Origin: an uncultured Armatimonadia bacterium | GTDB lineage: Bacteria; Armatimonadota; Zipacnadia; Zipacnadales; VGFC01 | DNA length: 64,000 nucleotides | Assembly (NCBI GenBank): GCA_964555935.1 | Contig: CAZKUN010000013.1 | Coordinates: forward strand, 4,539-68,538 | Direction of reading: 5' to 3' | In this document: one piece after another, positions 1-64,000 of the stretch | Layout of the letters: every line of letters begins with the position of its first letter | Position numbering within the stretch: position 1 is the stretch's first letter | Position numbers and translations under genes: made by a program | Notes under the pieces: model-generated | Databases searched by the model: none | What the model was told of the DNA's origin: nothing | Seen by the model: only the letters and a program-made list of their open reading frames with translations

Positions 1-329
1 CTGGGCGTGAGGGCGCGCCCATCCTGCTCCTCCGCGCTTACCCCAACGGTCACTTCGAGAGTAGTCAGGAGGCCGGAGCGACCGGTCGAGATGCGCGCCG
101 GGCCATGGACGGCGTGCGATGCGAGGTAGGTACGAGCGACGGGAAGTGGACGACCGAGTGGGCGATTCCATTCGAGTCATTGCGGATCGCCCCGAAGGTC
201 AGTCGTCGGTTCGAGTTCAACATCTCCGTGCGCAAGCTGGCCCCCGAGGGTGTCTGGCTGATGTGGCGCGGGACGGGCGCGCATACGTGGGATATCGATA
301 GAGCCGGTATTCTGAAACTCGCGAAATAG
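1..329 (+). CDS. C-terminal fragment of a protein truncated by the window start; possible CBM9-like carbohydrate-binding module
   Basis: Frame 3 is open from nt 3 with no stop until 329. The listed ORF 105..329 is the tail of a longer ORF. A W/F-rich motif (GKWTTEWAIPFESL) is reminiscent of carbohydrate-binding modules. Confidence 0.45.
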   Translation, partial: GREGAPILLLRAYPNGHFESSQEAGATGRDARRAMDGVRCEVGTSDGKWTTEWAIPFESLRIAPKVSRRFEFNISVRKLAPEGVWLMWRGTGAHTWDIDRAGILKLAK

Positions 330-348
330 TCGCAATGGAGGACCGAAA

Positions 349-1638
349 ATGTCTGCGAAGCTGGCTGTGCTGGGCGGCGACCGGATCGTGCCGGAGGGAG
401 CCGTCAAACCGTGGCCGCATGTGACGGATGAGGACCGCGCAGCGGTGGCCGCTGTCTTGGCCGGGGATGACCTGGGCGAGCAGAGGCGCATCAACGAAGA
501 GGGCATCTCCAAGGAGTTCGGTGAGTACATCGGCGCGGAGCACGTCGTGCCCGTCAGCAGTGGCACGGCCGCGCTGCACCTCGCGGTTGCTGGCTGCGAG
601 ATCGGGCCTGGCGACGAGGTCATCTGCCCCGCGTTCACCTACTGGGCAACGGCCGCGGCTGTCCTCCACCACAACGGGATCCCTGTCTTCGTCGATGTTG
701 AGCCCGAGACGTGGACGATGGACCCGGCTCTGCTTGAGGGCGCCATCACGCCGCAAACGAAAGCGATCATGCCCGTGCACATCCACGGGATGCCGGCGGC
801 GATGGATGCGATCATGGAGATCGCCGCGAAGCATGACCTGAGAGTCATTGAGGACTGCGCCCAGGCCCATGGCGCGACGTTCAAAGGGAAGAAATGCGGA
901 TCGATCGGCGACGCGGCGGGATTCTCGCTGCAGTCGAGCAAGCTGCTCACGACGGGGAGTTACGGTGGGCTCTTCGCAACCAATAATGATGAGATCGCCC
1001 ACGTCGCGAAGACGCTCCAATACCTCGGCGAGATCGTGATCCCGGGCCGCGAGCGCACGGATCAGCGCTACAACGCCACCGGCCTCGGTTGGATGTACCG
1101 CGGGGATGTCATGGGCCAGGCATTCACTCGCAGCCAGCTCAAGCGGCTGGATCACTATAACGCGCTCCGCGGGAAGAACTGCGAGCTGCTCACCAGCCTC
1201 ATCAAGGACGTTCCCGGCATCCTGACCCCGCACGTCCCCGACGACCGCGGGATGCGGTGGTACACCTACGCCGTGCGGCTTGCGCCGGAGCAACTCGGGC
1301 TGGACGTGCCGGCGCCGGAGGTCCGCGAGCGGGTCGAGAAGGCCTTGGGCGCCGAGGGCGTTCCCGTCGGTCGCTGGCAGCGGATGCCCGTCCCGATGCA
1401 AGACATTTTCCAGTCTCGGGCCGGCTACGGTAAGGGTTGCCCATGGGATTGCGGCCACTACCACGGCGACGTCACCTACGAGATCGGGGACTACCCCGTC
1501 TCGCAGGCGTTCGTCGACTCGAACATGTACGTGTCTGGCATCTGGCCGCCGAACGAAGAGGGCCTGATCCGTCAGTTCGCAGAGGCCATCGAGAAGGTCA
1601 TGAGCCAGCCGGAAGAGCTGATGAAGGTCGAGCTGTAG
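349..1638 (+). CDS. DegT/DnrJ/EryC1/StrS-family PLP-dependent sugar aminotransferase
   Basis: 429 aa with the family hallmarks: VPVSSGTAALHLA, DEVICPAFTYWATAAAV, VIEDCAQAHGA, and the PLP-lysine motif GFSLQSSKLL. RBS-like GGAGG lies upstream of the ATG. Confidence 0.9.
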   Translation: MSAKLAVLGGDRIVPEGAVKPWPHVTDEDRAAVAAVLAGDDLGEQRRINEEGISKEFGEYIGAEHVVPVSSGTAALHLAVAGCEIGPGDEVICPAFTYWATAAAVLHHNGIPVFVDVEPETWTMDPALLEGAITPQTKAIMPVHIHGMPAAMDAIMEIAAKHDLRVIEDCAQAHGATFKGKKCGSIGDAAGFSLQSSKLLTTGSYGGLFATNNDEIAHVAKTLQYLGEIVIPGRERTDQRYNATGLGWMYRGDVMGQAFTRSQLKRLDHYNALRGKNCELLTSLIKDVPGILTPHVPDDRGMRWYTYAVRLAPEQLGLDVPAPEVRERVEKALGAEGVPVGRWQRMPVPMQDIFQSRAGYGKGCPWDCGHYHGDVTYEIGDYPVSQAFVDSNMYVSGIWPPNEEGLIRQFAEAIEKVMSQPEELMKVEL

Positions 1639-1647
1639 GCCGACGCG

Positions 1648-1717
1648 CAACGAGGCAGGCGCCTCGTTGCCACGCGACGGAGTAACGAAAGGGGCAGCGC
1701 CTTCAGGCGCTGCCCCT
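1648..1717. terminator. Two tandem GC-rich hairpins between convergent genes (probable bidirectional terminator)
   Basis: caacgaggc-aggc-gcctcgttg forms a 9-bp stem. aggggcagcgcc-ttca-ggcgctgcccct forms a 12-bp perfect stem followed by tgtagcttct. The region sits between the 3' ends of 349..1638(+) and 1742..2842(-). Confidence 0.55.
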
Positions 1718-1741
1718 TGTAGCTTCTGATGCGAAGACCGC

Positions 1742-2842
1742 TTACAGGTCGACCATCCCGCCCGTCTCCAGGCTCTCATGCACGCCCGACGCGATCCGGG
1801 TCGCCTCCAGGCCATCGACGCCGTCTGGGTACGGGGCGAGTTCATCGATCTTCGCGCCCTCGAGCAGGACGTTCACGTTCTCGGCGAAGTCGGCAATGCT
1901 GATGATCCCGTAGCCATCGAAGACCTCGCGCCCCTGCTTGTCGACCCGCGGACGCAGGAAGCTCATGTTGTGGGTCATCATCCCGTCATTCTCAGAACAC
2001 GAGACCGTGCCACGATCCTGCGAGTCGCACTCGATCATGCCCTCCGTGCCCACCACCCGGATGCCCTGGTTTACGATCGCCTCGAAACCGTCCGGCAGGA
2101 TCCAGCTCGAATCGAACGTGACGCACGCGCCGTTGTCGAACTCGACCTTGGCCTGGATCGAGTCATACGTGTCCACGCCAAGACCCGATAGCTTGCCCTT
2201 GCAACCCGTGGCCCACACGCGCTTGCCATTGGCGTCCATGAGGAAGCGGGCGAGGTCGTAGAAGTGGATGCCCAGGAACCAGCCGGGCGAGCTGTTGCGG
2301 GCCCAGCCGGGGAACCAGTCGCGCGGGACCTCAATCCGGTCCTCCATGTGGGCGTAGCCGTATTGGATCTTCCCGATGTCGCCCTCGCTGATCTTGCGCT
2401 TCATCTCCAGATGGTACTCGTCGAAGCGCTTGTGGAAATCGACCTGCAGCAGGATGTCGTTCTTGGTCGCCGCGTCGATCATCTCCTGACATCCCGCGAC
2501 CGTCACGTCGAGCGGCTTCTCGCAGAGGATATGCACGCCCGCGTCGGCGCACGCAATGACGATATCCTTGTGGAGAGGATCGGGAGTCACGACGGTCACG
2601 CCGTCGAGGTTCTCCTTCTCCAGCATCTCCTTGTAGTCCGTATACACGCTCATCCCGAACTCGGCCTGACGTTCGGTGAGCAGCTCCTCGTTGATGTCAG
2701 CCGCCGCGACGAGTTCGGCCACGCCGAGGTAACCGAGCTGGCGGAACGTGCGAAGATGGTTGATACCAAATGTCCCAACGCCGATGACGCCTATGCGGGC
2801 TTGTGCCAAGGGTGAACCCTCCGTTTTCGGAAAGAAAGGCAT
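1742..2842 (-). CDS. Gfo/Idh/MocA-family NAD(P)-dependent oxidoreductase
   Basis: N-terminal Rossmann motif IGVIGVGTFG plus EKPL and C-terminal alpha/beta-domain motifs. The track ORF extends to 2938, but the internal ATG at 2842 (MPFFPKTEG...) removes the overlap with the upstream gene and precedes the GxGxxG. Confidence 0.85.
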   Translation of the reverse strand: MPFFPKTEGSPLAQARIGVIGVGTFGINHLRTFRQLGYLGVAELVAAADINEELLTERQAEFGMSVYTDYKEMLEKENLDGVTVVTPDPLHKDIVIACADAGVHILCEKPLDVTVAGCQEMIDAATKNDILLQVDFHKRFDEYHLEMKRKISEGDIGKIQYGYAHMEDRIEVPRDWFPGWARNSSPGWFLGIHFYDLARFLMDANGKRVWATGCKGKLSGLGVDTYDSIQAKVEFDNGACVTFDSSWILPDGFEAIVNQGIRVVGTEGMIECDSQDRGTVSCSENDGMMTHNMSFLRPRVDKQGREVFDGYGIISIADFAENVNVLLEGAKIDELAPYPDGVDGLEATRIASGVHESLETGGMVDL

Positions 2843-2876
2843 GGTCGCGGCTATTCGCGCCCACGCGCGATGACGA

Positions 2877-4247
2877 CTACGCTCCACACCAATTGACCAG
2901 TGACAGCGCGAGCGCCTTGGCGCCCGCGAGAATCTCATCGACGCTAATGCTCTCGCCGTCGGCGTGGGCCTGCCGGATGTCCGATGGCCCGAAGACGATG
3001 GTCGGGAGGTCGGCGAGCGCCTTGTACAGCCGCGCGTCGCAGCTCACGTTCCAGCCGTAGATGTCATTCTCGATCCCCGCGTTCTTGCAGGCCTCGTGCA
3101 CCGCGACCGGCAACGGGTGATCGGCTGGGATCTCGTACGCGTCGTTGTGCAGCTTGGGGAACTCCAGCGTGAAGTGCTCTTTCAGCCATTCGTCGTCCGT
3201 CGACATGATGGCGTCGAGCAGTTCCTTCCGGATGTCTGACATTCGCGCGTTGGGCAGGAAGCCGACGCCGCCCTCGAGCACGCACTTGTCCGAGACCATC
3301 GACGGCCAGCCGCCAGCCTCGATGGTGCCGATGCAGAGCTGGACGGGATTGTCGTAGCGCGCGAACAGCGGCTGGCCCTGGCTCGCGGCGATCAGACGCT
3401 CCTCATACTCGAGCATCAGCCGAATCGCTTCCATCATCTTCTCAATGGCGTTGACGCCCTCGTGGCGCCGGCCCATGTGAAGGCTCTTGCCGGTGGTGGT
3501 CGCGCGGAACCAGATCGCGCCGCGATTCGCGGGATGGATCTGCATATCCGTGCCTTCGAGGACGATCACGCCGTCAGCCTTGCAGCCCTGGCGGATCAGC
3601 GCCAACGCTCCGTTCCCGCCGACTTCCTCCTCGATCACAACCTGACACTCCACATCGCCCTTCAGTTGGATACCGAGGTCATCCAGCGCCCGCAGGGCCA
3701 GCAGCATCGTGACAATCTGCCCTTTGCAGTCGGTCGCGCCGCGGCCGATGATGCGATCGCCGTCGATGACGGGATCGAACGCCTTGTCCCAACCTCCGGC
3801 CGGCACGACGTCGCTGTGCGTCTGCAGGATCACGCTGCGTCCGCCGCCGGTCCCCTCGCGGCTGGCTACGAAGTTGTGGCGGCCGGCGTATGGTCCCTCG
3901 TTGTCGCCGTGGGAGTACTCCTCATCGTCAAATAGCGAGTCGGGGATCGGCCGATATTCGCCAGGCAATCCATGTTCCTTGAACAGCTCCATGACGCGGG
4001 CTTGAATGCCAGGCTCATTCCCTTGGATGCTGTCAAAGCGGATAAGCTCGGGAAGGGAACTGAAGATGAAATCGCGGTAACCGTCGATGGTCGTGGATAG
4101 CTGGGTCAGATCCGTATCCGCCACTTCGGGTGCGCTCCTCACGTGCTCGGGGCTGAAGACAGGTCCGAACGTTCCCCGCGCGAGGGGGCATTCCTTCCGA
4201 GGTCGGCTGATTATTGGCGAGGAAGCAGCGTTGGGAGGACTCAGCAT
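2877..4247 (-). CDS. M20-family metallopeptidase/deacylase (ArgE/DapE/acetylornithine deacetylase-like)
   Basis: HSDVVP, GRGATDCKGQ, VIEEEVGGNGA and GxIEAGG dimerisation-domain motifs are present. The exact start is uncertain; the first ~50 aa are non-conserved. Confidence 0.8.
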   Translation of the reverse strand: MLSPPNAASSPIISRPRKECPLARGTFGPVFSPEHVRSAPEVADTDLTQLSTTIDGYRDFIFSSLPELIRFDSIQGNEPGIQARVMELFKEHGLPGEYRPIPDSLFDDEEYSHGDNEGPYAGRHNFVASREGTGGGRSVILQTHSDVVPAGGWDKAFDPVIDGDRIIGRGATDCKGQIVTMLLALRALDDLGIQLKGDVECQVVIEEEVGGNGALALIRQGCKADGVIVLEGTDMQIHPANRGAIWFRATTTGKSLHMGRRHEGVNAIEKMMEAIRLMLEYEERLIAASQGQPLFARYDNPVQLCIGTIEAGGWPSMVSDKCVLEGGVGFLPNARMSDIRKELLDAIMSTDDEWLKEHFTLEFPKLHNDAYEIPADHPLPVAVHEACKNAGIENDIYGWNVSCDARLYKALADLPTIVFGPSDIRQAHADGESISVDEILAGAKALALSLVNWCGA

Positions 4248-4288
4248 CCTCCTTGCGTTGATGCAAGTGGCGAATTGCCGTCTGCTGA

Positions 4289-5071
4289 TTGGCGGGGAAC
4301 GGACGAGCTGCGATGGACGAACGGCGACCCACTCTCTCGGTCATCATGCCCGCGCTCGATGAGGAGGGCACGATCGAGGAAGTGATTCGAGAGGTCTACA
4401 GGCTGCCCAACGTCCGCGAACTCATCGCGGTCGATGACGGCTCGAGCGACCGAACGCCAGAGATACTGGCGGCCTTGCGCGAGGAGTTTGGCGACCGGAT
4501 GCAGACTGTCCGGCACGAGACTCGCCAGGGCAAAGGCGCCGCCGTCCGCGCCGGCATCCCTCTGGCTCGCGGCGAATTGACCGTCATCCAAGACGCCGAC
4601 CTCGAGTACGATCCTCAGGACCTCCTGAAGCTCAGCGACCTGTTCGAGTCGCCGGACGTGGCGGTGGCATATGGGTCGCGGATCCTCGATGGGAGCGGGG
4701 CCACCTGCAGCAAGTGGTTCTACCTCGGCGGACGAGGGCTCTCGGTCATCACTAACATGCTCTATTGGGCAGGCATCACCGACGAGCCGACCTGCTACAA
4801 GATGTTCCGCACGAGCTTGCTGCAGGGCATCCGGCTTCGCTGCACGGGCTTTGAGTTCTGTCCGGAGGTCACGGCGATCGTCCGGCGGCTGGGGTTCAGG
4901 ATCCACGAACTCCCCATCACTTACCGGCCCCGTGGGTTCGAAGAGGGCAAGAAGATCCGCTTCACCGATGGCCTCGAGGCTGTCTGGACCCTCCTCAAGT
5001 TCCGCTTCATGCCCAGGGCCGCGTTCACTGCCGACCCCGACCTCATCGAGCAAGCGCGCCAAGGTCGGTAG
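4289..5071 (+). CDS. GT2-family glycosyltransferase (dolichol/polyprenol-phosphate mannosyl/glucosyltransferase-like, soluble)
   Basis: LSVIMPALDEEGTIEEVI...LIAVDDGSSDRT...VIQDADLEYDP are typical of DPM1-like GT2s, including the DxD motif. The gene is divergent from the M20 gene. The start may be the downstream ATG at 4313. Confidence 0.8.
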   Translation: MAGNGRAAMDERRPTLSVIMPALDEEGTIEEVIREVYRLPNVRELIAVDDGSSDRTPEILAALREEFGDRMQTVRHETRQGKGAAVRAGIPLARGELTVIQDADLEYDPQDLLKLSDLFESPDVAVAYGSRILDGSGATCSKWFYLGGRGLSVITNMLYWAGITDEPTCYKMFRTSLLQGIRLRCTGFEFCPEVTAIVRRLGFRIHELPITYRPRGFEEGKKIRFTDGLEAVWTLLKFRFMPRAAFTADPDLIEQARQGR

Positions 5072-5160
5072 GCTGGGGGGCCTCTCGTCGTTCAGAAGCT
5101 GGCGACCTCCTGGTCTCTGCCATCAGTTCCGTCACCAACCATCCCCTGCCGTCTTGCGCC

Positions 5161-5253
5161 AATCCCTGTAAGAGGGGCTTTAGCCCCGACGCCGTAGACG
5201 TCGGCACGGGCAGAAGCAACGGCGTCGGGGCTAAAGCCCCTCTTACAGGGATT
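5161..5253. repeat. 35-bp perfect inverted repeat (arms 5161..5195 and 5219..5253) flanking a 23-nt loop; each arm also contains the nested hairpin aggggc-ttta-gcccct
   Basis: Read directly: aatccctgtaagaggggctttagccccgacgccgt ... acggcgtcggggctaaagcccctcttacagggatt. It lies between convergent genes 4289..5071(+) and 5326..6765(-). It is related to the hairpin+CTACnnCGGCG repeat family seen elsewhere in the window. Confidence 0.8.
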
Positions 5254-5325
5254 AGGAAGATGGGCGCGCAATGCGATGGATGCGACACGTGGTTCTCGCC
5301 GAAGACGTTGCGCCCTGTCGTTTCT

Positions 5326-6765
5326 CTACGCCTCGCTGATGCGCTTCAGCATGGCCGTCGAGCGTGGCCACTCCAGCTCAACCCCCTGTCCCACCAGCCT
5401 CGCCCGCAGTTCGTCTGTGGGGACCTCGCGTAGTGACACCTTCCGGTCTCGCGCGATCGCTGCGGCTGTGCCGGCGGCTTGGCCAAGCTGCATCATCGTG
5501 CGGGAGAGCCGACAACTCGATGCCGCGAGAGAGCTGAACCCGGCGGCGCGACACGCGATCAGCAGGTTCTCGGTACGCTTGGGCAGCAGGCAGCGATACG
5601 GAATGCCGTACGGCTGCTTCAGCTCCCCGCAACCATGCCCATGCCCCCCGTGCGTGTCCATGGCATGATCGGCGATCGCGACGATGTCGTCGTCCGTCTG
5701 CCCGCTCAGCCCGGCGAGCAGGTCGTGTTGCGTGAGCACCTTCTCGCAGACGATCCGGCGTGTCTCTCGCACTCCGAGGGCCGGCGCGATCCAGCTCCGT
5801 CGATAGCGCTGAAACTCGGGGAAGTTGACCTGGCTGTGGTGCCAGTGGGCAATGGACCGGCGCAGGCACTCCGCGTAAGCCGCTTCCGGTCCGAGCCGCA
5901 GGAACTCCTCTCCCTCCATCGTGGGGAGCACGTTTACGTTCCAGTCGCCGCACGGGTACTGCGTGACGCTCGCCCCCGGGAAGGATGCCCGCCACCAGCA
6001 GTCCTTCGGGACATCGGGCGGCAGGGCCTCGACGGACGGCTGACTGGTTGGCGTGATCCGATATATCAGCGTGATTCCATTCACGCGGTCGGTGGCTTCC
6101 TCGGGCGCGCCGGGCTCGCCGAACGCGTCCCTCCCCTCCTGGCCCATCATCTCCCCGCATCCGCAGGCCATTGCCAGCAGTCCGTCGCCCGTCGCGTCCA
6201 CGTAGACGTCCGCCTGCAAGGCGTTGCCACCATCAAGTCGGAGGTGAGCGATGCGCCCATCGCGCATGTCGGCATCGGCGAGGCCCGTGTCCGTGGCGAC
6301 GTCACACCGCCCCGTCTCGTCGAGCAACGCATGGACAACGGCGCGGTAGACATCGGGCTCAAACCCGACGCCGTGCCAGTGTTCGCGGACGAAGGCCTCG
6401 TCCTCAGCCATAGACCGCGCGCCGTGGCGGAGCAAGCTGTCAACGTACGAGCGGGTGTAATCGACCACCGCCTCGCCGCCCGGGTAGCGCTCTTCGCCGG
6501 GCCCGGGGCAAAGGCAGTGTCGACCAATCGTGTAGATGCCGACGGCTTGGGGGATTGGTCTGAGAGCGCGGTAGATGTCGAGCGGGATACCCGTTCCGCC
6601 GACGCCCGGCTCCCAGACGCTCACGCCGGCGCGCGTGGCGGTGCCGCCGATGACGGGCGCTTTCTCGACGAGGCAGACCGCAAGGCCCTCTCGCGCCGCC
6701 GCGAGCGCCGCGCCGATGCCCCCGCTTCCAGCCCCGATGACAGCGACATCATACTGACGTAACAT
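5326..6765 (-). CDS. FAD-dependent oxidoreductase (FAD_oxidored/PF12831-like)
   Basis: N-terminal dinucleotide-binding motif DVAVIGAGSGGIGAAL...EKAPVIGG, in a 479-aa protein. Confidence 0.8.
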   Translation of the reverse strand: MLRQYDVAVIGAGSGGIGAALAAAREGLAVCLVEKAPVIGGTATRAGVSVWEPGVGGTGIPLDIYRALRPIPQAVGIYTIGRHCLCPGPGEERYPGGEAVVDYTRSYVDSLLRHGARSMAEDEAFVREHWHGVGFEPDVYRAVVHALLDETGRCDVATDTGLADADMRDGRIAHLRLDGGNALQADVYVDATGDGLLAMACGCGEMMGQEGRDAFGEPGAPEEATDRVNGITLIYRITPTSQPSVEALPPDVPKDCWWRASFPGASVTQYPCGDWNVNVLPTMEGEEFLRLGPEAAYAECLRRSIAHWHHSQVNFPEFQRYRRSWIAPALGVRETRRIVCEKVLTQHDLLAGLSGQTDDDIVAIADHAMDTHGGHGHGCGELKQPYGIPYRCLLPKRTENLLIACRAAGFSSLAASSCRLSRTMMQLGQAAGTAAAIARDRKVSLREVPTDELRARLVGQGVELEWPRSTAMLKRISEA

Positions 6766-6917
6766 GACACCCCTTCCGCGTCTGGTGCCATGCGGGTTCG
6801 CGTGAAGCAGCTCCGTCGCCTGCCACCTGGGAGATTCGCTTCCACCCGTACCCTCCAGGCCATCATCGTGGTATACTCTTCCGTCGTCATCCCATACCGT
6901 GGTGGGCAGGTCGAGCG

Positions 6918-8870
6918 ATGCCGCTGCTTTATGCTGAGAATGTCACCAAATACTACGGAGCCGACCTGGTCCTCGAACGGGTCTCGCTGACGGTGGACGA
7001 GCGGGATCGGATCGGGCTGATCGGCGCGAACGGCACCGGCAAGACAACGCTGTGTCGGATGGTGCTCGGGCAACTGCAGCCCGACGATGGGCAGATCAGC
7101 CTCGTGGGTGGCACGACCGTTGGCTACCTCTCGCAGGATCCGGACTTCCCCGAGGGCCAGACGCTATGGGACGCCGCGATGGCGTGCTTCCCTGAGTTGC
7201 GCGAGATGGAGGACCAGCTAGCGAGTCTCGAGGAGCGGATGGCCGACCCCGGCGGCGCGGACTTGGACGAGTTGGTCGAGCGTCACGAGACCGTCCGGTC
7301 GGAGTTCGAGCGCGAGGGCGGGTACGACTACGAGAGGCGAACGCGCATCGTGCTGACCGGGCTGGGTTTTCGGGATGATGACTTCCACCGGCCGATCGAC
7401 GAGTTCAGCGGCGGCGAGAAGAACCGCGCGGCCCTCGCGACTTTGCTACTGACCGACCCAGACCTCCTGTTGCTCGACGAGCCGACCAATCATCTGGACA
7501 TTCAGGGCACGGAGTGGCTTGAGGGACATCTCCAGACCTATCGCGGCGCCGTCATCGCGATCAGCCACGACCGTCGATTCCTCAACGCGACCGCGCGCCG
7601 GATCATAGAAGTCTCAGGTCACGAGTTGGTCGAGTACACCGGCAACTACGACGACTACAATCAGCAGAAAGAGACCCGACTGCTGACCTACCAGCGCGAG
7701 TTCACGAAGCAGCAACGGGAAAAAGACCGCCAGCTCGAGTTCATCCGCTGGGCTCTGGGGACGCAGCAAGAGAAGCGGGTCCGCGCGGCGAAGAGCCGGA
7801 TGAAGCTCCTCGATAAGGTCGAATGGCTCGACCCGCCCGAGGGCCAGCGGCGGAAGATGACCCTGCGGTTCACGCCACGCATCCGGGGTGGCGACGAGAT
7901 CATCGACCTCGTCGATGTGGCGGCCGGATACGATGACCCGATCGTCAGCGGCGTCAATCTGCAGATGCGGCGGGGCGACCGAGTGGGGATCGTTGGGCCG
8001 AATGGTTGCGGCAAGACGACGCTCCTGAAGGCCATTCTCGGCGAGTTGGAGCCGATGTCGGGGCAGATGCGAGTTGGTCGCAGCATGGAGGTTGGCTACT
8101 ACGCCCAAGCCCGCATGGCGTTGACCCCAGCCAACACTGTGATGGAGGAGTTCGCCGAGGTTGTGAAGGACGCCAGCATCGGCGAGCTACGCAATCTGCT
8201 GGCGCGCTTCCTCTTCATTGAGGAGGACGTCTTCAAGCGAGTGGGGCAGTTGTCCGGCGGCGAGCAGAGCCGCCTGACGCTGGCGAAGCTCATCATGACC
8301 CGGCCGAGTTTCCTCGTGCTTGACGAACCGACGAACCACCTGGACATCGATTCGCGCGGCGCGCTTGAGAACGCGCTGGGGCTCTATACCGGCACGCTGC
8401 TCGTCGTATCTCACGATCGGTATTTCTTGGACGCGGTGGTCAACCGCATCGTGGCCATCGATGGCGAGACCTCGCGCGAGTTCGAGGGCAACTACACCGC
8501 CTATCGCGAGGCCTTGAGGCGCGAAGACGAGCTGAAGGAGCAGTCCAAGGCGGCGCAGCGGGCAGAGGAGCGGCAGCAGCGTCTTGAAGTCGAGAAGCAG
8601 GCGCGCAATAAACGCAAAGCCAAACGCGCGGCGGAGGAGTCATCGTCGGAATACAAGCTCCGGATACGAGCCGCTGAGCTTGAGAAGCAATCCGCCGAAC
8701 TCGAGGCGAGACTCGCCGAACTCGAGCAGCTTCTTGCCAATCCGGAACTCTACGATGAGCCCTCGCGGGTACAGGAACTCAACATCGAGCACCATCGGGT
8801 CCAAGGGACGCTGAAGGAGACCTACGCCGCGTGGGAGTCGGCTGTCGACCAACTGGGGGACGATGGGTAG
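6918..8870 (+). CDS. ABC-F family ATPase (two tandem ABC ATPase domains, no TMD; translation-factor type) with Lys/Glu/Arg-rich C-terminal coiled coil
   Basis: Two Walker A motifs (GANGTGKTT; GPNGCGKTT) and two ABC signatures (LSGGEKNRAAL; LSGGEQSRLTL). Linker, Walker B and H-loop are present. The C-terminus (approx 8530..8800) is a charged heptad-like region. Confidence 0.9.
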   Translation: MPLLYAENVTKYYGADLVLERVSLTVDERDRIGLIGANGTGKTTLCRMVLGQLQPDDGQISLVGGTTVGYLSQDPDFPEGQTLWDAAMACFPELREMEDQLASLEERMADPGGADLDELVERHETVRSEFEREGGYDYERRTRIVLTGLGFRDDDFHRPIDEFSGGEKNRAALATLLLTDPDLLLLDEPTNHLDIQGTEWLEGHLQTYRGAVIAISHDRRFLNATARRIIEVSGHELVEYTGNYDDYNQQKETRLLTYQREFTKQQREKDRQLEFIRWALGTQQEKRVRAAKSRMKLLDKVEWLDPPEGQRRKMTLRFTPRIRGGDEIIDLVDVAAGYDDPIVSGVNLQMRRGDRVGIVGPNGCGKTTLLKAILGELEPMSGQMRVGRSMEVGYYAQARMALTPANTVMEEFAEVVKDASIGELRNLLARFLFIEEDVFKRVGQLSGGEQSRLTLAKLIMTRPSFLVLDEPTNHLDIDSRGALENALGLYTGTLLVVSHDRYFLDAVVNRIVAIDGETSREFEGNYTAYREALRREDELKEQSKAAQRAEERQQRLEVEKQARNKRKAKRAAEESSSEYKLRIRAAELEKQSAELEARLAELEQLLANPELYDEPSRVQELNIEHHRVQGTLKETYAAWESAVDQLGDDG

Positions 8871-8926
8871 GTGACAGGACGAGGCGGGTGACGGTCGGCT
8901 GCGGCAAAGTGCCACCCGCCCGCGGA

Positions 8927-11080
8927 TCACGAGGCCTGCAGAACGGCGATGAGCCGCAACATGCGTTCGCGCAGTTCGCGCATGCGGCGGACGGTCAGTT
9001 CCGGAGCGGGAGTGTACTCCCAGATGTAGCGATCATCGAAGGGGCGGTCCGCGAAGCTATTCACGGGGGACATCCGGCGCGCCTCGGCGAGTAACGCTCG
9101 GGCCTCGGACGGGGCGGCGCCCGAGCGAGACCGGCATAGGCGCTCAAGCGTGCGGAGACAGCGGTAGTCCTCGACGCCCTCGCGTCGCCCCTCCCAGCCG
9201 ATCGTGCCTACGGGTCCCTGCTCCGAGGGTGCCATGTACCACTGACTCCAATCCTCGGGCACGGCCCATGTCCCGTCGGCGTCGCGGGTTAGGGGTTCGG
9301 TCGAGTAGTAGGCCCACTGGCCGAGGCCGCGCAGGCCCGCGCTCCACGTGTAGAAACCACATGCGTATCGGTCAAAGCGCGGGCTCTGGCCACGCTGGTT
9401 GCAGTCGTATCCCCACAGCTCCTTCCCCATCTCCTCTGCGCGGGCGACCGTCGCCTCATCCACGTCCGAGACGCCCGCGATCCACACATCGTAGAGTTCG
9501 CCCACATGCTCGACGCCGTACTGGCCTATGGCGGTGACGGTCCGAGCCTCGGGAACCTGTGAGTAGAGCCGGCCGAATGTCTCCCTCACTCCGGCAACGC
9601 GTTCTGCGTTGTTGGGCTCATCAGCCACGTAGAAGAGCAGAGGAGGCCACCCGAGAAGCTTCCGCCGCTGCAAGAGGTCCCGGACGGTGCCTGGGTCGCG
9701 GAATGCTCCCCAGCCCGGAATGCCCCCGCCGGCAGACAGCAGTATCAGCGGTCTGTCTGGAGCCACGAGCCCCGCGGCCTGTGCGAGCGCCAGCCGTTGC
9801 CGCAGGCCAAGGTAATGCCGAGCGTCGGAGGGCTCGTACTGCATGTCGAGGTCCAGCTCGACCCTAATGTCGCCGCCGCGCGTCTCGCGTTCGGGCGCGA
9901 CGTAGAGACTGACCGATGTCATCCCGTGCTCCGCCATGTCGCGGTAGTAGAGCCTCTGTAGTCGAGGTGATGCCATTGGCTCCGTCAGGTACACGTCGGC
10001 GTAATACATGAAAAACGACACATCGGCGGGATCGAGTTTCACGCGGGGCACGGTGACGGCGATGCTGATGGGGAATCGCCCGCGTTCAGTTTCCGCCTCC
10101 AACTCCAGTCGCAACTCCGGCAGTGACCAGTCCGGGGGCACGCGCACCCGCACGGCGTGCTGCAGGACGTCGCCCCGCTTCACGTCCTCGCGCGCGTGGC
10201 CCTGCTCGGACTCAGCAGGCGGCAGAAGCAGCAGAGGGTAGCGGATGTGTGCCTGGCTGTTGAGCTCGCGCTTGCTGTAACCGATGCGAAACAGCGCGAC
10301 GTCGTCGGCACGTAGCCCCGGGGGCAGGCCTTGGACGCGAAGACGCGCGCCCTCAATATCCCGCAGCGCGTGAAGCATCACCATGACGGTTTCGCGCTCG
10401 CCTGGCGGGCAAGTGGCTCTGATCTCCCCGTCGGGGGCGAGACACTCCTCGCGCAGGGGCATGTACCGCGCCGAGGTGCCCTGCTCCAGTGGGCGCGTGA
10501 ATGCGAGGAAGCCGAGGTCCGATTCGAGCGTCGTCGGGTCGACCGGCGGGTTAACGACGGGACTTACGTCGCCGATGCGAACGGAGTCATCCTGAACGAA
10601 AGTGATCCCGTCCCAGTGCGACTCCGGAGCGTACGACAGGAGCCCGATCTTAACGACGCTGTCAGTCTCCCGCGTCCGGAAGTCAAGCTTGAGTTCGGTC
10701 CATTCGGGGAACCTGGCCCAGCCCGTGGATGCGACACAGATGCCGTTGAGCACGGCGTCATACGCGACGAGCGAGTGGTGCCCGGCGGCCGGCGTGCGGA
10801 TCCAGGCTCGCGCGCGATAGCCCGTGTTGGGCTTTACCGTGATGGGCTGGTAGGCCAGGGCATACGCCGAGCCCTCCTCACGCTGCAGGCGCAGCCACCG
10901 GTCGCCGTCGGTCGCGTCATCTGTCTCCACCGTCGCCGTGACGTTCGTCGTGACGGCCCAGCCCTCGGGCAAACCATCGGCAACGGCCTCGAAGGACGGG
11001 TTGCTCGGAAGATTCGGCGCCCCCTGAGCGACGCCCGCTGACGCGCACAACCAAGCGGTCACGGCTATACAGGTAGTCAT
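8927..11080 (-). CDS. Secreted protein: N-terminal CBM4_9-like beta-sandwich plus TIM-barrel glycoside-hydrolase-like domain (DUF4091/GH123-like?)
   Basis: Signal peptide MTTCIAVTAWLCASAGVAQG. NPSFE...GWAV resembles CBM4_9 entry motifs. YVADEP and W/Y-rich C-terminal segments suggest a glycosidase-like barrel. There is a 4-bp ATGA overlap with the upstream gene (operon). Confidence 0.6.
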   Translation of the reverse strand: MTTCIAVTAWLCASAGVAQGAPNLPSNPSFEAVADGLPEGWAVTTNVTATVETDDATDGDRWLRLQREEGSAYALAYQPITVKPNTGYRARAWIRTPAAGHHSLVAYDAVLNGICVASTGWARFPEWTELKLDFRTRETDSVVKIGLLSYAPESHWDGITFVQDDSVRIGDVSPVVNPPVDPTTLESDLGFLAFTRPLEQGTSARYMPLREECLAPDGEIRATCPPGERETVMVMLHALRDIEGARLRVQGLPPGLRADDVALFRIGYSKRELNSQAHIRYPLLLLPPAESEQGHAREDVKRGDVLQHAVRVRVPPDWSLPELRLELEAETERGRFPISIAVTVPRVKLDPADVSFFMYYADVYLTEPMASPRLQRLYYRDMAEHGMTSVSLYVAPERETRGGDIRVELDLDMQYEPSDARHYLGLRQRLALAQAAGLVAPDRPLILLSAGGGIPGWGAFRDPGTVRDLLQRRKLLGWPPLLFYVADEPNNAERVAGVRETFGRLYSQVPEARTVTAIGQYGVEHVGELYDVWIAGVSDVDEATVARAEEMGKELWGYDCNQRGQSPRFDRYACGFYTWSAGLRGLGQWAYYSTEPLTRDADGTWAVPEDWSQWYMAPSEQGPVGTIGWEGRREGVEDYRCLRTLERLCRSRSGAAPSEARALLAEARRMSPVNSFADRPFDDRYIWEYTPAPELTVRRMRELRERMLRLIAVLQAS

Positions 11081-13896
11081 TTCGCAGCCGTCCAGTGGAT
11101 GGTGTTGGGCATCCGGAAGGTTGGGGCGCCTGGTATGGTTCGATGGGGGTGGTGCGTGTGCGCGGCGCCACGTCCGCCCTCGATGAGATCGAAGCCGGGA
11201 CGGTGTCGCAGAGCGATCGTCGCGCGTCCGTCAGGATTGGCTTGGACGCCGTCGACGGCCAGCGCATAGGTAGTTCCGTCTCCGAACTCGACAGTTACGC
11301 GTTCGTTGGGCAATCCCTCGCGCGCGGGAATCTGCGTATCCACAACAAGCGCGTCCTCATCGTCGCCCGCCTCGACGCAGAGCACGTCCACCACGTTCCC
11401 CTCCGCCGCCGGGGGAGCCGTGATGCTCTGGCCAGCCATCGCGACCTCCGTTCCGTCTACGAGGACCATCTCGGTGGGCTCGTCATCGACCACACGCGCG
11501 AAGGCGTAGCGTCCGGTCACTCGCAGGTCGATATTGGCAGCACCTACGCTGACATCCGGACCCGTGGTTAGGGCGTGGTAGTCAGTGAAGCCTTCGCCGC
11601 GGCAGACGATCCCGACGGCACCCGCTCCGTCGCCTTCGAGCGGCAAGCTCTCGACGCTGGTGAGCCTCGGCGCGTCCCGGAACGGCTCATGGACGGCGGC
11701 GAAGACGCTCTGTAGATCGGAGCCCTCTCGGCGCACGAGCAGCGCGGGCATCGTGTGGTCGAAGACCGCCGCGTTGCTCTCCTTGGCCCGGCGGATCGAC
11801 GGCAGCGCCGCAGTGTAGACCGTCGTGTCGGGCTGGCCCAATAGCGAGGTGTGGAGGCCGCGAGACGGATCGTCCGCATACCGGAACGTCGCCGACCACG
11901 CCTGCGCGCCGTCCCCGCGAGCCACGTCCTCGAACAGGCCATAGAGGGTGTTGACGCCGTCGACGACCGGGTTCCAGCTCTGGGCGATTGTATCCGTCCA
12001 CGGCCGCCGCGCCCAGCCCGGTGGGAGAAGACCCGCCGCATGGGGTTGCATCGGCAGACTGGCCTCCAGCGTCTGGTCGTAGTCGGCGCTGCCGTGGAGG
12101 CACCAGTCGTGCTTGTCCCCGCCCGTGACGCGGAAGACATCGACCACGTAGCCTCCTCCGCCGGGCAACGCCACGAGCGCGAGCGCTCTGCGGTACAGGG
12201 ATGCGATGTCGGGGTAGGCGCCCTCCGACGAGGCCTCGCAGAAACGCAGGAGATCGCCGCACCGTGCCCACGCCATGAGCGCGCCATCCGCGGGAGGGTC
12301 GTCGCCCGACGAGCGCTGATTGGCCTCATTCACGACCACCGAATTATGAGCAACCGTGCTGCATGCGAAGGGCCGCAATATCGTGTGCGTGTAGCCCAAG
12401 TCGGGCAGGAGTTGTCGGCCCGCTCCGAAGAGAAGCAGATCGAGAGCATCGGCATGTTGGTGTCCGTAGCCGCCTGAGAAGTGGAGGTTTGCTTGCACGC
12501 CGCTCTCGCCCGCGCCGACCCCGAGGATGGCATGCCCCATGGCCCACGCAAGTGCCGTGCCGACCGGCCCCTCGCGCGCCTCGGGGATGGGGCGACCGAG
12601 GTTGGCGGCGGGCCAGGCATCGTGGATGGGCGTGACCTCGCCGTCCGGCAACCGCATTCGGTTCAGCGCGGCGATCGACTCCTCGAGCATCGGGACATCA
12701 CTCGCGCCCGAGAATCTGTCGATGTGCAGACCGTCGATGGGGTTGACGTACCCCTCCGGGTCTGAGTAGCCCTTGAGCGGTCCTTCGACGCAGCTCTGCA
12801 GAGAGTAGACCGTTTGGGAGTGATACGATGGGGAGGCCTCGCGCCAGATGCCGTCCGGGTAGAACTGCCGCTCGAGGATCCCGTCCACGCGTCGCAGAGC
12901 GTCGTGGACGAACTCCGGCTCGCCGATGACCCGCCCGATCACCGCCAGCCCTCGTATGAGCGAGCCGTCCATGTTCCCCAGGTAGATCGGGAAGGTGCGC
13001 GTGAAGTTGGCGGTCGCCCGGTGGAATTCTTCAATGTTACGGCGGACATCGGTGCCCAGTTCATCTGAGAGAGCGTCAACCGCCTCGCTGTCGGCCACCC
13101 GGTCGTACGTGCGAGCGAGAGCGGGCGACATCTCCGAGTAGAACCAGTTGTCCAGGCCATCGCCGCGCAAGGTCGAGCAGTACGGGTATGGCGTGCTGTA
13201 TCCTGGGAGGTCTTTCGCCATGCCCGGCACGGGCTGCAATCCGTTGGGCGGTCTCGGCAGCGGCTGGGTGTCGAAGACCTTCATCGCGAACATCGACCAG
13301 TTCTCAATCCCATGCGGGCTGTAGTGCGGATACACCTCCGCCAGCCGGTTCAGGATGATCCCCGCCTGCCGCGCGTGCGGCTCGTCTCCCGTCGCGTGGT
13401 ATATCTTGGCCAGCGCGCCGGCCATGGACTCCATGTATCTCTTCTTGCAGTTCTCGACACGCATCTGCATGAAGTGCTTATAGCCGTCCTCGCCCTCCCA
13501 GTACCGGTAGACGTGCTCCTGTCCGGTGGAGTCGGTGACGCGCGTCTCCTTGTCCAGCGGGTACTCCTCGTTGGGGAAGACCATGTTGCAGAACTTGCAC
13601 TCGATCTGGTCCGGCTCCTCCGGCGACCAGAGCCAGTGGTAGGTATCCGAGACGTTGCCATCATCGCAGTTCGGGCAGAGGATGTGATAGAAGGTCGTTC
13701 GCGGAACGATGAACTCGTCGATCTGCTCGCGTCCGAGGGACATGACGTGCGTGGCCTGCTCTCGGAGCGAATCCACTTCGGCGTCAGTCAACTCCACCGG
13801 GAAGACGGGGTGTTTGACCGGATAGGCCATCGCGGAGGAACAGATCACCACGCTCATTAGGAGCGCCAGGCCACCGAGCATGTTCGCGTGGAGCAT
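11077..13896 (-). CDS. Heparinase II/III-like polysaccharide lyase (alpha/alpha toroid + beta-sandwich), secreted
   Basis: Signal peptide present. Hallmark GGYGHQHADALDLLLFGAGRQLLPDLGYTHT...HNSVVV matches the Hepar_II_III motif H.H.D......D.GY....HNS. There is an unusual N-terminal CxxC...CxxC insert. Confidence 0.8.
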   Translation of the reverse strand: MLHANMLGGLALLMSVVICSSAMAYPVKHPVFPVELTDAEVDSLREQATHVMSLGREQIDEFIVPRTTFYHILCPNCDDGNVSDTYHWLWSPEEPDQIECKFCNMVFPNEEYPLDKETRVTDSTGQEHVYRYWEGEDGYKHFMQMRVENCKKRYMESMAGALAKIYHATGDEPHARQAGIILNRLAEVYPHYSPHGIENWSMFAMKVFDTQPLPRPPNGLQPVPGMAKDLPGYSTPYPYCSTLRGDGLDNWFYSEMSPALARTYDRVADSEAVDALSDELGTDVRRNIEEFHRATANFTRTFPIYLGNMDGSLIRGLAVIGRVIGEPEFVHDALRRVDGILERQFYPDGIWREASPSYHSQTVYSLQSCVEGPLKGYSDPEGYVNPIDGLHIDRFSGASDVPMLEESIAALNRMRLPDGEVTPIHDAWPAANLGRPIPEAREGPVGTALAWAMGHAILGVGAGESGVQANLHFSGGYGHQHADALDLLLFGAGRQLLPDLGYTHTILRPFACSTVAHNSVVVNEANQRSSGDDPPADGALMAWARCGDLLRFCEASSEGAYPDIASLYRRALALVALPGGGGYVVDVFRVTGGDKHDWCLHGSADYDQTLEASLPMQPHAAGLLPPGWARRPWTDTIAQSWNPVVDGVNTLYGLFEDVARGDGAQAWSATFRYADDPSRGLHTSLLGQPDTTVYTAALPSIRRAKESNAAVFDHTMPALLVRREGSDLQSVFAAVHEPFRDAPRLTSVESLPLEGDGAGAVGIVCRGEGFTDYHALTTGPDVSVGAANIDLRVTGRYAFARVVDDEPTEMVLVDGTEVAMAGQSITAPPAAEGNVVDVLCVEAGDDEDALVVDTQIPAREGLPNERVTVEFGDGTTYALAVDGVQANPDGRATIALRHRPGFDLIEGGRGAAHTHHPHRTIPGAPTFRMPNTIHWTAAK

Positions 13897-14082
13897 GTAG
13901 GACCTCCAACGGCCGTCGATGCGGTAGTGGATGTCTGAGATCAGCTCCGCCCGCCACCCTCGTCCCCACCCGCTTCGCCCAGCGGCGTGGCTCCACCTCG
14001 CCTTGGCCGTCCAGCGGGCGAGGCGTGAGCGAGGAACCGGTGGCGGGAACGCGGAACATGCATGCCCATGCCGTCCGTGTCC

Positions 14083-14160
14083 GCGGGTCGCCCGACCCGC
14101 GAGAACTCACCCGGGATTGGGCGTGCGGGTCGGGCGACCCGCAGGCACGAACGACCGGGG
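14083..14160. promoter_or_regulatory. Pair of 14-bp palindromes GGGTC-N4-GACCC (gggtcgcccgaccc and gggtcgggcgaccc) ~25 bp apart, upstream of the amidohydrolase operon; the second is followed by gcaggcacgaacgac
   Basis: Read directly in the 280-bp intergenic region. The same palindrome+tail is found at 51483..51512 and 62290..62330. This is a candidate operator or a REP-like element. Confidence 0.5.
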
Positions 14161-14176
14161 ATGGGGAGTTACGCCC

Positions 14177-15772
14177 ATGAGCCTGAGGCTGTTCGACGCC
14201 CACTGCTACCTCGGCCGGTTCAAGCACCTCGACGAGCGCTACTTCCACGCGCGTGAAGACTTGCTCGCGGAGATGGATCACTTTGGCATTGCCGAGGCGC
14301 TCGTTTGCGACACGCTATCGCGCGAGTTGGACCCTCGAGCCGGTAACCCTCGCATCGTGGATCTGTGCAGGGACGAGCCCCGCCTCCACCCGTCGTGGGC
14401 GCTGGCCCCGCCCGTGCAGTCGCTGCCGTTCCCGCTTGACGAGTTGCCCTCGGCCATGGCCGACGCGGACGTGCGGGCTGTCCGGCTGTTCCCCGGCCAC
14501 CTGGAATTCACGCTCGACGAGTGGTGCGTCGGTCCAATCCTGGAAGTGATGCAAGACATCCGCGTGCCGGTCCTCATCGACCCAACGCCGGCCCTCAAGG
14601 CGGCGGGGCGAGACCTCACCGACTGGGACGCGATGGTCCGGCTGTGCAAGGCATTCCCGGATCTACCGATCATCGCCGCCGAACAGCGGTGGTACTGGCG
14701 CGATCGCACGTTCTACCCCGCGCTGGAGGCCTGCGAGAATCTTCACCTCGAGCTGAGCGCGTTCTGGATGTTCCGCGGCATTGAGTTCGTCTGCCGGGAA
14801 TATGGGGCGCATCGATTGCTGTTTGGCACGAGGCTGCCGGTCCGAGACGCGGGGGCAACGGTGGCGCAACTCCAATACGCAGAGATCTCCGACGAGGAGA
14901 AGCAAGCCATCGCGGGGGACAATCTGCGCCAGATGCTCGACCTCGATCCCCAGCCGATCGAGCAGGTCGCGCCGGACCCCGGCCTCGGCACGTGGTACTC
15001 GGCAGTCCGGGCGGCCCAAGAACCCTTCGCGGGCGAGACGCTGGTCGACATCCACGCGCACATCGGCCCGGGCTCACCGTACTTTCTCCCGGATTCCGAA
15101 CCGGACCAACTCGTCCGCCAGATGGACCGACACGGCATCAGCAAGATGGTGAGCTTCGCCTTCGCCGGGATGAACGCGGACTGGGCCTGGGGCAACGACT
15201 TCGCGCACCAGGCGGCCTGCGATCACCCCGGCCGGATCCTGCCGCTCGCCCAAGTGAATCTGTGGGATGATGCGGAGATGACTCGCGAGATGGAGCGCTG
15301 CTGCGACGAATTCGGCTTCTGGGGCGTGAAGCTGCACCCTTGGTGGAACGAATACCCCGAGACGGGCGATCATGTCAGGCGGTGCTGCGAGTTCGTCAAC
15401 GATCGAAAGCTCATGTTGCTCAACCACCACTGGGGCCCGCCCACCGCCCTCGACGAGATCGCCAAGGACTGTCCGAACGCTCAGCTCATCGTCGGACACT
15501 TGGCTCTGGATGCCGAGTACGCGCGGGTGATCAATGAGAACGACAACGTGCACATCTGCACGTGCCTGCCGGTCCTGCGAGGCGAGGTCGAGCAAGCGGT
15601 GAAGCTGATCGACACGAGCAAAATCATGTTTGGCTCGGATGTCCCCGACCTGCCCATTCCCATCGGCTTCGGATCGATTCTCTACGCGAGGATCGATGAC
15701 GAGGCGAAGCGCGCCATCATGGGCGTAAACGCTCAGCGACTACTGGAGAAGATCACATGCGCGAAAACATGA
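14177..15772 (+). CDS. Tandem-fused double amidohydrolase-2 (PF04909-like metal-dependent TIM-barrel hydrolase; sugar-lactonase/decarboxylase family)
   Basis: Two repeats each begin with a metal-binding motif (LFDAHCYLG and LVDIHAHIGPGSPYF) and carry C-terminal HxxW/D motifs. The start is reassigned to the ATG at 14177 (MSLRLFDAH), which has a GGAG RBS. The upstream part of track ORF 13931 overlaps repeat elements. Confidence 0.75.
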   Translation: MSLRLFDAHCYLGRFKHLDERYFHAREDLLAEMDHFGIAEALVCDTLSRELDPRAGNPRIVDLCRDEPRLHPSWALAPPVQSLPFPLDELPSAMADADVRAVRLFPGHLEFTLDEWCVGPILEVMQDIRVPVLIDPTPALKAAGRDLTDWDAMVRLCKAFPDLPIIAAEQRWYWRDRTFYPALEACENLHLELSAFWMFRGIEFVCREYGAHRLLFGTRLPVRDAGATVAQLQYAEISDEEKQAIAGDNLRQMLDLDPQPIEQVAPDPGLGTWYSAVRAAQEPFAGETLVDIHAHIGPGSPYFLPDSEPDQLVRQMDRHGISKMVSFAFAGMNADWAWGNDFAHQAACDHPGRILPLAQVNLWDDAEMTREMERCCDEFGFWGVKLHPWWNEYPETGDHVRRCCEFVNDRKLMLLNHHWGPPTALDEIAKDCPNAQLIVGHLALDAEYARVINENDNVHICTCLPVLRGEVEQAVKLIDTSKIMFGSDVPDLPIPIGFGSILYARIDDEAKRAIMGVNAQRLLEKITCAKT

Positions 15773-17079
15773 GTATGGCCATAGCGCTAGTCGGCATCGC
15801 GTCGCTAGCGCCGGTTGCCCTGGCCGCCGAGACCCTCCCGGACGGCTTCCCCACCCAGCGAGGCCGGTTCGCCTTCACCAGCGCGCAGATCCTCGCGAAT
15901 CCTGGCGACCATGCAGAAGAGCTGGAATACCTCTCTCAGTTCGATGTTGTCCTGACGAACGGACTCGGGATCGCGCCAGAGGCCACCCGGGACCACCTGC
16001 AGGCTCAGGGCTGCGAGCTGTTCCTGTACTTCTGGACCAACGGCCTCTACGCGGAGAATCGGGTCGCCAACCCGCCGATGGGCGATTGGTGCGATACGCT
16101 CGTCGCCAGGCCCCGCATTAACTTCATCGGCGGCGTCCCGCTCCCCAGCCTGGCGGGCAAACCGGCCTACTACTACGATCTGACCAATGGCGAGCTGGTG
16201 GATCGGCTGTGCGCTGAGATGGCGAAATCCCGTGCGGAAACGGGCTATGACGGCATCTTCTTCGACTACACCGGCGTGTACCCGCTGCCACCGGAGGTGC
16301 TGGAGGTCTGGCAACGCGAGCACCCGGACACGGCGTACGACGAGGGCGTTCTGGACCTGCTCCGTCGACTGCGCGAAGTCGACCCGGAGTGCCTGATCTT
16401 CACGAATCAAGCACACCGCGCGGACGTGCCGCTGCTGGCTGAGGCCGACTACGACTTGGCCGAGAGCCTGGCGACGAGTTTCATGTGGGGCCCCGAGACG
16501 GAGATCGACGGCGAGAAGATCTCAGAGACCTACTTCCGCACTTGGCCCGGCGAGTTCGGCATCGAGGGCTCGTATGGCGAGCTGGAAAGGGCTGCCCGCG
16601 AAACGCCTCCCCGCCGCGACATGTTCTACCTCGACTACATGCAGCCCCGCTACAGGACGCAAGCCGACGAAGCGCCGGAAGGGTCGCTTGACCTGGAGGC
16701 CGTCTACTACTCCTACTGCGCCGCCGCGCTTTGGGGGAGGGCGGCGGCTTGTAGCGGCTGGTACGCAGGGCATGAGTATCGCGGGCCGCTGCACTTCGCC
16801 GACCTCGGCGACCCACTCGGAGATGGCCCGGTCGAGGAGGACGGGGCGGTGGTAAGGGAGTATCAGCGAGGATTGGTCGTGCTGACCGCGGGTGTCGACC
16901 CCGTCTCGATCCCGTATCCTGTTGCAGCGGGCGAAGCGCTGTATGACCTGTTCAGCTCGGCGTGGATCGAGCCTGTCGATGGCGAGTGCGAGTTGACGCT
17001 GGCGCCTGGCGTGAGAAGCATCTCGGGTGAGCCTCACCCAATCGGACGCGTGTACCTGAAAACAAGCCGGACCAACTAG
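15769..17079 (+). CDS. Secreted TIM-barrel glycoside-hydrolase-like protein (GH114-like/GHL family, putative)
   Basis: Signal peptide MAIALVGIASLAPVALAAE. The GYDGIFFDY motif resembles the GH114 G(F/Y)DG(V/I)FLD catalytic segment. There is an ATGA overlap with the upstream gene. Confidence 0.55.
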   Translation: MSMAIALVGIASLAPVALAAETLPDGFPTQRGRFAFTSAQILANPGDHAEELEYLSQFDVVLTNGLGIAPEATRDHLQAQGCELFLYFWTNGLYAENRVANPPMGDWCDTLVARPRINFIGGVPLPSLAGKPAYYYDLTNGELVDRLCAEMAKSRAETGYDGIFFDYTGVYPLPPEVLEVWQREHPDTAYDEGVLDLLRRLREVDPECLIFTNQAHRADVPLLAEADYDLAESLATSFMWGPETEIDGEKISETYFRTWPGEFGIEGSYGELERAARETPPRRDMFYLDYMQPRYRTQADEAPEGSLDLEAVYYSYCAAALWGRAAACSGWYAGHEYRGPLHFADLGDPLGDGPVEEDGAVVREYQRGLVVLTAGVDPVSIPYPVAAGEALYDLFSSAWIEPVDGECELTLAPGVRSISGEPHPIGRVYLKTSRTN

Positions 17080-17085
17080 GGAGAG

Positions 17086-18237
17086 ATGAGCATGTGGCAT
17101 TACTTCGACGACGCAGATCTAGCCGCAGTGAAGGAAGTGCTCGACCGAGGCGTTCTGGGGAGCATCGGTGACGCACCCGCGACACGGGGCTTGGAGGCGG
17201 CGTTCTGCGAGGAATTCGGCTCAGCCCACGCGCTTGGCGTCTGCAATGCGATGGCCGGGCTGCACTCAGCCGTCGCTGCGTCCGGAGCGGGAGCCGGCGA
17301 TGAAGTCGTTGTCGATTCGCTGGTGGGATTCGGCGCTTTGGCGGTGCTGTTCAACAACGCGATCCCTGTGTTTGCAGACGTCCGTCGCGACACTCACACG
17401 ATGGATGTCGAGTCGCTCCGCTCGCGGATCTCAGAGCGCACGAAGGCGATCATCGTCACCCAGCTCTGGGGCCTGATCGCCGACATGGACGAGATCATGG
17501 CGATCGCCAAGGAGCACGATCTCCTCGTCATCGAGGACTGCGCGCACGCGATCTACGCCACGTACAACGGCAAGTATGCGGGCACGATTGGCGACGTCGG
17601 CGTCTTCAGTTTCCAGGAGAGCAAGCAGCTCTCGACCGGCGATGGTGGGATCGTCCTGTTCCAGGACCCGGATGTCGGCGAACGGATCAATGATATGGTC
17701 ACCTTCGGCACGATGCCCTCGCGGGTGGCGCTGAACTACCGCATCACCGAGGTGATGTCGGCTATCGCTAAGGTGCAACTTGGGAAGACGCCCGGGTACG
17801 TCGATATCTGCGTCCGCTCCGCCAACCAGTTCAACGACGCCGTCGCGGGCAGCCCTTTGATCGCGCCCCAGATCACGCCCGAGGGCCGCGTGAACACCTA
17901 CCATCTGTGGGCGGCCACGTACGAGGGCGACGATCAGGGCCTGCCGTACGATGACTTCCAAAGAATCGCCGCCGAGCAGGGCGTCAACTTCATGTGGCGC
18001 TACATCCAGCAGGCGCCGTACCTGTTCGACGTCATCCGCGAGCCGGTTGCCTTCGGTCGCGGATGCCCGACCCAGTGCCCGCTGCGGGCGCGAGATATCA
18101 GCTACGATGAGGGCACGTGCCCGACGGCGGAGCTGATCATGGATCGGATAATGCTGGCCTACACGGGCGGCGACCCAGACGCCAACGCAGTGACCGCGGA
18201 CGGATTGCGCAAGGCGCTCGAGATCGCCCAAGGTTAG
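17086..18237 (+). CDS. DegT/DnrJ/EryC1/StrS-family PLP-dependent sugar aminotransferase (second paralogue)
   Basis: VIEDCAHAIYA and the PLP-lysine motif FSFQESKQLSTGDGG are present. The gene sits 6 bp after the previous gene, with a GGAGAG RBS. Confidence 0.9.
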   Translation: MSMWHYFDDADLAAVKEVLDRGVLGSIGDAPATRGLEAAFCEEFGSAHALGVCNAMAGLHSAVAASGAGAGDEVVVDSLVGFGALAVLFNNAIPVFADVRRDTHTMDVESLRSRISERTKAIIVTQLWGLIADMDEIMAIAKEHDLLVIEDCAHAIYATYNGKYAGTIGDVGVFSFQESKQLSTGDGGIVLFQDPDVGERINDMVTFGTMPSRVALNYRITEVMSAIAKVQLGKTPGYVDICVRSANQFNDAVAGSPLIAPQITPEGRVNTYHLWAATYEGDDQGLPYDDFQRIAAEQGVNFMWRYIQQAPYLFDVIREPVAFGRGCPTQCPLRARDISYDEGTCPTAELIMDRIMLAYTGGDPDANAVTADGLRKALEIAQG

Positions 18238-18288
18238 GATGCGTTGGGACCATTGTGCGCGACCTACCAGCCGCCTCGGAGGACCCAC

Positions 18289-20985
18289 ATGAAGCTCGTC
18301 TCGCTCATGCTCCTGCTGGCGATGCTCGCCGGCTCCGCGGCCTGCGACCAGTGGTGGCAGTACCGCAAGGACCGCCGCCTCTCCGGGCGTTCATCAGCGA
18401 CCGGCAACATCCAAACACCCGCGGTCAAGTGGTCCCACTCGATCGCCGCGCGCGAGACGCTGCTCGCCGCCGGGCTGGGCAAGGGCCCGAGGCAGATCGA
18501 TCTGCCTCTCGATGATCTCGCCACGTTCGATTCGACGATCGCCGACTGGGGCGTCGCGGGCAGATACCGCACCTCATGGCTCGACCTCGACGGCACTCGT
18601 AATCTCACGCCGGACTCCGCGCACTACAACCGCAAGATCGGCAAGGTGCTGCCCGATGCTCCGGGCTTGCAGATGATCGAGACCGAGCCCCTTGGCTACC
18701 CGAAGGTGCCCGGCGTGTACAAAGGTACCGTGCGGCTGAAGATCCGGCGCGATGGCGAGTGGGTCACGCATTGGGAGGTCGAAACCGACACGCTCATCTG
18801 GAGCTGCGAACCGATCTTTGGTGATTTCGATGGCGACGGGGCTAACGAGATTGCCCTGCTTCCCTGGTACCGGCTCATCATGCTCGATGCCGCCACGGGC
18901 GAGCTGAAAGAGCAGTGCAACTACCTCGCCGAGGACGGGAGCGAGATCCCTGGCCATGGCGGCCGCGCCTACGGTTGGTTCGGGGCCGTCGATCTCAATG
19001 GCGACGGTCAAACCGAGTTCGTCATCGTCGAGGACTTCATCCGTTACACCACTGTCATCGGCCGGCGAAACGGTAAGCTCGAGAGACTGTGGCTGAAGGT
19101 GTGGGAGCCGCCCGGAGAGGGCAGCGACACTCCGACAGACGACGAAACGGTCGTCGTGCGCCTCAACCCGGAGCCCTTGCAGGACATCGACGGCGACGGC
19201 GTGCCCGAGATCGTCGTCTCGATCTTCAACCAGACACAGGACAACCGCTGGCACATCACCGCGCTCGATCCGCTGACCGGCGAGACGAAGCTCGACCTGC
19301 CGGGGCAATTCCTCACCGGCTTGCGCGATGCGACGGGCGACGGCGCCCCCGAGCTGTTCTGCACGGCCGCCGGTCTCGGGCCACGCATTCCGGAGCCCAC
19401 GGGACTCTCCATCGTGACGTGCCTGTCCGGCGCCCCCGAGACGCTCTGGGAGATCGAGGGCTCGGCCTTCGTCACCCACCACACCGGGCACTACCCTCCC
19501 CACGTGAACTCCGGCGCAGCCCTGGGAGGGGAGACGATCTTGTGCGGGCCCGTCGCGCCGGATCAGCCGAGCGTCTTCTTCACCCGCGGAGCTGTAGCCG
19601 ACGCTGCGGGCGAGACCGAGGTCACTTGCTGGCAGGCGAGCCCGTCTGGCCGCTTCCGGCGCGCGGCTCGGTGGACTGGGCCCAACCTTGAGCCTCTGAT
19701 GACGCGTGCCGACGATGCCGACTCGATCCTGTTGAGGGCAAGCGCCTTCGAGGGCGAGTCCGCGCGCGTCCGCTGCCCCGGCCGGGGCGCCGACACGACC
19801 GCAGTGGCCTCTAAACGCGTCCCGGCGCCGACCAGTCCGGTGGTAGTCGGGCGCGTGGATGCGGACTCGCCGCCGACGCTCGTCGTTCAGGGCGCGAACG
19901 AGACGGTCGACGCGTTCCGCCCGAGCGGCGAATCGACCGAGCGTCTCTGGCGCGTGCCCGGACGAGGCATGACGTGCAACAACTACTTCGAGGGCCTTCT
20001 CCTGGCCGATCTGACGGGTGATGGCACGCCGTCCGTCGTCGCCGGGCGTCGGGGCGAGGGCGACTGCGCGCGGCTGGCCGTGCTGTCTCTCGACACGGGC
20101 CAGGAGGTCTGGCACCACGATTTCCCGGATTTCCCAGGTGCGCCGCCGCCATGGAACGTCCCTGGGTTGATGTACTGGCAAGGCGGCCATTTCCGCGACA
20201 CCGAGCGGATGGATCTGCTCGTCCAGATGCGCCGGGTCTGGGGGGAGAGCACGCTGTTTGACGGCCGAACGGGCGAGCCCGTCTGGAAGCAGACCAAGGG
20301 CAGGCCGGGCAGGGGCTTCGGTCGTTGGTGGATGTCGATGTACGACTTCGATGGCGATGGGCTTGAGGACATCCTCAACATCTATCCGGACATGTTCTGC
20401 GTGGCGCGCGGCACCGACGGCGAGCTGCTGGTCGCCGAGGAGGTCGCGAAGTACGTCGACGAGTACGCCTACTACGCCGACTGCATTGTGGCTGACTTCC
20501 TGGACCGGGGCACTCCCCAGATTCTCTACTGCCACGAGTTCGTCACCGCGCTGCTCGACGGCAACGGTGACCGCATCTGGAAGGTCGCCCACGTTCACCC
20601 GATGGGCTGGCGCAACCAGGCCGCCCACGGCGATGTGGACGGCGACGGGAAGACCGAGTTGCTCTTCCCTGGGGCCATGGGTGAGGATGGCAGGGAATTC
20701 CGGTGCCTCGACGCGGCCACGGGCGAGGTGCGGTGGAGTTTCCCGATGCCTGACGAGGCGATCAGCTTCCCCGCCGTGGCCGACATGAACGGCGACGGGC
20801 GCGACGAGTGCGTCTTCACGATGGGGAGCACGATTCATGCCGTCGGCAATGGCGAGGTGCTGTGGACGCTCGACTTGCCCGGACGCCTTGGCCCGGTCGC
20901 GATTGCCGAGGTCGATGACAGCGGGGCGGCCCAGATTGTGGTGGCGTGCGCCGACGGACACGTGTACGGGATTGGCCCGGAGTGA
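18289..20985 (+). CDS. Secreted/lipoprotein-like FG-GAP/VCBS repeat beta-propeller protein
   Basis: Signal peptide MKLVSLMLLLAMLAGSAAC. At least eight Ca-binding DxDGDG repeats (DFDGDGANE, DLNGDGQTE, DIDGDGVPE, DVDGDGKTE, DMNGDGRDE...) are typical of integrin-alpha/FG-GAP propellers. Confidence 0.8.
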   Translation: MKLVSLMLLLAMLAGSAACDQWWQYRKDRRLSGRSSATGNIQTPAVKWSHSIAARETLLAAGLGKGPRQIDLPLDDLATFDSTIADWGVAGRYRTSWLDLDGTRNLTPDSAHYNRKIGKVLPDAPGLQMIETEPLGYPKVPGVYKGTVRLKIRRDGEWVTHWEVETDTLIWSCEPIFGDFDGDGANEIALLPWYRLIMLDAATGELKEQCNYLAEDGSEIPGHGGRAYGWFGAVDLNGDGQTEFVIVEDFIRYTTVIGRRNGKLERLWLKVWEPPGEGSDTPTDDETVVVRLNPEPLQDIDGDGVPEIVVSIFNQTQDNRWHITALDPLTGETKLDLPGQFLTGLRDATGDGAPELFCTAAGLGPRIPEPTGLSIVTCLSGAPETLWEIEGSAFVTHHTGHYPPHVNSGAALGGETILCGPVAPDQPSVFFTRGAVADAAGETEVTCWQASPSGRFRRAARWTGPNLEPLMTRADDADSILLRASAFEGESARVRCPGRGADTTAVASKRVPAPTSPVVVGRVDADSPPTLVVQGANETVDAFRPSGESTERLWRVPGRGMTCNNYFEGLLLADLTGDGTPSVVAGRRGEGDCARLAVLSLDTGQEVWHHDFPDFPGAPPPWNVPGLMYWQGGHFRDTERMDLLVQMRRVWGESTLFDGRTGEPVWKQTKGRPGRGFGRWWMSMYDFDGDGLEDILNIYPDMFCVARGTDGELLVAEEVAKYVDEYAYYADCIVADFLDRGTPQILYCHEFVTALLDGNGDRIWKVAHVHPMGWRNQAAHGDVDGDGKTELLFPGAMGEDGREFRCLDAATGEVRWSFPMPDEAISFPAVADMNGDGRDECVFTMGSTIHAVGNGEVLWTLDLPGRLGPVAIAEVDDSGAAQIVVACADGHVYGIGPE

Positions 20986-21054
20986 TTGCCGTCGGAGGGG
21001 GTGAATGGGGGGATATTCGGGGCCGCGGCGTCTCTTGGGTGTTTCGGAACAACT

Positions 21055-22491
21055 CTAGCGTCTCGACCATCGCCGGTAAACGTCCTGCGCCTCACGGAAG
21101 AGGTCCTGCACTTCGCGTTGGTGAGCGGCCGTCCGGTACTTGCCCTTCGTCGCGGTCCATTCGAGCGCTTCGTCGAGCTTGCGGACGAACGCCGTTGCCG
21201 CCGGGCCCGCGCTCGCGTTTGGCCTCCCGCACTTGACGTACAACGGACTCGTGTGGGCGAAGAGCGGCTGGTGGAAGCTGTCGCGGACGTTGCTGGCCAG
21301 CCGCGCGGCAAGCCACCCGTCCTCGGGAATCTCAATCTCCACCGACAACTCCCCCGCACGCGTATCCATCCGATGGTCATGCACCACGCGCCCGTTCCGG
21401 ATGATTTGCACGGTGTCGACGGAGTAGAACGAATGCCACGACACCGTCACGTGGGCCGTTGATCCAGGCTCAAGCTCGAGCGTATCGCCGGGACGCTGCC
21501 CGTTGGCCTCCATGAACAGCGCCGGACCATTGGTCACGAACGTCCGCCCCTCGCTCAAGCCCCGGTACCACGCGTCTGGCTCAAAGTCCCCGGCCGTATC
21601 GACGTACACGCGATTTGCCGAGCAGACGAACCAATCCGAGCCGGTTGATGCGGGCAACGTGATGCCACAGTTCAGCATGTCATACCAGAGATCGTATTCG
21701 GGATCCTGCCAGAACGGATCGAACAGGTTGATCGCGTCGAGTTTCCCCAGCGCCGCGGCGACCGGGGCCTCCATCCCGCGACCGTTGTGACACCAGATCA
21801 CGAGGCCGCCTTGCGCGCGGGCTTCATCACACGCGAGAGATAGCGGCGGGTAATCCGGGTCGGTTTCATCGACGAGGAAGCCACGACTGATAGGCTCGAC
21901 GATGTCCTTGATTCTTAGGAACATCACGTGCCCGTATCCGTGCTCGATGCTGTCGGCGCTGTCGTTATGCCGGCATTCCTCGCCGCATTCGACGTAGTGA
22001 TGATCTGTCGAGAAATCGGTCAGGAACCCCGGCGAGTACTTGTTGCTGGCGTACGGCAAATCCCACCGCGTCAGCACGCTGATCGCGGTGACGCGCAGAT
22101 CCTCAACGCGTGGGTCCAGCCGAAGTCGTTCGTCCGGGCGCTGCTCGTTGTGGTCGTAGTGGATGTGCGTGTTGCCGGGGTGCCAGCCTTGTTCGCCGAG
22201 CGTGGTCCAGCGCGTGAGGGGGATATCGACCGCCATCGTCCCGGCCGTTGTGGCCTCGACGGTCATCGAGTAGGGCTCGTACTCCGTGCCGCGCTCGACA
22301 ACAACCCGCGTTCGCCCGCACCCGACGTCGACGGCAAAGCTGCCGTCGCTGTAGAAGAACGGACGTCCCGGACCAACCTTGAGAATCGCATCCTTGGGGT
22401 GGGCGAAGTGCCCGCTGGAGGTGAGGACCTCGACGCGCGCCTCGACCGGATGCCCGGTCGAGGCGTCAGTGATTCTGCCGGTGAGCTTCAT
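21055..22491 (-). CDS. Hypothetical metal-dependent hydrolase with N-terminal carboxypeptidase-regulatory-like beta-sandwich (CehA/McbA- or PHP-like, putative)
   Basis: The N-terminus KLTGRITDASTGHPVEARVEV resembles CarbopepD_reg. His-rich motifs GNTHIHYDH and HGYGHV are present. The protein is 478 aa. Confidence 0.5.
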   Translation of the reverse strand: MKLTGRITDASTGHPVEARVEVLTSSGHFAHPKDAILKVGPGRPFFYSDGSFAVDVGCGRTRVVVERGTEYEPYSMTVEATTAGTMAVDIPLTRWTTLGEQGWHPGNTHIHYDHNEQRPDERLRLDPRVEDLRVTAISVLTRWDLPYASNKYSPGFLTDFSTDHHYVECGEECRHNDSADSIEHGYGHVMFLRIKDIVEPISRGFLVDETDPDYPPLSLACDEARAQGGLVIWCHNGRGMEAPVAAALGKLDAINLFDPFWQDPEYDLWYDMLNCGITLPASTGSDWFVCSANRVYVDTAGDFEPDAWYRGLSEGRTFVTNGPALFMEANGQRPGDTLELEPGSTAHVTVSWHSFYSVDTVQIIRNGRVVHDHRMDTRAGELSVEIEIPEDGWLAARLASNVRDSFHQPLFAHTSPLYVKCGRPNASAGPAATAFVRKLDEALEWTATKGKYRTAAHQREVQDLFREAQDVYRRWSRR

Positions 22492-22515
22492 CTGAAGCCT
22501 CCGTCTGCATGCCGT

Positions 22516-22550
22516 CCGCGTAGCGACGGGGCTCCCGCCCCGTCGAATCC
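22516..22550 (-). repeat. Copy of dispersed hairpin repeat (ggattcgacggggcgggagccccgtcgctacgcgg, reverse orientation)
   Basis: Matches the element at 27977..28010 over 35 bp with no mismatch. Confidence 0.8.
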
Positions 22551-22560
22551 TCCCGCGCCT

Positions 22561-23598
22561 CTAGGCGTAGAATCCGCTGTCGCGCTTGCAGGCCTGGGTC
22601 ACCCGGACGACCTCAACGGCCTCTGCCGGCTTGACGATCAGCGCTTTGCGCTCGCGCAGGTGGGCCCAGACATTGTCGTAGAAGTCGCCGATGTTGTCGC
22701 CGACCGACGGGACCTCTTCGCTCTGCCACGGGATGACGTCGTCGTTCCCGTAAGCGCGCCCCGGTGGCGGCTCCTCGACGACCTCGAGCTTCGCGAGCTT
22801 CTTGGGATCGAACGATTCGATCGTGCTCGTCCGCCCGTCCGAGACCAGCGTCCCCTCGGACCCTAGCACGGTCCACAAGGGCTCGGGGAACTTGCAGGCG
22901 CTTGAGACTTCCATGTCGAACACCCGCCCGTTCTCCGCGCGCAGCAGAACCTTCACGTGGTCCTCGACATCCCCGATTCCGCTGATCAGCCGCAGGTCGC
23001 AGAAGACGTCCTTCACGGTCGAGCCCAGCATCTGCAGCCCCGCGTCGATGTAGTGAGGGCAGGTGTTGTTGAGCACGCCGCCGTGGTGGCTGCGCATCGT
23101 CTGCCAATCGTTCCGGCGGCTGAACCCAAACGACCGCATCCGGATCTCAAAAACATCTCCGATCCGCTTCTCGCGGATGACCTTCAGGATGTGCTGGATG
23201 CAGGGGTTGTAGCGGTTATTGTGGTGAACGAGGAGCTTCTTCTTTGCCTTCTTCGCGGCGGCGACCATGCTGTTTGCCATCGAGACGCTATCGGCGATGG
23301 GTTTCTCGCAGATCGCGTGCCGTCCGCTGCGGAGCACATCCTTCGTGATCGGCCCGTGCGTGTCTGAGTAGCTCGCGACGACCACAACATCCGCGTCGGC
23401 GCCCTTCAGCAGCGCCTGGTGATCATCAAAGCACTCGCAGCCCAACTCCTCCGCGACCTCCGCGCGTCGCTCGGGCAGCCAGTCGGTGACGGCGGTGACT
23501 TGGTAGCGCTTGTCATCGCGCACGCGTTTGACGTGGATGTTGTAGCCCGAACGCCCGAGTCCGACGATACCCAACTTGATCGGCTTCTTGCTTGCCAT
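22561..23598 (-). CDS. Gfo/Idh/MocA-family oxidoreductase
   Basis: IKLGIVGLGRSG Rossmann motif, EKP motif, 345 aa. Confidence 0.85.
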   Translation of the reverse strand: MASKKPIKLGIVGLGRSGYNIHVKRVRDDKRYQVTAVTDWLPERRAEVAEELGCECFDDHQALLKGADADVVVVASYSDTHGPITKDVLRSGRHAICEKPIADSVSMANSMVAAAKKAKKKLLVHHNNRYNPCIQHILKVIREKRIGDVFEIRMRSFGFSRRNDWQTMRSHHGGVLNNTCPHYIDAGLQMLGSTVKDVFCDLRLISGIGDVEDHVKVLLRAENGRVFDMEVSSACKFPEPLWTVLGSEGTLVSDGRTSTIESFDPKKLAKLEVVEEPPPGRAYGNDDVIPWQSEEVPSVGDNIGDFYDNVWAHLRERKALIVKPAEAVEVVRVTQACKRDSGFYA

Positions 23599-23619
23599 TT
23601 GCGGCCTCCCGAAGGCGCG

Positions 23620-24360
23620 TTACGGCGAGTGTTCGTTCACATATTCCAGCGCGTCGCGTAGATACTGCAGCGTGTTCTCGCGGTCTTGCACTTCCATCTC
23701 GACCACGACATCCCCTGGGTAGCCATCCTCTGCCAGCCTCGCCAGCAACCCAGGCAGATCGATCTCACCCGTTCCGAACGGCACTGATTGCCGCCCGACT
23801 TGGTCCTTGATGTGCACCAGCTCGAATCGCCGGTCTAACGCCTCACAAGCCTCGCGCCAGTCAATGCCCACTGAGTGGAACTGCCCGACCTCGAGCGTGC
23901 ACTTCAGCCGCGCGTCATCGACGGTCGACAGGATTCTGTCGTAATCCTCAAGCGTCTCGATTGCCGAGCCCGCGTGGTTCTGCAGGACGGGGATCACGGG
24001 CAGGCCATCGATCTCGTCGAGCAGCGCCTTAACCGCCGGCGCGTCTCGATCCAGGTCCGTCGGCTTCACGAGCGCGGCTCGCACACCTAGCTCCGCGCCC
24101 AACCGGCACGTCTTCGCCGCGTTGGCGATTGATGTCTCGTGGTCCTCGGTAATTGGGGGAAGATGTATCGATGAGAAGTCGATGCCGTACTTGTCGGTGA
24201 AGCCGAGATACGCGTCCGGATCCGCATCAGCAGACAGCGCCGACTTGCACCAACTCGTGAACGCCTCAAAGCGCGTGTAGCCAATCTGCGCGTAGGCTGA
24301 GAGCACCTCGGCGAGGCTCATCTCGGGGTTGGAGCACGGGCTAACGGCGAACGAAAGCAT
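23620..24360 (-). CDS. Sugar phosphate isomerase/epimerase (xylose-isomerase-like TIM barrel, AP_endonuc_2 fold)
   Basis: Conserved acidic/His positions (HLPP, E...HIKD, VVEME) are typical of the family. The internal ATG at 24360 (MLSFAVSP) is preferred over 24432. Confidence 0.75.
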   Translation of the reverse strand: MLSFAVSPCSNPEMSLAEVLSAYAQIGYTRFEAFTSWCKSALSADADPDAYLGFTDKYGIDFSSIHLPPITEDHETSIANAAKTCRLGAELGVRAALVKPTDLDRDAPAVKALLDEIDGLPVIPVLQNHAGSAIETLEDYDRILSTVDDARLKCTLEVGQFHSVGIDWREACEALDRRFELVHIKDQVGRQSVPFGTGEIDLPGLLARLAEDGYPGDVVVEMEVQDRENTLQYLRDALEYVNEHSP

Positions 24361-24447
24361 GGCGTCTCTCCCGGCGTGGCGGTTCGCCCGGCGACGGTGA
24401 TTACCTGCACGCTGCCCCCGTGGCGCAGGCATTCTTGCCTGCGGCCG

Positions 24448-26028
24448 CTACTCCGGCTTGAACATCTGGAAATCGCCGCTGCCAACATCTAGGTCGGCAT
24501 ACTTATCAAGCCGGAACGTATGCCAGTAGCACGCCCAGCGCGCGTCGGCCTCCAACACGGCGCCCAGGCGGCGAATTATCGCTCGTTTCGCGTCCCCACG
24601 CCCGGGGTCGCTTGATAGGTCGCGATACGTCGCGTCCGCGAGATCGTACAGCTCGTCGCGGTCAGACGTGAGGTTGTAGGTGTACATGTACTTGGTCCCG
24701 TCGACCTCCGCGAAGGTCGAGACCGCCGGGTTCGGCGCGACATGCCAGCCGCACTCGAAGAGGATCGGGTCGCGCTCCGGAATCGCTTCGCCGCGGATGT
24801 GCGGCAGCAGTGATTCACCATCGAGACGCTCCGCCGGAGCGATGCCGGCGGCCTCGAACACTGTCGGCGCGATGTCGAGCAGCGAGACCATCTCGTCAAC
24901 CGTCCGTCCCGCGCCCCTCTCCCTGGGGAGCTTCACGCTCAGCGGCACCATCGCCACCTTTGGGTGGCCGTAGACACCCTTGTCGACCAACGCCCGCTCG
25001 CAGTTCATCTCGCCATGATCGCCCGTGAGGACGATGAGGGATTCATCGTAGATGCCGCGCTCGTCGAGCGCGTTCAGGAAGCGCCCTATCGCGGCGTCGA
25101 GCGCCTCGATCTGCACGAAGTTCATCAGCATGTACTGGCGCGCGGTCGCCTCGTCATACATCCCCCAGTTGCGCAGGTACACGTCATACACGCGCGGCCA
25201 GTCCTGCCCCTTGAGCGCCGCGTGGTAGCTCGCCGGCAACTGGATGTGTTCGGCCAGCTCCCGCGCCCGCTCGGCGTAGCACCCCGGCACCAGGAACGGC
25301 TGGTGTGGCGCGAAATAGTCGAGTTGGAGATACACGGGGTCGCCGGCTGATTGCCCGAGCGCGCTATCGAGCGTCTCAGTCGCCAGCCTCGAGAGGTACT
25401 GACTGTACGTTCCCTCCTCGGGGAACTCGCGTCCATCGGATTGCGCGATCCAGCCGCCGCAGTTGTTGCCGGGCGTCTGGCGATCCGGGCGCAGGCCCTT
25501 GATGGGATTAGGCCACGTCGGCGGGGTGACGCCCAAGTCGCGGAGGTACCGGTGGTAGCCGTCGTCATCAGCCAGCGGCGGCGCCCAACGGTTCCAGGGC
25601 GAGTCGCTCTCGCCGAACGCGTCCATGAACTTGGCGGCCCCGACGTGGCACTTGCCGACATGTTTCGTGGTGTAGCCGGTGGCTCTTAGGTACTCCGGGA
25701 AGATGGCATCCGAATCCCGCAGGCCCACTTCCCAGCCGTCGTGCGCGCGCTCCTCGTTCGCCGTGAGGTAGGGGTACCGCCCGGTGAGGTATCCGGCTCG
25801 CGATGGGCCGCACAGTGGCGAGCAACTGAACGCGTTGCTGAATCGCGTTCCGTCGGCCATGATCCGGTCGATGTTCGGCGTGCGCAGGTGCTCGCGAATT
25901 GGGGCGGCAGGATCGTAGCTCTCGCGTGGAATCATGTCCACGCTGATGAAGAACACGTTCGGCCCGGTTCGGCCATCATGCTCGAATGGATGGGCTCCGG
26001 TGCGCTCGTTCAGGTAGCGTTGTCTCAT
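24448..26028 (-). CDS. Cys-type (formylglycine) sulfatase, no signal peptide
   Basis: The canonical signature CGPSRAGYLTG is present. Alkaline-phosphatase-like core motifs are found (NVFFISVD, GKCHVG, LTGDHGE). The start is assigned to the internal ATG at 26028. Confidence 0.85.
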   Translation of the reverse strand: MRQRYLNERTGAHPFEHDGRTGPNVFFISVDMIPRESYDPAAPIREHLRTPNIDRIMADGTRFSNAFSCSPLCGPSRAGYLTGRYPYLTANEERAHDGWEVGLRDSDAIFPEYLRATGYTTKHVGKCHVGAAKFMDAFGESDSPWNRWAPPLADDDGYHRYLRDLGVTPPTWPNPIKGLRPDRQTPGNNCGGWIAQSDGREFPEEGTYSQYLSRLATETLDSALGQSAGDPVYLQLDYFAPHQPFLVPGCYAERARELAEHIQLPASYHAALKGQDWPRVYDVYLRNWGMYDEATARQYMLMNFVQIEALDAAIGRFLNALDERGIYDESLIVLTGDHGEMNCERALVDKGVYGHPKVAMVPLSVKLPRERGAGRTVDEMVSLLDIAPTVFEAAGIAPAERLDGESLLPHIRGEAIPERDPILFECGWHVAPNPAVSTFAEVDGTKYMYTYNLTSDRDELYDLADATYRDLSSDPGRGDAKRAIIRRLGAVLEADARWACYWHTFRLDKYADLDVGSGDFQMFKPE

Positions 26029-26247
26029 GTGGTGCTCCGCGCCGACATCGGGCTCCTGGGGGTGTCTACGTAGAAAGTTGGCGCAAATGGAGTGGCCGCG
26101 TCGACTATATGTGTAGGGAAGCCTGGCATTTGGGCTTTCGCCCAATTACGAAACTCCCCTTTACATAGGATCAATCACCCCCACCAAACCGAATCAACGA
26201 ACAGGGAACCCGCAGGTTGGGTCGCCCGCGCTACCGAACGTCCCGCC

Positions 26248-27954
26248 ATGAGAAACATGGCTCTTTCGATCACACTCGCGCTAGGCGGGAGCATGGTCCC
26301 CGGCCTGCTCCGGGCCGAGGCTCAGACAGGCAGCAGTGCCCAGACCGTCCGCGTGAGGTTCTTGGCCGAACGAAGTGAGTTTGTCGACACGATCTACGGC
26401 ATATTCCGGCGTCAAGTCCAGGACCGTTGTGGGGCGGCGGTCAAGCTGTTCGGCACCGGCGATGTCACTGTGGAATTCGCCATTGACCCAGACATCGGCG
26501 CGGAGGGTTTCCGGATCGAGGATGGCGACGGCGGAGCCGTGCGAATCGTCGGGAACGACGAACAGGGCCTGCTGTATGGAGTTGGGAAGTTCCTGAGAAC
26601 AAGCCGATATGACCAGGGAGGTTTCGGCCCCGGTTCGTGGCGGGGGACGTCGGTGCCCGACTGCCCGTTCCGTGCGGCATACTTCGCCACCCATTTCGGC
26701 AACTGGTACCAGTCGGCGCCTCGGTACGAGATAGAACGCTACATAGAAGACGTGGCTCTGTGGGGATTCAACACCTGGGTTTTTACCTTCCCGGTCGATG
26801 CCTATCCCAGTTTCCAGGCCGCCGAAGGACACATCAAGCAGTTGCGCGCGCTCATGGCGACCGCCAAGCGAGTCGGGCTTGAAGTGGCAGTAGGCAACGC
26901 CGTCAATAACGCGCTCACCACCGCCCCCACGGAAATCGCGGCCACGCAACCTCCAGGGAAGCCGCCGGGAGGAGGCATCGTCTGCCCGAGCATTCCTGCT
27001 GGTCGCGAGTACCTGCTCGATATCTGGCGCCAGACGATGCGCGCGTTCTCTGATGTCGGCGGCGGCATCGACTACATCTGCGTCGCTCCGTATGACACGG
27101 GCGGCTGTGGGTGCGAGCAGTGCATGCCGTGGGCCAGCAATGGGTACTTGAGGATCTCGAAGGATGTGATAGAGCAAGAGAAGACAGTGAATCCCGAGTG
27201 CAAGCTGATCCTGTCGACATGGCTGTTCGACGCGGCTGAATGGGAGGGGCTGCACCAGGCGCTGGGGACAGACAGCTATGACGGATGGGTCGACTACATA
27301 ATGGCAGGGGGAATCGTGGTCTCGGGCATGGATGGGTATCCCCAGTATCCTCTGGATCACGGCACGCCAAGCAACATCCCGCTGGTGAATTTCCGGGATA
27401 TCAGCATGTGGGGCATGCAGCCTTGGGGCGGCTACGGCGCCAATCCACAGCCTGAGCGCTTTCAGAAGCTGTGGAGAGCAGAATCACGGATGCTGGCGGG
27501 CGGGATCCTCTATTCAGAGGGCATCTATGAGGATATCAACAAGGCGATCAACGGTCAGCTATTCTGGACGAAGGACGGTGATACCGAGGACACGGTGCGG
27601 GAGTATATCGCCTTCGAGTATTCGCCCGATGTGGTGGATGATGTGTTGGCGGCGATCCACATTCTGGAGGGCTCATTGACGACCGCCTTCGGGAGCACGG
27701 AGCGTGACAACATCACCGAGAGCGTCTGCGAGGCGCATGACCTCATCACGAAGGCTGAGGCGAAGCTGAGCCCGCGGGCCCGGAATTCGTGGCGGTGGCG
27801 GATTCTCTCGCTGAGGGCGACAATCGACAACGAGCTGTTCAATAACCAGGGCAAGCTCGAGGGCCCTGTCCTGAAGCGGGCGTTCGATGAGCTGACCGAG
27901 ATCTACCACGCCGAGAACACCACTCCCGGGCTGCAGCCACCCAAGTTGCCGTAG
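26248..27954 (+). CDS. Hypothetical secreted protein, possible glycoside-hydrolase-like TIM barrel with Cys-rich CGCEQC motif
   Basis: Signal peptide MRNMALSITLALGGSMVPGLLRAEA at the internal ATG 26248, which is preferred over 26092. No confident family assignment. Confidence 0.55.
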   Translation: MRNMALSITLALGGSMVPGLLRAEAQTGSSAQTVRVRFLAERSEFVDTIYGIFRRQVQDRCGAAVKLFGTGDVTVEFAIDPDIGAEGFRIEDGDGGAVRIVGNDEQGLLYGVGKFLRTSRYDQGGFGPGSWRGTSVPDCPFRAAYFATHFGNWYQSAPRYEIERYIEDVALWGFNTWVFTFPVDAYPSFQAAEGHIKQLRALMATAKRVGLEVAVGNAVNNALTTAPTEIAATQPPGKPPGGGIVCPSIPAGREYLLDIWRQTMRAFSDVGGGIDYICVAPYDTGGCGCEQCMPWASNGYLRISKDVIEQEKTVNPECKLILSTWLFDAAEWEGLHQALGTDSYDGWVDYIMAGGIVVSGMDGYPQYPLDHGTPSNIPLVNFRDISMWGMQPWGGYGANPQPERFQKLWRAESRMLAGGILYSEGIYEDINKAINGQLFWTKDGDTEDTVREYIAFEYSPDVVDDVLAAIHILEGSLTTAFGSTERDNITESVCEAHDLITKAEAKLSPRARNSWRWRILSLRATIDNELFNNQGKLEGPVLKRAFDELTEIYHAENTTPGLQPPKLP

Positions 27955-27976
27955 GCGGGAAGGGGAGCGTCGAGAG

Positions 27977-28025
27977 GATTCGACGGGGCGGGAGCCCCGT
28001 CGCTACGCGGCTACGGCGGGCAGCG
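27977..28025 (+). repeat. Copy of dispersed hairpin repeat (ggggcgggagcccc hairpin + tcgctacgcggctacggcgg tail)
   Basis: Identical over 35 bp to the inverted copy at 22516..22550. The tail resembles copies at 31546 and 62246. Confidence 0.8.
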
Positions 28026-28117
28026 TCGTGGAAACTCAGACGTCCAGTTCCCCTGCTAAAGGCGCTCTCACGGGGGTAGCGCAACGCGAGGCGTGGGAGG
28101 GGCATGAGGGGGGGTGA

Positions 28118-30718
28118 GTGAACCTGCCTGGCATGACACGCACGCTTGGGTTCTCAATCGGTTTGGCCCTCCTCTCAGGCACCATCGTCGCGCAAGGAGA
28201 TGTGGTCCCGGTCGGCCCAGGGGCGGGCTGGGTCGAGGCGGTCACGGGCGCCTTGGAGGCGGGGGCGACCGTCCGCCTGCAGGCGGGGCGCTATGAACTG
28301 ACCGAGCCGATTCGGCTGACTCCCGAGCACTCCGGAACCATCGAAGCGGCGCCGGGCGCCGAGGCGATCGTCAGCGGCGGCGTCATCATCGATGGTTGGG
28401 AGATCGACGGCGACCGGTGGACCGTCACGCTGCCGGAGGTCGCGTCGGGCGACTGGCACTTCGCCCAGCTCTGGGCCAATGGCGAACGGCGGTACCGGCC
28501 GCGCTGGCCCGAGGATGGCTACAGCTACATCGCCAGGTCGGCTCCCTCGACGGAGGAGGGGCAAGGGCACGACCGGTTCCGCTTCGACGCGGGTGACATC
28601 CGCGCGGACTGGCAGAACCTCAACGATGTCGAGATGCTCATCTTCCACAGTTGGAGCATGTCGCGGATCCCGCTGGCGAGCGTCGATGAGGACCAGCGCG
28701 TGGTGACGCTGGCCGGGCGGACGTGGAACAGCCAGATCGGCGCGCTCGCCCCGAGAAAACGCTACATCGCCGAGAACGTGCTGGAGGCGCTGAACGAGCC
28801 CGGCGAGTGGTACCTCGACCGTGGCACGGGCCTGTTGACGTACATCCCGAAGCCCGGCGAGACACCCGACAACACGGAGATCATCGTCCCGCGGGCCGAG
28901 CAACTCGTAAGCATCGTCGGCGATCCGGAGATGGGGATGGCGGTCAGTGACATCACCATCAGGGGGATTACCTTCGAACACGCGAACGTCACCGTTCCCG
29001 AGACGGGCTACTGCGTCGCGCAGGCGGAGGTGGGCGCGCGAAGCACCAATGGCAAGAGCCCGTTTGGATCGGCGATTGAGCTGAGCGGCACGCGGGACTG
29101 CGTCATTGAGGGTTGCGTCGTCCGGCACGTGGGCTACTACGCGGTTGAGTTTGGCGTCTCATGCCACGAGAACGTGTTGGGGTTTTGTGAGGTGTGGGAC
29201 GGGGGGGGGGGGGGGGTGAAGCTCGGGACAGCCAATCGCTACCCCGAGGGCGATGGGCGGAATGCCGCGGGCAACGTGGTCGAGGACTGCGCGATGGCCC
29301 ATGGCGGGCGCATGCACCCGGCGGCAGTGGGCGTGTGGATCGGCAACTCGGGCGATAACCAGGTCATCCACAACGACATTCACGACTTCTACTACACGGG
29401 CGTCTCGGTCGGGTGGAACTGGAGCTGGGGCTACAGCCCGGCGAAGAATAACCTCGTCAGCCATAACCACATCTACGATATCGGCCAGCAACGATTGAGC
29501 GACCTCGGCGGGATCTACACGCTCGGCGAATCAGAGGGCACGGTGCTGAGTTACAACCGCATCCACGACGTGTCGCGCGTGGCGTATGGCGGCCTCGGCA
29601 TCTACCACGACCAGGCGACGATGGGTATTCTGAGTGAGAACAACATCGTGTATCGGACGCAAGACAGCGGCTTCAACGTTCACTGGGGCAAGGACAACAC
29701 CGTCCGGAACAACATCTTCGCGTTCGGCGAGACCAGCCAGATCAATCCCGGTCGCACGGACCTCACCGGACCGATTACGTTCGAGCGGAATCTCATCGTC
29801 TGGGACGGCGGATCGGTGCATCGGGCGCGGGGCATTCGGGATGATTTCGCCTCGGACAGAAACCTGTATTGGCCGGGCGCGGCGGATGGAGAGATGACCT
29901 TCGATGGTGATCTGTCGCTGGACGAGTGGCAGGATGCCGGACGGGACGTGAACTCCATCGTCGCCGATCCGGGCTGCGCTGACCCGGCGAATGGTGACTT
30001 CACCCTCAAGCCGAATTCACCCGCGCTGGACATCGGCTTCGAGCCGATTGACGCGAGCGAGATTGGTCGCCAGGCGGAGACGCGAGATGTCGGCGACGTG
30101 CCTCACGCGTTCCCCGTGGCGGGGCCGCCGCCGCCGAAGCCGATTGCCGAGGACTTCGAGTTTGAGACGGTTGGCGCGCCGGCGGGCGGAGCGAAGACCT
30201 TCGAGAACAACGAGGCGGAGACGGCCCGCATCAGCGACGAACAGGCGGCATCTGGGAAGCAATCGCTGAAGCTGATGGACGGACCGGGCGAGCCGACGTT
30301 TAACCCGCACGTCTACTATGTGCCGGGCTTTGATGATGGGATGCTGCGAGGGGCGTTTGACATCATGCTTGAGCCGGGGGCGATGCTCTCGCACGAGTGG
30401 CGCGACCGGTCGGCGCCGTACAAGGTCGGCGCATCGATCCGGATCGACGCGGATGGAATGCTCCTGGCGGGCCAGCAGGAGCTGATGCAGCTTCCGCACG
30501 GTGAGTGGATACATGTGGAGATCACGAGGGGTATGGGCGTAGAAGCAACGGCGACGTTTGAGCTGAGCGTGACCTTGCCGGGCGAAGCACCGCACGTGTT
30601 CGAGGGTCTTCCATCGGATCCCGAGTGCACCGAACTGCATTGGCTGGGATGGGTGGCGGGGGCGGTGGCGCCGGTGGCGATCTACATCGACAACATCATG
30701 CTGGCACCCGCTGAGTGA
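28118..30718 (+). CDS. Secreted right-handed parallel beta-helix repeat protein (pectin-lyase fold) with C-terminal beta-sandwich domain
   Basis: Signal peptide present. Repeated NxxxN/asparagine-ladder segments are seen (NNIFAF, HNDIHDF, NHIYDIG, NRIHDV). The coding sequence contains an in-frame G16 tract (VWDGGGGGVKLG). Confidence 0.8.
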   Translation: MNLPGMTRTLGFSIGLALLSGTIVAQGDVVPVGPGAGWVEAVTGALEAGATVRLQAGRYELTEPIRLTPEHSGTIEAAPGAEAIVSGGVIIDGWEIDGDRWTVTLPEVASGDWHFAQLWANGERRYRPRWPEDGYSYIARSAPSTEEGQGHDRFRFDAGDIRADWQNLNDVEMLIFHSWSMSRIPLASVDEDQRVVTLAGRTWNSQIGALAPRKRYIAENVLEALNEPGEWYLDRGTGLLTYIPKPGETPDNTEIIVPRAEQLVSIVGDPEMGMAVSDITIRGITFEHANVTVPETGYCVAQAEVGARSTNGKSPFGSAIELSGTRDCVIEGCVVRHVGYYAVEFGVSCHENVLGFCEVWDGGGGGVKLGTANRYPEGDGRNAAGNVVEDCAMAHGGRMHPAAVGVWIGNSGDNQVIHNDIHDFYYTGVSVGWNWSWGYSPAKNNLVSHNHIYDIGQQRLSDLGGIYTLGESEGTVLSYNRIHDVSRVAYGGLGIYHDQATMGILSENNIVYRTQDSGFNVHWGKDNTVRNNIFAFGETSQINPGRTDLTGPITFERNLIVWDGGSVHRARGIRDDFASDRNLYWPGAADGEMTFDGDLSLDEWQDAGRDVNSIVADPGCADPANGDFTLKPNSPALDIGFEPIDASEIGRQAETRDVGDVPHAFPVAGPPPPKPIAEDFEFETVGAPAGGAKTFENNEAETARISDEQAASGKQSLKLMDGPGEPTFNPHVYYVPGFDDGMLRGAFDIMLEPGAMLSHEWRDRSAPYKVGASIRIDADGMLLAGQQELMQLPHGEWIHVEITRGMGVEATATFELSVTLPGEAPHVFEGLPSDPECTELHWLGWVAGAVAPVAIYIDNIMLAPAE
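29201..29216 (+). repeat. Homopolymeric G16 tract inside the beta-helix CDS (encodes Gly5)
   Basis: Read directly: gac gggggggggggggggg tgaag. Confidence 0.9.
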
Positions 30719-30728
30719 GGAGCGAAGC

Positions 30729-31523
30729 ATGTCCACATTGACCACGTGCCTGATGTTGGCGCTCGCGCTGACCGCGCAGTCGATCGGGCAGCCTCCGGGA
30801 CCCGAGCAATGGGAGCCTCTGCCGGAACTCACCGATGAGTTCGATGGCGACGAGCTGGACGTGACGAAATGGCATGACCACAACCCGGGCTGGAAGGGCC
30901 GACAGCCAGCGTTCTTCGCCCCCGAGAACGTGACGGTCAGCGACGGGAGCATGCATGTTGCGGCCAAACGGGAGGACCGCGAAGGGCTTCCCGAGGGGTA
31001 TCACACATTCACGACGGGCGCGGTGCAGAGCACGGTGCTCGTGAAGTACGGGTATTTCGAGGTGCGGTGCAAGGCCGGACATTCGCGGGCGTCGGCGGCG
31101 TTCTGGTTCTATGAGAACACGCCGCACATGTGGACGGAGATCGATGTCTTCGAGATCGGCGCGGGCGCGCCGGATCACGCGAAGAAGATGCACATGAACG
31201 TGCACGTGTTCCACACGCCGGTTGAGAAGAAGCACTGGGCCAAGGCGGGCGTCCACGAACATGCGGAGAACCTGTCTGAGGACTACCACGCGTATGGGCT
31301 GAAGTGGACGCCGAAGGCGATCGTGTTCTACTTCGACGGCGAGGAAGTTGGGCGTCGTGAGAACACGCACTGGCACCAGGCGCTGACGATGAACTTCGAT
31401 TGCGAGACGATGCCGACGTGGTTCGGACTGCCGGATGAGGCCAACCTTCCGGCGGCGTTCAGCACGGACTACGTTCGGGCGTGGAGGCTGGCGGGGGCGA
31501 CGGAGGTGCGGACGAGGGAGTAG
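30729..31523 (+). CDS. Glycoside hydrolase family 16 (secreted)
   Basis: Signal peptide present. The catalytic ExDxxE motif is WTEIDVFE. Size (264 aa) and beta-jellyroll W/F pattern fit GH16. Confidence 0.85.
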   Translation: MSTLTTCLMLALALTAQSIGQPPGPEQWEPLPELTDEFDGDELDVTKWHDHNPGWKGRQPAFFAPENVTVSDGSMHVAAKREDREGLPEGYHTFTTGAVQSTVLVKYGYFEVRCKAGHSRASAAFWFYENTPHMWTEIDVFEIGAGAPDHAKKMHMNVHVFHTPVEKKHWAKAGVHEHAENLSEDYHAYGLKWTPKAIVFYFDGEEVGRRENTHWHQALTMNFDCETMPTWFGLPDEANLPAAFSTDYVRAWRLAGATEVRTRE

Positions 31524-31545
31524 GGGTGGGTGGACGGCGACGGCC

Positions 31546-31585
31546 GACGGGCTGGAAGCCCGTCGCTACGCGACGGCGGACGGCG
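31546..31585 (+). repeat. Copy of dispersed hairpin repeat (gacgggctggaagcccgtcgctacgcgacggcggacggcgg)
   Basis: Same architecture as 27977..28025 (hairpin + tcgctacgcg tail). It lies in the GH16-GRE intergenic region, upstream of the reassigned GRE start. Confidence 0.75.
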
Positions 31586-31603
31586 GTGAAGGCGAGGGAA
31601 GAG

Positions 31604-33757
31604 ATGGCGACAGTCGATACTGATTTGCGCGTGCGGACGGAAGCTACAGAGCGGGTCGGCAGGCTTCGAGAGGGAGCCTTGGAGAACCCGCCCGCGAACT
31701 GGCAGGCGGCGCTTCATGGCACGGAGTCGATGATGGCCTCCGTGGGGGAGACGTGGTGGGTCGCGCGGCGCGGCCGGCGGGTGGCGGACATCCTCCGGAA
31801 CATGGAGCCCGAGATCGGCCCGGATGACCCCATCGTGGGCCGGACGCCGGCCCGGCCGCCCACTGAGGCGGAGTCAGAGCGGCTGGCCAAGGCGCACGCG
31901 TTCAACCAGACGCAACCGGCGGCGGGCGGGCAGTCGGGTCACATGTCGCCGGATTTCGACACGCTGCTTGCGCTCGGGTGCCGGGGCGTGCAGGCGCGGA
32001 TCGACGCGATTGTGGGCGGGCTCGCCCCGTCCGACCCGGAGGCGACGGAGCGGCTGGCGTTCTACCGAGGCGCGCGCGAGGCGCTGGATGGCCTGTGCGA
32101 CTTCGCGGCGCGCCATGCTGATGAAGCGGAGCGGCTGGCGGCGGAGGCGGATGGCGCTCGCGCCGACGAGTTGCGGGAGATCGCGGCCGTCTGCCGGCGC
32201 GTGCCCGCGCAACCGGCCGAGACGTTCCACGAGGCGCTGCAAGCCGCGCACTTCCTGATCTACGCGCTGAACATGGCGGACGGAACCGGCCTCTCATCGC
32301 CCGGCAGCGTGGATCGCTGGGCCGCCTCGCATCTGCAGGCTGATCTAGAGTCGGGACGCATCACGCGCGAGCGGGCGCAAGAACTGCTGGATTGCTTCTT
32401 CCTGACATTCAACGCGTACATCGGCAAGGGCCTGGCGATTGGCCTGCTGATCGGTGGACGCGACGCCGACGGCGAGGACGTCAGCAACGAGCTGACGTGG
32501 ATGGTGCTGCACGCGATCGACCACACGCGGCTGAGCTACCCCGGCGCGGGCTTGCGCGTTCACGCCGGCACCGATCCCGGGCTGATCGACCTCTCGCTCG
32601 AGATCCTGGCTGAGGGCACGAGCCACCCGGCGCTGTTCAATGACGAGGTCATCACGGCGTCGCTACGGCAAATGGGCCTGCCACCGGAGGACGCCTGTGA
32701 CTACATGAACTCGACGTGTGTTGAGATCACGCCGTCGGGGAAGAGCAACGTCTGGGTCGCGAGCCCGTACTACAATCTCCCGCAGGTGCTGCTCGATATT
32801 GTCGGTGATGTCGCGTGCGGAGTAGTTGGTGAGCCGGGCACGCTGGACGAGATCATCGAGGAGTTCTCCGGCAGGTTGGCTGAGCAAATATCGTCGGGCG
32901 TCGCCGAGCAGAACCGCTTGAGGCACTCGTGCATGGCGCACCGCAACTTCCCGCTGGCGTCGTGCTTTGTCAGCGATTGCATCGAGCGCGGCCTCGACAT
33001 CGACCAAGGCGGCGCGCGCTACAACTGGGTCGAGTGCAGCTTCGTCGGGCTGGCGACGGCGGCTGATAGCCTGGAGGCGGTGCGAGAGTTCGTCATTGGC
33101 GGCGCGCTGACGTGGGCCGAACTGCGCGCCATGATGGAGGCGAACTTCGAGGGACATGAGGCCTGGCGACAGAGGCTCCTGAACGAGCCGGCGAAGTATG
33201 GGAATGGCGAGGCTGGGGTGGATGGGATCGCAGCGAGGTTGATGGAGGTCGCGGTGGGCCACTGTCGCAGACACCGCGTGGTGCTGGGTGGGACGTACGA
33301 GCCAGGGCTTTTTGCGTGGATCATGCACGGGGAATTGGGTAAGGACACGGGCGCGACGCCCGACGGTCGGACGGCAGGCGAGTGCCTCAGCCCTGGCCCG
33401 GACCCGATGCCCGGACGAGCGACGAATGGTCCCACGGCGGCGACGTTGTCGGTAACGAGCTTCGACCACCAGCCGCTGATCGGCGGCGTGGCGTTCAACC
33501 TGAAGTTCTCGCCCGCGACACTGGCCAAACCCGAGCAACGCAAGAAGCTGGCGGCGCTCGTGCAGACCTACTTCGACCGGGGCGGCTTCCAGACACAGGT
33601 CAACGCTGTATCCGCCGAGACGCTTCGCGACGCTCGCGAGAACCCGGAGCAGCACGCGGATCTCTTGGTGCGCGTGGCGGGGTACTCGGACTACTTCGTC
33701 AACATGACGCCGCTCATGCAAGATGAGTTGATCGGGAGGACGGAGTCGGAGTTGTAG
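31604..33757 (+). CDS. Glycyl radical enzyme (PFL-like superfamily, 1,2-eliminase/dehydratase-type)
   Basis: C-terminal glycyl-radical motif VRVAGYSDYFVNMTP. Cys loop NSTCVEITPSG with the Cys-Val-Glu typical of non-PFL GREs. 717 aa from the ATG at 31604. The upstream part of track ORF 31481 is a repeat element. Confidence 0.85.
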   Translation: MATVDTDLRVRTEATERVGRLREGALENPPANWQAALHGTESMMASVGETWWVARRGRRVADILRNMEPEIGPDDPIVGRTPARPPTEAESERLAKAHAFNQTQPAAGGQSGHMSPDFDTLLALGCRGVQARIDAIVGGLAPSDPEATERLAFYRGAREALDGLCDFAARHADEAERLAAEADGARADELREIAAVCRRVPAQPAETFHEALQAAHFLIYALNMADGTGLSSPGSVDRWAASHLQADLESGRITRERAQELLDCFFLTFNAYIGKGLAIGLLIGGRDADGEDVSNELTWMVLHAIDHTRLSYPGAGLRVHAGTDPGLIDLSLEILAEGTSHPALFNDEVITASLRQMGLPPEDACDYMNSTCVEITPSGKSNVWVASPYYNLPQVLLDIVGDVACGVVGEPGTLDEIIEEFSGRLAEQISSGVAEQNRLRHSCMAHRNFPLASCFVSDCIERGLDIDQGGARYNWVECSFVGLATAADSLEAVREFVIGGALTWAELRAMMEANFEGHEAWRQRLLNEPAKYGNGEAGVDGIAARLMEVAVGHCRRHRVVLGGTYEPGLFAWIMHGELGKDTGATPDGRTAGECLSPGPDPMPGRATNGPTAATLSVTSFDHQPLIGGVAFNLKFSPATLAKPEQRKKLAALVQTYFDRGGFQTQVNAVSAETLRDARENPEQHADLLVRVAGYSDYFVNMTPLMQDELIGRTESEL

Positions 33758-33764
33758 GACGGCA

Positions 33765-33797
33765 GGGCGCGATAAATCGCGCCCCTACGATTGGCGG
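33765..33797 (+). repeat. Copy of dispersed hairpin repeat (gggcgcgat-aaa-tcgcgccc + ctacgattggcgg)
   Basis: Hairpin + CTAC..GGCGG tail. It overlaps the stop codon of the convergent sulfatase gene. Confidence 0.7.
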
Positions 33798-35041
33798 GGC
33801 GGGACGGCGAGTTCGGCGTCGAGGCCGGCGTCGGATTGCTGGGCCATCCAGTCATCGAGGAGGGCGCGGAGGGCGGTGAGCGCGTGGGTGGGGTCGTCGG
33901 CGAGGTTGGTTAGCTCCCACGGGTCGGCGCGAAGGTCGTAGAGTTCCTCAGCCGGGCGCCGTTGGTGCAGCGCCACGCGTTGCGCTGCAAAGTCGTCCGA
34001 CTTTGCCTTCTCCACCCATGATCGACAGAGCCGACCGTCCTCGTGTGGATTGCCCTCCGGGGGGTGGGTCATGATGTTCGTGAACTCGCCACCATGGTTG
34101 AGGTTGCGGATGTACTTGTGGGTCTCCGTGCGGACGGAACGGATGGGGAACACTGAGCCTGCGATGATCCCGTTCGTCGTGTGGGCGCCGTAGATGACGT
34201 CGCGGTGCGTGTCCGCATCGCCCAAGAGCACGGGCAAGATGCTCCGGCCGTCGATATCGGTCGGAGGATCGCCGCCCGCGATCTCGATGCACGTCGGCAC
34301 TACGTCGGCGAAGCTGACCATGGCGTCGGTGATGCTGCCCGGCGCGATTCTCCCGGGCCAGCGCGCGATGAAGGGCACGCGAAGTCCGGCCTCGTAGCAG
34401 GACCACTTGGCGAAGATCCCGTAACCGTGATCGCTCGCGTAGATGAAGAGCGTGTCGTCAGTCAGACCTCGCCGGTCGAGGGCTGAGAGCGCCTCGCCGA
34501 CCTCGCGGTCGCACTTCTCGATGTCGGTGTAGTAGTCGGCTTGCGTCTGGCGCATCTCGGGGGTGTCGACCTGGAACGGGTGGATCGGCACCTCGTCAGG
34601 GGAGAAGCCACCACCCTCGTGGGGCGTGTGAGGCTGGTTGGATGCGATGACGAGGCAGAACGGATCCCCCCCCGCATCATCGAGGAAACCAGGCACGTCA
34701 CGTTGGGCGATGTACTCGAAGGGGAACGCGGAGGCCGGCGCGATGTGGCGTTTTTCAGCGAGCGCGACGCGGTAATCGAGAGGTTGGAGGTAGTGAGGCA
34801 ATGACCGCGTGCCATCGAACACGCGGCCATGATTCATGTGGCAACCGTTTCGGTGGGGGAAGAGCCCGGTGTACATGCACGATCGGCTCGGCGCGCACAT
34901 GGCGGTCGGCGTGAAGGCGCGATTGAACATCATGCCATCGGATGCCAGAGAGTCGATGTTAGGCGTGCGGATGCTTTCGTTGCCGTAGCACCCGGTGTCA
35001 GATGTGCTGTGATCGTCCGACAGGAAGATGACGATGTTCAT
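33785..35041 (-). CDS. Cys-type (formylglycine) sulfatase, no signal peptide
   Basis: Signature MCAPSRSCMYTG (CxPSR), N-terminal IVIFLSDDH, and YASDHG motifs. Confidence 0.85.
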   Translation of the reverse strand: MNIVIFLSDDHSTSDTGCYGNESIRTPNIDSLASDGMMFNRAFTPTAMCAPSRSCMYTGLFPHRNGCHMNHGRVFDGTRSLPHYLQPLDYRVALAEKRHIAPASAFPFEYIAQRDVPGFLDDAGGDPFCLVIASNQPHTPHEGGGFSPDEVPIHPFQVDTPEMRQTQADYYTDIEKCDREVGEALSALDRRGLTDDTLFIYASDHGYGIFAKWSCYEAGLRVPFIARWPGRIAPGSITDAMVSFADVVPTCIEIAGGDPPTDIDGRSILPVLLGDADTHRDVIYGAHTTNGIIAGSVFPIRSVRTETHKYIRNLNHGGEFTNIMTHPPEGNPHEDGRLCRSWVEKAKSDDFAAQRVALHQRRPAEELYDLRADPWELTNLADDPTHALTALRALLDDWMAQQSDAGLDAELAVPPRQS

Positions 35042-35160
35042 GCGCGTCCTCTGAGGGGCAACTTCACGTGAGGCCGAGGCTGTACCTTCCGGAAAGGGCG
35101 AGGAAGCGGCGAACGAAGGGGGGAACTTGCCGGGAGAGAAGTGATCCTAAGGAGCTTGAG

Positions 35161-35988
35161 ATGGCTGAACTGAGTGATGAAGCGCGTGTGGGCGGGCCGA
35201 TTCCGTTGTATGAGGATGGTCCGCCGCCGGTTGATGACAGTCACTCGCCGGGGGAGGTCCCGACGATCGTGCCGTTTCCCGTGGACGCGGATGAATCGAC
35301 AGGAGCAGTGGTCGTGTGTCCCGGCGGCGGCTACGGGGGGCGCGCCGACCATGAGGGTGAGCCGATCGCGCGGATGCTGAACGAGCATGGCATTGCGGGA
35401 TTCGTCTGTCACTACCGGGTGGCCCCGTATAGGCACCCCGTGCCGCTGATGGATGCCTCGCGGGCGATCCGCTGGGTGCGACGCCATGCGGATGAATACA
35501 ATGTGAATCCGAAGCGAGTGGGAGTGCTGGGGTTCTCGGCGGGCGGGCACCTGGCGTCGACCGTGGCGACGCATTACGACGCGGGCGAGGCCCGGGCGGC
35601 TGACCCGGTCGAGCGCGAGGGATCGCGGCCGGACGCGGCGGTTCTTTGCTACCCAGTCATCTCGTTTGAGCCGCCGTTTCGGCATGTGGGCTCGATGAAC
35701 AACCTGCTGGGCGCGGACCCGCCGGATGGGCTGAGGCTGTCGCTATCGAACGAGTTGCAGGTGACGGAGGACACGCCGCCGACGTTCCTCTGGCACACGG
35801 CTGAGGACGCCGGCGTGCCGGTCGAGAACAGCCTGCTGTTCGCGAGCGCGCTGAGCGCAAAGGGCGTGCCGTTTGAGCTGCACGTGTACCCGCACGGCGC
35901 GCATGGGCTCGGCCTGGCGCCGGATGATCCGCACGTCGCGACATGGGCCAGGCTGTGTGGCGAGTGGCTGAAGGGACTGGGGTTCTGA
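35161..35988 (+). CDS. Alpha/beta-hydrolase fold esterase (carbohydrate esterase-like, Abhydrolase_3/BD-FAE type)
   Basis: Oxyanion-hole-like VCPGGGYGG, nucleophile elbow GFSAGGHL (GxSxG), and His near the C-terminus. The start is assigned to the internal ATG 35161 (MAELSDE). Confidence 0.75.
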   Translation: MAELSDEARVGGPIPLYEDGPPPVDDSHSPGEVPTIVPFPVDADESTGAVVVCPGGGYGGRADHEGEPIARMLNEHGIAGFVCHYRVAPYRHPVPLMDASRAIRWVRRHADEYNVNPKRVGVLGFSAGGHLASTVATHYDAGEARAADPVEREGSRPDAAVLCYPVISFEPPFRHVGSMNNLLGADPPDGLRLSLSNELQVTEDTPPTFLWHTAEDAGVPVENSLLFASALSAKGVPFELHVYPHGAHGLGLAPDDPHVATWARLCGEWLKGLGF

Positions 35989-37538
35989 TGGGAGGAGCAA
36001 TCGCAGCTGTCGTCATACTGGGACTGTGCGGCGGATCGCGCGCCGACGACCTGACGTTCACGCGCGAGCGGTCTGATGAGATGGCGGAGGCGACCCTGAA
36101 CGCTACTGATCTCTCGGAGGCGGAGGGCAATGATCTGGCGTGGGGGATGGGCTACGTGCTCAACGGGTACATGGAGTTGTATGAGGCGACGGGGGATCGC
36201 GATTACCTGCGGAAGGGCGTTGCGCTGGCCGACCAGATGCTGGCCGTGCGCGACGACAAGCTTGGACGCGAGGACTTTGCCGGTCGGTCGCTGCCGGTGT
36301 GGGGAGTTGGCGCCCAGTTCACCGTGGCAAGCGCGACGCTGAAGGATGTCGATGGACGGGACGCGGTTCTGCTGAGATCGATACGGTATGCCTACAACGA
36401 CCAGACGGTGGTGACCGTTGAGACCGGCTCAGAACCGGGGACGTGGAAGCTATCGCACGTGAACGAGCAGTGGAAAGAGCGCGCCACGCAGAGCTTCGAC
36501 AATCTGAGTCTTGACCCCGACTCGCCGAGGTACATTGAGACGGTCATCGCCCAGGTGGAGTACCATCCGGACATCGACTTCGAGCGGGATCTCGAAGAGA
36601 CGCCGTCGTTTCTGCTGATCGCGCTGGACCTGAGGCCGGATGCCACCGACAAGACGCTGGCGCCGGTCGACGACCTGAGGCTCGCTCCGCAGCGGGTGGC
36701 GTACGGGGGATACATCGGCCCGATCTGCGCGCCGATGATGCGGTTGGCGGCGGTGGTGATGAAGGACCGGGCGTTGCGGGAGGAGTTTGGCGAGGCTGCC
36801 AAGCGCTACAGCGATGCGTGTGAGGAGTCGTTCGCGTATTGGCAGGACTCGTGGCGGAACGGCCCCGGCAAGGGTGAGGGCTACTACCTCCTCGTGGCCA
36901 AGGGCGATCCGTTCTGGTGCGATGGCGTGGGCGCGCCGCTGAACTACCTCTGCGCGGCGGGGCAAGCGCTGATACACCTGTATGACGCGACGGGTAAGGC
37001 CAAGTATCGGCGCAAGGCGGCGCGGATTGCGCGGCTACTGAAGAGCCAGCTTGAGCTGAGTGAAGACGACACGTATACCTGGACCTACTGGTGGGGCGCG
37101 GCGGAAACTGGGTGGACGAAGGAGGACGACCTCAGCGTCTACACCCCCGCTTACCCCGGCGGCAAGTACATCGAGGACATCTCACACGGCGCCTGGGATG
37201 TCGAGCACGCGCTGCTCATGTATGAACACGGGCTCGTGTTCACTCGTGAGGACATGGAGCGGTTCGCGAACACGTTCACAGAGAACATCATCATGCCGGG
37301 CGAGGACCGCGTCGCGGATCGCGTCGACGGAAGCACGTACACCGAGGGCACGAATAACATCGCGGGCGGTCGGTGGATGGAACTGAGCGAGTTCGATCCC
37401 GCGATCTTCACGACGATGCGCGACATCTTCGAGGCGAACGGTTACCACAAAGGCGCGTATGGTCACCTCGCGGAGGTGTACGCGAGGCTGTACAAGTGGC
37501 AGGAGAGGCTCGCGGGTGAGGACGGCGGGAGTCAGTAG
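35988..37538 (+). CDS. Hypothetical secreted/lipoprotein, possibly (alpha/alpha)6-toroid polysaccharide-lyase/epimerase-like
   Basis: Start at 35988 overlaps the previous stop (TGATG). N-terminal hydrophobic segment MGGAIAAVVILGLCGG. W/Y-rich helical repeat pattern. No confident family assignment. Confidence 0.5.
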   Translation: MGGAIAAVVILGLCGGSRADDLTFTRERSDEMAEATLNATDLSEAEGNDLAWGMGYVLNGYMELYEATGDRDYLRKGVALADQMLAVRDDKLGREDFAGRSLPVWGVGAQFTVASATLKDVDGRDAVLLRSIRYAYNDQTVVTVETGSEPGTWKLSHVNEQWKERATQSFDNLSLDPDSPRYIETVIAQVEYHPDIDFERDLEETPSFLLIALDLRPDATDKTLAPVDDLRLAPQRVAYGGYIGPICAPMMRLAAVVMKDRALREEFGEAAKRYSDACEESFAYWQDSWRNGPGKGEGYYLLVAKGDPFWCDGVGAPLNYLCAAGQALIHLYDATGKAKYRRKAARIARLLKSQLELSEDDTYTWTYWWGAAETGWTKEDDLSVYTPAYPGGKYIEDISHGAWDVEHALLMYEHGLVFTREDMERFANTFTENIIMPGEDRVADRVDGSTYTEGTNNIAGGRWMELSEFDPAIFTTMRDIFEANGYHKGAYGHLAEVYARLYKWQERLAGEDGGSQ

Positions 37539-37611
37539 CCCGGAGTCCTGGGAATGACCGGAAACCACGAAGACACAGAGGGCGCTAAGGACGGCGAGAA
37601 ATGAGGGCAAC

Positions 37612-39048
37612 ATGAGATCCAACACGCTATCGATCGGCTTCCTGACGTTGTGCGCGGCGGCAGTCATGGCACAGGACGCGGACGTGCCGAGTTTGGCGGA
37701 GGTGCGCGAGCAGCTTCTCGGGACGCCCGCGACGAGTGCGAATCACGCGGATCGCTTACCGATTCTGGTCGCGCTCGACTACCACCTCGAGCAACCGAAC
37801 TCAGAATATGCGGATGCCGTGGTCGAGCACTATGGGCTGATGGTCGACAAGGTGCTGGATGAGGTGAAGAAGACGGTGGTTGACGAGGGCGTGGTGGTTT
37901 GGAAGCTGTACAGCAGCAGCATCATCGTGAAGACGCCGAAGACCGTGTTTGCCTTCGACCTTGACGAAGGCCCGTACACCGGAGTTGGCGAGCCGGATCG
38001 CGTCAAGCCAGACGGCCCATTGCGGATGCACTTCACCGAGAAGCAGCGCAGGCGGATGGCCCGGTTGGTGGATGTGTCGTTCCACACGCACGGCCACCAT
38101 GATCACGTGGACTACGCGCTGACGGAGGCGATGATCAAGGCGGGCACGCCCGTGATCGTGCCGGATGACATCCGCAGGATGTGGGCGCGCGCGCCTTTCG
38201 CCGACGAGCTGACGACGGTCGACGGCGAGCCGACGACCACGTTTGAGATCGCCGGCCTGAAGGTCGAGACCTTCTCATCCCAGCAGTGGATGGCTCCCGA
38301 CCACAGCATCAAGACCCCCTGCAACGCGTACCTGGTGACGACGGATAGCGGCGTCACCGTGCTGGCGAAGGGCGATATCAACGAGGGCGACGACATCCTG
38401 CCGTGGTTCTCGGATCTGAAGGAGCGCGAGATCGGCGTCGACTTGTACGTGGGCCATATCTTCTATTGGTGGGGGCGCGACGTGCTGCCACAGATCCTCC
38501 GGATGCACGACCCGTTCATCATCCCCGGCCATGAGTACGAGTTCGTCCACCGCAAGCCCGACGAAGCGGGGTCCGGGACGGGGTCGTACACGACGCTCAG
38601 CAAGCGATTCGCGAATCAGCTCGAACGGGAGAAGGCGGTTGTGCTGAGCTGGGGCGAGGCGTTCGCGTACTTGCCCGAACTGCACCGCGAATCGAAGTCG
38701 CCGCTGATCTTGACCTGGATTGAGATCGACCCCCAGCCCCGCAAGGTCGAGGTCCGGGTGGGGGAGACGCTTGAGGTCGATCTGAACGCGACGAGTGAGG
38801 GCGTGACGATCCGGCGCTGGTACCTGTCGTTCAGCAAGACGGATGCGCTGAGGAACGTCCCGGGCTTTGACGAGCGCGAGTGGGGCGGGATCCTGCACGA
38901 TCCTGATGGCGACGGCAAGTTCAGCGTTTCCACTGCGGGTTGGCCGGTCGGCGAGTATACGCTCGGATGCACCGCGGACGACTGGCCGGAGGGGGGAACC
39001 CGCACCTCCGGCAGTATTCACGTGACCGTTCTGGCGGGTGAAGGCTAA
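37612..39048 (+). CDS. Secreted MBL-fold metallo-hydrolase with C-terminal Ig-like beta-sandwich
   Basis: Signal peptide present. The HxHxDH motif is SFHTHGHHDHVDY. Downstream His/Asp ligands are present. Confidence 0.75.
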   Translation: MRSNTLSIGFLTLCAAAVMAQDADVPSLAEVREQLLGTPATSANHADRLPILVALDYHLEQPNSEYADAVVEHYGLMVDKVLDEVKKTVVDEGVVVWKLYSSSIIVKTPKTVFAFDLDEGPYTGVGEPDRVKPDGPLRMHFTEKQRRRMARLVDVSFHTHGHHDHVDYALTEAMIKAGTPVIVPDDIRRMWARAPFADELTTVDGEPTTTFEIAGLKVETFSSQQWMAPDHSIKTPCNAYLVTTDSGVTVLAKGDINEGDDILPWFSDLKEREIGVDLYVGHIFYWWGRDVLPQILRMHDPFIIPGHEYEFVHRKPDEAGSGTGSYTTLSKRFANQLEREKAVVLSWGEAFAYLPELHRESKSPLILTWIEIDPQPRKVEVRVGETLEVDLNATSEGVTIRRWYLSFSKTDALRNVPGFDEREWGGILHDPDGDGKFSVSTAGWPVGEYTLGCTADDWPEGGTRTSGSIHVTVLAGEG

Positions 39049-39728
39049 CGCGACCGGACCGTTGCCGGCTCTTCGTAGTCGACGAGGATAAGGTCTGATT
39101 CGTCGATGAGGTGCTCGTAATCGCCCTTCGAGTCGATCCTGCGGTAGGCGTCGTATTTCTCGCGGACCTTGACCGGGAACGAGTAGCCGTAGTGGCGGAT
39201 CTTCACGTCCGACAGGCCCCCAGGTCCTTGCATGCCAAGCACGTGCGCGCCATGGATCGGCTGGAACGGGTAGCGAAGGCTCGGCTGGTTGCGGAACAGC
39301 CGCGTGTGGACATGGTGCAGCGTCTCCTTGCCCCATTTCCCGTCCATTCGATACTGCGTCTTGCCATGCCAGAAGTGCAGCATGTGGAAGCCCCAGACCA
39401 CGTACTCATCTTGGTGAGTGAGTTCGTCGATCCGGGCTGCGATGCGGTCCTCGAACACCTCGTCGATGTCCATCATCAGGATCCAGTCGGGCTCCGTGCC
39501 CTTCACCAGCCCCAGCAACACGTTCCGGTCGAGCCCCTCGTCAAAGAACGTCTTTGGCCACGGCAGCACGGTGCTGACCTTCGGGAACGACCTGCAGATC
39601 TCCACCGTGCGGTCAGTGCTCCCGTCGTCAACCATGACGATTTCATCCACGAACTCGCTTAGCCCCCGGAGGCACTCTTCCGCCCACATCTCTCCGTCTT
39701 TCACCCGTATCCCCGCTGTCAGCTTCAT
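39045..39728 (-). CDS. GT2-family glycosyltransferase (small, soluble)
   Basis: VMVDDGSTDRT and MMDIDE (DxD) motifs, 227 aa. Transcribed divergently from the GT4 cluster. Confidence 0.7.
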   Translation of the reverse strand: MKLTAGIRVKDGEMWAEECLRGLSEFVDEIVMVDDGSTDRTVEICRSFPKVSTVLPWPKTFFDEGLDRNVLLGLVKGTEPDWILMMDIDEVFEDRIAARIDELTHQDEYVVWGFHMLHFWHGKTQYRMDGKWGKETLHHVHTRLFRNQPSLRYPFQPIHGAHVLGMQGPGGLSDVKIRHYGYSFPVKVREKYDAYRRIDSKGDYEHLIDESDLILVDYEEPATVRSR

Positions 39729-39949
39729 GGTGGTCCTCTCAGTGTGATGGTGGCATTATGCCACTGCACACATATTCACTGGCGATTAATCGCTTTTACA
39801 GGGTTAATTAGTGAAATATATGTTGACATGGCCAGTCGCTGCGAGTAGTATTATACAAGTAGCGCATATTCTGTCAATAAATATTACTAAGTTGGATCTG
39901 TGAGCGTCAGGACGGGCGGACAGGTCCACGGGCCAGAGCGAGGGCGCGC
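39729..39949. promoter_or_regulatory. AT-rich intergenic island with sigma70-like promoter (TTGACA 39823..39828, 17-bp spacer, TAGTAT 39846..39851) and 12-bp perfect palindrome GCGATTAATCGC (39782..39793)
   Basis: Read directly. GC is far lower than the surrounding ~67% GC context. The island separates divergent genes 39045..39728(-) and 39950..(+). Confidence 0.55.
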
Positions 39950-41953
39950 GTGCGCATCCTGGATTTCATCACACACCCACCATTCCAGAGCGAGCTGTGC
40001 AAGACCGGGCATGAGTTCGTGCTCGCGGCGAGCGAGTGCTGGGACCACTGGGACGTCAGCCTGAGGCCGCTGCCTGGCAACGCGTCAGTTGTCTCCGAGA
40101 TCGACCCCGAAGGACTCGACTTGGCGATCGTCGCGACGCGCGAGCAATACGTGCGGGCGGCGCGCCTGGACATTCCCGTCATCTTATTGAGCCACACAAT
40201 CATGCACCCATGGGATCGGGAGTTCTTCGCCGCTCTGCCCGATCATGTGGAGATGGTCTACGTAAGCGACCACAAGCGCGCGACGTTCGGGGACCTCGGC
40301 CAGAGGGGCCGGACCATCCGCCTGGCGGCGGACGCTGACGAGGATTTCACCGGCTACTCCGGCGCGGACGCCCGGATTCTCAACGTGACAAACCGGTTCT
40401 CGCAGCAGGGGGACCGAGGCTATGACCTGTATCGGCGCCTGACCGAGGGGTTGCCGGTGCAGGTCATCGGGCATCATAACGACCCGATACCGGGGGCGCG
40501 CGCCGCGACCGATCTCGACGACTTGCGGCAGCTGTATCGCACGAATCGCGCGTACCTGAACACGGACCCCCAGGGGCGATTGCACCTGGCAACGCTCGAG
40601 GCGATGGCCACGGGGATGCCGCTGGTCTCGCCCCCGATCGCGGAGTTGATGCCATACGTTGACGACGGAGTCAACGCGTTCGTTAGCACCGACGAGGGTG
40701 CGCTCCGCGACGCCCTGGAGGAGCTTCTCGAGGACGAGGAGCTAGCGCAGCGTGTCGGCGAGGCGGGACGCGCGATCGTCCGGACCCACTTCGGGATCGA
40801 TCGCTTCCTGCGCGAATGGTCCGAGGCCATTGGCGACGTCGCGGATCGACGCGGCAAGAGCGCCGGCCGCGGATCGCCGCTTCGCCCGCGCCGCGCGGGG
40901 GACGATTCGGGGCTGCGCGTGGCGATCAATGTCGGCCTGCTCGGAACGATCAAGACCGGCATCGGCCAGCACGCCGCGAACCTGGTGGAGGGTCTCGCCG
41001 CGACGGACGGGCCGAACTCGTATCATCTGATCGTGGGCACGTCATCCGTGGACAAGCTGCCCACCGGCCACAACCTGCACCCGCTGCTCGTCCGCTCAGG
41101 CGACGAGATGTGGGAAGAGACAGGACTGCCGTCGGTGCTGGAGGAATGCCGGGCGGATGTATATCACAGCCCCGCATTTGGTATCCCGATCGTGAAACCA
41201 TGCCCGTGTGTGGCGACGGTTCACGACTGCATCCCGAAGCTATTCCCCGAGCACGCGCCCCCGTTTCTCAGGCGTTTCTTCGACGATTGGGCGCCGACTT
41301 GGATGAAACTCGCCGACCACCTGATCGCAGTGTCAGAGCACACCAAGCACGACATCGCGCATCTGTATGGGGTGTCCGAGGACAAGATCACGGTCATCTA
41401 TCAGGCGAGCCCCAGCCGCCGGCGAGTTGATGATGAAGAAGCGATCTCCGACGTGAAGCGGCGGCTGGGCATTCCCGGGCCATACGTTCTCTATGTCGGG
41501 CGCATCGAGCTGCGGAAGAACATCGCAGGCATGATCGATGCGTTCCGGCTATTGCGAGCACGGGGGGACTTTGATGGGACCCTCGTGCTCGCCGGGCCGC
41601 GGGACCCCGAGCCTCACGATCCTGAAGGGGTGTTGCCGCCGGAGGGCGAGTACGGCGACATCATCGTGCCGGGCTTCGTCGCGGAGGACGACCTCTCGGG
41701 CTTGTATTCGGGGGCGCAGGCGTTCTGCTTCCCGTCCTTCTACGAGGGTTTCGGGCTGCCCGTCCTCGAGGCGCTGGCCTGCGGGGTACCGGTCGTGACA
41801 TCCAACGTGTCATCGCTTCCTGAGGTCGGCGGCGACGCGGCCATCTACGTGAACCCACACGACATCGAAGACATGGCGGACGGCATGAGCCGTGCCATTT
41901 CCGACACCCAGCTCCGGGGGGGAGCTGGTCCGGCGCGGGCTCGCGCAAGCTAG
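39950..41953 (+). CDS. Two-module GT4-family glycosyltransferase, C-terminus apparently truncated by a frameshift at a G7 run (would extend to 42020 in the other frame)
   Basis: The N-terminal module has a partial Glycos_transf_1-like domain. The C-terminal module is a full GT4 with EX7E-like EGFGLPVLEALACGVPVV. After ggggggg (41916..41922), the alternative frame encodes a canonical GT4 tail (ELVRRGLAQASRFTAEDAARKTIEVYEKAARS). Confidence 0.75.
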   Translation: MRILDFITHPPFQSELCKTGHEFVLAASECWDHWDVSLRPLPGNASVVSEIDPEGLDLAIVATREQYVRAARLDIPVILLSHTIMHPWDREFFAALPDHVEMVYVSDHKRATFGDLGQRGRTIRLAADADEDFTGYSGADARILNVTNRFSQQGDRGYDLYRRLTEGLPVQVIGHHNDPIPGARAATDLDDLRQLYRTNRAYLNTDPQGRLHLATLEAMATGMPLVSPPIAELMPYVDDGVNAFVSTDEGALRDALEELLEDEELAQRVGEAGRAIVRTHFGIDRFLREWSEAIGDVADRRGKSAGRGSPLRPRRAGDDSGLRVAINVGLLGTIKTGIGQHAANLVEGLAATDGPNSYHLIVGTSSVDKLPTGHNLHPLLVRSGDEMWEETGLPSVLEECRADVYHSPAFGIPIVKPCPCVATVHDCIPKLFPEHAPPFLRRFFDDWAPTWMKLADHLIAVSEHTKHDIAHLYGVSEDKITVIYQASPSRRRVDDEEAISDVKRRLGIPGPYVLYVGRIELRKNIAGMIDAFRLLRARGDFDGTLVLAGPRDPEPHDPEGVLPPEGEYGDIIVPGFVAEDDLSGLYSGAQAFCFPSFYEGFGLPVLEALACGVPVVTSNVSSLPEVGGDAAIYVNPHDIEDMADGMSRAISDTQLRGGAGPARARAS

Positions 41954-42059
41954 TCGGTTCACGGCCGAGGACGCGGCGCGCAAGACGATTGAGGTCTACG
42001 AAAAGGCGGCGCGGAGCTGACTCCGGGCCGACGAGAAGATCGACTGGGGCAATAAGCCA

Positions 42060-43223
42060 ATGCGGGTAGCCATTGACTGTCGGAGCGTGTTCGCCGGGTG
42101 CGGCGGAATCGGGCGCTACACTACGCAGCTCGTGAAGGCCATCGCGAGGATCGATCGCGATACCGATTACTACCTCGTCCGCACCAAGGCCAAGAACGAA
42201 GGGCCGATTGTCGAGCAGGACAATGTCTACGAGATCGTCGTCTCGGCAGGCATGCTTGACGAGAACTTCGAGCAGCTCCACCTCCCGCAACTGCTGGAAA
42301 GCTACGAGATCGATCTGTACCACAACACGACATTCTCGCTCCCGATCGTCCAGCCATGCGTGACGGTCACAACGATTCATGACGTCGTCTTCCACTTCCG
42401 GCCAGACCTGGTCAGGCCGGGGCTGAACGAGTACCTCGCCAAGTGGTCGCGCGTCGCGGCGGAGACGGCAACGCGCATCATCACGGTGTCTCAGTATTCC
42501 AAGGCCGCTATCTGCGACGCGTACGGCGTCGATCCGGCCGGCGTGTCGGTGATCCATGAGGCGGCGGACGCCGAGCGTTTCAGGCCGCGGTACGGTGGCG
42601 CGCTGGAGATCGAGTTCCGCAAGTGCTACGACATCAGCGGCCCATTTGTGCTGTACGTCGGCTCGCTCGAACCGAAGAAGAACATCGATCGCCTGTTGGC
42701 GGCGTTCAAGCGCGCGCGGCGCGATTCACGCTTACCGCACCGGCTCGTGCTGGCCGGAGGAGGGGGCGGCATGGATTACGACGTGCAAGCGGCGATCGAG
42801 GAACTCGGGCTGGAGCAACTTGTGACGGTAACGGGCTACTTGCCTGACAGGTACCTGCCGGTGGCGTACAACGCCGCTGATCTGTTCGCGTACCTGTCGC
42901 TCTATGAGGGATTTGGCTTGCCACCGCTTGAGGCGATGGCGTGCGGAACGCCGACGCTGGTGACGGACTGCACGTCGCTACCGGAGGTGGTGGGGACGGG
43001 CGCTGTTAGGGTGTCGCCGACCGACCCGGATGAGATCGCCGCCGCGCTGGCGTGGATGCTTACCGACCGGGCGCTGCAGGAGAAACTGAGGGAGCGTGGC
43101 CCGGAACGCGCCGCTCAATTCTCGTGGCAGCGCGCGGCGCTAGAGACGCTCGAGGTCTACCGGATGTGTCAGTCGCGCCAGTGGCTGCCCGCCGAGGCCA
43201 TGCTTGAGGAGGCGCACCAGTGA
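42060..43223 (+). CDS. GT4-family glycosyltransferase
   Basis: MRVAIDCR N-terminus, LYEGFGLPPLEAMACGTPTLV (EX7E), 387 aa. Confidence 0.85.
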   Translation: MRVAIDCRSVFAGCGGIGRYTTQLVKAIARIDRDTDYYLVRTKAKNEGPIVEQDNVYEIVVSAGMLDENFEQLHLPQLLESYEIDLYHNTTFSLPIVQPCVTVTTIHDVVFHFRPDLVRPGLNEYLAKWSRVAAETATRIITVSQYSKAAICDAYGVDPAGVSVIHEAADAERFRPRYGGALEIEFRKCYDISGPFVLYVGSLEPKKNIDRLLAAFKRARRDSRLPHRLVLAGGGGGMDYDVQAAIEELGLEQLVTVTGYLPDRYLPVAYNAADLFAYLSLYEGFGLPPLEAMACGTPTLVTDCTSLPEVVGTGAVRVSPTDPDEIAAALAWMLTDRALQEKLRERGPERAAQFSWQRAALETLEVYRMCQSRQWLPAEAMLEEAHQ

Positions 43224-44422
43224 GAGTTATGCACATCGCATCCGAGTACCCGCCGATCCAGGTCTTCGGCCTTGGTCGAGCGGTGCGCGACCTGGCGGTC
43301 GCTTCGGCCGCCGCGGGGCACGAGGTCCACGTCGTTACGAACAGCATCGGTGGTCGGGACAAGAGCGCCGTCATGGACGGCGTGAACGTACATCGGATCT
43401 CGTTTCCGCCGCCACCAAAGCCGCCCGACGGCGTGACCGCCGTGATGCAGTTTGACGTGCTTGCGGTACAGGCCGCCATCGAGGCCGTGAAGCGCCATGG
43501 TCAGCCGGATGTCATCCACGTGCATGACTGGCTGACGGCGCTGCCGGGACGGGTACTGAAGTGGACGTGCCCCGACGCGAAGCTCGTTGTGACGATTCAC
43601 GATACGGCGCATGGGAAGCACTTCGGAGAACTCGATCCTTCGCAACAGTCCACGGCTGACCTGGAACGTTGGATCGGCGAACACGCCGACGAAGTTGTCT
43701 GCTGCAGCGAGCACGTGCTCCGAGAGCTGACCGACACGTACGGTGTCGATCCAAGCAAGATCACGATCATCCCGTGTGGCGTCGACAGGTCGTCGTTTGA
43801 AGTGGATGGCGACCTTGACGCCCTGCGCGAGACCTTCGCCGAGTCAGACGAGCGCATCGTGCTATATGTGGGCCGACTGGATAAGGAGAAGGGCATCCAG
43901 TACCTCGTCGAGGCGGTGAGTCGCGTCATGACGGTTCACCCCAAGACCAAACTCGTCATCGCGGGCAAGGGCGTGCTCCAAGAAGCCATCCAGAAGCACG
44001 CGCACAACGTGGGGGTCGGCGACCGAGTGCTATTCGTCGGGTACGTAACGGGGAGCGTGCTATCGGGGCTGTACCGGCGTGCCGATGTGCTCGTAGTGCC
44101 CAGCACGTACGAGCCGTTCGGTCTCGTGGCGCTTGAGGGGATGGTCTGTGGCGCGCCGCTCGTGGCGTCGACGGCGGGTGGCTTGGGCGATATTGTCGAG
44201 CACGAGCAGACGGGGCTGTCGGTGCCGCCCGCGGATGTCGGAGCGCTGGCGGAGGCCATCACGCGCCTGCTGTCAGATACATCGCTAGCCGAGAGGCTGT
44301 CAGACGCCGGCGTCCGGCGCGCGGAGGAGCAGTACAACTGGACGCGGATCGCCCTCATGCACGAGCCGGTCTACGGCGTGACGGCGAAGGCTCCAGTCGC
44401 CGCCTTGCAGGAGCAAGTCTAG
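43220..44422 (+). CDS. GT4-family glycosyltransferase (paralogue of 46383..47555)
   Basis: MRVMHIASEYPP...GLGR N-terminus, STYEPFGLVALEGMVCGAPLVAS. There is an ATGA overlap with the upstream gene. Confidence 0.85.
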   Translation: MRVMHIASEYPPIQVFGLGRAVRDLAVASAAAGHEVHVVTNSIGGRDKSAVMDGVNVHRISFPPPPKPPDGVTAVMQFDVLAVQAAIEAVKRHGQPDVIHVHDWLTALPGRVLKWTCPDAKLVVTIHDTAHGKHFGELDPSQQSTADLERWIGEHADEVVCCSEHVLRELTDTYGVDPSKITIIPCGVDRSSFEVDGDLDALRETFAESDERIVLYVGRLDKEKGIQYLVEAVSRVMTVHPKTKLVIAGKGVLQEAIQKHAHNVGVGDRVLFVGYVTGSVLSGLYRRADVLVVPSTYEPFGLVALEGMVCGAPLVASTAGGLGDIVEHEQTGLSVPPADVGALAEAITRLLSDTSLAERLSDAGVRRAEEQYNWTRIALMHEPVYGVTAKAPVAALQEQV

Positions 44423-45222
44423 TGGACATCTACCACAGCGGGCGCGAGATCAGCCCGGATTACGCGAGCGTCGTGATCCCCGTCTACAACCAGCTCGAGC
44501 ACACCCGCGTGTGTTTCGACAGTCTCAGCGAGCACACGCGCTACCCGTGGCGTCTGATCGTCGTGGACAACGGGAGCAGCGACGGCACGGGCGAGTACCT
44601 CGCCGAGCGCGCGGCTGAGTGCGACCATCTGACGGTTATCACGAACGAGGAAAACGCCGGCTTTACGCTCGCCGTGAATCAAGGGATGGAGGCCGCGGAT
44701 GGCCGGCACGTGGTGCTTCTGAACAACGACACGACGGTCACGCCGGGCTGGCTGATGGGCCTCGTGATGCTCGCGGAGAGCGATGATCGGATTGGCCTGG
44801 TCGGGCCCAAGATCCTGCATCCGGAGACAGGCCAGATCCGGACCATTGGGGGACTCGTCTTCCATATGGGCGGGAAGGTCAGTCCGCCACCGGGGCAGGA
44901 CCAGGACGCCGCCGATCCTCGGTTTGCGGAGCCCTTCGAGTGTCAGTACGTTGAGGGCTCTTGCATGCTGATCAAGCGCGCCGTCATCGATGAGATTGGC
45001 GTTCTCGACGAGGTCTTCGCGCCGGCGTATTACGAGGACACAGACTACTGCTTCCGCGCGCGGGAAGCGGGTTTTCGGATCGTGTACTCGCCCTACTCAG
45101 AGATCTACCACCACTCGACAGTCACCGCCCAGGCCGTCAACGCGGAAGACCCGTCGTATGCGGCAGCAGCACGCCGGAACGACATGATCTTCAAGGCGCG
45201 CTGGGCGCACAGGTTCTGGTGA
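44422..45222 (+). CDS. GT2-family glycosyltransferase
   Basis: SVVIPVYNQ, VVDNGSSDGT and DxD (NNDT) motifs, 266 aa. Confidence 0.8.
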   Translation: MDIYHSGREISPDYASVVIPVYNQLEHTRVCFDSLSEHTRYPWRLIVVDNGSSDGTGEYLAERAAECDHLTVITNEENAGFTLAVNQGMEAADGRHVVLLNNDTTVTPGWLMGLVMLAESDDRIGLVGPKILHPETGQIRTIGGLVFHMGGKVSPPPGQDQDAADPRFAEPFECQYVEGSCMLIKRAVIDEIGVLDEVFAPAYYEDTDYCFRAREAGFRIVYSPYSEIYHHSTVTAQAVNAEDPSYAAAARRNDMIFKARWAHRFW

Positions 45223-46361
45223 GGCGGAGAATGAGCAAGAGGAAACGCCGGACGATTGCCGTTGACTGCCGCATCTTGAGCGCGCCGCCGGGTGGGAGCG
45301 CGTTCTACACGCGGCACGTGCTGAAGGCATTGGCGAAGCTGGGCGTGCGCGACGACTACGCGCTGATCCAAGGGCCGGGCGCTCAGAACGGACAGACGAT
45401 CCGCTCGCCGAGATTCCGCGACGTGATGGTCGATGACGCGAGCCTCTGCGACGAACGCTGGGAGCAGTGGCAGATGCCGAGCCAGCTCACCGAACTCGGC
45501 GCCGACCTGCTATTGGCTCCCACGATGGTGCTTCCGGCGCTACGCAGTTGTCCCTGCGTTCAGGTCATATACGATCTTGGGTTCGAGGTCCACGCGAGCT
45601 TCTACACTCCGGAGTTGAGGCGCTACTTGCGCAAGTGGGTCCGGCTTAGCGCGCGCAACGCGGACCACATCGTCACCCTCAGCGAGCACGCGCGAAGCGA
45701 GATCACGAGCATCTACTGCGTTCCTGATGAGAAGATCACGACCATCCCCGGCGCGCCCGCCGCGCATTTCGCCCCCGCGAGACGCGATGACATCGAGGCC
45801 ACGTTGCGGCGCCACCGGATCAGCCGCCCGTACGTTCTTAGCGTCGCAAGCGCCGAGCGCAACAAGAATCTGCCGGCGCTCATCGAGGCGTTCTCAACGG
45901 CTTGCTTGGGCGCGAAGGGCGGCTGGCAACTCGTGCTGACCGGCCGGGCCGGCGGGGGCGAGCGCGAAATCAGAGAAGCGCTCGGGCGGAATGGGATTGA
46001 GGACAGAGTCGTCATGACCGGCTTCGTCCCGGACGAGGATCTGCCGGCCCTGTACTCGGGGTCAGAGATCTTCGCATTCCCGTCGCTGTATGAGGGCTTT
46101 GGTCTTCCGCCGGTGGAGGCGTTGGCGTGTGGGACGGCAGTGCTCTGCTCCAACGCCGCTTCGCTACCCGAGGTCGTGGGTGACGCGGGCTTGCTTGCCG
46201 ACCCGACGCCTGAATCGTTCGCCGACGGGCTGGAAACGCTGATGGGCGACGAGAAGCTGAGGTCGGCCCTTCGCGTCAAAGGCCTCAGCCGCGCGCGCGA
46301 GTTCTCGTGGGAGGCGTCGGCCAAGCTGCTGCTGGGTGTGATCGAGACGACGGTTGGATGA
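45219..46361 (+). CDS. GT4-family glycosyltransferase
   Basis: IAVDCR N-terminus, LYEGFGLPPVEALACGTAVLCS. The start may be the ATG at 45231. Confidence 0.85.
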   Translation: MRRRMSKRKRRTIAVDCRILSAPPGGSAFYTRHVLKALAKLGVRDDYALIQGPGAQNGQTIRSPRFRDVMVDDASLCDERWEQWQMPSQLTELGADLLLAPTMVLPALRSCPCVQVIYDLGFEVHASFYTPELRRYLRKWVRLSARNADHIVTLSEHARSEITSIYCVPDEKITTIPGAPAAHFAPARRDDIEATLRRHRISRPYVLSVASAERNKNLPALIEAFSTACLGAKGGWQLVLTGRAGGGEREIREALGRNGIEDRVVMTGFVPDEDLPALYSGSEIFAFPSLYEGFGLPPVEALACGTAVLCSNAASLPEVVGDAGLLADPTPESFADGLETLMGDEKLRSALRVKGLSRAREFSWEASAKLLLGVIETTVG

Positions 46362-46382
46362 ACCCGAGGAGGACCCGATAAC

Positions 46383-47555
46383 GTGAAGGTGCTTACGCTC
46401 GCCACCGAGTTTCCCCCTGCCCGTGGATATGGTTTGGGGAGGTACATCGCCGAACACAGCGCCGCCCTCGCCGCCGCCGGCGTGGAGTCGCACGTCGCGT
46501 GCAACAACCACGACGGGGTCAGCGATAGCTACGACCGCGAGGGCGCGCGCGTGCATAACGCGCCGTTCCCTATCCCGGTCCAAGGTCACACTTGGATCAA
46601 CGAGGCGATGCAGGGGAACTCGCTCCTGGTCGCCCGCGGCGCGAGAATCGCGGATGAGCACGGGCCCTTTGACGTCATTCAGGCCCATGACTGGCTGGCG
46701 GCGAGCGCCGCGCGGTCTCTGCAGGAGATGCTGGGGATCCCTCTCGTGTTGACCATGCACGACACGCAGATTGGGAAGGCGCTTGGCGAACTCACCGACG
46801 ACCAGCGCTACATCGCCGAGGTAGAGGCGTGGATTTGCGGTCATGCCGACGCCGTGGTCGCCAACTCGTTCTTCATGGGCCGCGAGCTGAGCCAGGCCTA
46901 CAAGGTCCCGGACGAGAAGCTCGACGTGATCCACTGCGGCGTCAACCCGAAGTCGTTCGAGACGGACGCGGATCCCAAGCTGTTCAGGACCCTTTTCTGC
47001 GAGCCCGGCGAGCGGCTCGTGGGGTTCGTCGGCCGGCTGGCGCAGGTCAAGGGGCCGCACGTTCTGCTGGAGGCCGTGCCGAAGGTGCTGCGCGCTTGCC
47101 CAAACACGAAGTTCGTGATAGCCGGCGAGGGCGCTCTTCGCGACGGTCTCGAGCGCCACGCGGCAGGCCTCGACGTGCAGTCGCGCGTGCAGTTCACGGG
47201 GTACCTCTCCGGCCAGGTGCTATCGACGTTCTATCGGGCGGCCGATGTGATGGCGGCGCCGAGCCTCTACGAGCCGTTCGGCATGGTCGCGCTTGAGGCA
47301 TCCGTCTGCGGGACGCCCGTGGTCGCGGGCGATACCGGCGGGCTGTCTGAGATCGTCGAGGACGGGGAGACGGGCGTCAAGGTCCCGCCCAACGACCCGG
47401 ACGCACTGGCTTCGGCTATCGTGAAACTCCTCGTCGACGTGCGAAGGATCGAGCGGATGGGCATCGCGGCCAATCGTCACGCGCGATCGAACTTCTCCTG
47501 GCACGCGGTCGCGCGCAAGCAGATCGAGGTCTACGAGAAAGTGCTGGCGGCGTGA
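46383..47555 (+). CDS. GT4-family glycosyltransferase (paralogue of 43220..44422)
   Basis: MKVLTLATEFPP...GYGLGR N-terminus, SLYEPFGMVALEASVCGTPVVAG. Confidence 0.85.
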   Translation: MKVLTLATEFPPARGYGLGRYIAEHSAALAAAGVESHVACNNHDGVSDSYDREGARVHNAPFPIPVQGHTWINEAMQGNSLLVARGARIADEHGPFDVIQAHDWLAASAARSLQEMLGIPLVLTMHDTQIGKALGELTDDQRYIAEVEAWICGHADAVVANSFFMGRELSQAYKVPDEKLDVIHCGVNPKSFETDADPKLFRTLFCEPGERLVGFVGRLAQVKGPHVLLEAVPKVLRACPNTKFVIAGEGALRDGLERHAAGLDVQSRVQFTGYLSGQVLSTFYRAADVMAAPSLYEPFGMVALEASVCGTPVVAGDTGGLSEIVEDGETGVKVPPNDPDALASAIVKLLVDVRRIERMGIAANRHARSNFSWHAVARKQIEVYEKVLAA

Positions 47556-47574
47556 GGCGTGGGTGCGGAGCCGT

Positions 47575-48303
47575 CTACACCAGCCACCAGTGGCCGGGCT
47601 CGAGTTTCTCGATGTTGAAGTTGCGCTGGTCCTCGGGAAGCGATTCGAGCAGCTCGCGGGCCTTCGCGCCGATCGCGGCGGAGGCCAGTTCGGCGTTGCG
47701 CATTCCGACCTCGGGCGTAGCGTGCTCGCGCGGGTCCATGCCGCCGATTCCGTGGGGGGCCGACATGTCGAAGACGATTTCCTCGCCGTCGAGCGTCGAC
47801 ATGTCGACGGTGTCGGGATAGAAGAACATCATGTTGGATGTCTCCCACTTGGCCGCGTGATCGCTGTTGGACTCCTCGCCCTGGCTGAGCGTCATCTCCC
47901 ACAGTCCGACCCCGGCGCACGTGCTGTCTGCCGTGACCGGTTCGAGAGCGTTCTCGATCATCTCGATCTGCTCTTTAACGTTGTGTCCCGACACGCCGAT
48001 GATGACCCGGAATCCCGTCTTCTTGAGCTGGTCGAAGAGGTTGGTGATGCTGGGGACGAGGTGCTCCTGATCGAAACCGGCGTGGAAGAACACCGGCGGG
48101 TACACGACGCCGCCAAACTGCTCGGCACACTTGACGAGAATCGCGTGAGCCTTGATCGCGTCGTTGCCGAGCGGCAGATGAGTCCCATGCCACTCGATCA
48201 GACCGAATGGGACGTAAACGACGGGGAATTCGCGGGCGGCGGCCTCGAGTTGGCCGGGCCGCATGAACTGCATCTGCACGTCGGGCGAGAGCGTGTTGTC
48301 CAT
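47575..48303 (-). CDS. Creatininase/creatinine-amidohydrolase-family protein (MftE/ArfB-like amidase)
   Basis: PVVYVPFGLIEWHGTHLPLGNDAIKA matches the family metal-binding N-terminus (..G..EqHGpHLPlgtD). The start is reassigned to the ATG at 48303 with a GGAGGTG RBS. The upstream part of the track ORF is low-complexity shadow. Confidence 0.75.
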   Translation of the reverse strand: MDNTLSPDVQMQFMRPGQLEAAAREFPVVYVPFGLIEWHGTHLPLGNDAIKAHAILVKCAEQFGGVVYPPVFFHAGFDQEHLVPSITNLFDQLKKTGFRVIIGVSGHNVKEQIEMIENALEPVTADSTCAGVGLWEMTLSQGEESNSDHAAKWETSNMMFFYPDTVDMSTLDGEEIVFDMSAPHGIGGMDPREHATPEVGMRNAELASAAIGAKARELLESLPEDQRNFNIEKLEPGHWWLV

Positions 48304-48415
48304 TGGTCGGCACCTCCGTGGTGGGTGAGTGCTTCGCCCATCATCCGGGCGGACACCTTCTCCGTTGCGGTCCGAGCCGGCGGGTGTTAGTGTATGGGTG
48401 AGGAGGCGTTTGCCG

Positions 48416-50228
48416 ATGATTCCGCTCATTGCCCTCGCGCTGCTACCCGTGGCGTTGCCTGCCGCTGAGCTTCCCCTGCCGCCCGGCGACACGATCTCGG
48501 GGCCGTGGGTTGTGAAGCTGTTCCTGGATGATGGCGATCCGACAAGCCTTGGGGAAGCGGCGATTATCCAACTGGGTGACGACGCGGAGGTCGGTCGGAC
48601 GCTTACTATCGGGCCGTGGTGGCGGGGCAACTGGTCAGCACGCGTCCAGCATGTCGAGAACCTCCCAGTTGAGCCGATCGTCGCGCGCGGGATGTACAGA
48701 ACCGATGGCCTGCTCGCGCTCATGGCGGGCGGGAGGGTGGAGTATTTCGACACCGCCGGCAAGCGCGTCGGCATGATGCCGTTCGCGCTGGCCGCCGAGG
48801 ATGAATGGACGCCGTTCGCTTTCAGGATCGACAAGTTCCCGCCAGGCGCAGAGAGCATGCAGCTCGCCTTCGGACTGCGGACCCACACCTCGGGGCGGGT
48901 GCAGTTCGCCAGACTCGGATACGACGCCGCGGGCCCGCATCCCCTGTCCGGCATGGCCGGCCCGGTCATCACGCGGCCTCGCCCGCCAGTCGGTTCTGAG
49001 GCCACCGGGTTCTTCCGCGTGGAGAAGACGGATGGCTCGTGGTGGCTGGTCGATCCCGATGGGCGCCCGTTCTACTCGTTGGCAACCGACCCACCTTCCC
49101 CCCCGTTCGGACGATGACCTCATCGCGAACTGCAGTCGGTATGTCGATCAACTGCGCGGTTGGGGTTTCACGGGGATCGCCGGCTGGGCGAGCGCGACGA
49201 CGTACGCGAAGCACAATGATGTGATGCTCGAACAGGGCAAGCCCACGTTCGCGCTTTTCAAGGTCATCAACTTCCACGACGCCGGCAAGTACGGCGAGTT
49301 CGACATGCTGACCGATCGCGATGGCAACCAGAAGTCCGGCGAGCACGGTTTCCCGGATCCGTTCGACCCGCGCTTCGAGGTGACGGCCTACAAGAAAGCT
49401 GCGGCGACGGTGGAGTCGCTGGCGGACCGGCGGGACGTCATCGCATGGTTCGTCGATAACGAAATGAGCTTCAGCGAGTTGTATCGGTACGTCTGGAGCG
49501 AGCACTGTGGCGAGGCGCTCTTGAAGCACTTGCGGGGGAAGTATGAGACGATCGGAGCCCTCAACGAGCGATGGGGAGCGGGGTTTGCGGATTGGGATGC
49601 GTTACGGGCTCAGAGGCCCGCGCCCCTCATGCCCAAGGGGCCGATGTATGATGACCTTGTGGCCTTCGAGCGCGTCCTGGTGAAACGGTATGTCGATATC
49701 AGCATCGCGGCGATCCGCGCGGTCGACGCGAACCACCTCATCGCCTCGAACCGGTTTAACATGGGCGGCCATGAGGCGTGGATGCGGACCATCGACCTCG
49801 CCTCGGCCTATGACATCGTGGCGTGCAACTTGTATCCCTCGAACCAGGAGCCGGGCGTGGGGAGGGCGGGCTTGCAGGTGCTGCGCGAGGTCGCGAGACG
49901 GACCGGCCGTCCGATGATCATGGGTGAGTGGAGCGTTCCGGCGATGGACAGCGGGCTGTATGAGATGCGCAAGGCGAAGCTGGACTGGTCATTCCCGCAG
50001 ACCGTGCCGACGCAGGAGATCCGCGCCGCGCAGGCCGCTCGGATCGCGGCTGATTACTTCAACGAGCCCTACATGGTCGGCGCGCACTGGTTCATCTATC
50101 GAGACTTCGACAGCGAGAAGCGCGAGGCGAACCGTGGCTTGGTCAGGAGCGACGGCGCGCCATACGAAGCGCTGACGGAAGCGCTGACCGACGTTCACGC
50201 GTCGATCGCTGACCACATCTCGCGGTAG
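48416..50228 (+). pseudogene. Secreted clan GH-A-like glycoside hydrolase interrupted by a frameshift at a C7 run (49098..49104); two ORF pieces 48416..49117 and ~49100..50228
   Basis: Signal peptide MIPLIALALLPVALPAAELP. The coding sense continues across frames (…FFRVEKTDGSWWLVDPDGRPFYSLATD | PPSP… then …DDDLIANCSRYVDQLRGWGFTGIAGW…). The C-terminal piece carries a GH-A-like motif GAHWFIYRDF…NRGLV. Confidence 0.65.
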
Positions 50229-51454
50229 ACTTGCGATCCGAACGCCTTGAAATCCTCAAGCAGCATGAACATCCCGCCGCCGATGAGCCGGCCGCCGGAG
50301 GCCATGTGATCGAGCATGGCGCGGCGGAGGCTGGTGTCGCGCGGGGCGGATTCCATGTCGACATCCTCGTCGACGCCGAATACGAAGTAGACCCCCGAAC
50401 GGTCGCCTGAGGGAATCGGGAAGAGGTACAGCTCGTTCTGCCAGAGGACCATGTTTGAGTCCGGGCGGTACCACTGGGTGATCTCCGGATTCAGAATCCA
50501 AGAGCCGCACGCGAAGCCGACGAATCGCTGTTTGGGGAAGTAGTGCGGGAAGAACTCCAGCGCCCGCCGCATAGACTCGTGGCAGGCTTCGGGCGTCATG
50601 TTGCCGCCGGCGGGGATGTGCATCTCGAGGATGTAGTCGCCGGGCGACAGGGCGAGTTCCCATTCGTCGAGAGACAGCGTTACCTCGCGGTGTGCGGCTT
50701 GCCCGGATGGGGAGATGGGGTAGCCGGTGACGCTGCCCTCGCTCTCGGTCAGGCCGGCGACCCAAGTGTCGGCCCCGTCAGGCCGCGCGACGAAGCCATC
50801 GGGCGCGTATCGGTAACCGTCAGCGGCCAGCGCGATGACGTTGCGCGTCTCGCGGTGGCGGTAGGCTTTCAGTCCTCCGTGGAAGGGTTTTAGCATGTAC
50901 TCGTGTCGCCCAAGCCGGTAGAGAATACCCCTGACGTGGTTGCGGAGCCAGTAGAGCGTCCGCGGCGAGACGCCCCAGTGGCCATCGTGTTGGTCGCGAT
51001 AGATGCGCGTGGACTCGGGGTAGTGGCTGAACGTGTCGCGGCTGACTTGTCGGGGGATTCCGAGCGGCTCGTGGGTGGCCAGCATCCGCGGGACGGCCTC
51101 CAGCCCGATCAACAGGTAGAACGCGCCCGACAGGTCGCCAAGGGCGCCGGTGAGTACGGGCCACTGGCCGAGGTTCTGCGCCTCGTAATCGAGGTGCTCG
51201 TAGACGAGACGGTGGCAGTGCCAGGCGAGATGCACGAGCGCCGGCGACTCGGCGATCAGGCGCGCTGCCTGGTGTAGCTCCGCGTCGGCGTCGGCCGGAA
51301 GACCCCCAAACTCGCGAGTATTGGTGATCATCTCAGGGCGCAGGAATCGCGGAAGCTCGTCCGGGAAGGACGCCTCGGATTCGTCCCAGTGGTCCTCGAA
51401 CAGAGGCTTGGAGTCTGTGATGTTGAGTTCGGATAGAACGTCAGTGAGGGTCAT
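50195..51454 (-). CDS. Conserved hypothetical protein (419 aa, cytoplasmic)
   Basis: A long ORF on the strand opposite to its neighbours, with no overlap problems. No family recognised from sequence. Confidence 0.55.
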   Translation of the reverse strand: MTLTDVLSELNITDSKPLFEDHWDESEASFPDELPRFLRPEMITNTREFGGLPADADAELHQAARLIAESPALVHLAWHCHRLVYEHLDYEAQNLGQWPVLTGALGDLSGAFYLLIGLEAVPRMLATHEPLGIPRQVSRDTFSHYPESTRIYRDQHDGHWGVSPRTLYWLRNHVRGILYRLGRHEYMLKPFHGGLKAYRHRETRNVIALAADGYRYAPDGFVARPDGADTWVAGLTESEGSVTGYPISPSGQAAHREVTLSLDEWELALSPGDYILEMHIPAGGNMTPEACHESMRRALEFFPHYFPKQRFVGFACGSWILNPEITQWYRPDSNMVLWQNELYLFPIPSGDRSGVYFVFGVDEDVDMESAPRDTSLRRAMLDHMASGGRLIGGGMFMLLEDFKAFGSQVYREMWSAIDA

Positions 51455-51480
51455 GTGGTCGCCCTCCCGGGCGAACGGCG

Positions 51481-51543
51481 TCGGATCAGGAGATCCGACC
51501 TACGAACGGCGTCGGGGTCGAAACCCCTCCTACAACGGCGGCG
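51481..51543 (+). repeat. Tandem pair of dispersed hairpin repeats: ggatc-agga-gatcc + cctacgaacggcg, then ggggtcgaaacccc + tcctacaacggcggcg
   Basis: Read directly. It lies in the divergent intergenic region between 50195..51454(-) and 51640..(+). Confidence 0.75.
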
Positions 51544-51639
51544 TTTCTCCGCAGCGGTTGCGATGCCCTTGGGGAAAGGTGCGGCGGTGACATACAGCCA
51601 ACAGCCAGAGACCGAACGTTCGTATTGGGGAGGCCTCGG

Positions 51640-53706
51640 ATGGTTGCTCACCATTGGTTGCTCGTGCTGGCGCTCGCGCTGCTTGCCGCTAGCGGCAGCG
51701 CGGCCGAACCGCGGCGCGACGTGTTTGTCGACTGCAAGGCTGAACCGGGCGGCGATGGTAGCCGCGAGCTTCCGTACGCCACAGTCCAGGAGATGGTCGA
51801 CCAGCACGACGCGGACTGGGGCCAGGTCTTCCTGCAGCCCGGCACGTATCGCGAGGATGTCAACATCCACCGGGGGCGCTTCTGGTTCTTCCCCGCTCAG
51901 CAGTATGGCGTGCATATCGAGGGCTCGATGACCGTGCGGATGCCCGGCACGAAGATCCGCGGGATGATCCTCCGCTCCGAGGGCAGCGCGATCGTGCTGG
52001 CGGATGGCGCGAGCGGGTGCGAGGTTCAGCACTGTCGCATTGAGGCCGTCGGCGAAGGCGGCGCGGGGATCGAGATTGCGGGCAGCGACGTATCGGGCTG
52101 CTTGATTAACGGGAACGTGGTTGAGCTGGTCGAGGGCGGCGGCCGAGCGGGGATTCGCGTGGCCGTGCAGACGGGAGTCACCAGCAACCACATCGACCAT
52201 AACAAGATCGCCGGGTGCGAAGAGGGCATCGCTCTGCTCGCCGACGGCGGCACGGAGGATCAGGTCAACGTCGTCACGAGCAACCGGCTGTATGGGTGTG
52301 GGATCAGTGTTGAGCCCGAAGCCGGGGAGGTGACAGTCGCGTGGAACGAGATCGATGGGGAGCTGGACGCGGATCTCTACGCGGAGGCGACGGCGCAGCC
52401 TCACGAGCCTCGCACGGTCCGCGTGGCGTCCGACGATGAGCTGTCAGCGGCCGTCGCGGAATTGGGCCCCGGTGATGAAGTCATCCTGGCCGACGGCGAG
52501 TATGCCGAGACGCTGGAGATCCGCGCGGTGGGGACGCCGAAGGCGCGGATCACGATTCGAGCCGCGAATCCGCTGGGGGCGGTCGTGCGTGGCGCGGCAT
52601 GGACGCTGAGGCATGCGGCCTACGTGCGGATCGAGGGGCTTAGCTTCGTTGACGTGCCGGGCTCGGCCGTCATTTTGGGGGCCTACGCGCAGCACTGCGA
52701 GGTGGCCGACTGCCGGATATCCCGCGAGGCCGAGGGTGGGGGAGGGGCGATATCGGTCTCGGGGCCGTCCGCCAGCCACAACGTCTTCTGGGGCAACACG
52801 ATTCGCCTGAACCACGGCGGCGTCGGTATCCAGATCACCTGTCAGCGCTGGAACTGGCATCTCACGATGAGCGCCAATGACATCTCAGGATGCTACTATG
52901 GCATTCAGACTGGAGCCGGCTCGTACCCGACCGCTCCGCCGGGGTACCACCGCATCGAGGGCAACGAGTTGCACCACAACTGGAAAGAGGGCTTCCACAG
53001 CAAGACGACCGACAACATCATCCGCGGGAACCACGTGCATAACAACGATAGCTGCGGGATGACCACGCGCTACGGCTCGCGGAACGTGTTCGAGGGCAAC
53101 TGGATACACAGCAACAGCCGGGGAATGCGGCTGCACAGCAAGAGCCACTTCGTGGTGAACAACGTCATCTTCAACAACGGCGGGGATGGGATCTACCTCG
53201 GTTCGTGGCCCGGCGACAAGGAGGGCGAGTACCCTTACAGCTTCGAGCCCTACTACGAGCCGCCGCATGAGGTGTGGATTGCGAATAACACGATCGCCCA
53301 TAACAGCGGCGCGCCGATCTTCGCGGACAACGGGACGCAGGTGATGGCGCTTCGGAACATCCTGGTGGGCACGGGTGAAGACGCGCCGGGCGTGAAGTTC
53401 GCCGTCGGCGGCGTCGCGCGCCAGGTTGAGCAGAATCTGTATTGGCAGTGTCGCCCGCCGCTGCTGCGCGAGTACGAGGGCGGCGAATACGATGTTCTGG
53501 CGGATCCGCTGTTCGTGGATCCCGAGAACGGTGACTACCGCGCCGACCGCGACGGCCCGGCGTGGGATGTGTCCGCGATCGGCGACGCGTTTTGGGAGAT
53601 GCTGAGACTCAGCGTGCCGATGGCGGAGGCGCCGCCCAAGGAGCATATTGGCGCGCACTTGGGCCCGCCACCGGCGAGTCTCGCCGGTAAGGAGTCGGAC
53701 GAATGA
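51640..53706 (+). CDS. Secreted right-handed parallel beta-helix repeat protein (two pectin-lyase-fold modules)
   Basis: Signal peptide MVAHHWLLVLALALLAASGSAAEP. Repeated asparagine-ladder motifs (IRGNHVHNN, EGNWIHSN, VVNNVIFNN). The start at 51640 is preferred. Confidence 0.8.
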   Translation: MVAHHWLLVLALALLAASGSAAEPRRDVFVDCKAEPGGDGSRELPYATVQEMVDQHDADWGQVFLQPGTYREDVNIHRGRFWFFPAQQYGVHIEGSMTVRMPGTKIRGMILRSEGSAIVLADGASGCEVQHCRIEAVGEGGAGIEIAGSDVSGCLINGNVVELVEGGGRAGIRVAVQTGVTSNHIDHNKIAGCEEGIALLADGGTEDQVNVVTSNRLYGCGISVEPEAGEVTVAWNEIDGELDADLYAEATAQPHEPRTVRVASDDELSAAVAELGPGDEVILADGEYAETLEIRAVGTPKARITIRAANPLGAVVRGAAWTLRHAAYVRIEGLSFVDVPGSAVILGAYAQHCEVADCRISREAEGGGGAISVSGPSASHNVFWGNTIRLNHGGVGIQITCQRWNWHLTMSANDISGCYYGIQTGAGSYPTAPPGYHRIEGNELHHNWKEGFHSKTTDNIIRGNHVHNNDSCGMTTRYGSRNVFEGNWIHSNSRGMRLHSKSHFVVNNVIFNNGGDGIYLGSWPGDKEGEYPYSFEPYYEPPHEVWIANNTIAHNSGAPIFADNGTQVMALRNILVGTGEDAPGVKFAVGGVARQVEQNLYWQCRPPLLREYEGGEYDVLADPLFVDPENGDYRADRDGPAWDVSAIGDAFWEMLRLSVPMAEAPPKEHIGAHLGPPPASLAGKESDE

Positions 53707-56700
53707 TCGGGACCTGTCTGATTGCGTTGGTGGCGGGAGGGACAGTCGTGAATAGCCAGGAGTGGGACGAGCGACGGCAGCGAGACGAGGCGCTGTACGA
53801 GAGCCTGACGATCACGGCCGACGAGCTTCGGCCTGCCGCCGCGCGGACGGAGATCGTCGTCGACGGAGAGCCACGGGCGGTGATCTGTCACGCGGATTCG
53901 CCGGCGTGGTTTGAGGCGGCGACGGCGGCTCAGGAAGCGGTGCGGGACGCGACCGGCGTGGAGCTTCCGATGGTGACTGACCAGGAGCTGGGCGAGGACG
54001 ACCGCAATGTCATCTTGCTGGGGACCCTCGATAACAATAGCGTCGTCGCGCGGCTGTACCACAACTACTATGTCTGCCTGGACGCTGGCTACACCGGGCG
54101 AAACGGCTACGTGCTTCGCTCGGTCATCGATCCGTGGGGCGATGGGCGCGACACCATTCTTGTTGGAGGCTCGCACGCTGAGAGCACAGCCAGGGCGGCC
54201 GAGGTTTTCGGGGACATCGTAGCGCGTGAGGCTGCGCGAGCGGCTGAGGAGCTTGGGGAGATCGTGGCGGGCGAGGCCGAAAGGGATGCGCTCGAGTTGC
54301 CCCGGCTGATGGAACTGGAGTTCGATGCTCAGGACCGAGTTGAGCCCGCACGCGGGCCCGTGAAGCCGGAGGAGCGCGACAGCGCAATCGCCCGGGGACG
54401 CGAGTATTTCGCGAGCGCCGGGCGAGGGCGAAACGGGACATCCCAGCTCGTGAGATGGGGCGTGAGATACCATCGGACGGGTGACCCGCTGGCGCTTGAG
54501 GCCTACCGCGAGTTGATGCTGGCGATGCTGGAGTACTATGCCACGGACGAGACCATCAACGAGCAGGGAATGCGCCGGTATGACAACGACTTCCGCGATG
54601 CGTCGACCTTCACCGTCGCGATTACGTGGGACCTCGTTGAGGAGAGCGGCGCCTTCACGGATCAAGAGCGGCTCGACATCACCAACCTGATGATCCGGCT
54701 GGCGTTGGAGTGCGAGCTATACCAGGGCTGGGACCGGCCTGACAGCTACGAGAAGTGGAGCGCGAACGAAGACATCGTCCACAACCACAACACGTTCCCT
54801 GCGCTGGGCGCTTACTTTCTGGGCAACTACATGCTGCGTCACTATGGCCTCGCTCATGCCGAGAAGTGGCTGACCGTGGCGCATGGGATTTTCAACGGGC
54901 AGAAGCATGTCAGCAAGCCGCTGGAGGATGCGGCGGCGTACCAGTGGCTGCCGATTATCCACACGATGATCTACTCGTTGGCTGAGGGGGACACGACGTT
55001 CTTTGATGAGGGCCACGCCCGCGAGGCGGCCCAGGTCGCCATGATGGTGATGGACAACGCGGGATATCAGTCGGCGTTTGGCGATCACTCGGCGTACAAG
55101 GCGAGTTCGGGTATCAGTCAGATGCTGAAGCCGATTGCCTGGCATTACAAGGACCCCGAAATCCTGTGGATGGCGGGTCACGCAGCGGTCGAGGGCAGCT
55201 ACCTGCTCGGTCAGCGCTATAATGCGGACTTTGAGCCAGAGCCGCCGACATCGCACGCGGGGGTAACGGTCTCGAAGCTGCCGAAGCTGTGCTACGACTA
55301 CGCGGCGCGCAGCCCTCAGTACCCCACGGCGCCAAACGTCCCGTGGGAGGCGACCTTCGATAAGATCGCGCTGCGGGGCGGGATCGAGCGTGATGACGAG
55401 TACCTGTTGCTCGATGGATTTGGGCGCGGGACGCACATGCACTTCGACACCAACGCGATCATTCGCTATGCCGCCGGTGGCGAGCCGCTGCTGGTGGATG
55501 GCGAGTACATCAAGAACGCGCCGAAGTACCACAACTCGATGGTCATCATCCGCGACGGGCGCGCGGAGCTGACCCCGACCGTGGCGCGGCTTGTGGAGGC
55601 GAAGGGGGATGGCGGAACGGCCCACACGCGGAGCACGATCGAGGACTACAACGGGGCCGACTGGACTCGCGAGATCCTGTGGGTGAGGGGCGAGTATTTC
55701 GTGGTGTCCGATCTGATTACGGCTCGCGAGGCGGGAGACTACACGCTACGGTGCTGCTGGCGGCCATGGGGCGACACGTCGCTCGACGGGAGCGTGCTGA
55801 CGGTCGACCACAAGCCGATGCGGATGCAGATCGTCAACGCGGACGGGGCGAGTTGCCGCGTCGAGAAACTCAAGACGTCTGAGATGATGCCGATCAGCCG
55901 GCTGAGTCAGCAGGTGAGCGTGCGGCTGGAGGCCGGTGAGGAGTACCGGTTTGTGAACCTGGTCCATGCTGAGGCGGAGGGTGATGCGGTTGACGTGTCG
56001 ATCGCGCCGGTGGGGGACGGCACCTATGTCGTGACGGGCGCGGGCGGGGCGCAAGTGGTGACGCTGGGTGACAAGGCGGACATCAAGGATGTGGGTGGCG
56101 GCATTGCCGTGGCGCGCGTGCCGGTGGTCGCGCCGCGAGAGGACAAGGAAGGGCCGCCGTCGATGGAGCGCTCGTGGGATTTCACGGGCTTTGAGGCCGC
56201 GCCCGCACTTCTGCGTGTCGAGCGCGTCACGAGCAACGAGCCTCACAGCGGGCGGTACGGGCCGGTTGGGAAGCTCGTCGACGGCGAGTTCAGCTCATCG
56301 ATGAGTTCGGTCATGTGGCCGGCGGGCGTCACGCCGACCATCGTCGCCGAGCTGCCGGAGGAGGCCGAGATCAGCAGCGTCGTGTTGCGCGAGTGGCATA
56401 TGAACGAGGGGTGGGATGTCGGAGACCGTAGACTTCAGATCAGCAGCGACGGCTTCGACCAGGACGTCCGCGGGATCGACGCGCCGTTTGAGGAGGCCGG
56501 GACTCAGAGTTGGGGCGGCAACACGAACTCGATGTATGAGGTGAAGATCGGTCAGAGGGCGCGCCAGATCCGCCTGACTGTCTCGCCGGCGCGCGATGAC
56601 TCGAACGTCTACATCGCGGAGTTGCAGATCCATGGCACGGGTGAGGGCGTGATGCCGGAGATCCGGGCGGTCGCGACGGGCGACCTGACGGGCGACGGCG

Positions 56701-57662
56701 TGGATGAGATCGTGGCGTGCAGCGACTCCGGTGAGGTGGTCGCGCTTACAGCGGCTGGCGAGATGCTCTGGTCGTATCGCCAGACCGAACGCGCGATGCT
56801 GAACGCCCTCGCGTGCGGCGATGTGGATGGCGACGGCAAGGCGGAGGTCATGTTCGGCGGCAACGGGTCGCGGCTCGGGCTGCTATCGAGTGATGGCGAG
56901 TTGCTCTGGACCGCCGAGCCGCCGAAGTTTCGTGGCATTGCGGCTGATGTCATGTGCATCGTCGCGGCGGATGTTGATGGCGACGGCAACGCGGAGGTTG
57001 TCTGTGGATGCAAGAACTGGATGTACTTCGCCTACGATGCCGACGGTTCGATGATCTGGGAGAACGTGATCTACGCCCATTCGGCGACGGTGACGTGCGC
57101 GGATGACTTCGACGGCGACGGGCTGCCGGAGATCATCGGCGGGAACGCATACTACACGCTGAACATCATCGATCATGACGGCGAGCGGATCTACAACGGC
57201 GGGCGCTTCGGCCCGGAGCAGACGGCGGTCGGGTCGGCCGACGTGGACGGTGACGGCGTGCCCGAGATCCTGGTGGGCACGGATGGGGGAGAGCTGATTT
57301 GCTTCGACGGCGACGGGACGAAGCTGTGGGAGACGAACGTCGGCGACAAGGTGACGCGAATCCTGTCGGTTGATGGGCGGATCGTCGTTGCCGCCGAGAG
57401 CGCGCACGTGTTTGCGCTCGATGTGGACGGGTCGCTGCTATGGCGGACACCGCTGCCCGGTGGCGCGTCGGACGCGTGTGTCGTTGACGACTCAAGCATC
57501 CTGGTGACGGCTGGCAGCGCTGGGGTCCTGAGGGTCGATGCGGCGGGCCAGGTGGTTGCCGCGGCAAGGACGTCCGATGCGGCGAAGGCGGTCGTGCTGG
57601 CCGGCGACACGGCAGTCGTGACGACGAGTGGAGGAGCGGCCGAGGGTTTCGCGATCCGCTAA
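53703..57662 (+). CDS. Large multidomain protein: heparinase II/III-like lyase + discoidin/CBM32-like domain + C-terminal FG-GAP beta-propeller
   Basis: Hepar_II_III motif HMHFDTNAIIRYAAGGEPLLVDGEY...HNSMVI. Seven or more DxDGDG repeats in the last ~450 aa. ATGA overlap with the upstream gene. Confidence 0.8.
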   Translation: MIGTCLIALVAGGTVVNSQEWDERRQRDEALYESLTITADELRPAAARTEIVVDGEPRAVICHADSPAWFEAATAAQEAVRDATGVELPMVTDQELGEDDRNVILLGTLDNNSVVARLYHNYYVCLDAGYTGRNGYVLRSVIDPWGDGRDTILVGGSHAESTARAAEVFGDIVAREAARAAEELGEIVAGEAERDALELPRLMELEFDAQDRVEPARGPVKPEERDSAIARGREYFASAGRGRNGTSQLVRWGVRYHRTGDPLALEAYRELMLAMLEYYATDETINEQGMRRYDNDFRDASTFTVAITWDLVEESGAFTDQERLDITNLMIRLALECELYQGWDRPDSYEKWSANEDIVHNHNTFPALGAYFLGNYMLRHYGLAHAEKWLTVAHGIFNGQKHVSKPLEDAAAYQWLPIIHTMIYSLAEGDTTFFDEGHAREAAQVAMMVMDNAGYQSAFGDHSAYKASSGISQMLKPIAWHYKDPEILWMAGHAAVEGSYLLGQRYNADFEPEPPTSHAGVTVSKLPKLCYDYAARSPQYPTAPNVPWEATFDKIALRGGIERDDEYLLLDGFGRGTHMHFDTNAIIRYAAGGEPLLVDGEYIKNAPKYHNSMVIIRDGRAELTPTVARLVEAKGDGGTAHTRSTIEDYNGADWTREILWVRGEYFVVSDLITAREAGDYTLRCCWRPWGDTSLDGSVLTVDHKPMRMQIVNADGASCRVEKLKTSEMMPISRLSQQVSVRLEAGEEYRFVNLVHAEAEGDAVDVSIAPVGDGTYVVTGAGGAQVVTLGDKADIKDVGGGIAVARVPVVAPREDKEGPPSMERSWDFTGFEAAPALLRVERVTSNEPHSGRYGPVGKLVDGEFSSSMSSVMWPAGVTPTIVAELPEEAEISSVVLREWHMNEGWDVGDRRLQISSDGFDQDVRGIDAPFEEAGTQSWGGNTNSMYEVKIGQRARQIRLTVSPARDDSNVYIAELQIHGTGEGVMPEIRAVATGDLTGDGVDEIVACSDSGEVVALTAAGEMLWSYRQTERAMLNALACGDVDGDGKAEVMFGGNGSRLGLLSSDGELLWTAEPPKFRGIAADVMCIVAADVDGDGNAEVVCGCKNWMYFAYDADGSMIWENVIYAHSATVTCADDFDGDGLPEIIGGNAYYTLNIIDHDGERIYNGGRFGPEQTAVGSADVDGDGVPEILVGTDGGELICFDGDGTKLWETNVGDKVTRILSVDGRIVVAAESAHVFALDVDGSLLWRTPLPGGASDACVVDDSSILVTAGSAGVLRVDAAGQVVAAARTSDAAKAVVLAGDTAVVTTSGGAAEGFAIR

Positions 57663-59272
57663 CGGTACTGAATGATCTGCGCTTCGACCCAATGCGTGGC
57701 GCGGCTCTTGTCGCGGTTTTCGTTGAGGTAAGGCGCGGGCGTGTAGGTGATCGCGCACGGCTTGGCAGGCGCCACGGCGTCGGTGATATCGATGTCCCAT
57801 GGCGTGACGATGTCGCCGGGCGCCCAGCCTGCGCGGTCGAACTTCCACGTGCCCCCTTGCGGCCGGCATGGGTTCAGGTAGACATCGGTCTTCCAGAGCG
57901 TGTTCTCGTACGATGTCTCGTTGACAGTGACCGTTCGGCCGGCGGGCATGAACTCGGCGGCGTTCTTGCTGCTAGGGCTCATCCCGTGCCCGGTGACCAT
58001 GAACCGCAGCTTGGCGGCCTTCGCATCGGCGCCGATGACGCCCGTGCGGGGCGCGAACCAATCGGCCATCGGGTGGTCCGGATTCCCGTACTCAGGCTGG
58101 CCGGACCAGAGGTTCGTAACGCTGAACGCCTCGCGTTCGGGTGTGCCGGGGTAGTAGTCGAGATCGACGCTCACCTTCCATCCCTGGCGCGTCTCGTGGG
58201 TCTCCCCGCCGACCCAGGTGTCGATGTAGAGTCCCATTTTCCGGTGCCCGCGCAGGATGGACTGGTAGTCCGTCACGTCGACCTTCCACGTGTAGCCGCG
58301 GCCGAAAGGCGTGATGTAGCGGCAGATCTCGTAGCGCTCGCCGTCATCCCCCCACGCGTAGATGGCAGCCGAGCGGTCCCAGGGATCAAAGTCTCCCGGC
58401 GGCGCAGCGAGGGAGAGCGTGAGGATGATCCGGGCGACCTGCAAGTCGGGCGGCGCGAGCTGGAATTCGCCCACCGGTGTCCGGTTGCCCGCGTGGACGA
58501 TCTCGCGAGCGAAGAACTGGTAGCGCTGCCGCGCGGCGCGGTCGGCGGAGGCGATTGGGTCAAGATACTCGACGGTCAGATCGTCAACGGCCAGGCGAGT
58601 GGTCATGCCACCCGTTCGGCCCGCGAGGGCGACGCGACACTCGTGAGGCACCATCTCCGCGATGAAGTGGTCGTGGTAGATGTCGGTGTCGTCGATGGTC
58701 ACGCTCACCAACGCTCCGCCGATGACATGGCGGATCGAGATGTGGACGTCGTGGAACTCCCCGCCGCGGAACTCCACGGGGGAGAGGGCATTCGCGACCT
58801 CGGTTCCGTCCCAATGGACCGAGACCTCGCGCTGGGGACGGCTGTAGACGTTTCCGTTCTCGTCGAATCGATTCTCGGTGGGGGGATTGTAGATGTCAAA
58901 GCCCACGGCAAATGAACGGGTGAGATTTGGCTCTTCCCACTTCCCGACGTTTGGCCCCGCGCCGTGGGTCCCGTAGACACCTGTGTTCAGCAGGGCAAAC
59001 GCCGCGCCGTCCGCGCCCTCATCGCAGCGCAGCCGGAAGGATGCCTCGATCCGCGAATGGGCGCCCTGGGCGGATCGGGGGAAGGCGACCACGTTGCTTT
59101 GATCGGTCTTGCCATGCAGCAGGTGTAGCACCCCATCGCCGATCCGAGGGCCGGGTTGAGAACCGTAGGCCGTAAGGGCGGCGTCGGCGCCGGAGCGCAA
59201 GCGGTCGAATGTGTGGGTCTGGGAATGCGCCGGCGATACGAGAAGGGCGAGGGCGCAGAGGGCGGGGAGCAT
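57659..59272 (-). CDS. Secreted protein with N-terminal L-type (legume-like/ConA-like) lectin domain and uncharacterised C-terminal domain
   Basis: Signal peptide MLPALCALALLVSPAHS from the internal ATG 59272. Lectin-like motifs ADGAAFALL and SFAVGFD (cf. ADGlAFfl / vAVEFDt). Confidence 0.6.
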   Translation of the reverse strand: MLPALCALALLVSPAHSQTHTFDRLRSGADAALTAYGSQPGPRIGDGVLHLLHGKTDQSNVVAFPRSAQGAHSRIEASFRLRCDEGADGAAFALLNTGVYGTHGAGPNVGKWEEPNLTRSFAVGFDIYNPPTENRFDENGNVYSRPQREVSVHWDGTEVANALSPVEFRGGEFHDVHISIRHVIGGALVSVTIDDTDIYHDHFIAEMVPHECRVALAGRTGGMTTRLAVDDLTVEYLDPIASADRAARQRYQFFAREIVHAGNRTPVGEFQLAPPDLQVARIILTLSLAAPPGDFDPWDRSAAIYAWGDDGERYEICRYITPFGRGYTWKVDVTDYQSILRGHRKMGLYIDTWVGGETHETRQGWKVSVDLDYYPGTPEREAFSVTNLWSGQPEYGNPDHPMADWFAPRTGVIGADAKAAKLRFMVTGHGMSPSSKNAAEFMPAGRTVTVNETSYENTLWKTDVYLNPCRPQGGTWKFDRAGWAPGDIVTPWDIDITDAVAPAKPCAITYTPAPYLNENRDKSRATHWVEAQIIQYR

Positions 59273-59342
59273 GGGTGGTCTCCTTGCGTCGGCGGGTGCC
59301 TTCGGCATTGACAGGCGAGGAAACTCGCCGAGTTTCCGCGAC

Positions 59343-62201
59343 CTACGACGGCGAGAGCGTGTAGCTCTGGCCTGGCTTGGTTGCGAACTCGATGACGTTC
59401 TTGTCGACGGATTCGGCGGCGAGTTTTGGGCGGGCATCGAGGCGAAGGGCCGAATGCGCGCGGACGCGGCACGTGTTGCCAATCGAGGAGTGGACAATGG
59501 CGTGGGTGAGCTTGCCGTCGGCCCACTCGATATCGACCTCGAAGCCGCCGCGAGCGCGGAGCCCGGTCACGTGTCCGGTCGGCCAGGCTGCGGGGAGCGC
59601 GGGCAGCAGGTCGATCTCGCCATCGTGGCTCTGAATGAGCATCTCGGCGATGGCCGCGCAACCGCCGAAGTTGCCATCGATCTGGAAGGGCGGGTGGTTG
59701 TCGAACATGTTCGGCAGCGTTGACTTGGCGAGCAGCGCCTGGAGGTTCTCGTGGCACGTCTCGCCATCGCGTAAGCGCGCGAAGAAGTTGGTGATCCAAG
59801 CCCGGCTCCAGCCGGTGTGGCCGCCGCCGTGGGCGAGGCGGTGATCGAGGGTGGCGCGCGCGGCGTCGGCGAGTTCGGGCGTGCTGAAGACTGTGATCCG
59901 CCGACCCGGGTGCAGGCCGTAGAGGTGGGAGATGTGGCGATGGCCCGGTTCGGGTTCCTCGAACTCCTCGGGCCACTCCTGGAGGCGGCCGTCGCTGCCG
60001 ATCTTCATCGGCGTCAGGCGCGCGCGGGCGGCCTTGACCTCCATGCGGAAGTCGGCGTCGGTGTTCAACGCCTCGCTCGCCTCGATGCAGTTCTGGAAGA
60101 CGTCATCGATGATCTGATGGTCCATCGTCGCGCCCATGACGACATTCGCCACCTGCCCGTCGGGCGTGCGGAACGAGTTCTCTGGCGAACTCGACGGCCC
60201 GCTGACGAGCATCCCCGTGCGCGGGTCCTCAACGAGGTAATCGAGGAAGAAGAGGGCGGCTTCCTTGATGATCGGATAGCCCGTCTCCGCCAGGAACTCG
60301 CGGTCTCCGCTGTACTCGTAGTGCTCCCAGAGGTGACGCGTGCACCAGGCCGCGCTGAAGGGCCAGAGGCCATACCCCGTAGCGCCGATGGAGCTGGCGT
60401 ACCACCAGGCATCAGTGGTGTGATGCGCCACGAACCCGCGGCAGCCGTAGATCTTCCGGGCGGCCTCGCGACCACGTGGGAGGAGGTTCTCAGTGAGCTG
60501 GATGAAGGGCTCGTGGCACTCGGTGAGGTTGGCTACCTCGGCGGGCCAGTAGTTCATCTGGATGTTGATGTTGATGTGGTAATCAGCGTTCCAGGGCGGG
60601 CTCATCCCGGCTTCCCACAGCCCCTGGAGATTGGCGGGCATGCATCCGGGTCGCGAGGAGCTGATCAGCAGGTAGCGGCCGAACTGGAAGTACTGCTCGA
60701 GGAGTTGGGTATCGACAGCGCCTTGCTTCACGGCGGCGAGACGTTCGTCCGTGGGGAGGTTGGTGGCTTCGGTAGCGCCGAGGTCGAGATCGACCCGGCG
60801 GAAGAGCCGCTGGTGCTCCTTGACATGCCGCTTGCGGAGTTGGGCGTAGCCCTTGGCGGATGCGTCGGCCATGCGCTGGATGCACAGCTCGCGCGGGTCA
60901 TCGCCGAAGTAGCTTGTCGCGGCCACGATGAGGATTGTGGCCGAATCGGCGCCATCGATCCGCAGACCATCGTCCGCGGGGCTGACCGTGCCGCCATTGG
61001 TTCTCACCTTCAGCCGGGCTTCGTATCGGACGCCCTTCCCGTCGCCCGCGTGGCCGTACATGATGAGTCCGCCAGATCCATCGGACTCGACGGTCACGTC
61101 CCGCGAGCGAGAGAGGCCGACCGTGCATGATGCTGGACCGGAGAGGCGCGCCACTAAGACGTCATCAGCGGCGCTGGAGAAGACCTCGCGCGAGAGCCTC
61201 TCGCCATCCGCGCTGTAGGCAGTGGCCGCGATGGCGGAATCGAGGTCGAGATCGCGGCGGTAGTCGACGACGGTCCGGGGTCGGTCGAACGTCAGCGTGA
61301 GGTCGCCGAGGGCCTGGTACGTGTGGAGGCCGGGATCGATTCGCGTGCCCATGAGCTTCCCTTGGGCCAGGCGCTGACCCTCGACATAGTTGCCCTCGAA
61401 GAGCAACCGGCGGACCTCGTCGAGGTTACCGAGCGCCTCCGGGTTCTCGCGCTGGAAGGGCTCGCCGGTCCAGAGGCTGTCTTCGTTGAGTTGGATGAGT
61501 TCCCGATCAACACCGCCGAAGACCATCGCCCCGAGACGCCCGTTGCCAACCGGCAGAGCCTCGATCCACTCGTTGGCCGGCCGACGGTACCAGAGCGTGA
61601 GATCGCCCTCTGGCGGCGCGGCCTCGCCCGCGTGCTGGGTCACCTTGCCGCCGAGGTCGCTTGCTGCCGTGCATTGCTCAGCCAAAGCCTTGCCCTCCGG
61701 GCTGTCGGGGTCCGCGGGCCAGTCGGCCCACGTCAGGTCGTCGCCGGCGCGGAGTTGCCAGGAACCGCTCAGGCTCATAGATCCCTTGGCGCAGCCGAGG
61801 GAAAGCTCCGGGCCGGTCATCCCGCCGTTTCCGCCGTTGTCAAAGACGCGGACGGCGATGAGGTTGTAGTCGCCCCAGCGGACGGCACCCGGCGGAACTT
61901 GGCATTCGCGACGGGTCTGCCACGCGGTGCGGGGCTCGGGCGGGAGCTGGCCGGTGGCGCCGATCTTCTCACCGTTGAAGAACGACTCGTCGCAATCGTC
62001 GATGGCGCCGAGTTTCAGCGTCAGAGTCTCGCCGCGCCACTCCTTAGGGACTTCCACGAAGCATCGGTACCATGCGAAGCCGTCGTGCTGGCCCAGTCCG
62101 ACGCGGCCCCAGTCGGCGGGCACGGGGACGGTGTCCCAGGAGTTCTGGGCAAGGCTGACCGACGCGATGAGAATGGCGAGAGAGGTCGTGATGAGGCGCA
62201 T
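59343..62201 (-). CDS. Glycoside hydrolase family 95 (alpha-L-fucosidase/alpha-L-galactosidase type) with extra N-terminal ~170-aa sugar-binding domain
   Basis: Signal peptide present. GH95 N-terminal signature [28 protein letters not shown]...IQLNEDSLW. (alpha/alpha)6 catalytic region with NADYHININ. Confidence 0.85.
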
Positions 62202-62245
62202 GTTCCCTGAGGTCGTGTAGGTGGTGGACAGTCCCGGCCGGCGAC

Positions 62246-62330
62246 GGCGGGGCGTGATGAATCACGCCCCTACAACGGCGGACGACGCGGGTCAGGAGAC
62301 CCGCAGGCACGGACGACTACGGCGACTACA
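62246..62330 (+). repeat. Tandem pair of dispersed hairpin repeats: ggggcgtga-tgaa-tcacgcccc + tacaacggcgg, then gggtc-agga-gaccc + gcaggcacggacgactacggcgactac
   Basis: Read directly. Its composition parallels 51481..51543 and 14120..14160. Confidence 0.75.
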
Positions 62331-62342
62331 ATCGCGCGGGCG

Positions 62343-63437
62343 CTAGGCACCGTTTCGGCCGAGGTGGCGGCCGCGCTCGACGAAGTACTTCATGGTCTCG
62401 TAGTCGATCTCAGGCGGCTCGGAGTGGTCGGAGTGAAGTACGTATCCGCCGCCGCCCTGGACGACCGGCAGTATCTTCTTGTCCATCTCCTCGTCGATGG
62501 CCGCGCGGTCGTTGGAGATCAGGCAGCGCACGTCCACGCCACCGTAGAAGCTGATATTGTCCCCGAAGTCCCTGTAGAGCGTCGGGAGGTCCATGCCAGC
62601 CTTGACCTCCATCGCCTGGAGGCAGTCCATGCCGGCCTCGATGAGTCCCGGTACGAGCGGCGCGACGTGCCCGCACGAGTGGATGATGACCTTGCAGCCG
62701 ATGGAGTGGGAGTAGTCGAAGATGCGCCTGTGCCCGGGGAGCAGGATCTTCTCGTACATCTCGGGCGACATGAACGGCTGGGTCTTGAAGCCCATGTCCT
62801 CGTAGAAGAACATGCCGTCGGGCTTGCCCTCCTCGGCGAAGAGGACCTCGAGGTGGCTGATGGTGAGGTCGACGTAGACCTTGACCATGTCGTCGACCCA
62901 ATCCGGCTCGAGCGCCATGCCGATCAGCATGTACTCGTGCCCGCAGATGGGGTGCATCTGCTCGAATGGGGCGACGCCGGCCCAGCAGAAGAAGCGCTGC
63001 TTGTTCGCGGCGTTCTCGCGGGCCGCGCGGTAGGCCTCGAAGGGGATGCGCCGGCGGTCAAGCTCGATGAGTTTCTCGCGGCCATGCTCGTTCCACGTGG
63101 CTTTGTCGTGAACGGTGAAGTCGACGTGCTCGGGCGTGGAGTCGTGCTGCTTGTGGCGCCGGAGCTGGGCCCCGTTGCCGTCGAGTTGGAGGATGGTTTC
63201 TTCGTCTTCCTCGATGGTGACGGTCTCGTGGTCGAGGTCGGCGACGGCGTTGAGCCAACCACCGGTGGCGATGTCCTGGCCGAAGTGGTCGGCGATGTCT
63301 TCGGTTTCGCCGATATGGCCTTCGCTGCGCCAGCGCTGGACGGTGGCGCCCCACGGGCTGACGGCGATCGGCGTGGAATCGACGGGCTTGTGGTCGAGGA
63401 CGTTCTGCATGCGCTCGATGCTGGTCATCTCAGACAT
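62343..63437 (-). CDS. Uroporphyrinogen-decarboxylase (URO-D)-like family protein (MtaA/CmuA-like methyltransferase fold)
   Basis: The URO-D/MtaA-like C-terminal half includes IIHSCGHV...LIEAGMDCLQ, 364 aa. Confidence 0.65.
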   Translation of the reverse strand: MSEMTSIERMQNVLDHKPVDSTPIAVSPWGATVQRWRSEGHIGETEDIADHFGQDIATGGWLNAVADLDHETVTIEEDEETILQLDGNGAQLRRHKQHDSTPEHVDFTVHDKATWNEHGREKLIELDRRRIPFEAYRAARENAANKQRFFCWAGVAPFEQMHPICGHEYMLIGMALEPDWVDDMVKVYVDLTISHLEVLFAEEGKPDGMFFYEDMGFKTQPFMSPEMYEKILLPGHRRIFDYSHSIGCKVIIHSCGHVAPLVPGLIEAGMDCLQAMEVKAGMDLPTLYRDFGDNISFYGGVDVRCLISNDRAAIDEEMDKKILPVVQGGGGYVLHSDHSEPPEIDYETMKYFVERGRHLGRNGA

Positions 63438-63638
63438 CGGTTTCCTCCGAAATGGGCCCGCGCGTAGGGCCGCGTTGGTGACGGCTCGGTGTTCGTCGGA
63501 GGGCGTGCGGCGGCCTGCCTGGCGACGACAACGGAACGAAAGCGGGAAGACTCGAAGATTCGAAGAACGGCAGGGCTAGGGGAGCGGCAAGGCCGAACCA
63601 CCAAGAGCGCCAAGGCCACCAAGGATGGGCACGGGCCA

Positions 63639-64000
63639 CTACGGGATGGTGAGTTCGTAGCGGAAGGCGCCGAGATCGGTAGGGAGCAAGACCCGCGTGT
63701 CGAAGACGGTTGTCTCGGGGAGTTCGAGTGGCGCGCCGTCTTCGTCGAAGGCCTGCACGGTCACGGCGTCAGCCGGTACGGAGACCGTCAGCGCGGTCAT
63801 GTTGCCGAGCGGCCAGAGCGTCCAGCGCTTGTCGCTAGCCTTCTTCAGGAGCGCGGCGCCGTCGGTCTTGAGCGGGCCGATGGGTTGGAGCTTGCCACGT
63901 GCGTCAGCAAATGCCACGTCGCCCCACGAGGCGGAGTCAACTCGCGCGCCGTCGAGCAACGCCGAGAAGACCAGCAACCCGCTCGGACCCGATGCGAGGA
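63639..64000 (-). CDS. Partial ORF (C-terminal part) running off the window end; hypothetical
   Basis: The open frame continues to the window edge. No family recognised. Confidence 0.3.
   Translation of the reverse strand, partial: LASGPSGLLVFSALLDGARVDSASWGDVAFADARGKLQPIGPLKTDGAALLKKASDKRWTLWPLGNMTALTVSVPADAVTVQAFDEDGAPLELPETTVFDTRVLLPTDLGAFRYELTIP

Follow-up and report, generated by a model that had tools for sequence, protein, structure and literature searches.

Genes and features of the locus

The window analysed here, the whole 64,000-nucleotide stretch of DNA, opens inside an operon that begins beyond its edge and is truncated by it. The last gene of this operon encodes DegT1, a PLP aminotransferase (Table 1). 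The gene immediately upstream is complete on L001 (3266-5953) and encodes an 895-aa protein with a predicted N-terminal signal peptide and matches to Beta_helix (E 3.5e-15) and CBM9_1 (E 9e-4); it follows a gene for a 748-aa exported protein, also with a signal peptide, so that the + strand order is 748-aa protein, beta-helix/CBM9 protein, DegT1. The TAG stop of the 895-aa gene (327-329) is followed by GGAGG (337-341) and the DegT1 ATG (349), a gap of 20 bp. DegT1 itself lacks a signal peptide and is taken as cytoplasmic.

Table 1. Positions of genes and hairpins in the window
Feature	Position	Strand	Description
895-aa exported beta-helix/CBM9 protein gene, 3' end	1-329	+	frame-3 translation ends in ILKLAK and stop
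DegT1	349-1638	+	long-form DegT/DnrJ/EryC1/StrS-family PLP aminotransferase, 429 aa; PF01041
Hairpin (inverted repeat I2)	1647-1670		perfect, 10 bp, GC-rich; 9 nt past DegT1 stop
Hairpin (inverted repeat I1)	1689-1718		perfect, 14 bp, GC-rich; 24 nt past Gfo1 stop (- strand)
Gfo1	1742-2809	-	Gfo/Idh/MocA NAD-dependent oxidoreductase, 355 aa; Pfam; second gene of M20-Gfo pair
M20	2877-4124	-	ArgE/DapE-family metallo-deacylase, 415 aa; Pfam, TIGR01910; first gene of pair
GT2	4313-5071	+	polyprenyl-phosphate-sugar-synthase-like glycosyltransferase; PF00535, E 1e-27; divergent from M20
DegT2 operon	13931-20985	+	divergent from Hepar_II_III (11077-13896)
Double Amidohydro_2 protein	13931-15772	+	DegT2 operon
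Unknown 440-aa protein	15757-17079	+	DegT2 operon
DegT2	17086-18237	+	PF01041, E 4.5e-63
FG-GAP/PQQ beta-propeller protein	18244-20985	+	DegT2 operon

The initial annotation had described a DegT aminotransferase, a Gfo/Idh/MocA dehydrogenase and an M20 enzyme across 349-4247. All three genes are real and their family assignments hold: DegT1 matches PF01041 (DegT_DnrJ_EryC1) with an E-value of 2e-79, the - strand ORF 1742-2938 matches the N- and C-terminal GFO_IDH_MocA domains, and the - strand ORF 2877-4247 matches Peptidase_M20 and M20_dimer. Motifs read in the translations fit active enzymes (the Schiff-base lysine motif SLQSSK in DegT1; GVGTFG and EKP in Gfo1; HSD, GATDCKG and IEEEVGG in M20). 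The gene positions stand, but the boundary at 4247 does not: on this organism's public contigs, the called genes encode the shorter Gfo and M20 products listed in Table 1, with M20 spanning 2877-4124, and the 3' edge is therefore that of an over-long ORF.

DegT1 and Gfo1 converge on a 103-bp spacer (predicted fold z -5.35) that contains two hairpins. Both are missed by a consensus terminator scan, as neither has a T tract. They are terminator-like, and DegT1 and Gfo1 are predicted to lie on separate transcripts, with that of the DegT1 operon (unit A) ending at the hairpin past DegT1.

Calling the window a CAZyme/sulfatase island proved broadly right, as it holds GH123-like, Hepar_II_III, GH141-like, GH16, GH42-like and beta-helix proteins along with sulfatases bearing SGSH_C. 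A cluster of six glycosyltransferase genes is present at ~39.9-47.6 kb. The second DegT gene that had been reported is confirmed; it lies in a tight operon whose gene junctions overlap or leave 6-bp gaps. This gene set recurs at three other loci (L022, L026 and L048), and the DegT2 operon is mirrored in uptake-linked operons elsewhere.

Relationships of DegT1

DegT1 is identical (100%) to a protein from an Armatimonadota MAG. Against the NCBIfam equivalog models PseC, LegC, WecE, ArnB, RfbH and DesI it scores 119-169 bits, compared with cut-offs of 375-650. Its closest characterised relative is Fic25 (8GYH), which aligns over the full length (E 2.4e-88, 300 bits, 40% identity over 429 residues), followed in the PDB ranking by Ser5 (202 bits), perosamine synthase (188), 2-deoxy-scyllo-inosose aminotransferases (183-184), WbpE (147), ArnB (129) and NtdA (108). 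The Gfo-DegT combination had initially been likened to NtdC/NtdA of the kanosamine pathway, which likewise joins a Gfo/Idh/MocA dehydrogenase to a DegT-family aminotransferase for a non-nucleotide-linked sugar. This likeness does not extend further: NtdA is only distantly related, its alignment covering just residues 54-227 of DegT1, there is no NtdB-type phosphatase here, and DegT1 and Gfo1 are convergent, with orthologues that are unlinked elsewhere.

A rough distance tree (neighbour-joining, without support values) places DegT1 on a long-form branch whose members lack neighbouring 4,6-dehydratase, GT1 and Epimerase_2 genes, whereas short-form relatives in the same tree carry them. The long-form genes are found beside dehydrogenases, amidohydrolase-superfamily proteins and transporters rather than 4,6-dehydratases or glycosyltransferases. 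DegT1 does not cluster with NDP-4-keto-6-deoxy-sugar enzymes, and scans of the 6 kb upstream of the window and of 45 window proteins turned up no nucleotidyltransferase or 4,6-dehydratase gene. Model scores, neighbours and the long-form branch thus support the initial view that these DegT enzymes differ from the usual NDP-sugar aminotransferases. DegT1 is of an unusual, uncharacterised type and does not look like an enzyme of nucleotide-sugar biosynthesis.

These results bear on a biosynthetic reading of the locus, which we regard as very unlikely. Under it, Gfo1 and DegT1 would act as GnnA/GnnB or WbpB/WbpE do, oxidizing and then aminating a UDP-sugar at position 3, while, towards an envelope glycan, GT2 would transfer the amino sugar to polyprenyl phosphate, and M20 would trim an acyl group in the manner of ArnD. 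The WbpB/WbpE/WbpD and GnnA/GnnB systems (3-oxidation, 3-amination and N-acetylation) do share a dehydrogenase and aminotransferase pair with this locus, WbpE is among the PDB matches of DegT1, Gfo1 has the archaeal UDP-GlcNAc 3-dehydrogenase as its second-best NCBIfam match (128 bits, below cut-off), GT2 resembles AglJ-, PpgS- and ArnC-type polyprenyl-phosphate transferases, and three short-form relatives (L138, L152 and L171) occur in triads of Gfo, DegT and hexapeptide acetyltransferase genes. However, the model scores of Gfo1 and GT2 are all far under their cut-offs, and no nucleotidyltransferase, acetyltransferase or flippase gene adjoins these genes. The known systems use short-form enzymes encoded beside acetyltransferases, epimerases and glycosyltransferases; on the long-form branch to which DegT1 belongs, hydrolases and importers replace the acetyltransferases. 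GT2 is also absent beside both M20-Gfo orthologue pairs (L174 and L175) and beside the other DegT1 orthologues examined; we treat it as a neighbour, with only putative membership in either unit.

The match to Fic25 raises a second alternative, in which DegT1 would aminate a keto amino acid bound to a carrier protein and M20 would free the product as LysK does. Fic25 is an aminotransferase of the ficellomycin pathway that acts on an amino-acid ketone bound to AmCP, an amino-group carrier protein (PMC11726168); its structures are PDB 8GYH, 8GYI and 8GYJ, and its relatives include AziC7 and Ser5. Like DegT1, it is a long-form PLP fold-type I member of the DegT family with a C-terminal G[YF]GxGxP extension, and its substrate is not nucleotide-linked, which we count as a further likeness. 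A cluster on a Pseudalkalibacillus plasmid, with LysW, a LysX-like ligase, a Ser4/Ser5-like DegT pair, ArgC, an M20 hydrolase and a split transketolase, also agrees with such a route. At this locus, however, the route is effectively refuted. First, a scan for an AmCP gene with the ending EEDWGE, which picks one up in each of the two Streptomyces control loci, detects none in the window or the 6 kb upstream; Fic25 adjoins both split transketolase and AmCP genes. Second, scans of the window did not find transketolase, LysX, LysZ or LysY. Third, of the NCBIfam models related to LysK, TIGR01902 comes closest in the listed matches of M20 (51.6 bits compared with a cut-off of 163), and the best 25 of its 44 matches do not include the [LysW]-lysine hydrolase model. 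DegT1 further differs from Fic25 in having cysteine at motif positions 364 and 368, where Fic25 has Y and V; cysteines 183, 364 and 368 are invariant in DegT1 orthologues.

Gene neighbourhoods of the orthologues

We compared 20 non-redundant loci carrying DegT1 orthologues (48-100% identity, source included), 19 of them from outside the source genome (48-80%). The orthologous group is uncharacterised but widely conserved, across Armatimonadota, Poribacteria, Planctomycetota and Zipacnadales, and its contexts are diverse, with GH2, GH42, heparinase-like and CBM genes at one extreme and GluRS/GlnRS at the other. M20 is present in the source alone (0/19 elsewhere). The source and L096 are the only loci with a Gfo gene within 4 kb of DegT1; the L096 product is 22% identical to Gfo1 and non-orthologous to it. 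At L090, with an 80%-identical DegT1, a beta-helix gene likewise precedes DegT, but the convergent downstream gene is URO-D-like rather than Gfo. Two of the ~50 genes of the window are Gfo genes, which gives any gene a Gfo neighbour with a probability of ~8%; chance can thus account for DegT1 and Gfo1 being adjacent, and this adjacency is not conserved among orthologues.

The M20-Gfo1 pair (unit B) is conserved separately. In L174 and L175, the homoserine kinase gene thrB (passing TIGR00191) is directly upstream of M20 and Gfo orthologues (75% and 62% identity for M20; 82% and 68% for Gfo1); in L175, an additional ORF of 200 aa separates M20 from Gfo. The surrounding genes are for amino-acid and cofactor biosynthesis, and no DegT gene occurs within 8 kb of either pair. 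The assembly that includes L174 (GCA_052745275.1) also includes a DegT1 orthologue locus (L004), on a different contig. These two contexts are from related lineages, and common ancestry could account for part of the conserved order.

M20 passes the ArgE/DapE subfamily model TIGR01910 (229.5 bits; cut-off 217.6), bears the metal and catalytic motifs of these deacylases and has as its top PDB match the putative acetylornithine deacetylase 3pfo (E 2e-43), but it stays below the cut-offs of the equivalog models ArgE, DapE and LysK in NCBIfam. The top NCBIfam match of Gfo1 is IolG (myo-inositol 2-dehydrogenase, of the IolG/1,5-anhydro-D-fructose reductase types), at 148.7 bits compared with a cut-off of 355, and no other inositol catabolism genes are adjacent. 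In the PDB it is matched best by 3ezy, which was deposited simply under the name "Dehydrogenase", with inositol dehydrogenases and DgpA next.

A single catabolic route had also been envisaged, in which M20 would de-N-acylate an amino sugar, DegT1 would convert it to a keto sugar and Gfo1 would reduce this to a neutral sugar (or, in a variant, Gfo1 oxidation would come first). The three genes are adjacent, DegT1 is not of the NDP-sugar type by score or context, and the window holds sulfatases with the C-terminal domain of N-sulphoglucosamine sulphohydrolase. Gfo is the commonest neighbour in the wider DegT family (32 of ~165 loci), and co-directional operons of relatives follow the same enzyme logic: DegT and Gfo occur with a ceramidase-like hydrolase in L013 and L028, and with an importer and two Amidohydro_2 genes in L022 and L048. 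That the third partner is a hydrolase, not an acetyltransferase, fits breakdown rather than synthesis. Nonetheless, we consider such a route unlikely at this locus. The genes are convergent with two hairpins between them, the M20 and Gfo1 orthologues accompany thrB without DegT, and none of the 19 outside DegT1 loci has M20 or a Gfo1 orthologue; these observations also speak against the functional module proposed initially. The Gfo proteins of the related triads are just 25-28% identical to Gfo1, and M20 passes an amino-acid deacylase model, with no amino-sugar deacetylase found in NCBIfam as a precedent for it.

Interpretation

Based on these results, the region 349-4247 is probably the junction of two independent, separately conserved transcription units that abut by happenstance. 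Going by its family, DegT1 in unit A would use its lysine-bound PLP to transfer the amino group of glutamate or glutamine to a ketone, or would run the reverse reaction. Its relatives indicate, as the most likely substrate, a ketone or amine of sugar-like or polyol type without a nucleotide link, an NDP-4-keto-6-deoxy-sugar being unlikely. In unit B, M20 would most likely de-N-acylate an amino-acid-like compound, and Gfo1 would most likely oxidize or reduce a related metabolite at a hydroxyl or keto group. Convergent neighbours can, in general, be functionally linked. Long-form DegT genes recur with a dehydrogenase and an amidohydrolase- or ceramidase-type hydrolase, sometimes with an importer, and because such operons exist in the wider family, a functional link between DegT1 and M20-Gfo1 within this genome is possible.

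Gene identities and conserved motifs

The initial annotation joined an aminotransferase gene (DegT1), a Gfo/Idh/MocA oxidoreductase gene (Gfo1) and a deacylase gene (M20) into one module, and profile searches support all three family assignments: PF01041 for DegT1, Gfo/Idh/MocA domains for Gfo1 and the M20 peptidase family with a dimerisation domain for M20 (see table). The genes called on public contigs from this organism are shorter, with 355 aa for Gfo1 (1742-2809) and 415 aa for M20 (2877-4124). Gfo1 belongs to its family by scores of 93.6 bits (PF01408), 62.6 bits (PF22725) and 45.2 bits (PF02894), and with 148.7 bits for the IolG model TIGR04380 (cut-off 355) it falls outside the inositol 2-dehydrogenases; 1,5-anhydro-D-fructose reductase is among its PDB matches. 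M20 is a member of the ArgE/DapE subfamily (TIGR01910, 229.5 bits; cut-off 217.6). PLP, NAD and metal-site motifs were read from the respective translations: Gfo1 contains GVGTFG and CEKP, M20 contains HSD, GATDCKG and EEE, and the Schiff-base lysine (K198) and PLP-binding aspartate (D169) of DegT1 are invariant in 15 orthologues. In these translations DegT1, Gfo1 and M20 all have the catalytic motifs that one would look for in active enzymes. Each is an uncharacterised member of a known family. The G+C content of the window is 65%, and a protein of an Armatimonadota metagenome-assembled genome matches DegT1 with 100% identity, which assigns the window to such a genome.

Positions of features in the window and in fetched homologue loci (L numbers)
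Feature	Sequence	Position	Strand	Remarks
DegT1, DegT/DnrJ/EryC1/StrS aminotransferase	window	349-1638	+	PF01041, 267.7 bits (cut-off 19.8), E 2e-79
Perfect GC-rich hairpin	window	1647-1670		just past DegT1 stop codon
Perfect GC-rich hairpin	window	1689-1718		just past Gfo1 stop codon
Gfo1, Gfo/Idh/MocA oxidoreductase	window	1742-2938	-	ORF; N-terminal Rossmann and C-terminal domain profiles
M20, peptidase-family protein with dimerisation domain	window	2877-4247	-	ORF; Pfam profiles
PF12831 FAD-dependent oxidoreductase	window	5326-6765	-	about 3.7 kb from DegT1
DegT2 operon and divergent heparinase II/III-like gene	window	11077-20985
DegT2	window	17086-18237	+
Second Gfo/Idh/MocA, AP_endonuc_2, SGSH_C sulfatase	window	22561-26145	-
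GH16, glycyl-radical enzyme and sulfatase genes	window	30729-35041
Glycyl-radical enzyme	window	31481-33757		758 aa; PFL-like and Gly_radical
Glycosyltransferase cluster	window	39950-47555	+	GT1/GT4, GT2
URO-D-like (PF01208)	window	62343-63437	-
URO-D-like (PF01208)	L086	13556-14620		within two genes of DegT1 orthologue
URO-D-like (PF01208)	L088	10640-11647		within two genes of DegT1 orthologue
URO-D-like (PF01208)	L090	2461-3714		within two genes of DegT1 orthologue
URO-D-like (PF01208)	L093	9780-10880		within two genes of DegT1 orthologue
PF12831 member	L004	1070-2320		Zipacnadales MAG
Ceramidase-like/DegT neighbours	L013	5770-9369
Ceramidase-like/DegT neighbours	L028	10001-13823
Ceramidase-like/DegT neighbours	L087	8001-10623
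Ceramidase-like/DegT neighbours	L088	8007-10600
Ceramidase-like/DegT neighbours	L104	8658-11263
Ceramidase-like/DegT neighbours, further	L020, L026, L032, L069, L097, L099, L155
Homoserine kinase, M20, Gfo	L174	7043-10362
Homoserine kinase, M20, Gfo	L175	7004-11020
Carrier-protein cluster	L176 (NZ_CP156675.1)	310105-318988		Pseudalkalibacillus hwajinpoensis plasmid

Relationship of DegT1 to characterised aminotransferases

DegT enzymes are commonly linked to nucleotide-sugar biosynthesis, and the initial annotation had regarded the presence of two of them in a CAZyme/sulfatase island as atypical. With the NDP-sugar aminotransferase equivalog models for PseC, LegC, WecE, ArnB, RfbH and DesI, DegT1 scored 119-169 bits against cut-offs of 375-650, and the second DegT protein of the window (DegT2) likewise stays under the NCBIfam cut-offs for these equivalogs. 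Neither the 6 kb upstream nor the 45 scanned window proteins contain a nucleotidyltransferase, 4,6-dehydratase or epimerase. When about 150 homologues of the fetched loci were placed in a distance tree, DegT1 and the Fic25/Ser5 group fell on one branch of long forms (about 420-445 aa), and in these loci no 4,6-dehydratase, GT1 or UDP-GlcNAc 2-epimerase gene adjoins a member of that branch. Such neighbours occur only with the short forms (330-375 aa), which group with perosamine synthase. A published analysis holds that nucleotide versus non-nucleotide specificity is not deducible from sequence (10.1101/2021.09.04.459008). Because DegT1 falls outside the NDP-sugar models and on the long-form branch, and with no nucleotidyltransferase or 4,6-dehydratase in the scanned flanks and window, it is probably not an ordinary NDP-sugar enzyme, and the refuting condition named in the initial annotation leaves the claim of unusual DegT proteins standing.

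The best match of DegT1 among solved structures is Fic25 (8GYH), which is 40% identical in a full-length alignment that includes the Schiff-base lysine, and shares with DegT1 a C-terminal extension with the motif G[YF]GxGxP. Fic25 acts in ficellomycin biosynthesis, where it aminates the ketone of an amino acid tethered to AmCP, an amino-group carrier protein (PMC11726168). An AmCP-pathway role was considered for DegT1 and rejected: the EEDWGE-tail motif is absent from the window and from L001, a public contig of the same organism that spans upstream of the window, in a motif scan that recovered the AmCP gene from both Streptomyces loci used as positive controls (L012 and L015). Scans of the window proteins found no transketolase or LysX/Y/Z, and among the fetched DegT loci transketolase occurs only in L010, L012, L015 and their like. 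A complete-looking carrier-protein cluster was observed on the P. hwajinpoensis plasmid (see table), with genes for LysW, a RimK/LysX-like ligase, ArgC, a 606-aa M20 hydrolase, a split transketolase, an ATP-grasp protein and, as in Ser4/Ser5, a truncated and a full DegT.

Three cysteines of DegT1 (C183, C364 and C368) are also invariant in the 15 orthologues. Two of them lie within the motif GCPWxC, where Fic25 has Y and V in place of these cysteines, and together the three might make up a metal or redox site.

Is DegT1/Gfo1/M20 a functional module?

Upstream of DegT1 on the same strand lie a gene for a 748-aa protein and then one for an 895-aa beta-helix/CBM9 protein, with a gap of 20 bp to DegT1; both proteins have signal peptides, and the window cuts off the upstream part of this gene run. 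DegT1 and Gfo1 are convergent, and the 103 bp spacer between them contains two hairpins and has a folding energy 5.35 standard deviations below that of shuffled controls. A scan for consensus promoters and terminators gave no matches, and both hairpins lack T tracts, a common situation in 65% G+C DNA. The convergent orientation, the two hairpins and the low folding energy suggest that DegT1 and Gfo1 are on separate transcripts.

M20 and Gfo1 have a conserved association of their own. The order homoserine kinase, M20, Gfo recurs in two other genomes (L174 and L175, the latter with an extra 200-aa ORF between M20 and Gfo), where the homoserine kinase passes TIGR00191 and the orthologues are 75% and 62% (M20) and 82% and 68% (Gfo) identical to those of the window. 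No DegT gene was found within 8 kb of the pair at either locus. L174, which is in the same assembly as the DegT1 orthologue locus L004 but on a different contig, is surrounded by genes for alanine racemase and an acetylornithine-type class III aminotransferase, hisG and riboflavin genes. In both genomes a Gfo enzyme is found among genes of amino-acid and cofactor biosynthesis.

DegT1 orthologues of 48-80% identity are common in Armatimonadota, Zipacnadales, Poribacteria and Planctomycetota. We compared 20 non-redundant loci among the matches listed in genome and metagenome scans, 19 of them outside the source genome. M20 is present in none of these 19, and a Gfo gene lies within 4 kb in one (L096), its product being 22% identical to Gfo1. 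At the locus of the closest orthologue among the matches listed (L090, 80% identity), the beta-helix gene is kept upstream and a URO-D-like gene is convergent downstream; in Poribacteria the orthologue adjoins GluRS and GlnRS genes. Unsupervised ORF clustering revealed no neighbour common to most of the orthologue loci; naive ORF calls in high-G+C loci gave antisense artefacts, and only clusters backed by several loci were kept. The recurring neighbours are a mini-ceramidase-like protein (four loci), a URO-D-like protein (four loci) and the beta-helix protein (two loci). As the URO-D-like proteins share only about 30% identity and that of the window is encoded 60 kb from DegT1, they may be just an abundant paralogous family. 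A PF12831 FAD-dependent oxidoreductase is encoded near DegT1, and L004 has a 26%-identical family member at a distance of about 3.2 kb from its DegT1 orthologue (70% identity).

About 4% of the window's genes are Gfo genes, so a Gfo neighbour by chance is not rare, and chance is enough to explain the adjacency of DegT1 and Gfo1. Taken with the hairpins, the unlinked DegT1 orthologues and the separate pairing of M20 with Gfo1, this means that the triad is a juxtaposition of two separately conserved units and not a system. The proposed likeness to the NtdA/NtdC pair fails as well: NtdA is far down the PDB match list of DegT1 (108 bits, partial alignment), and Gfo1 orthologues pair with M20 and thrB, not with DegT.

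The DegT2 operon and other gene clusters of the window

DegT2 is 31% identical to DegT1 and, in agreement with the initial annotation, is encoded in an amidohydrolase operon. This tight operon of four genes, divergent from a heparinase II/III-like gene, encodes a double Amidohydro_2 protein, a 440-aa protein, DegT2 and an FG-GAP/PQQ propeller protein, and the gene set recurs with importers in L022, L026 and L048. The label 'GH114-like' given to this operon could not be confirmed because searches of Pfam, NCBIfam and the PDB gave no match for the 440-aa protein; that it might be a ceramidase-like partner was rejected on comparison.

Elsewhere in the window, a second Gfo/Idh/MocA gene is followed by genes for an AP_endonuc_2 xylose-isomerase-like TIM-barrel protein and an SGSH_C sulfatase; the pairing of Gfo with AP_endonuc_2 is typical of 3-keto-glycoside oxidation/elimination pathways. 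A glycyl-radical enzyme is encoded between GH16 and sulfatase genes, inside the glycan-degradation region. Six consecutive glycosyltransferase genes form a polysaccharide biosynthesis cluster, beside which no nucleotide-sugar activation genes were found, and the window is therefore not purely degradative.

Hydrolase partners in the wider DegT family

A Gfo/Idh/MocA gene is the commonest neighbour of DegT homologues (32 of about 165 loci), usually adjoining and co-directional. In the long-form and intermediate branches a hydrolase takes the place of the third partner, and not an acetyltransferase. One such hydrolase, uncharacterised and about 435 aa long, occurs at 11-12 loci, in four cases next to a DegT1 orthologue, and has remote similarity to the neutral ceramidase catalytic domain (PF04734 below cut-off; NF041649, E 3e-9; PDB 2zws, E 5e-4). 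Its gene directly adjoins those of DegT homologues of 32-64% identity in bacteria and an archaeon, often with Gfo, and the conservation of this pair exceeds that of every part of the initially proposed module. The other hydrolase partner is a pair of Amidohydro_2 genes. Amidohydro_2 (PF04909) proteins are often lactonases or decarboxylases, so 'deacylase' is just one reading of the hydrolase partner.

The gene sets concerned look like uptake and degradation loci: DegT, Gfo and ceramidase-like in an archaeon (L013); DegT, ceramidase-like and Gfo in Omnitrophota (L028); a sugar-type ABC importer, two Amidohydro_2, DegT and Gfo in Anaerolineae (L022); ROK, two Amidohydro_2, propeller, DegT and ceramidase-like (L026); and heparinase II/III-like, Na/solute symporter, DegT, Gfo and two Amidohydro_2 (L048). 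They give indirect support to the view that free, imported compounds are the substrates of long-form DegT enzymes, and hold no specific information on the M20-Gfo1 pair next to DegT1.

Proposed roles

DegT1 may catalyse amino-group exchange of glutamate or glutamine with the ketone of a sugar-like substrate that is not nucleotide-linked, and this substrate may stem from the action of the exported proteins co-transcribed with DegT1. The M20-Gfo1 pair probably handles an N-acylated, amino-acid-like metabolite.

There is, in our estimation, a small chance that long-form DegT enzymes (DegT1, DegT2 and their relatives) catalyse the deaminating step of an undescribed cytoplasmic amino-sugar or amino-polyol route. 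Amino sugars or amino-polyols set free by exported glycan-degrading enzymes would enter this route; an amidohydrolase, mini-ceramidase or M20-type hydrolase would free the amine (or open a lactone), DegT would transaminate the amine to a keto sugar, and a Gfo/Idh/MocA enzyme or zinc-ADH would reduce the latter to a neutral sugar, bypassing the usual phosphorylation followed by NagB-type deamination. In a chemically coherent variant, a free 2-amino sugar would be transaminated to a 2-keto aldose and then reduced by a Gfo-type reductase to a neutral hexose. For this reduction 1,5-anhydro-D-fructose reductase, which also reduces glucosone, is a precedent. The recurring importer/Amidohydro_2/DegT/Gfo, heparinase-like/symporter/DegT/Gfo/Amidohydro_2 and DegT/Gfo/ceramidase-like sets are consistent with such a route.

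In the form first stated, the triad would have amounted to an unusual module for amino-sugar catabolism; as it is a juxtaposition, its direct importance is small. The lead is instead a large, well-conserved and uncharacterised DegT branch whose neighbourhoods resemble uptake and degradation loci, not nucleotide-sugar biosynthesis. The searchable literature yielded nothing relevant on DegT enzymes in catabolic or polysaccharide-utilisation loci, and the occurrence of the long-form branch in degradation-type loci appears to be undescribed there. Routine annotation labels its members perosamine synthetase or dTDP-4-amino-4,6-dideoxygalactose transaminase. If they do deaminate free amino sugars or amino-polyols, many genomes of Armatimonadota, Planctomycetota, Poribacteria and Chloroflexota would mis-annotate them, and metabolic models would miss a route by which glycan degraders recover amino-sugar carbon and nitrogen.

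Follow-up and report, generated by a model that had tools for sequence, protein, structure and literature searches.

Palindromes upstream of CAZyme genes in an Armatimonadota genome very probably belong to a REP/BIME-type family of dispersed repeats

A short palindrome, GGRTCNNNNGAYCC (GGRTC-N4-GAYCC), recurs in a 64-kb window (the whole stretch of DNA that was analysed) of an Armatimonadota genome, close to the starts of genes for an amidohydrolase, a β-helix protein and a GH95 enzyme, and this raises the question of whether it is an operator, bound by a dimeric transcription factor and common to the genes of a CAZyme regulon, or a member of a REP-like family of repeats, the two explanations offered by the first-pass annotation. 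An exact search of the window, which has a G+C content of 65%, finds four copies, at 14085-14098, 14127-14140, 51483-51496 and 62289-62302. Dinucleotide-preserving shuffles give an expectation of 0.78, and four copies were reached in one of 100 shuffles, so the recurrence itself is borne out, with the end coordinates first assigned to the 51483 and 62289 copies corrected by 1-2 bases. All four palindromes sit at the centre of longer perfect stems (CGCGGGTC/GACCCGCG, TGCGGGTC/GACCCGCA, GTCGGATC/GATCCGAC and GCGGGTC/GACCCGC, respectively), in which the bases beyond the GGRTC core vary among the four copies yet remain complementary. The similar tail that had been described on three copies is also present: CGCAGGCACGRACGAC follows the 14127 and 62289 copies directly with 0 mismatches and, with 3 mismatches, accompanies the 14085 copy on the other strand, which makes the two copies at 14.1 kb an inverted pair. 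The 51483 copy is followed by CTACGAACGGCG, a tail other than that of these three.

The gene context, taken from a map of the window based on GC3 periodicity and open reading frames and checked with Pfam, is less uniform than the original description implied. The 14.1-kb pair lies in a divergent intergenic region (13897-14176) between a heparinase II/III-like gene (11077-13896, minus strand) on the left and an Amidohydro_2 gene (14177-15772, plus strand) on the right, the ATG of the latter at 14177 being 79 bp downstream of the 14085 copy and 37 bp downstream of the 14127 copy. The 51483 copy is likewise in a divergent region (51455-51624), where the start of a GNAT-like acyltransferase gene (50195-51454, minus strand) is about 29 bp away and the gene for the β-helix protein, which begins at 51625 on the plus strand, is 129-160 bp away. 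The last copy lies between two genes of the same strand (region 62202-62342), 88 bp upstream of the start of the GH95 gene (59343-62201, minus strand) and 41 bp downstream of the stop of a URO-D-like gene (62343-63437, minus strand). A position within ~100 bp upstream of a gene start thus holds at 14.1 kb and for GH95 but not for the β-helix gene, and to call the sites ‘upstream of CAZyme genes’ is only partly accurate, because the 62.3-kb element is 3′ of the URO-D-like gene as well as 5′ of GH95.

Three of the four palindromes are the hairpins of units of ~44 bp, RACGGCGC-GGGTC-NGGN-GACCC-GCAGGCACGRACGRC, hereafter the GGGTC type. In general build, a unit is a short hairpin rich in G+C, whose stem of 7-8 bp is closed by a 4-nt NGGN loop; on one side it has a conserved single-stranded tail, which is AGGCACGRACGRC for the GGGTC type and CTACRACGGCG for the sister types, and on the opposite side a flank that is ACGGCG-like. 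A stem of 7-8 bp and a 4-nt loop are found in all four window copies, and 69 units from outside the window, whose consensus is RACGGCGC-GGGTC-NGGN-GACCC-GCAGGCACGGAC-GGCRACGG, have an invariant stem and an NGGN loop. The second base of the loop is G in 68 of the 69 distinct external units under a search pattern that left the loop free, which makes the GGGTC unit strand-asymmetric. The tag strand reads CGTGCCT-GCGGGTC in 69/69, that is, GTGC and CT where GTAG would be.

A covariance model (R1) trained only on the 69 external units, with none from the window, recovers the left arm of the 14.1-kb pair at 14065..14108 on the minus strand (hairpin CGCGGGTC-GGGC-GACCCGCG at 14082-14101 and tail GACACGGACGGC in the minus-strand reading; 49.9 bits, E 1.7e-11) and the right arm at 14117..14160 on the plus strand (hairpin TGCGGGTC-GGGC-GACCCGCA at 14124-14143, tail GGCACGAACGAC; 54.6 bits, E 8e-13), which stops 16 nt short of the amidohydrolase ATG. 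The third unit, GCGGGTC-AGGA-GACCCGC-AGGCACGGACGAC at 62279..62322 on the plus strand, gives the highest score of the three (61.7 bits, E 1e-14) and is antisense to both of its flanking genes, URO-D-like and GH95. Judged by these R1 scores of 50-62 bits (E about 1e-14 to 1e-11), the three window units are members of the external family. The interval 51472-51515 (plus strand) reaches 14.1 bits under the same model (E about 0.09), a score that comes from its flanks alone; by its sequence the 51483 copy is a sister type, with a different hairpin and a CTAC (GTAG) tag. The four palindromes therefore exist as described but do not constitute one common inverted repeat, three being GGGTC-type units and the 51483 copy belonging to the sister type.

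The two arms at 14.1 kb form a head-to-head inverted doublet (14065..14160, without strand assignment) with the tags outside and a ~22-bp spacer, and the whole folds into one long hairpin (-41.8 kcal/mol, z = -4.9). An ORF from 13931 runs through this doublet, such that the amidohydrolase ORF can be extended by 82 codons, yielding a spurious peptide ‘...RVARPARTHPGLGVRVGRPAGTNDRG...’. The arrangement resembles that of a REPIN, defined as two inverted REPs plus a spacer and mobilised by a RAYT (Bertels & Rainey 2011, PMC3116915); within the set of four palindromes it is found only in the 14.1-kb pair, the 51.5- and 62.3-kb copies not being doublets. Head-to-head doublets of 67-90 bp number 13 in all, the one in the window and 12 in other contigs, and in two of the latter (L068 and L070) the spacer is similar to that of the window doublet. 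An inverted partner is present for 21 of 83 copies and absent for 62.

The sister units are the more numerous class in the window, which holds three GGGTC units and about ten units of sister sub-families. The unit that contains the third palindrome (51480..51511, plus strand; GTCGGATC-AGGA-GATCCGAC-CTACGAACGGCG), in which GTAG directly abuts GTCGGATC, is of a type whose hairpin and CTACGAG tail also occur in another contig (L066), and it stands in tandem with a second GTAG-tagged unit that has a 2-nt spacer (51514..51541, plus strand; GGGGT-CGAA-ACCCC-TC-CTACAACGGCGG). A further GTAG-tagged unit at 62249..62281 (plus strand; GGGGCGTGA-TGAA-TCACGCCCC-TACAACGGCGG) abuts the GGGTC unit at 62279..62322, so forming a mosaic. 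Two tagged units that are 30/30 identical lie at 22516..22545 (minus strand; CGACGGGGC-GGGA-GCCCCGTCG-CTACGCGG), the first of them intergenic with two same-strand genes around it, and at 27981..28010 (plus strand), and there is another at 31545..31576 (plus strand; CGACGGGCT-GGA-AGCCCGTCG-CTACGCGACGG). The tagged hairpin at 33765..33790 (plus strand; GGGCGCGA-TAAA-TCGCGCCC-CTACGA) lies between convergent genes, and its CTA supplies the TAG stop for the gene at 33785-35041 on the minus strand. Similarly, at 59319..59353 (plus strand) a hairpin, GGAAACTC-GCC-GAGTTTCC, is followed by GCGAC and CTACGACGGCG, and the GH95 gene takes its TAG stop from the CTA of this unit. A true GTAG tag is carried by the sister units at 51480, 51514, 62249, 27981, 22516, 31545 and 33765. 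An inverted doublet of another kind occupies a convergent intergenic region at 5164..5250 (without strand assignment), its units being ACGGCGTC-GGGGC-TAAA-GCCCC-TCTTACAGGG with both arms an exact match; it is the core of a conserved element of ~210 bp that folds at -118 kcal/mol (z = -7.8), with homologous copies in two other contigs (L057 and L086). In total the window has 20 tagged hairpins against 6.0 (maximum 11) in Markov shuffles, and 12 of the 20 are in the small intergenic fraction.

In 32 kb of intergenic DNA there are 142 stems of 7 bp or more, compared with 77 in 165 kb of coding DNA. When the tag (TAC[AG]N1-2CGGC) was used as the anchor, 21 of 97 tags had a perfect hairpin of 6 bp or more directly before them, against 0.85 in shuffles, and these 21 hairpins have eight different stems. 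What is conserved is the structure and its tag, not one palindromic sequence. This tag-anchored test was used in place of stem covariation computed on alignments that had been selected for hairpins, which was dropped as circular. Covariation between the loops of the two arms as proof of the long hairpin was dropped too, loops being lineage-specific; in three doublets from the MAG with mixed loops, the loops are mismatched between the arms. Units of different kinds are also found joined: in the Armatimonadetes MAG the GGGTC unit forms mosaics with hairpins such as GTCGGAGC-AGC-GCTCCGAC-CTACG..., GTCGGCTC-TGGT-GAGCCGAC-CCACG... and CCCCTCTCC-TGAAG-GGAGAGGGG, the hairpin types being parted by ACGGC-rich spacers, and one contig (L013) carries 16 tandem units of a 41-bp repeat.

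An exact scan for GGGTC-N4-GACCCGCRGRCACGRAC over one genome per species gave 27 matches at 26 loci, all of them from three MAGs, two of which are titled Armatimonadetes bacterium, one of these having matches on 20 contigs. A metagenome scan added 69 further loci. Once redundancy is removed, the exact unit occupies about 89 sites in MAGs of Armatimonadota and in metagenome contigs, some of the metagenome copies being strain variants and hence non-independent. The affiliation of the window agrees, in that proteins encoded in it have identical counterparts at NCBI under the name Armatimonadota bacterium and the best named homologue of its amidohydrolase is from Armatimonadetes. The protein encoded at 1742-2938 (minus strand) has no database record. 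Upstream of more distant amidohydrolase homologues, at 60-65% amino acid identity (L033, L034 and L037), there is no such palindrome, a weak test given that the gene order differs, and the ~21 kb surrounding L033, like the ~21 kb surrounding L037, contain no tagged hairpin. These unrelated, palindrome-free upstream regions, together with the lack of tagged hairpins around L033 and L037, indicate that the family is lineage-restricted.

The case for an operator, through which a dimeric transcription factor would co-regulate CAZyme and sulfatase genes, has to be set against this distribution. It draws on the perfect 5-4-5 palindrome of the core, on the position of all four window copies in intergenic regions that hold at least one gene start, and on three adjacent genes whose products act on polysaccharides. 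With genes in the loci called by our own GC3-based caller, checked against the window, 83 of the 89 non-redundant copies are outside called genes, and the six inside called ORFs are mostly in open-ended ORFs at contig edges. Where both flanking genes could be called (n=56), 18 copies are in convergent, 30 in same-strand and 8 in divergent regions, the background in the same loci being 45, 189 and 47, respectively; this is an enrichment of convergent regions (18/56 versus 16%, p = 0.002 by count and 6e-5 by length), and divergent regions are under-used for their length (p = 0.01). Of the gene ends that adjoin the 89 copies, 82 are 3′ and 57 are 5′, with median distances of 70 bp and 149 bp, respectively, and between same-strand genes 15 copies are in sense and 15 in antisense orientation, i.e. 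without bias. We thus see a multi-copy family dispersed through several related genomes, nearly all copies of which are outside called genes, with a bias to gene 3′ ends and convergent regions, no orientation bias and no link to gene function.

The first-pass annotation had itself taken a frequency at 3′ ends equal to that at gene starts as telling against a regulatory site, and the 3′ ends are in fact the commoner of the two, in company with convergent regions, where there is no promoter. Nor is there the expected co-occurrence with CAZyme genes. The 49 non-redundant genes preceded on the 5′ side by a copy represent 81 unrelated Pfam families and include few CAZymes (only GH106 and GH38 among the 25 families listed); among them are pyruvate formate-lyase-like enzymes, TPP enzymes, ornithine carbamoyltransferase, MnmA, SurE, NifU, aminotransferases, DDE transposases and a Mu portal protein. 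The conserved unit of ~44 bp, asymmetric in its one-sided tail and NGGN loop, is a misfit with the symmetric site of a dimer; the tandem arrays and mosaics also speak against an operator, and of the four supposed sites the 51483 copy is a different unit. The palindrome-free upstream regions of the amidohydrolase homologues count against an operator too, if weakly. We regard a shared operator as very improbable. The units precede the amidohydrolase, β-helix and GH95 genes because intergenic space lies there in a window rich in CAZymes, not by reason of a common regulator. Membership of a REP-like family, which had been put forward as the alternative, gains support from the R1 match of the three GGGTC units; the 51483 copy belongs to a sister type.

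Comparison of related contigs shows that copies stay in place. Closer relatives share copies at the same sites, with flanks that are 88% (L072/L087) and 91% (L029/L097) identical, contigs with an identical amidohydrolase have an intergenic region that is 100% identical, and in strain variants of the window organism (99.7-99.96% identity) the 62.3-kb units are unchanged. In a more diverged pair, L018 and L073, orthologous genes that are ~72% identical are each followed, right after the stop codon, by a unit that is 37/39 identical, beyond which the arrays differ, one continuing with a second direct unit and the other with an inverted partner. The same-site copies with 88-91% identical flanks would fit long vertical persistence, without showing movement, and among the relatives and strain variants compared no empty site (presence/absence pair) was recovered.

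Persistence and position could be read as the mark of structural RNA or DNA elements that the host retains, themselves non-mobile and multiplied by slippage and recombination. As examples one may think of mRNA 3′-end stabilisers, Rho-dependent or unconventional terminators, and sites for nucleoid proteins or gyrase. The bias to 3′ ends, the copies at orthologous sites in relatives, the 37/39-identical unit after much less similar orthologues (suggestive of constraint or homogenisation), the tandem arrays (suggestive of slippage) and the failure to find a transposase in 705 kb would all accord with such elements. We nevertheless consider it unlikely that they account for the family, since orientation relative to transcription is even, no T-run follows the hairpins, copies occur in divergent regions too and, in one case, on a predicted viral contig, and the presence of the identical unit beside unrelated genes in different genomes calls for some copying mechanism. 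A retained role is in any case compatible with REP-type repeats, because known REPs have such secondary roles. Still less credible, and the least probable of the explanations we weighed, is that the units are MITEs derived from a DDE-type insertion sequence, with the doublet arms as terminal inverted repeats. The 67-90 bp head-to-head doublets have the form that this predicts, and DDE transposase genes (IS1380-like in L012, IS4-like in L028) lie 340-580 bp from copies in one MAG, but the 62 of 83 copies without an inverted partner are single, the two insertion sequences are of different families and neither has the unit on both sides, and each arm forms a hairpin by itself and has an asymmetric tag, which is the build of REPs and not of typical terminal inverted repeats.

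Several other identities were considered and set aside. Intrinsic (Rho-independent) termination was rejected on the grounds that the three regions contain no terminator-like site, there is no T-run, and orientation is 15 to 15; scans of these three palindrome-bearing intergenic regions with sigma-70 and terminator consensus sequences gave nothing. A 12/12 match to the sigma-70 consensus is seen in an AT-rich divergent region at 39.8 kb, quite unlike the regions that bear the repeats. Rfam at gathering thresholds has no match in the whole window, and there is no tRNA; permissive Rfam scans of 5050-5340 and 13890-14190 returned only sub-threshold matches to miRNA precursors, which are generic long hairpins, and were discounted.

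We conclude that the palindromes are very probably REP/BIME-type dispersed repeats of the Armatimonadota genome, presumed to be non-autonomous and mobilised by a RAYT-like HUH/Y1 transposase. In such a scheme the units would spread as non-autonomous elements, the hairpin and tag being recognised on single-stranded DNA by a RAYT-like HUH/Y1 transposase encoded elsewhere in the genome, and units in place would be co-transcribed and may incidentally stabilise or attenuate neighbouring mRNAs, like other REPs. No RAYT or Y1 transposase was detected in the window and fetched loci (~705 kb) by tblastn with E. coli RayT or by scans for HUH...Y motifs, the single match of the HUH...Y(x)NP/Q regular-expression scans being implausible, and a large-database search with E. 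coli RayT gave matches only in Enterobacteriaceae, which are uninformative for Armatimonadota. RAYTs are usually single-copy per genome, and their absence from 705 kb is therefore a weak negative. There is a small chance that the GGGTC units are instead a REP-like system without a canonical RAYT, copied by an unrecognised enzyme or mechanism, or recruited as a host-protein site at 3′ ends. The features on which that idea is founded are the non-GTAG tag (GTGC-CT), the near-invariant loop G and the ACGGC-rich tails.

Among known systems the closest is the GTAG super-family of REPs, which comprises the E. coli REP/BIME, the Pseudomonas REPs and families of Opitutus terrae and Rhodopirellula baltica (Di Nocera, De Gregorio & Rocco 2013, PMC3733652). 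Units of 20-40 bp with a stem of 6-13 bp and a short loop are characteristic of this super-family. GTAG REPs prefer convergent and unidirectional regions, form head-to-head dimers and clusters, coexist as several families and have tags that supply TAG stops (PMC3733652). The Armatimonadota units resemble them in their short length, in a G+C-rich stem of 6-9 bp closed by a short loop, in a conserved unpaired tag on one side, in the coexistence of several families with different stems in one genome, as singletons, head-to-head dimers and clusters, and in their extragenic location near 3′ ends with a preference for convergent and unidirectional regions. Here, too, the tag supplies TAG stops (at 33785 and 59343), and the sister units carry the true GTAG tag. 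The differences are that the tail has a greater length and abounds in ACGGC-like motifs, which also form the spacers of the mosaics, that no flanking RAYT (‘REPtron’) was seen in ~705 kb, and that the three GGGTC units have GTGC plus CT, which is absent from the listed degenerate tags (GYAG, GYRG, GTRG, GTMG and GTGG; PMC3733652). The GGGTC type accordingly lacks the tag that a strict definition requires, GTGC-CT standing where GTAG would be; in behaviour it is like the true GTAG-tagged units, among which it is interspersed.

With REPINs the 14.1-kb element shares its two inverted units, its ~22-bp spacer and its folding into one long hairpin, and as in REPINs the doublets recur in other contigs, some with a similar spacer, and same-site persistence is seen in relatives; what sets the present family apart is that doublets are a minority (21/83), that direct tandem arrays and mixed-family mosaics are common and that no RAYT was found in ~705 kb. 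The CGTC-tagged REPs, whose stems start with A/T pairs and which have a CGTC tag beside the stem, a CCA tail and no dedicated transposase (PMC3733652), are similar in being palindromic extragenic repeats without a known associated transposase, but the GGGTC unit has neither an A/T-starting stem nor a CGTC tag nor a CCA tail.

The survey that defined these classes covers eight phyla, with Armatimonadota neither among them nor named in its main text (PMC3733652), and a literature search found no paper linking Armatimonadetes with REP or RAYT. The present repeats extend the tagged REP/REPIN type to Armatimonadota and document a sub-family with a non-GTAG tag. They open no new regulatory mechanism, and are of a kind that can be mistaken for regulatory motifs in CAZyme loci. 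For annotation they matter in that such repeats inflate ORF calls and create false N-terminal extensions, as at the amidohydrolase. Families like this one may serve as strain markers and offer a route to the cognate HUH transposase.

In the window, the TAG stop codons of two minus-strand genes, 33785-35041 and the GH95 gene 59343-62201, coincide with the CTA of a REP tag (33785-33787 and 59343-59345, respectively), and the tag as a source of TAG stop codons has already been described for the GTAG REPs of other organisms (Di Nocera et al. 2013, PMC3733652). At the amidohydrolase gene the longest ORF starts 82 codons further 5', and this extension (13931-14176, encoding '...RVARPARTHPGLGVRVGRPAGTNDRG...') runs through the inverted pair of GGGTC units, the ~44-bp hairpins with a one-sided tail; the amidohydrolase is 531 aa long here, as against 543-571 aa annotated for database homologues. 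The GTAG-tagged hairpin unit CGACGGGGC-GGGA-GCCCCGTCG-CTACGCGG is present twice, at 22516-22545 (minus strand) and 27981-28010 (plus strand); the two copies are identical at 30/30 positions, opposite in orientation and 5.4 kb apart.

A further ~210-bp non-coding element (5093-5300) is located between the convergent GT2 and FAD oxidoreductase genes, its core a perfect inverted doublet with arms at 5164-5195 and 5219-5250. Its predicted fold has an energy of -118 kcal/mol (z = -7.8), and intergenic counterparts of 71-76% identity are present in two metagenome contigs (L057 1040-1214 and L086 4299-4527), the L086 copy carrying a 20-bp insertion. It may represent a MITE-like element, a REPIN-like element or a structured RNA.

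Elsewhere in the window, the divergent intergenic region 39729-39949 is AT-rich within a 65% G+C genome, and contains a perfect minus-strand sigma-70 consensus, TTGACA-16-TATAAT (39877-39850), faced by a plus-strand site matching at 10/12 positions. A plus-strand ORF of ~570 aa (26250-27954) has a third-position G+C (GC3) clearly below that of its neighbours and was rejected by our GC3-based gene caller; it may be a recent acquisition.

In other contigs the repeats are found in arrays, on a predicted viral contig and close to transposase genes. On an Armatimonadetes MAG contig (L013 92-707) the 41-bp unit GACGGAGC-RGC-GCTCCGTC-CTACGACGGCGATGGTGACGGT is repeated 16 times in a head-to-tail array, with a period that is no multiple of three; a GGGTC unit directly follows the array. 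Two GGGTC units are present on the 22-kb contig IMGVR_UViG_3300025030_000440 (L111/L112, the same contig as Ga0209518_1001760, L067/L077), viral by IMG/VR classification. As a separate observation, one of the genes with a GGGTC copy on their 5' side encodes a Mu-type portal protein. In the Armatimonadetes MAG an IS1380-like (DDE_Tnp_1_4, L012 371-1663) and an IS4-like (L028 1928-3148) transposase gene lie 340-580 bp from REP clusters; insertion sequences may target, or accumulate in, REP-rich DNA.

Comparison of two further loci, L018 (2900-3200) and L073 (10200-10560), reveals a REP unit identical at 37/39 positions, in each case no more than 25 bp past the stop codon of orthologous genes that are themselves about 72% identical; the remaining intergenic DNA cannot be aligned. 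This suggests that the unit has been homogenised, is under constraint or has inserted into one site more than once.

Follow-up and report, generated by a model that had tools for sequence, protein, structure and literature searches.

The short GC-rich hairpins that lie between the genes of this 64-kb stretch of DNA (the window) are, with a probability that we put at about 85%, GTAG-tagged REPs, that is, non-autonomous units that would be cut and rejoined as single-stranded DNA hairpins by REP-associated tyrosine transposases (RAYTs) whose genes lie at other sites in the genome. The units occur in many copies with unrelated flanks, they are extragenic, and the single ones are oriented with the local GC skew. 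REPs tied to RAYTs are a known kind of element; the unusual feature here is that nearly all single copies are on the G-rich strand. REPs are among the most abundant noncoding repeats in bacteria. The way they spread is said to remain poorly understood (PMC8266576). The original prediction, a dispersed REP family that is possibly RAYT associated, is borne out by a wide scan, by the intergenic bias, and by the RAYT genes described below.

Seven perfect GC hairpins with CTAC at the foot (units A to G) were found in the window, all of them intergenic. Their stems are 5 to 9 bp and their loops 3 to 4 nt long, and the CTAC is offset by 2 nt in unit F. As DNA, the hairpins fold at −13 to −14 kcal/mol (unit A, −13.8 kcal/mol). 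When only stems of 7 bp or longer were counted, 6 hairpins were followed by CTAC; in a chance control of 30 dinucleotide-preserving shuffles of the window, the count averaged 0.37 and never exceeded 3. The hairpin-CTAC copies all fall within the ∼4% of the window that is noncoding, and 14 REP units were counted in the window when related classes were included. A reading of the loops as CsrA-type GGA loops was dropped, as GGA is present in only about half of them.

Units A and B are class 2 singlets that are identical over 35 to 36 nt, confirming the 35-bp match claimed for the copies at 22.5 kb and 27.98 kb. Unit A (22516..22550, minus strand; GGATT CGACGGGGC-GGGA-GCCCCGTCG CTACGCGG) is flanked by two minus-strand genes. 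Unit B (27976..28010, plus strand; then CTACGGCGG) is followed by a degenerate class 6 unit (28026..28055, plus strand; CGTCGT GGAAACTC AGACGTCC AGTTCCCC TGC). Unit C (31545..31573, plus strand; CGACGGGCT-GGA-AGCCCGTCG CTACGCGA) belongs to class 1, which is more abundant than any other class (51 exact cores in the population sample). The CTA of unit D (class 10; 33765..33797, plus strand; GGGCGCGA-TAAA-TCGCGCCC CTACGATTGGCGG) is the TAG stop codon of a sulfatase gene on the minus strand (33785-35041). Likewise, the CTA of a hybrid or nested unit at 59310..59354 (plus strand; class 3 left arm GACAGGCG, class 6 hairpin GGAAACTC-GCC-GAGTTTCC, and GCGAC CTACGACGGCGA) is the TAG stop codon of a GH95 gene (59343-62201, minus strand). 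A class 14 singlet lies at 24420..24443 (minus strand; CGCAGGCA-AGAA-TGCCTGCG CCAC), and a low-copy hairpin class is represented at 1647..1670 (plus strand; GCAACGAGGC-AGGC-GCCTCGTTGC), with two related copies elsewhere that carry a compensatory stem change. The hybrid, class 14, low-copy, and degenerate class 6 units had been missed previously; every copy that had been listed is present, at the same coordinates or a few bases off.

Two direct pairs of unlike units are present. Unit E (class 5; 51480..51511, plus strand; GTCGGATC-AGGA-GATCCGAC CTACGAACGGCG) comes first and unit F (class 4; 51506..51541, plus strand; ACGGCGTC GGGGT-CGAA-ACCCC TCCTACAACGGCGG) second in the pair at 51480-51541. 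The tandem pair at 62246-62330 does consist of two units, but not of one unit duplicated: G (62249..62281, plus strand; GGGGCGTGA-TGAA-TCACGCCCC TACAACGGCGG) is a variant of class 10 with a CTAC tail, and H (62287..62317, plus strand; GCGGGTC-AGGA-GACCCGC AGGCACGGACGAC), which follows it in direct orientation, belongs to class 12. The regions at 5161-5253 and 14070-14156, first described as related arms, are real but are inverted same-class doublets of two other classes, both REPIN-like. In the class 12 doublet (14077..14148 within about 14070-14156), the tails point outward across a 24-nt spacer and the fold reaches −37 kcal/mol. The class 4/11 doublet (5161..5253; ...GGGGC-TAAA-GCCCC TCTTACAGGGATT plus its reverse complement) forms one long hairpin with a stem of ∼35 bp (−50.4 kcal/mol, z = −13.5).

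The search was extended beyond the window. One class pattern alone gave 88 matches at 76 loci, mostly in one metagenome assembly and on contigs of the same population, with unrelated flanks; similarity among the 88 copies ends within 1 to 5 nt of the 28- to 36-nt unit, so that the boundaries are sharp. When 596 Gb of reference genomes were scanned with this pattern, 10 isolated matches turned up, and no genome had several copies. Nine of these were chance-like, and the tenth is a related 1.7-kb contig of an Armatimonadia metagenome-assembled genome that carries class 1-like and class 12-like units; no mention of Armatimonadia, the label of this sole related reference contig, was found in the REP surveys consulted. 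With a shortened pattern, viral contigs yielded 10 unrelated, terminator-like hairpins, a result that serves as a background estimate only.

Classes were recovered from repeated k-mers in a population sample of 607 kb of metagenome contigs. At least 14 classes were found, each a stem-loop of 25 to 36 nt with a stem of up to 10 bp and a short tail, mostly CTACG (GTAG as a head when the opposite strand is read). Among the 4-mers that follow hairpins with stems of 7 bp or more, CTAC was by far the most frequent (130 occurrences; the next had 36). Classes 1, 2, 3, 5, 7, and 10 carry this tag directly at the foot, and class 4 carries it 2 nt away; five classes (8, 9, 12, 13, and 14) have no GTAG/CTAC tag and end in CCAG, GCAC, or CCAC. 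Among 11 multicopy CTAC hairpins, two to four Watson-Crick pair types occur at each of seven stem positions; base pairs in the stems covary, but the tail is constant. G-rich boxes of the ACGGC/CGGCGG type are common to all classes. The intergenic bias was confirmed in this larger sample: of 184 units of 11 classes, 151 fall between genes, 20 are no more than 150 nt from the start of a longest open reading frame (ORF) call, and 13 are deep in ORF calls, an extragenic share of ∼93% (171/184), although ORF calls cover 82% of the sequence.

The arrangement of neighboring units depends on class. Same-class neighbors are inverted with the tags outward in 10 of 10 cases (spacers of 24 to 41 nt), while unlike-class neighbors are direct in 38 of 39 (spacers of ∼8 to 17 nt); overall, 164 singlets compare with 10 doublets. 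The doublets have the properties of REPINs, namely, an inverted same-class pair, a short spacer, a single hairpin, and copying as a unit: one doublet, at locus L043, was found again at locus L070 with the same spacer and other flanks. The regularly spaced units of alternating orientation that make up BIMEs were not observed. The likeness to E. coli BIMEs that had been proposed is thus contradicted by the co-orientation of unlike neighbors, and the tandem pairs in the window are direct repeats of unlike units.

Two RAYT-type transposase genes adjoin REPs on contigs of the same population. The first, at locus L058 (8618-9211, minus strand), passes the NCBIfam model NF047646, "REP-associated tyrosine transposase," with 99.1 bits (cutoff, 80). 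Solved structures yielded a single match to its protein, E. coli TnpArep (4ER8; E = 2.9e-9), in an alignment that covers PNHVH, the HUH motif, as well as YIHQNP, the tyrosine motif. The gene is flanked on both sides by class 13 REPs in inverted orientation; class 13 has the tail GGTCCAG here, not CTAC. The second gene, at L043 (2408-2920, minus strand; motifs MPDHVH and YIYDNP), scores 74.3 bits on NF047646, just under the cutoff of 80. It ends inside the inverted doublet of class 1, the commonest CTAC class, and has REPs on one side only. Weak tblastn matches at two other loci, L053 and L102, were rejected as genes, and no RAYT gene was found inside the 64-kb window. The window and the RAYT-bearing contigs probably belong to one genome, judging from shared REP classes, GC content, and co-occurrence in the same assemblies rather than from a closed genome, and these RAYTs would be the enzymes that mobilize the particular classes described here.

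The orientation of the units was then compared with transcription and with GC skew. Relative to co-directional flanking genes, 53 units are sense and 49 antisense. Local GC skew, however, is followed by 149 of 164 singlets (p = 2e-28) and by 121 of 125 where |skew| exceeds 0.05. This polarity holds with coding-only skew, with one-strand genes only, and with one vote per locus (49/57), and it is present in every class (11 classes with at least 4 tails). Thus, ∼90 to 97% of singlets are on the G-rich strand, compared with a gene-strand bias of 54%. No earlier report of skew-following orientation of REPs was found in the literature searched.

These data bear on whether the hairpins act mainly at the RNA level, as U-less intrinsic terminators or 3′-end stabilizers selected on transcripts, with repetition as a by-product. 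The stability of the GC-rich hairpins as DNA, the intergenic location, and the position of many units shortly after stop codons would suit such a role, and at least part of the literature on E. coli reports terminator- or stabilizer-type action of REPs. The near-even sense and antisense counts argue against it, since an asymmetric conserved tail should give a strand preference, and the CTACG... tails lack the T run of an intrinsic terminator. Units also occur between divergent genes at near the background rate (20/150 units versus 57/363 gene pairs), no match to Rfam 15 at the gathering score was found anywhere in the window, and identity across 28- to 36-nt units whose flanks are unrelated indicates copying and not convergent selection. 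A transcript-level role, one of those suggested initially, is therefore quite unlikely to be the main one.

The skew polarity itself could instead mark polar chromosome-architecture signals like KOPS or Chi, in which leading-strand sites are kept by selection and read by a DNA-tracking protein. Both the excess of singlets on the G-rich strand over the gene-strand bias and the G-rich boxes in all classes would fit such signals. We consider this very unlikely, because the same polarity in eleven classes with different stems and at least four tails is more simply explained by a shared insertion mechanism, because RAYT genes are present and adjoin REPs, and because symmetric same-class doublets, which have no polarity, also occur. 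The view that the matches are chance GC hairpins or pieces of a few longer duplicated segments, to which the 35 to 36 nt common to A and B and the ∼86 bp common to L043 and L070 might point, is already refuted by the shuffles and by the flank, boundary, and 40-mer comparisons, as scarcely any 40-mers are common to loci once four duplicate contigs are removed.

In the REP-RAYT reading that we prefer, the units would be recognized as single-stranded DNA hairpins by HUH/Y1 tyrosine transposases, which would cut and rejoin them in trans. New units would tend to land beside the tail or the 5′ box (ACGGC) of resident units, and insertion or survival on one strand at the replication fork would give both the skew polarity and the co-oriented mixed-class arrays; effects on neighboring transcripts would be by-products. 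Such one-strand behavior has been shown for the related IS200/IS605 elements. The skew-following orientation fits strand-specific, replication-linked insertion or retention. The fuller proposal, that singlets of every class were inserted or survived on one strand of the fork and landed near resident REPs to form the co-oriented mixed arrays, is tentative, with the odds slightly against it.

The active strand is a complication. Because the G-rich strand carries the hairpin-CTAC form, the C-rich strand carries the GTAG-hairpin form, the one to which E. coli TnpArep binds. This is the opposite of the simplest model of insertion into the lagging-strand template and suggests that either another strand is the active one or copies on the lagging-strand template are excised preferentially. 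Moreover, GC skew may reflect the direction of replication imperfectly in this case, because four of nine multilocus contigs carry the searched class on both strands and at least one of those four, the contig of L075 and L099, also has both skew signs.

Comparison with known systems places these units among REPs while setting their arrangement apart. Like E. coli REP/BIME and TnpA-REP (RayT/YafM; 4ER8), they are GC-rich imperfect palindromes with an unpaired GTAG foot, extragenic and in many copies, with a single-domain HUH/Y1 transposase that has REPs on both sides (PMC3333891, PMC3479197, PMC8266576). The stem sequences are unrelated to those of E. coli, where REPs are mostly in BIMEs with alternating REP and inverted REP, unlike the singlets and co-oriented neighbors that predominate here. 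The SMAG elements of Stenotrophomonas maltophilia likewise comprise many REP classes in one high-GC genome (Nunvar 2010, PMC2817692; Di Nocera 2013, PMC3733652). They have a GT(A/G)G head in all classes, palindromes kept by compensatory changes, and several RAYT genes, each tied to its own class, and mixed-class dimers occur (PMC2817692, PMC3733652). Here, by contrast, mixed-class tandem arrays are the rule, and some tails are CCAG, GCAC, CCAC, or TTAC. Same-class inverted doublets that form one long hairpin are also found in the REPIN-RAYT system of Pseudomonas fluorescens (Bertels and Rainey 2011, PMC3116915); RAYT genes are present in both, and the doublet found here at two loci with one spacer matches that pattern. 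Unlike those REPINs, however, doublets are a minority here, and the dominant singlets are strand polarized, which is impossible for symmetric REPINs.

The skew polarity is the same type of footprint as that left by IS200/IS605 elements (IS608 and ISDra2), in which a related Y1 transposase acts on single-stranded hairpins and copies are oriented with replication direction, since single-stranded DNA is made available by the lagging-strand template (PMC3333891, PMC3971601, PMC6006769). Those elements are autonomous, are 0.7 to 2 kb long, and carry their own transposase, while the units here are 25 to 36 nt long with separate transposase genes. In well-studied genomes, REPs are mostly inverted pairs, which masks any strand preference; the predominance of single, skew-following units makes replication-coupled, strand-specific REP mobility directly testable here. 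If true, this would be genome-scale evidence that REP spread couples to replication as IS200/IS605 transposition does, evidence of which we found none in the literature searched. The results extend REP-RAYT systems to an uncultured glycan-degrading bacterium. They also explain most strong intergenic hairpins of the window as REPs, which advises caution in annotating such hairpins as terminators or regulatory RNAs.

Two further observations concern the window and its close relatives. When window genes were looked up by exact protein match, only near-identical contigs of other strains (99 to 100% identity) were recovered, among which no empty sites or insertion polymorphisms were found; the single indel among them is a 20-nt slippage between GTGGCC repeats, unrelated to REPs. 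The REP strand changes at ∼26 kb in the window, and the skew begins to rise at the same point, making this position a candidate replication origin; to the left of it the skew is near zero rather than negative, which counts against an origin there.

The window, which has a GC content of 65%, was scanned for perfect hairpins followed by CTAC (GTAG on the other strand). Such hairpins were present on the minus strand at 22524-22545 (copy A) and on the plus strand at 27981-28002 (B), 31545-31565 (C), 33765-33784 (D), 51480-51499 (E), 51514-51527 (F), and 62249-62270 (G). The scan thus retrieved every copy listed in the original prediction, which had proposed a REP/BIME-like repeat family, and next to nothing comparable was found within genes. 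Six hairpins with a stem of at least 7 bp precede CTAC in the window, compared to a mean of 0.37 in dinucleotide-preserving shuffles of the window. The overall number of hairpins was ordinary (92 versus 84 ± 13.5), and the signal therefore lies in the combination of hairpin and tail, together with intergenic position. Over 35-36 nt, copies A and B do not differ. The tail (CTAC, R, a variable stretch, and CGGCGG) recurs while the stems vary between copies, and a 5′ box, (A/G)ACGGC, is recurrent among copies with differing stems. An Rfam search of the whole window returned zero family matches.

The units are a real dispersed family. A pattern covering copies A, B, and C (CGACGGGN{5,10}CCCGTCGCTACGCG) gave 10 isolated matches in the reference-genome collection, all chance-like except one on a 1.7-kb Armatimonadia MAG contig (L028) with related units. 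A shorter pattern, without the final GCG, gave 10 unrelated hairpins in viral contigs. Among metagenome contigs, 76 loci matched the full pattern; one assembly (64-65% GC) contributed ∼65 of these, and as many as five loci lay on a single contig. The 88 pattern matches comprised two subtypes, CGACGGGCTGGAAGCCCGTCGCTACGCG (51 exact cores) and CGACGGGGC(G/A)GGAGCCCCGTCGCTACGCG (∼20 copies). Whether the matches could be parts of a longer duplicated segment was checked: their flanks were unrelated, with likeness stopping a few bases beyond the unit, and, four duplicate contigs aside, almost no 40-mers were common to different loci. The matches are thus independent short elements, as had been predicted, rather than pieces of a longer duplication.

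In a nonredundant sample of 607 kb (the window and 63 loci), at least 14 REP classes of 25 to 36 nt each were assembled from repeated 16-mers. They share a design of a 7- to 9-bp stem, a loop of ∼4 nt, and a short tail. The tail is CTACG in classes 1, 2, 3, 5, 7, and 10; TCCTACAG or TCTTACAGGG in classes 4 and 11; GGTCCAG, GGTCCAAGA, and GCTCCAGTGA in classes 13, 9, and 8, respectively; AGGCACGG in class 12; and CCACGGG in class 14. CTAC was by far the most frequent 4-mer after hairpins in the sample (130 occurrences; runner-up, 36). Across 11 multicopy CTAC hairpins, seven stem positions each showed two to four Watson-Crick pair types, so that pairing is conserved and sequence is not. Class 6 (GGAAACTC...GAGTTTCC) is often nested in another class, its hairpin repeatedly found inside the loop or in place of part of an arm (window positions 59310-59354 and 28026-28055; loci L053, L060, L066, L075, L085, and others), as in GACAGGCG-T-[GGAAACTC..GAGTTTCC]-CTA-CGCCTGTC-CTAC. 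In many cases, the class-6 loop complements the 5′ flank (CGTCGT/ACGACG), which yields two hairpins that exclude each other. The other repeats listed in the original prediction also belong to these classes: a class-12 singlet (H, 62287-62317), a class-12 doublet (14077-14148), and a class-4/11 doublet (5161-5253). Newly recognized units in the window are a class-14 unit (24420-24443), a class-3/6 hybrid (59310-59354), a degenerate class-6 unit (28026-28055), and a unit at 1647-1670, for a total of ∼14 REP units in 64 kb.

Location and arrangement were assessed for 184 units; class 6 was left out because its pattern is symmetric. Most (151/184) were intergenic, 20 lay no more than 150 nt from the start of a longest ORF, and 13 were deep within crude ORF calls, which make up 82% of the DNA. 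Units fell between codirectional, convergent, and divergent genes at 102:28:20, similar to the background of gene pairs (251:55:57), and those between codirectional genes were sense in 53 cases and antisense in 49. Neighbors (units within 120 nt of each other) followed two rules: all 10 same-class pairs were inverted with tags outward (spacers of 24 to 41 nt), and 38 of 39 different-class pairs were direct (typical spacers of 8 to 17 nt). With different-class neighbors in direct order, the likeness to E. coli BIMEs that had been proposed did not hold. The doublet at 5161-5253 folds into a single stem of ∼35 bp (−50.4 kcal/mol), and one class-1 doublet is present in two loci (L043 and L070) with an identical spacer and different flanks. 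Window genes are mostly glycan degrading (sulfatases, GH95, GH16, GH141-like, beta-helix lyases, and GFO/IDH/MocA oxidoreductases); protein look-ups placed them at 99-100% identity elsewhere only on short metagenome contigs. At two of these genes, a minus-strand sulfatase gene (33785-35041) and a minus-strand GH95 gene (59343-62201), REPs abut or overlap the gene end, and the TAG stop codon (33785-33787 and 59343-59345, respectively) is the TAG inside the GTAG tag of the REP.

An association with RAYT transposases had been among the suggested roles, and a search by tblastn with an E. coli RayT sequence (as a probe only) and by motif scan found two RAYT-type genes, both at sampled loci; the window yielded none. 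The first (L058, 8618-9211, minus strand) scored 99.1 bits on NCBIfam NF047646, "REP-associated tyrosine transposase" (cutoff, 80), and its product also matches Pfam Y1_Tnp. Its sole match among solved structures was E. coli TnpArep (4ER8; E = 2.9e-9), in an alignment spanning the HUH motif (PNHVH) and the tyrosine motif (YIHQNP). Class-13 REPs lie beside this gene at 8568-8600 (plus strand), 9275-9305 (minus), and 9343-9375 (plus), the inverted flanking arrangement known for RAYT genes (PMC2817692, PMC6006769). The second (L043, 2408-2920, minus strand) scored 74.3 bits, slightly below the same cutoff, and encodes the motifs MPDHVH and YIYDNP; its 3′ end is inside a class-1 tags-outward doublet, and no REP was seen on its opposite side. 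We infer that the window and the RAYT contigs belong to one genome.

The strand reading hairpin then tail was the locally G-rich strand for 149 of 164 singlets (±3 kb; Fisher p = 2e-28) and for 121 of 125 where |skew| exceeded 0.05. Concordance persisted with coding-only skew (141/161), with minus-strand genes only (94/101), with plus-strand genes only (55/61), and with a single vote per locus (49/57). The association was present in each class taken alone, and classes outside the search hook were concordant in 90 of 98 cases. Discordant units were mostly obligatory second members of doublets or lay at near-zero skew. Gene-strand bias was just 54%, so REP polarity is not a transcription effect. 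GC skew is only a proxy for replication direction: of nine multilocus contigs, four carried searched-class copies on both strands, and at least one of these shows both skew signs. The strand of the window's singlets switches near 26 kb: both singlets to the left occupy the minus strand, and every singlet to the right occupies the plus strand. Cumulative GC skew stays level between position 1 and about 26 kb and then climbs steadily, and only to the right do genes of either strand have clearly positive top-strand skew. Position ∼26000 might mark a rearrangement breakpoint or some landmark of replication. Both RAYT-type genes are in stretches of near-zero skew (whole-locus values of 0.006 for L058 and 0.022 for L043), unlike most REP-bearing loci (mean |skew|, 0.071).

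Judged from sequence, the units display all defining features of GTAG-type REPs and of REP-RAYT systems (PMC2817692, PMC3733652). RAYTs would most likely act on a single-stranded hairpin plus tag, and the polarity and co-oriented arrays would be the expected trace of a strand-specific, replication-linked process, which has been established in the IS200/IS605 relatives and so far only proposed for BIMEs (PMC3333891, PMC3971601). An orientation bias of REPs relative to replication was unreported in the literature searched, which does not prove that no such report exists. E. coli TnpArep binds the GTAG-hairpin form; with hairpin-CTAC on the G-rich strand, that form is here on the C-rich strand, which is at odds with a simple lagging-strand-template insertion model.

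Several other features were observed. The Armatimonadia MAG contig L028 (1686 bp) has, at about 960-1686, ∼700 bp of noncoding DNA dense with related hairpins and full of short (N)ACGGC/GCCGTA hexamer runs (e.g., GCCGTAGCCGTAGCCGTAGCCGTT), suggesting that the ACGGC box itself may undergo tandem amplification. The only strongly AT-rich spacer of the window (39729-39949; 221 bp) is REP free, contains TTGACA and TATTAT-like hexamers, and lies upstream of a codirectional gene run (39950-47555). Within 63438-63638, strain contigs show a 20-nt indel polymorphism (63597-63616) as their sole difference, with GTGGCCCGTGCCCATCCTTG missing from L009 and L011. The spacer has short CCAAGG- and GAAGA-type repeats, and the indel, which has GTGGCC direct repeats at its borders, is a slippage event and not a REP event. 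Finally, a hairpin with a 13-bp stem (AAGGGGCAGCGCC-TTCA-GGCGCTGCCCCTT; 1689-1718) between convergent genes has A-rich and T-rich shoulders and is unique in the 607 kb; a true bidirectional terminator is a likelier reading of it than a REP.

Follow-up and report, generated by a model that had tools for sequence, protein, structure and literature searches.

The sixteen-guanine tract in a GH141-like beta-helix gene of an uncultured Armatimonadota bacterium is very probably a sequence error private to one assembly

The window analysed here is a single stretch of 64,000 nt from an uncultured Armatimonadota bacterium. It contains, among other genes, the one that is the main subject of this work, and the coordinates of this gene and of the other features discussed are collected in Table 1. 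Other annotations place the start of the gene at the ATG at 28133, giving a product of 861 aa; residue numbers below follow the longer reading frame of the window (866 aa). When compared with Pfam, the product matched Beta_helix (E 6e-15) and also the GH141 insertion domain, GH141_M, with 30.4 bits against a cut-off of 27. Two structures in the PDB were matched as well, 9RX2, a parallel beta-helix protein (E 3.5e-47), and 5MQP, the structure of BT_1002 (E 7.5e-30). The N-terminus of the protein, MNLPGMTRTLGFSIGLALLSGTIVAQG, resembles a signal peptide as judged by eye. A first-pass annotation of this DNA had described a secreted beta-helix gene, and the Beta_helix and GH141_M domains, the two structural relatives and the signal-peptide-like N-terminus all bear that description out. 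On the basis of these matches, the gene product is a GH141-like beta-helix enzyme, with an activity that is a predicted one.

On the sister contigs described below, the gene is preceded by an unannotated gene of 553 aa and followed by a GH16 gene and then by a gene for a PFL-like glycyl-radical enzyme. Proteins nearly identical to the product are named by their sources as Armatimonadota bacterium MAG proteins. The best relatives in genome collections share at most 47% identity with it and are mostly from the Armatimonadota; the same species was not found among the representative genomes, and a scan of genome contigs returned only distant relatives (≤47% identity). A total of 1,919 homologues were found at E ≤ 1e-10, and D361, D423, D462 and D498 are among the invariant residues.

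Within this gene, the record reads exactly sixteen G residues in succession, with a C at 29200 on the left and a T at 29217 on the right. The tract (G16) is in frame; it encodes Gly362-Gly366 and the first base of Val367, and the local protein sequence reads ...CEVWDGGGGGVKLG.... The run and its five glycines, as first reported, are therefore present in the sequence as deposited. G16 is the only homopolymer longer than 8 nt in the window, the next longest being one C8, two G7 and one C7. Under an independent-base model, about 0.0016 runs of sixteen or more G would be expected in the window, in which G runs lengthen with an empirical probability of about 0.23 per base. G16 is thus non-random in the record, and far past chance. 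GGG is the minority codon for Gly in the gene (22 GGG vs 58 GGC), so that five GGG codons in succession are atypical. As written, a change of one base in the tract, which occupies codons 362-367 of an 866-codon reading frame, would be positioned to switch a gene of the secreted type. Examples of phase variation through homopolymeric tracts are those by poly-G or poly-C in Neisseria, Haemophilus and Campylobacter, in genes for surface components and glycosyltransferases.

Table 1. Features of the 64,000-nt window discussed in the text.
Feature	Position	Strand	Basis or remark
CDS, GH141-like right-handed beta-helix glycoside hydrolase with N-terminal signal-peptide-like segment	28118..30718	+	Pfam and PDB relatives
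G16 run	29201..29216	+	Other assemblies: CTGGGCGGGGGCGGGG at equal length
Window-private substitution cluster (n=8)	29180..29212	+	All covering contigs disagree with the window
Canonical G-quadruplex motif in the consensus, GGGACCTGGGCGGGGGCGGGG	29196..29216	+	Loops of 4, 1 and 1 nt between four runs of ≥3 G
Diagnostic k-mers of the two alleles			GGGACGGGGGGGGGGGGGGGGTGAAG and GGGACCTGGGCGGGGGCGGGGTGAAG
G7 tract	41916-41922		Identical base for base in six other contigs
C7 tract	49098-49104		Identical base for base in four other contigs (L036, L037, L042, L043)

We compared the window with 27 other public contigs of this organism, which together cover 49,906 of its 64,000 nt. Four of these, the first to be obtained, cover the site of the tract (L032-L035: NCBI GCA_002896335.2, ENA ERZ9811087, ENA ERZ23491564 and Logan SRR4465032), and the other 23 were fetched through four neighbouring genes. 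All four contigs at the site read CTGGGCGGGGGCGGGG in place of the tract, with a longest G run of 5 and with a length identical to that of the window. Their codons are GAC CTG GGC GGG GGC GGG GTG, encoding D-L-G-G-G-G-V. Over the site as a whole, the four contigs have TTGCGGGATTGTGAGCTGTGGGACCTGGGCGGGGGCGGGGTG and the window has TTGGGGTTTTGTGAGGTGTGGGACGGGGGGGGGGGGGGGGTG, again of the same length. Along the 8.7 kb covered by L032-L035, the differences common to all four are eight substitutions at 29180-29212, and in the entire 49,906 nt these eight are the only positions at which every covering contig disagrees with the window. Every remaining difference is confined to one of the other contigs or to a minority of them, and many of these lie close to contig ends. 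Judged by the complete lack of fixed differences outside 29180-29212, the window is from the same strain as the assemblies with which it was compared. Moreover, as 8/8 private differences fall inside 33 nt, ordinary strain divergence cannot be their source.

The same picture was obtained with the proteins. The 90%-identity cluster of the window protein has a second full-length member, P0123, encoded on L032-L035, and a partial one, P0122 (HJN18516.1), which comes from a different MAG and differs by one residue elsewhere. P0122 carries LRDCELWDLGGGGV, with the residues DLGGGG, in agreement with the other assemblies; P0123 and P0122 read ...NVLRDCELWDLGGGGVKLG... where the window reads ...NVLGFCEVWDGGGGGVKLG.... 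The version of the protein found in the window is encoded by one contig only among those on record. Searches for exact protein matches returned none for this version, nor for the products of the reading frames 13931..15772, 53703..57662 and 17086..18237, and the window's own contig is apparently not indexed, or the starts differ. No tract-length variant was found among the five versions of the site (four assemblies and the window), and a search of JGI metagenome contigs for the two flanks, held constant around an unconstrained middle of 25-50 nt, gave 0 matches. The proposal that the tract is a phase-variation switch is left unsupported by the finding that four assemblies, and also P0122, carry the CTGGGCGGGGGCGGGG version at equal length.

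The assemblies used for the comparison may lack independence, as L034 is labelled SAMN05944812 and L032 and L035 possibly derive from the same sample or the same set of reads. Reads could even be common to these assemblies and the window's contig; the fault would then lie in assembly or polishing and not in the sequencer. Our conclusion from the sequence comparison, that the organism lacks G16, stands whether or not reads are shared, and P0122, from a separate MAG, supports it.

The eight changes, from consensus to window, are 29180 C>G, 29183 G>T, 29184 A>T, 29192 C>G, 29201 C>G, 29202 T>G, 29206 C>G and 29212 C>G, that is, five C>G and one each of T>G, G>T and A>T. Six are towards G and two towards T. 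No indels were found at 29180-29212 relative to the other assemblies, and the length is preserved. In the protein, the changes result in R354G, D355F (two adjacent changes), L358V and L362G (also two adjacent changes), and two of them are silent (GGC>GGG). At each of the eight positions, the wrong base is the base found 1-2 nt to the right in the consensus (8/8); the corresponding count to the left is 4/8. An artefact of the homopolymer-error kind had been raised at the outset as the alternative to phase variation. The artefact is favoured by these data, but not as an error of length (an indel), since the cluster consists of substitutions towards G that leave the length unchanged.

In an alignment of 42 sequences, the tract maps without gaps onto a motif with the consensus C-E-L-x-D-L-G-A-G-G-V-K-I-G. 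Among 119 homologues, 118 have D at position 361, and 117 have L, M, I or V at position 362, where G never occurs. At position 363, 93 have G; position 364 carries A in 105 and G in 12, position 365 is always G, and 118 have G at position 366. The residues encoded by the tract are hence not of a dispensable type, as they sit on a conserved D-[LM]-G-[AG]-G-G-[VI]-K motif. Of the 119 homologues, 1, 0, 3 and 0 share the window's G, F, V and G at positions 354, 355, 358 and 362, respectively, whereas 5, 35, 75 and 93 have the R, D, L and L of the other assemblies. The closest relatives (P0002, P0004 and P0123) have four Gly in a row, in D-L-G-G-G-G. It appears from the alignment that four of the five tract glycines are plausible for the lineage and that Gly362 is aberrant. 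The comparison of the poly-Gly with homologues, which had been suggested together with the phase-variation proposal, thus has a divided outcome: four glycines are genuine and conserved (D-L-G-[AG]-G-G), and the fifth, Gly362, stands in the place of a conserved hydrophobic residue.

We conclude that G16 is very probably an error of base calling or assembly, confined to this record, and not a feature of the organism. What we found at the site is what an artefact would leave, namely privacy to one assembly, clustered and base-biased changes, broken conservation and a context known to be error-prone. Of the properties of a contingency locus, in contrast, only the position inside a reading frame was found; reproducible presence, length variation among assemblies and dispensable residues were not.

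The consensus at the site has 22 G in 37 nt and includes a canonical G-quadruplex (G4) motif, GGGACCTGGGCGGGGGCGGGG, one of five on the + strand of the window; four more lie on the - strand. Illumina mismatch (single-nucleotide) errors are reported to be 2.39-fold higher at G4 motifs (PMC10519405). Stalling at a G4 in the template shifts the phase of the signal from the point where the motif begins, and in standard Illumina buffers G4s usually show lower quality without mismatches (PMC8516911). Under stabilising conditions, G4 stalling leads to altered base calls, the effect that G4-seq exploits (PMC10079223).

We propose that the true sequence at 29180-29216 is CGGGATTGTGAGCTGTGGGACCTGGGCGGGGGCGGGG, which would encode ...LRDCELWDLGGGGVKLG..., a conserved turn (D-[LM]-G-[AG]-G-G-[VI]-K) in a GH141-like beta-helix enzyme. 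Reads synthesised on the G-rich + strand as template would run from right to left in window coordinates. Such reads could lose phase at the quadruplex motif, and each interrupting C, T or A would then be given the same call as the base before it in the read. Where coverage is low (the names of the sister contigs report ~7-8x for these assemblies), the erroneous k-mers could be taken into the contig, and a few bad reads could dominate the local consensus. The neighbour-copying pattern looks like dephasing, and it fits this scheme that the errors start in the motif and reach about 16 nt to the left of it. The motif GGGACCTGGGCGGGGGCGGGG is the likely trigger of the miscalls. We infer the physical cause, which would be quadruplex-induced dephasing and not a fault of the assembler or polisher, and the platform. 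No discrepancy was found at the other covered G-rich or G4-motif sites (28095, 30651, 31477, 33864 and 49853), so G-richness alone does not explain the failure at 29180-29216.

A polishing error and the 'dark = G' behaviour of two-colour chemistry remain as alternative technical causes. In two-colour Illumina chemistry the lack of signal is read as G, and the window could carry a chimeric join through poly-G tails or the trace of a transient signal loss. With the usual two-channel coding, loss of one dye channel would give C>G and A>T, and five C>G and one A>T are among the changes observed, with 6/8 changes towards G overall. However, the exact length and collinear flanks would be rare for a join through poly-G tails, and the run is internal. 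Also, interspersed A, C and T bases are preserved, with A and C retained at 29190, 29199 and 29200 inside the affected stretch, and G>T at 29183 represents a gain of signal and not a loss. We regard a two-colour artefact as an unlikely origin of the tract. A different reading, and in our view a very unlikely one, is that G16 is real in one subpopulation, in which a clustered neighbour-copying burst converted CTGGGCGGGGGCGGGG into G16 and created a tract that would be hypermutable by slipped-strand mispairing and would turn a secreted hydrolase on and off. The burst could have come from, for example, error-prone synthesis with transient misalignment at a quadruplex-stalled fork. Dislocation mutagenesis also predicts the neighbour-copying pattern, the tract is in frame, so that the enzyme would be 'on', and elsewhere the genome has frameshifting tracts that are real and reproducible (G7 at 41916, C7 at 49098). 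As is known from contingency loci, a homopolymer of 16 nt is expected to be unstable whatever the bacterium. No other assembly or MAG carries the tract, and length variation at the site is absent among them. This reading also needs eight substitutions in 33 nt, as opposed to none fixed in the other 49.9 kb. Moreover, it has to accommodate F355 and G362, both found in 0/119 homologues, the latter at the cost of the conserved hydrophobic residue beside the near-invariant D361.

That the tract is simply a conserved poly-glycine linker with GGG codons, real and without a switching role, seems to us hardly credible. Gly363, Gly365 and Gly366 are indeed conserved, and four consecutive Gly occur in P0002, P0004 and P0123. 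The other assemblies, however, use CTG and then GGC, GGG, GGC and GGG and not five GGG, Gly362 is not conserved, and the four upstream changes (29180-29192) would be left unexplained. Three further candidates were considered and rejected. For a gene-conversion patch, no second copy of the 30-mer bearing G16 was found in the window with up to 3 mismatches, and the patch encodes residues unseen in homologues. For a diversity-generating retroelement or another kind of targeted mutagenesis, the substituted bases would have to be A alone, but they include C, T and G as well. For an Illumina error linked to an inverted repeat or hairpin, no such structure was found, as the true 100-nt region folds no better than its shuffles (z = 0.48).

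The error proposed for G16 does not extend to the G7 and C7 tracts, which had been grouped with it as one pattern of homopolymer anomalies in the window. Both tracts exist and act as +1 frameshifts relative to the ancestral frame, and the contigs that cover them bear differing sample or assembly identifiers. Removal of one G from G7 restores a GT4 glycosyltransferase of 689 aa. Three paralogous glycosyltransferases are encoded downstream, and the restored C-terminus (...LRGELVRRGLAQASRFTAEDAARKTIEVYEKAARS) aligns to their ends; with the tail as written, the alignment to the paralogues ends at the G7 tract. Likewise, with one C removed from C7, the reading frames 48329..49117 and 48801..50228 become a single one, whose 632-aa product has a GH42-like domain. 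G7 and C7 are reproduced in all covering assemblies and G16 in none, so there is no single pattern of homopolymer anomalies. On this sequence evidence, G7 and C7 are real, reproducible frameshifts, a phenomenon different from G16, and they are better candidates for true biology.

If G16 is the error that we think it is, four residues of a conserved motif in a GH141-like enzyme are wrong in the deposited contig and in P0001, its 861-aa protein product, and a spurious homopolymer in the contig could pass for a contingency locus. The main value of the analysis is one of quality control: sister assemblies offer an inexpensive check on a conspicuous homopolymer in a MAG of low coverage. Were the G16 allele true, it would represent a phase-variable carbohydrate-active enzyme in an uncultured Armatimonadota bacterium.

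As written, G16 is similar to the contingency loci of Neisseria, Haemophilus and Campylobacter in being a long G run inside the reading frame of a secreted carbohydrate-active protein, where one base shifts the frame. It differs from them in that it is absent from every other assembly and shows no length polymorphism, and in that it lies on a conserved structural motif and not in a dispensable 5' region. The likeness to base-calling errors at G4 and G-rich sequences, the principle of G4-seq and G4-miner, is found in the restriction to substitutions, in the repetition of the neighbouring base and in a true sequence that is a G4 motif. Here, in contrast, the errors reached the consensus contig, for which coverage would have to be very low or one-sided, and the other G4 motifs of the window are unaffected. 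As for the gene itself, its matches to GH141_M, Beta_helix and 5MQP relate it to BT_1002 of Bacteroides thetaiotaomicron, the founding GH141 enzyme. Relative to 5MQP and 9RX2, the host protein (866 aa) is of low identity and longer, and the last 200 aa or so form a C-terminal extension with no Pfam match. At the site of the tract, 9RX2 carries M-G-G-G-G-I, the same hydrophobic-G-G-G-G-[VI] motif.

The G7 tract of the glycosyltransferase family 4 (GT4) gene is a real +1 frameshift close to the 3' end of that gene, which belongs to a cluster of at least six glycosyltransferase genes. Six further contigs, whose sample or assembly identifiers differ, carry the tract unchanged. Shortening it to G6 would restore a GT4 protein of 689 residues, and the C-terminus of this restored protein aligns with the ends of three paralogues. 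A second lesion of the same gene was detected in L039, a public contig of the same organism from one other sample (ENA ERZ23491134, FUCH22-1), in which a 7-bp deletion, CCGCGAA at 40974-40980, splits the gene into products of 357 and 322 residues; this contig also has a single SNP at 39027. The GT4 gene is broken in two different ways within the population, by the G7 frameshift and by the L039 deletion. The G7 tract is a better candidate for genuine phase variation, or for decay of the gene, than G16, the run of 16 G residues at 29201-29216, judged a base-calling or assembly error private to the record.

Coordinates of the sequence features, as positions in the window
Feature	Position	ORF (strand)	Description
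G7 tract	41916-41922	39950..41953 (+)	two-domain GT4 glycosyltransferase gene
C7 tract	49098-49104	48329..49117 and 48801..50228 (+)	overlapping, same strand
C8 tract	34666-34673	inside 33785..35041 (-)	
Second G-quadruplex-type motif	28095-28114		GGGAGGGGCATGAGGGGGGG, G7 at its end
Perfect inverted repeat	5161-5195 and 5219-5253	between 2877..4247 and 5326..6765	35-nt arms, 23-nt spacer
Shared breaks or N gaps	11742, ~17145-17204, 22684, 34249, 35250, 38517, 44057, ~50047-50104, 56770		

Removal of one C from the C7 tract would join the two overlapping ORFs into a single protein of 632 residues that begins with a signal-peptide-like segment and contains a GH42-like domain. The tract is unchanged in four other contigs, and in the same four the gene is also called as two pieces. 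The C8 tract, the longest genuine homopolymer of the window, leaves the frame of its ORF intact and is unchanged in L036, the sole other contig that covers it.

The second G-quadruplex-type motif is also unchanged in the other assemblies. The GTG start (28118) of the beta-helix gene, the GH141-like hydrolase gene that carries G16, follows the motif by 4 nt, and an alternative ATG (28133) follows it by 19 nt. Probably, the motif overlaps the ribosome-binding site of this gene. Each arm of the inverted repeat contains a small palindrome, GGGGCTTTAGCCCC; the repeat could act as terminator or operator, or could be a small mobile element.

Several independent short-read assemblies have contig breaks or N gaps at shared positions, through all of which the window's contig is continuous. 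This suggests repeats or drops in coverage at these positions, or a different assembly strategy for the window's record. Positions 33940, 33942 and 33945 form a small variable patch that adjoins contig ends, among them that of L034, a further contig of the organism.
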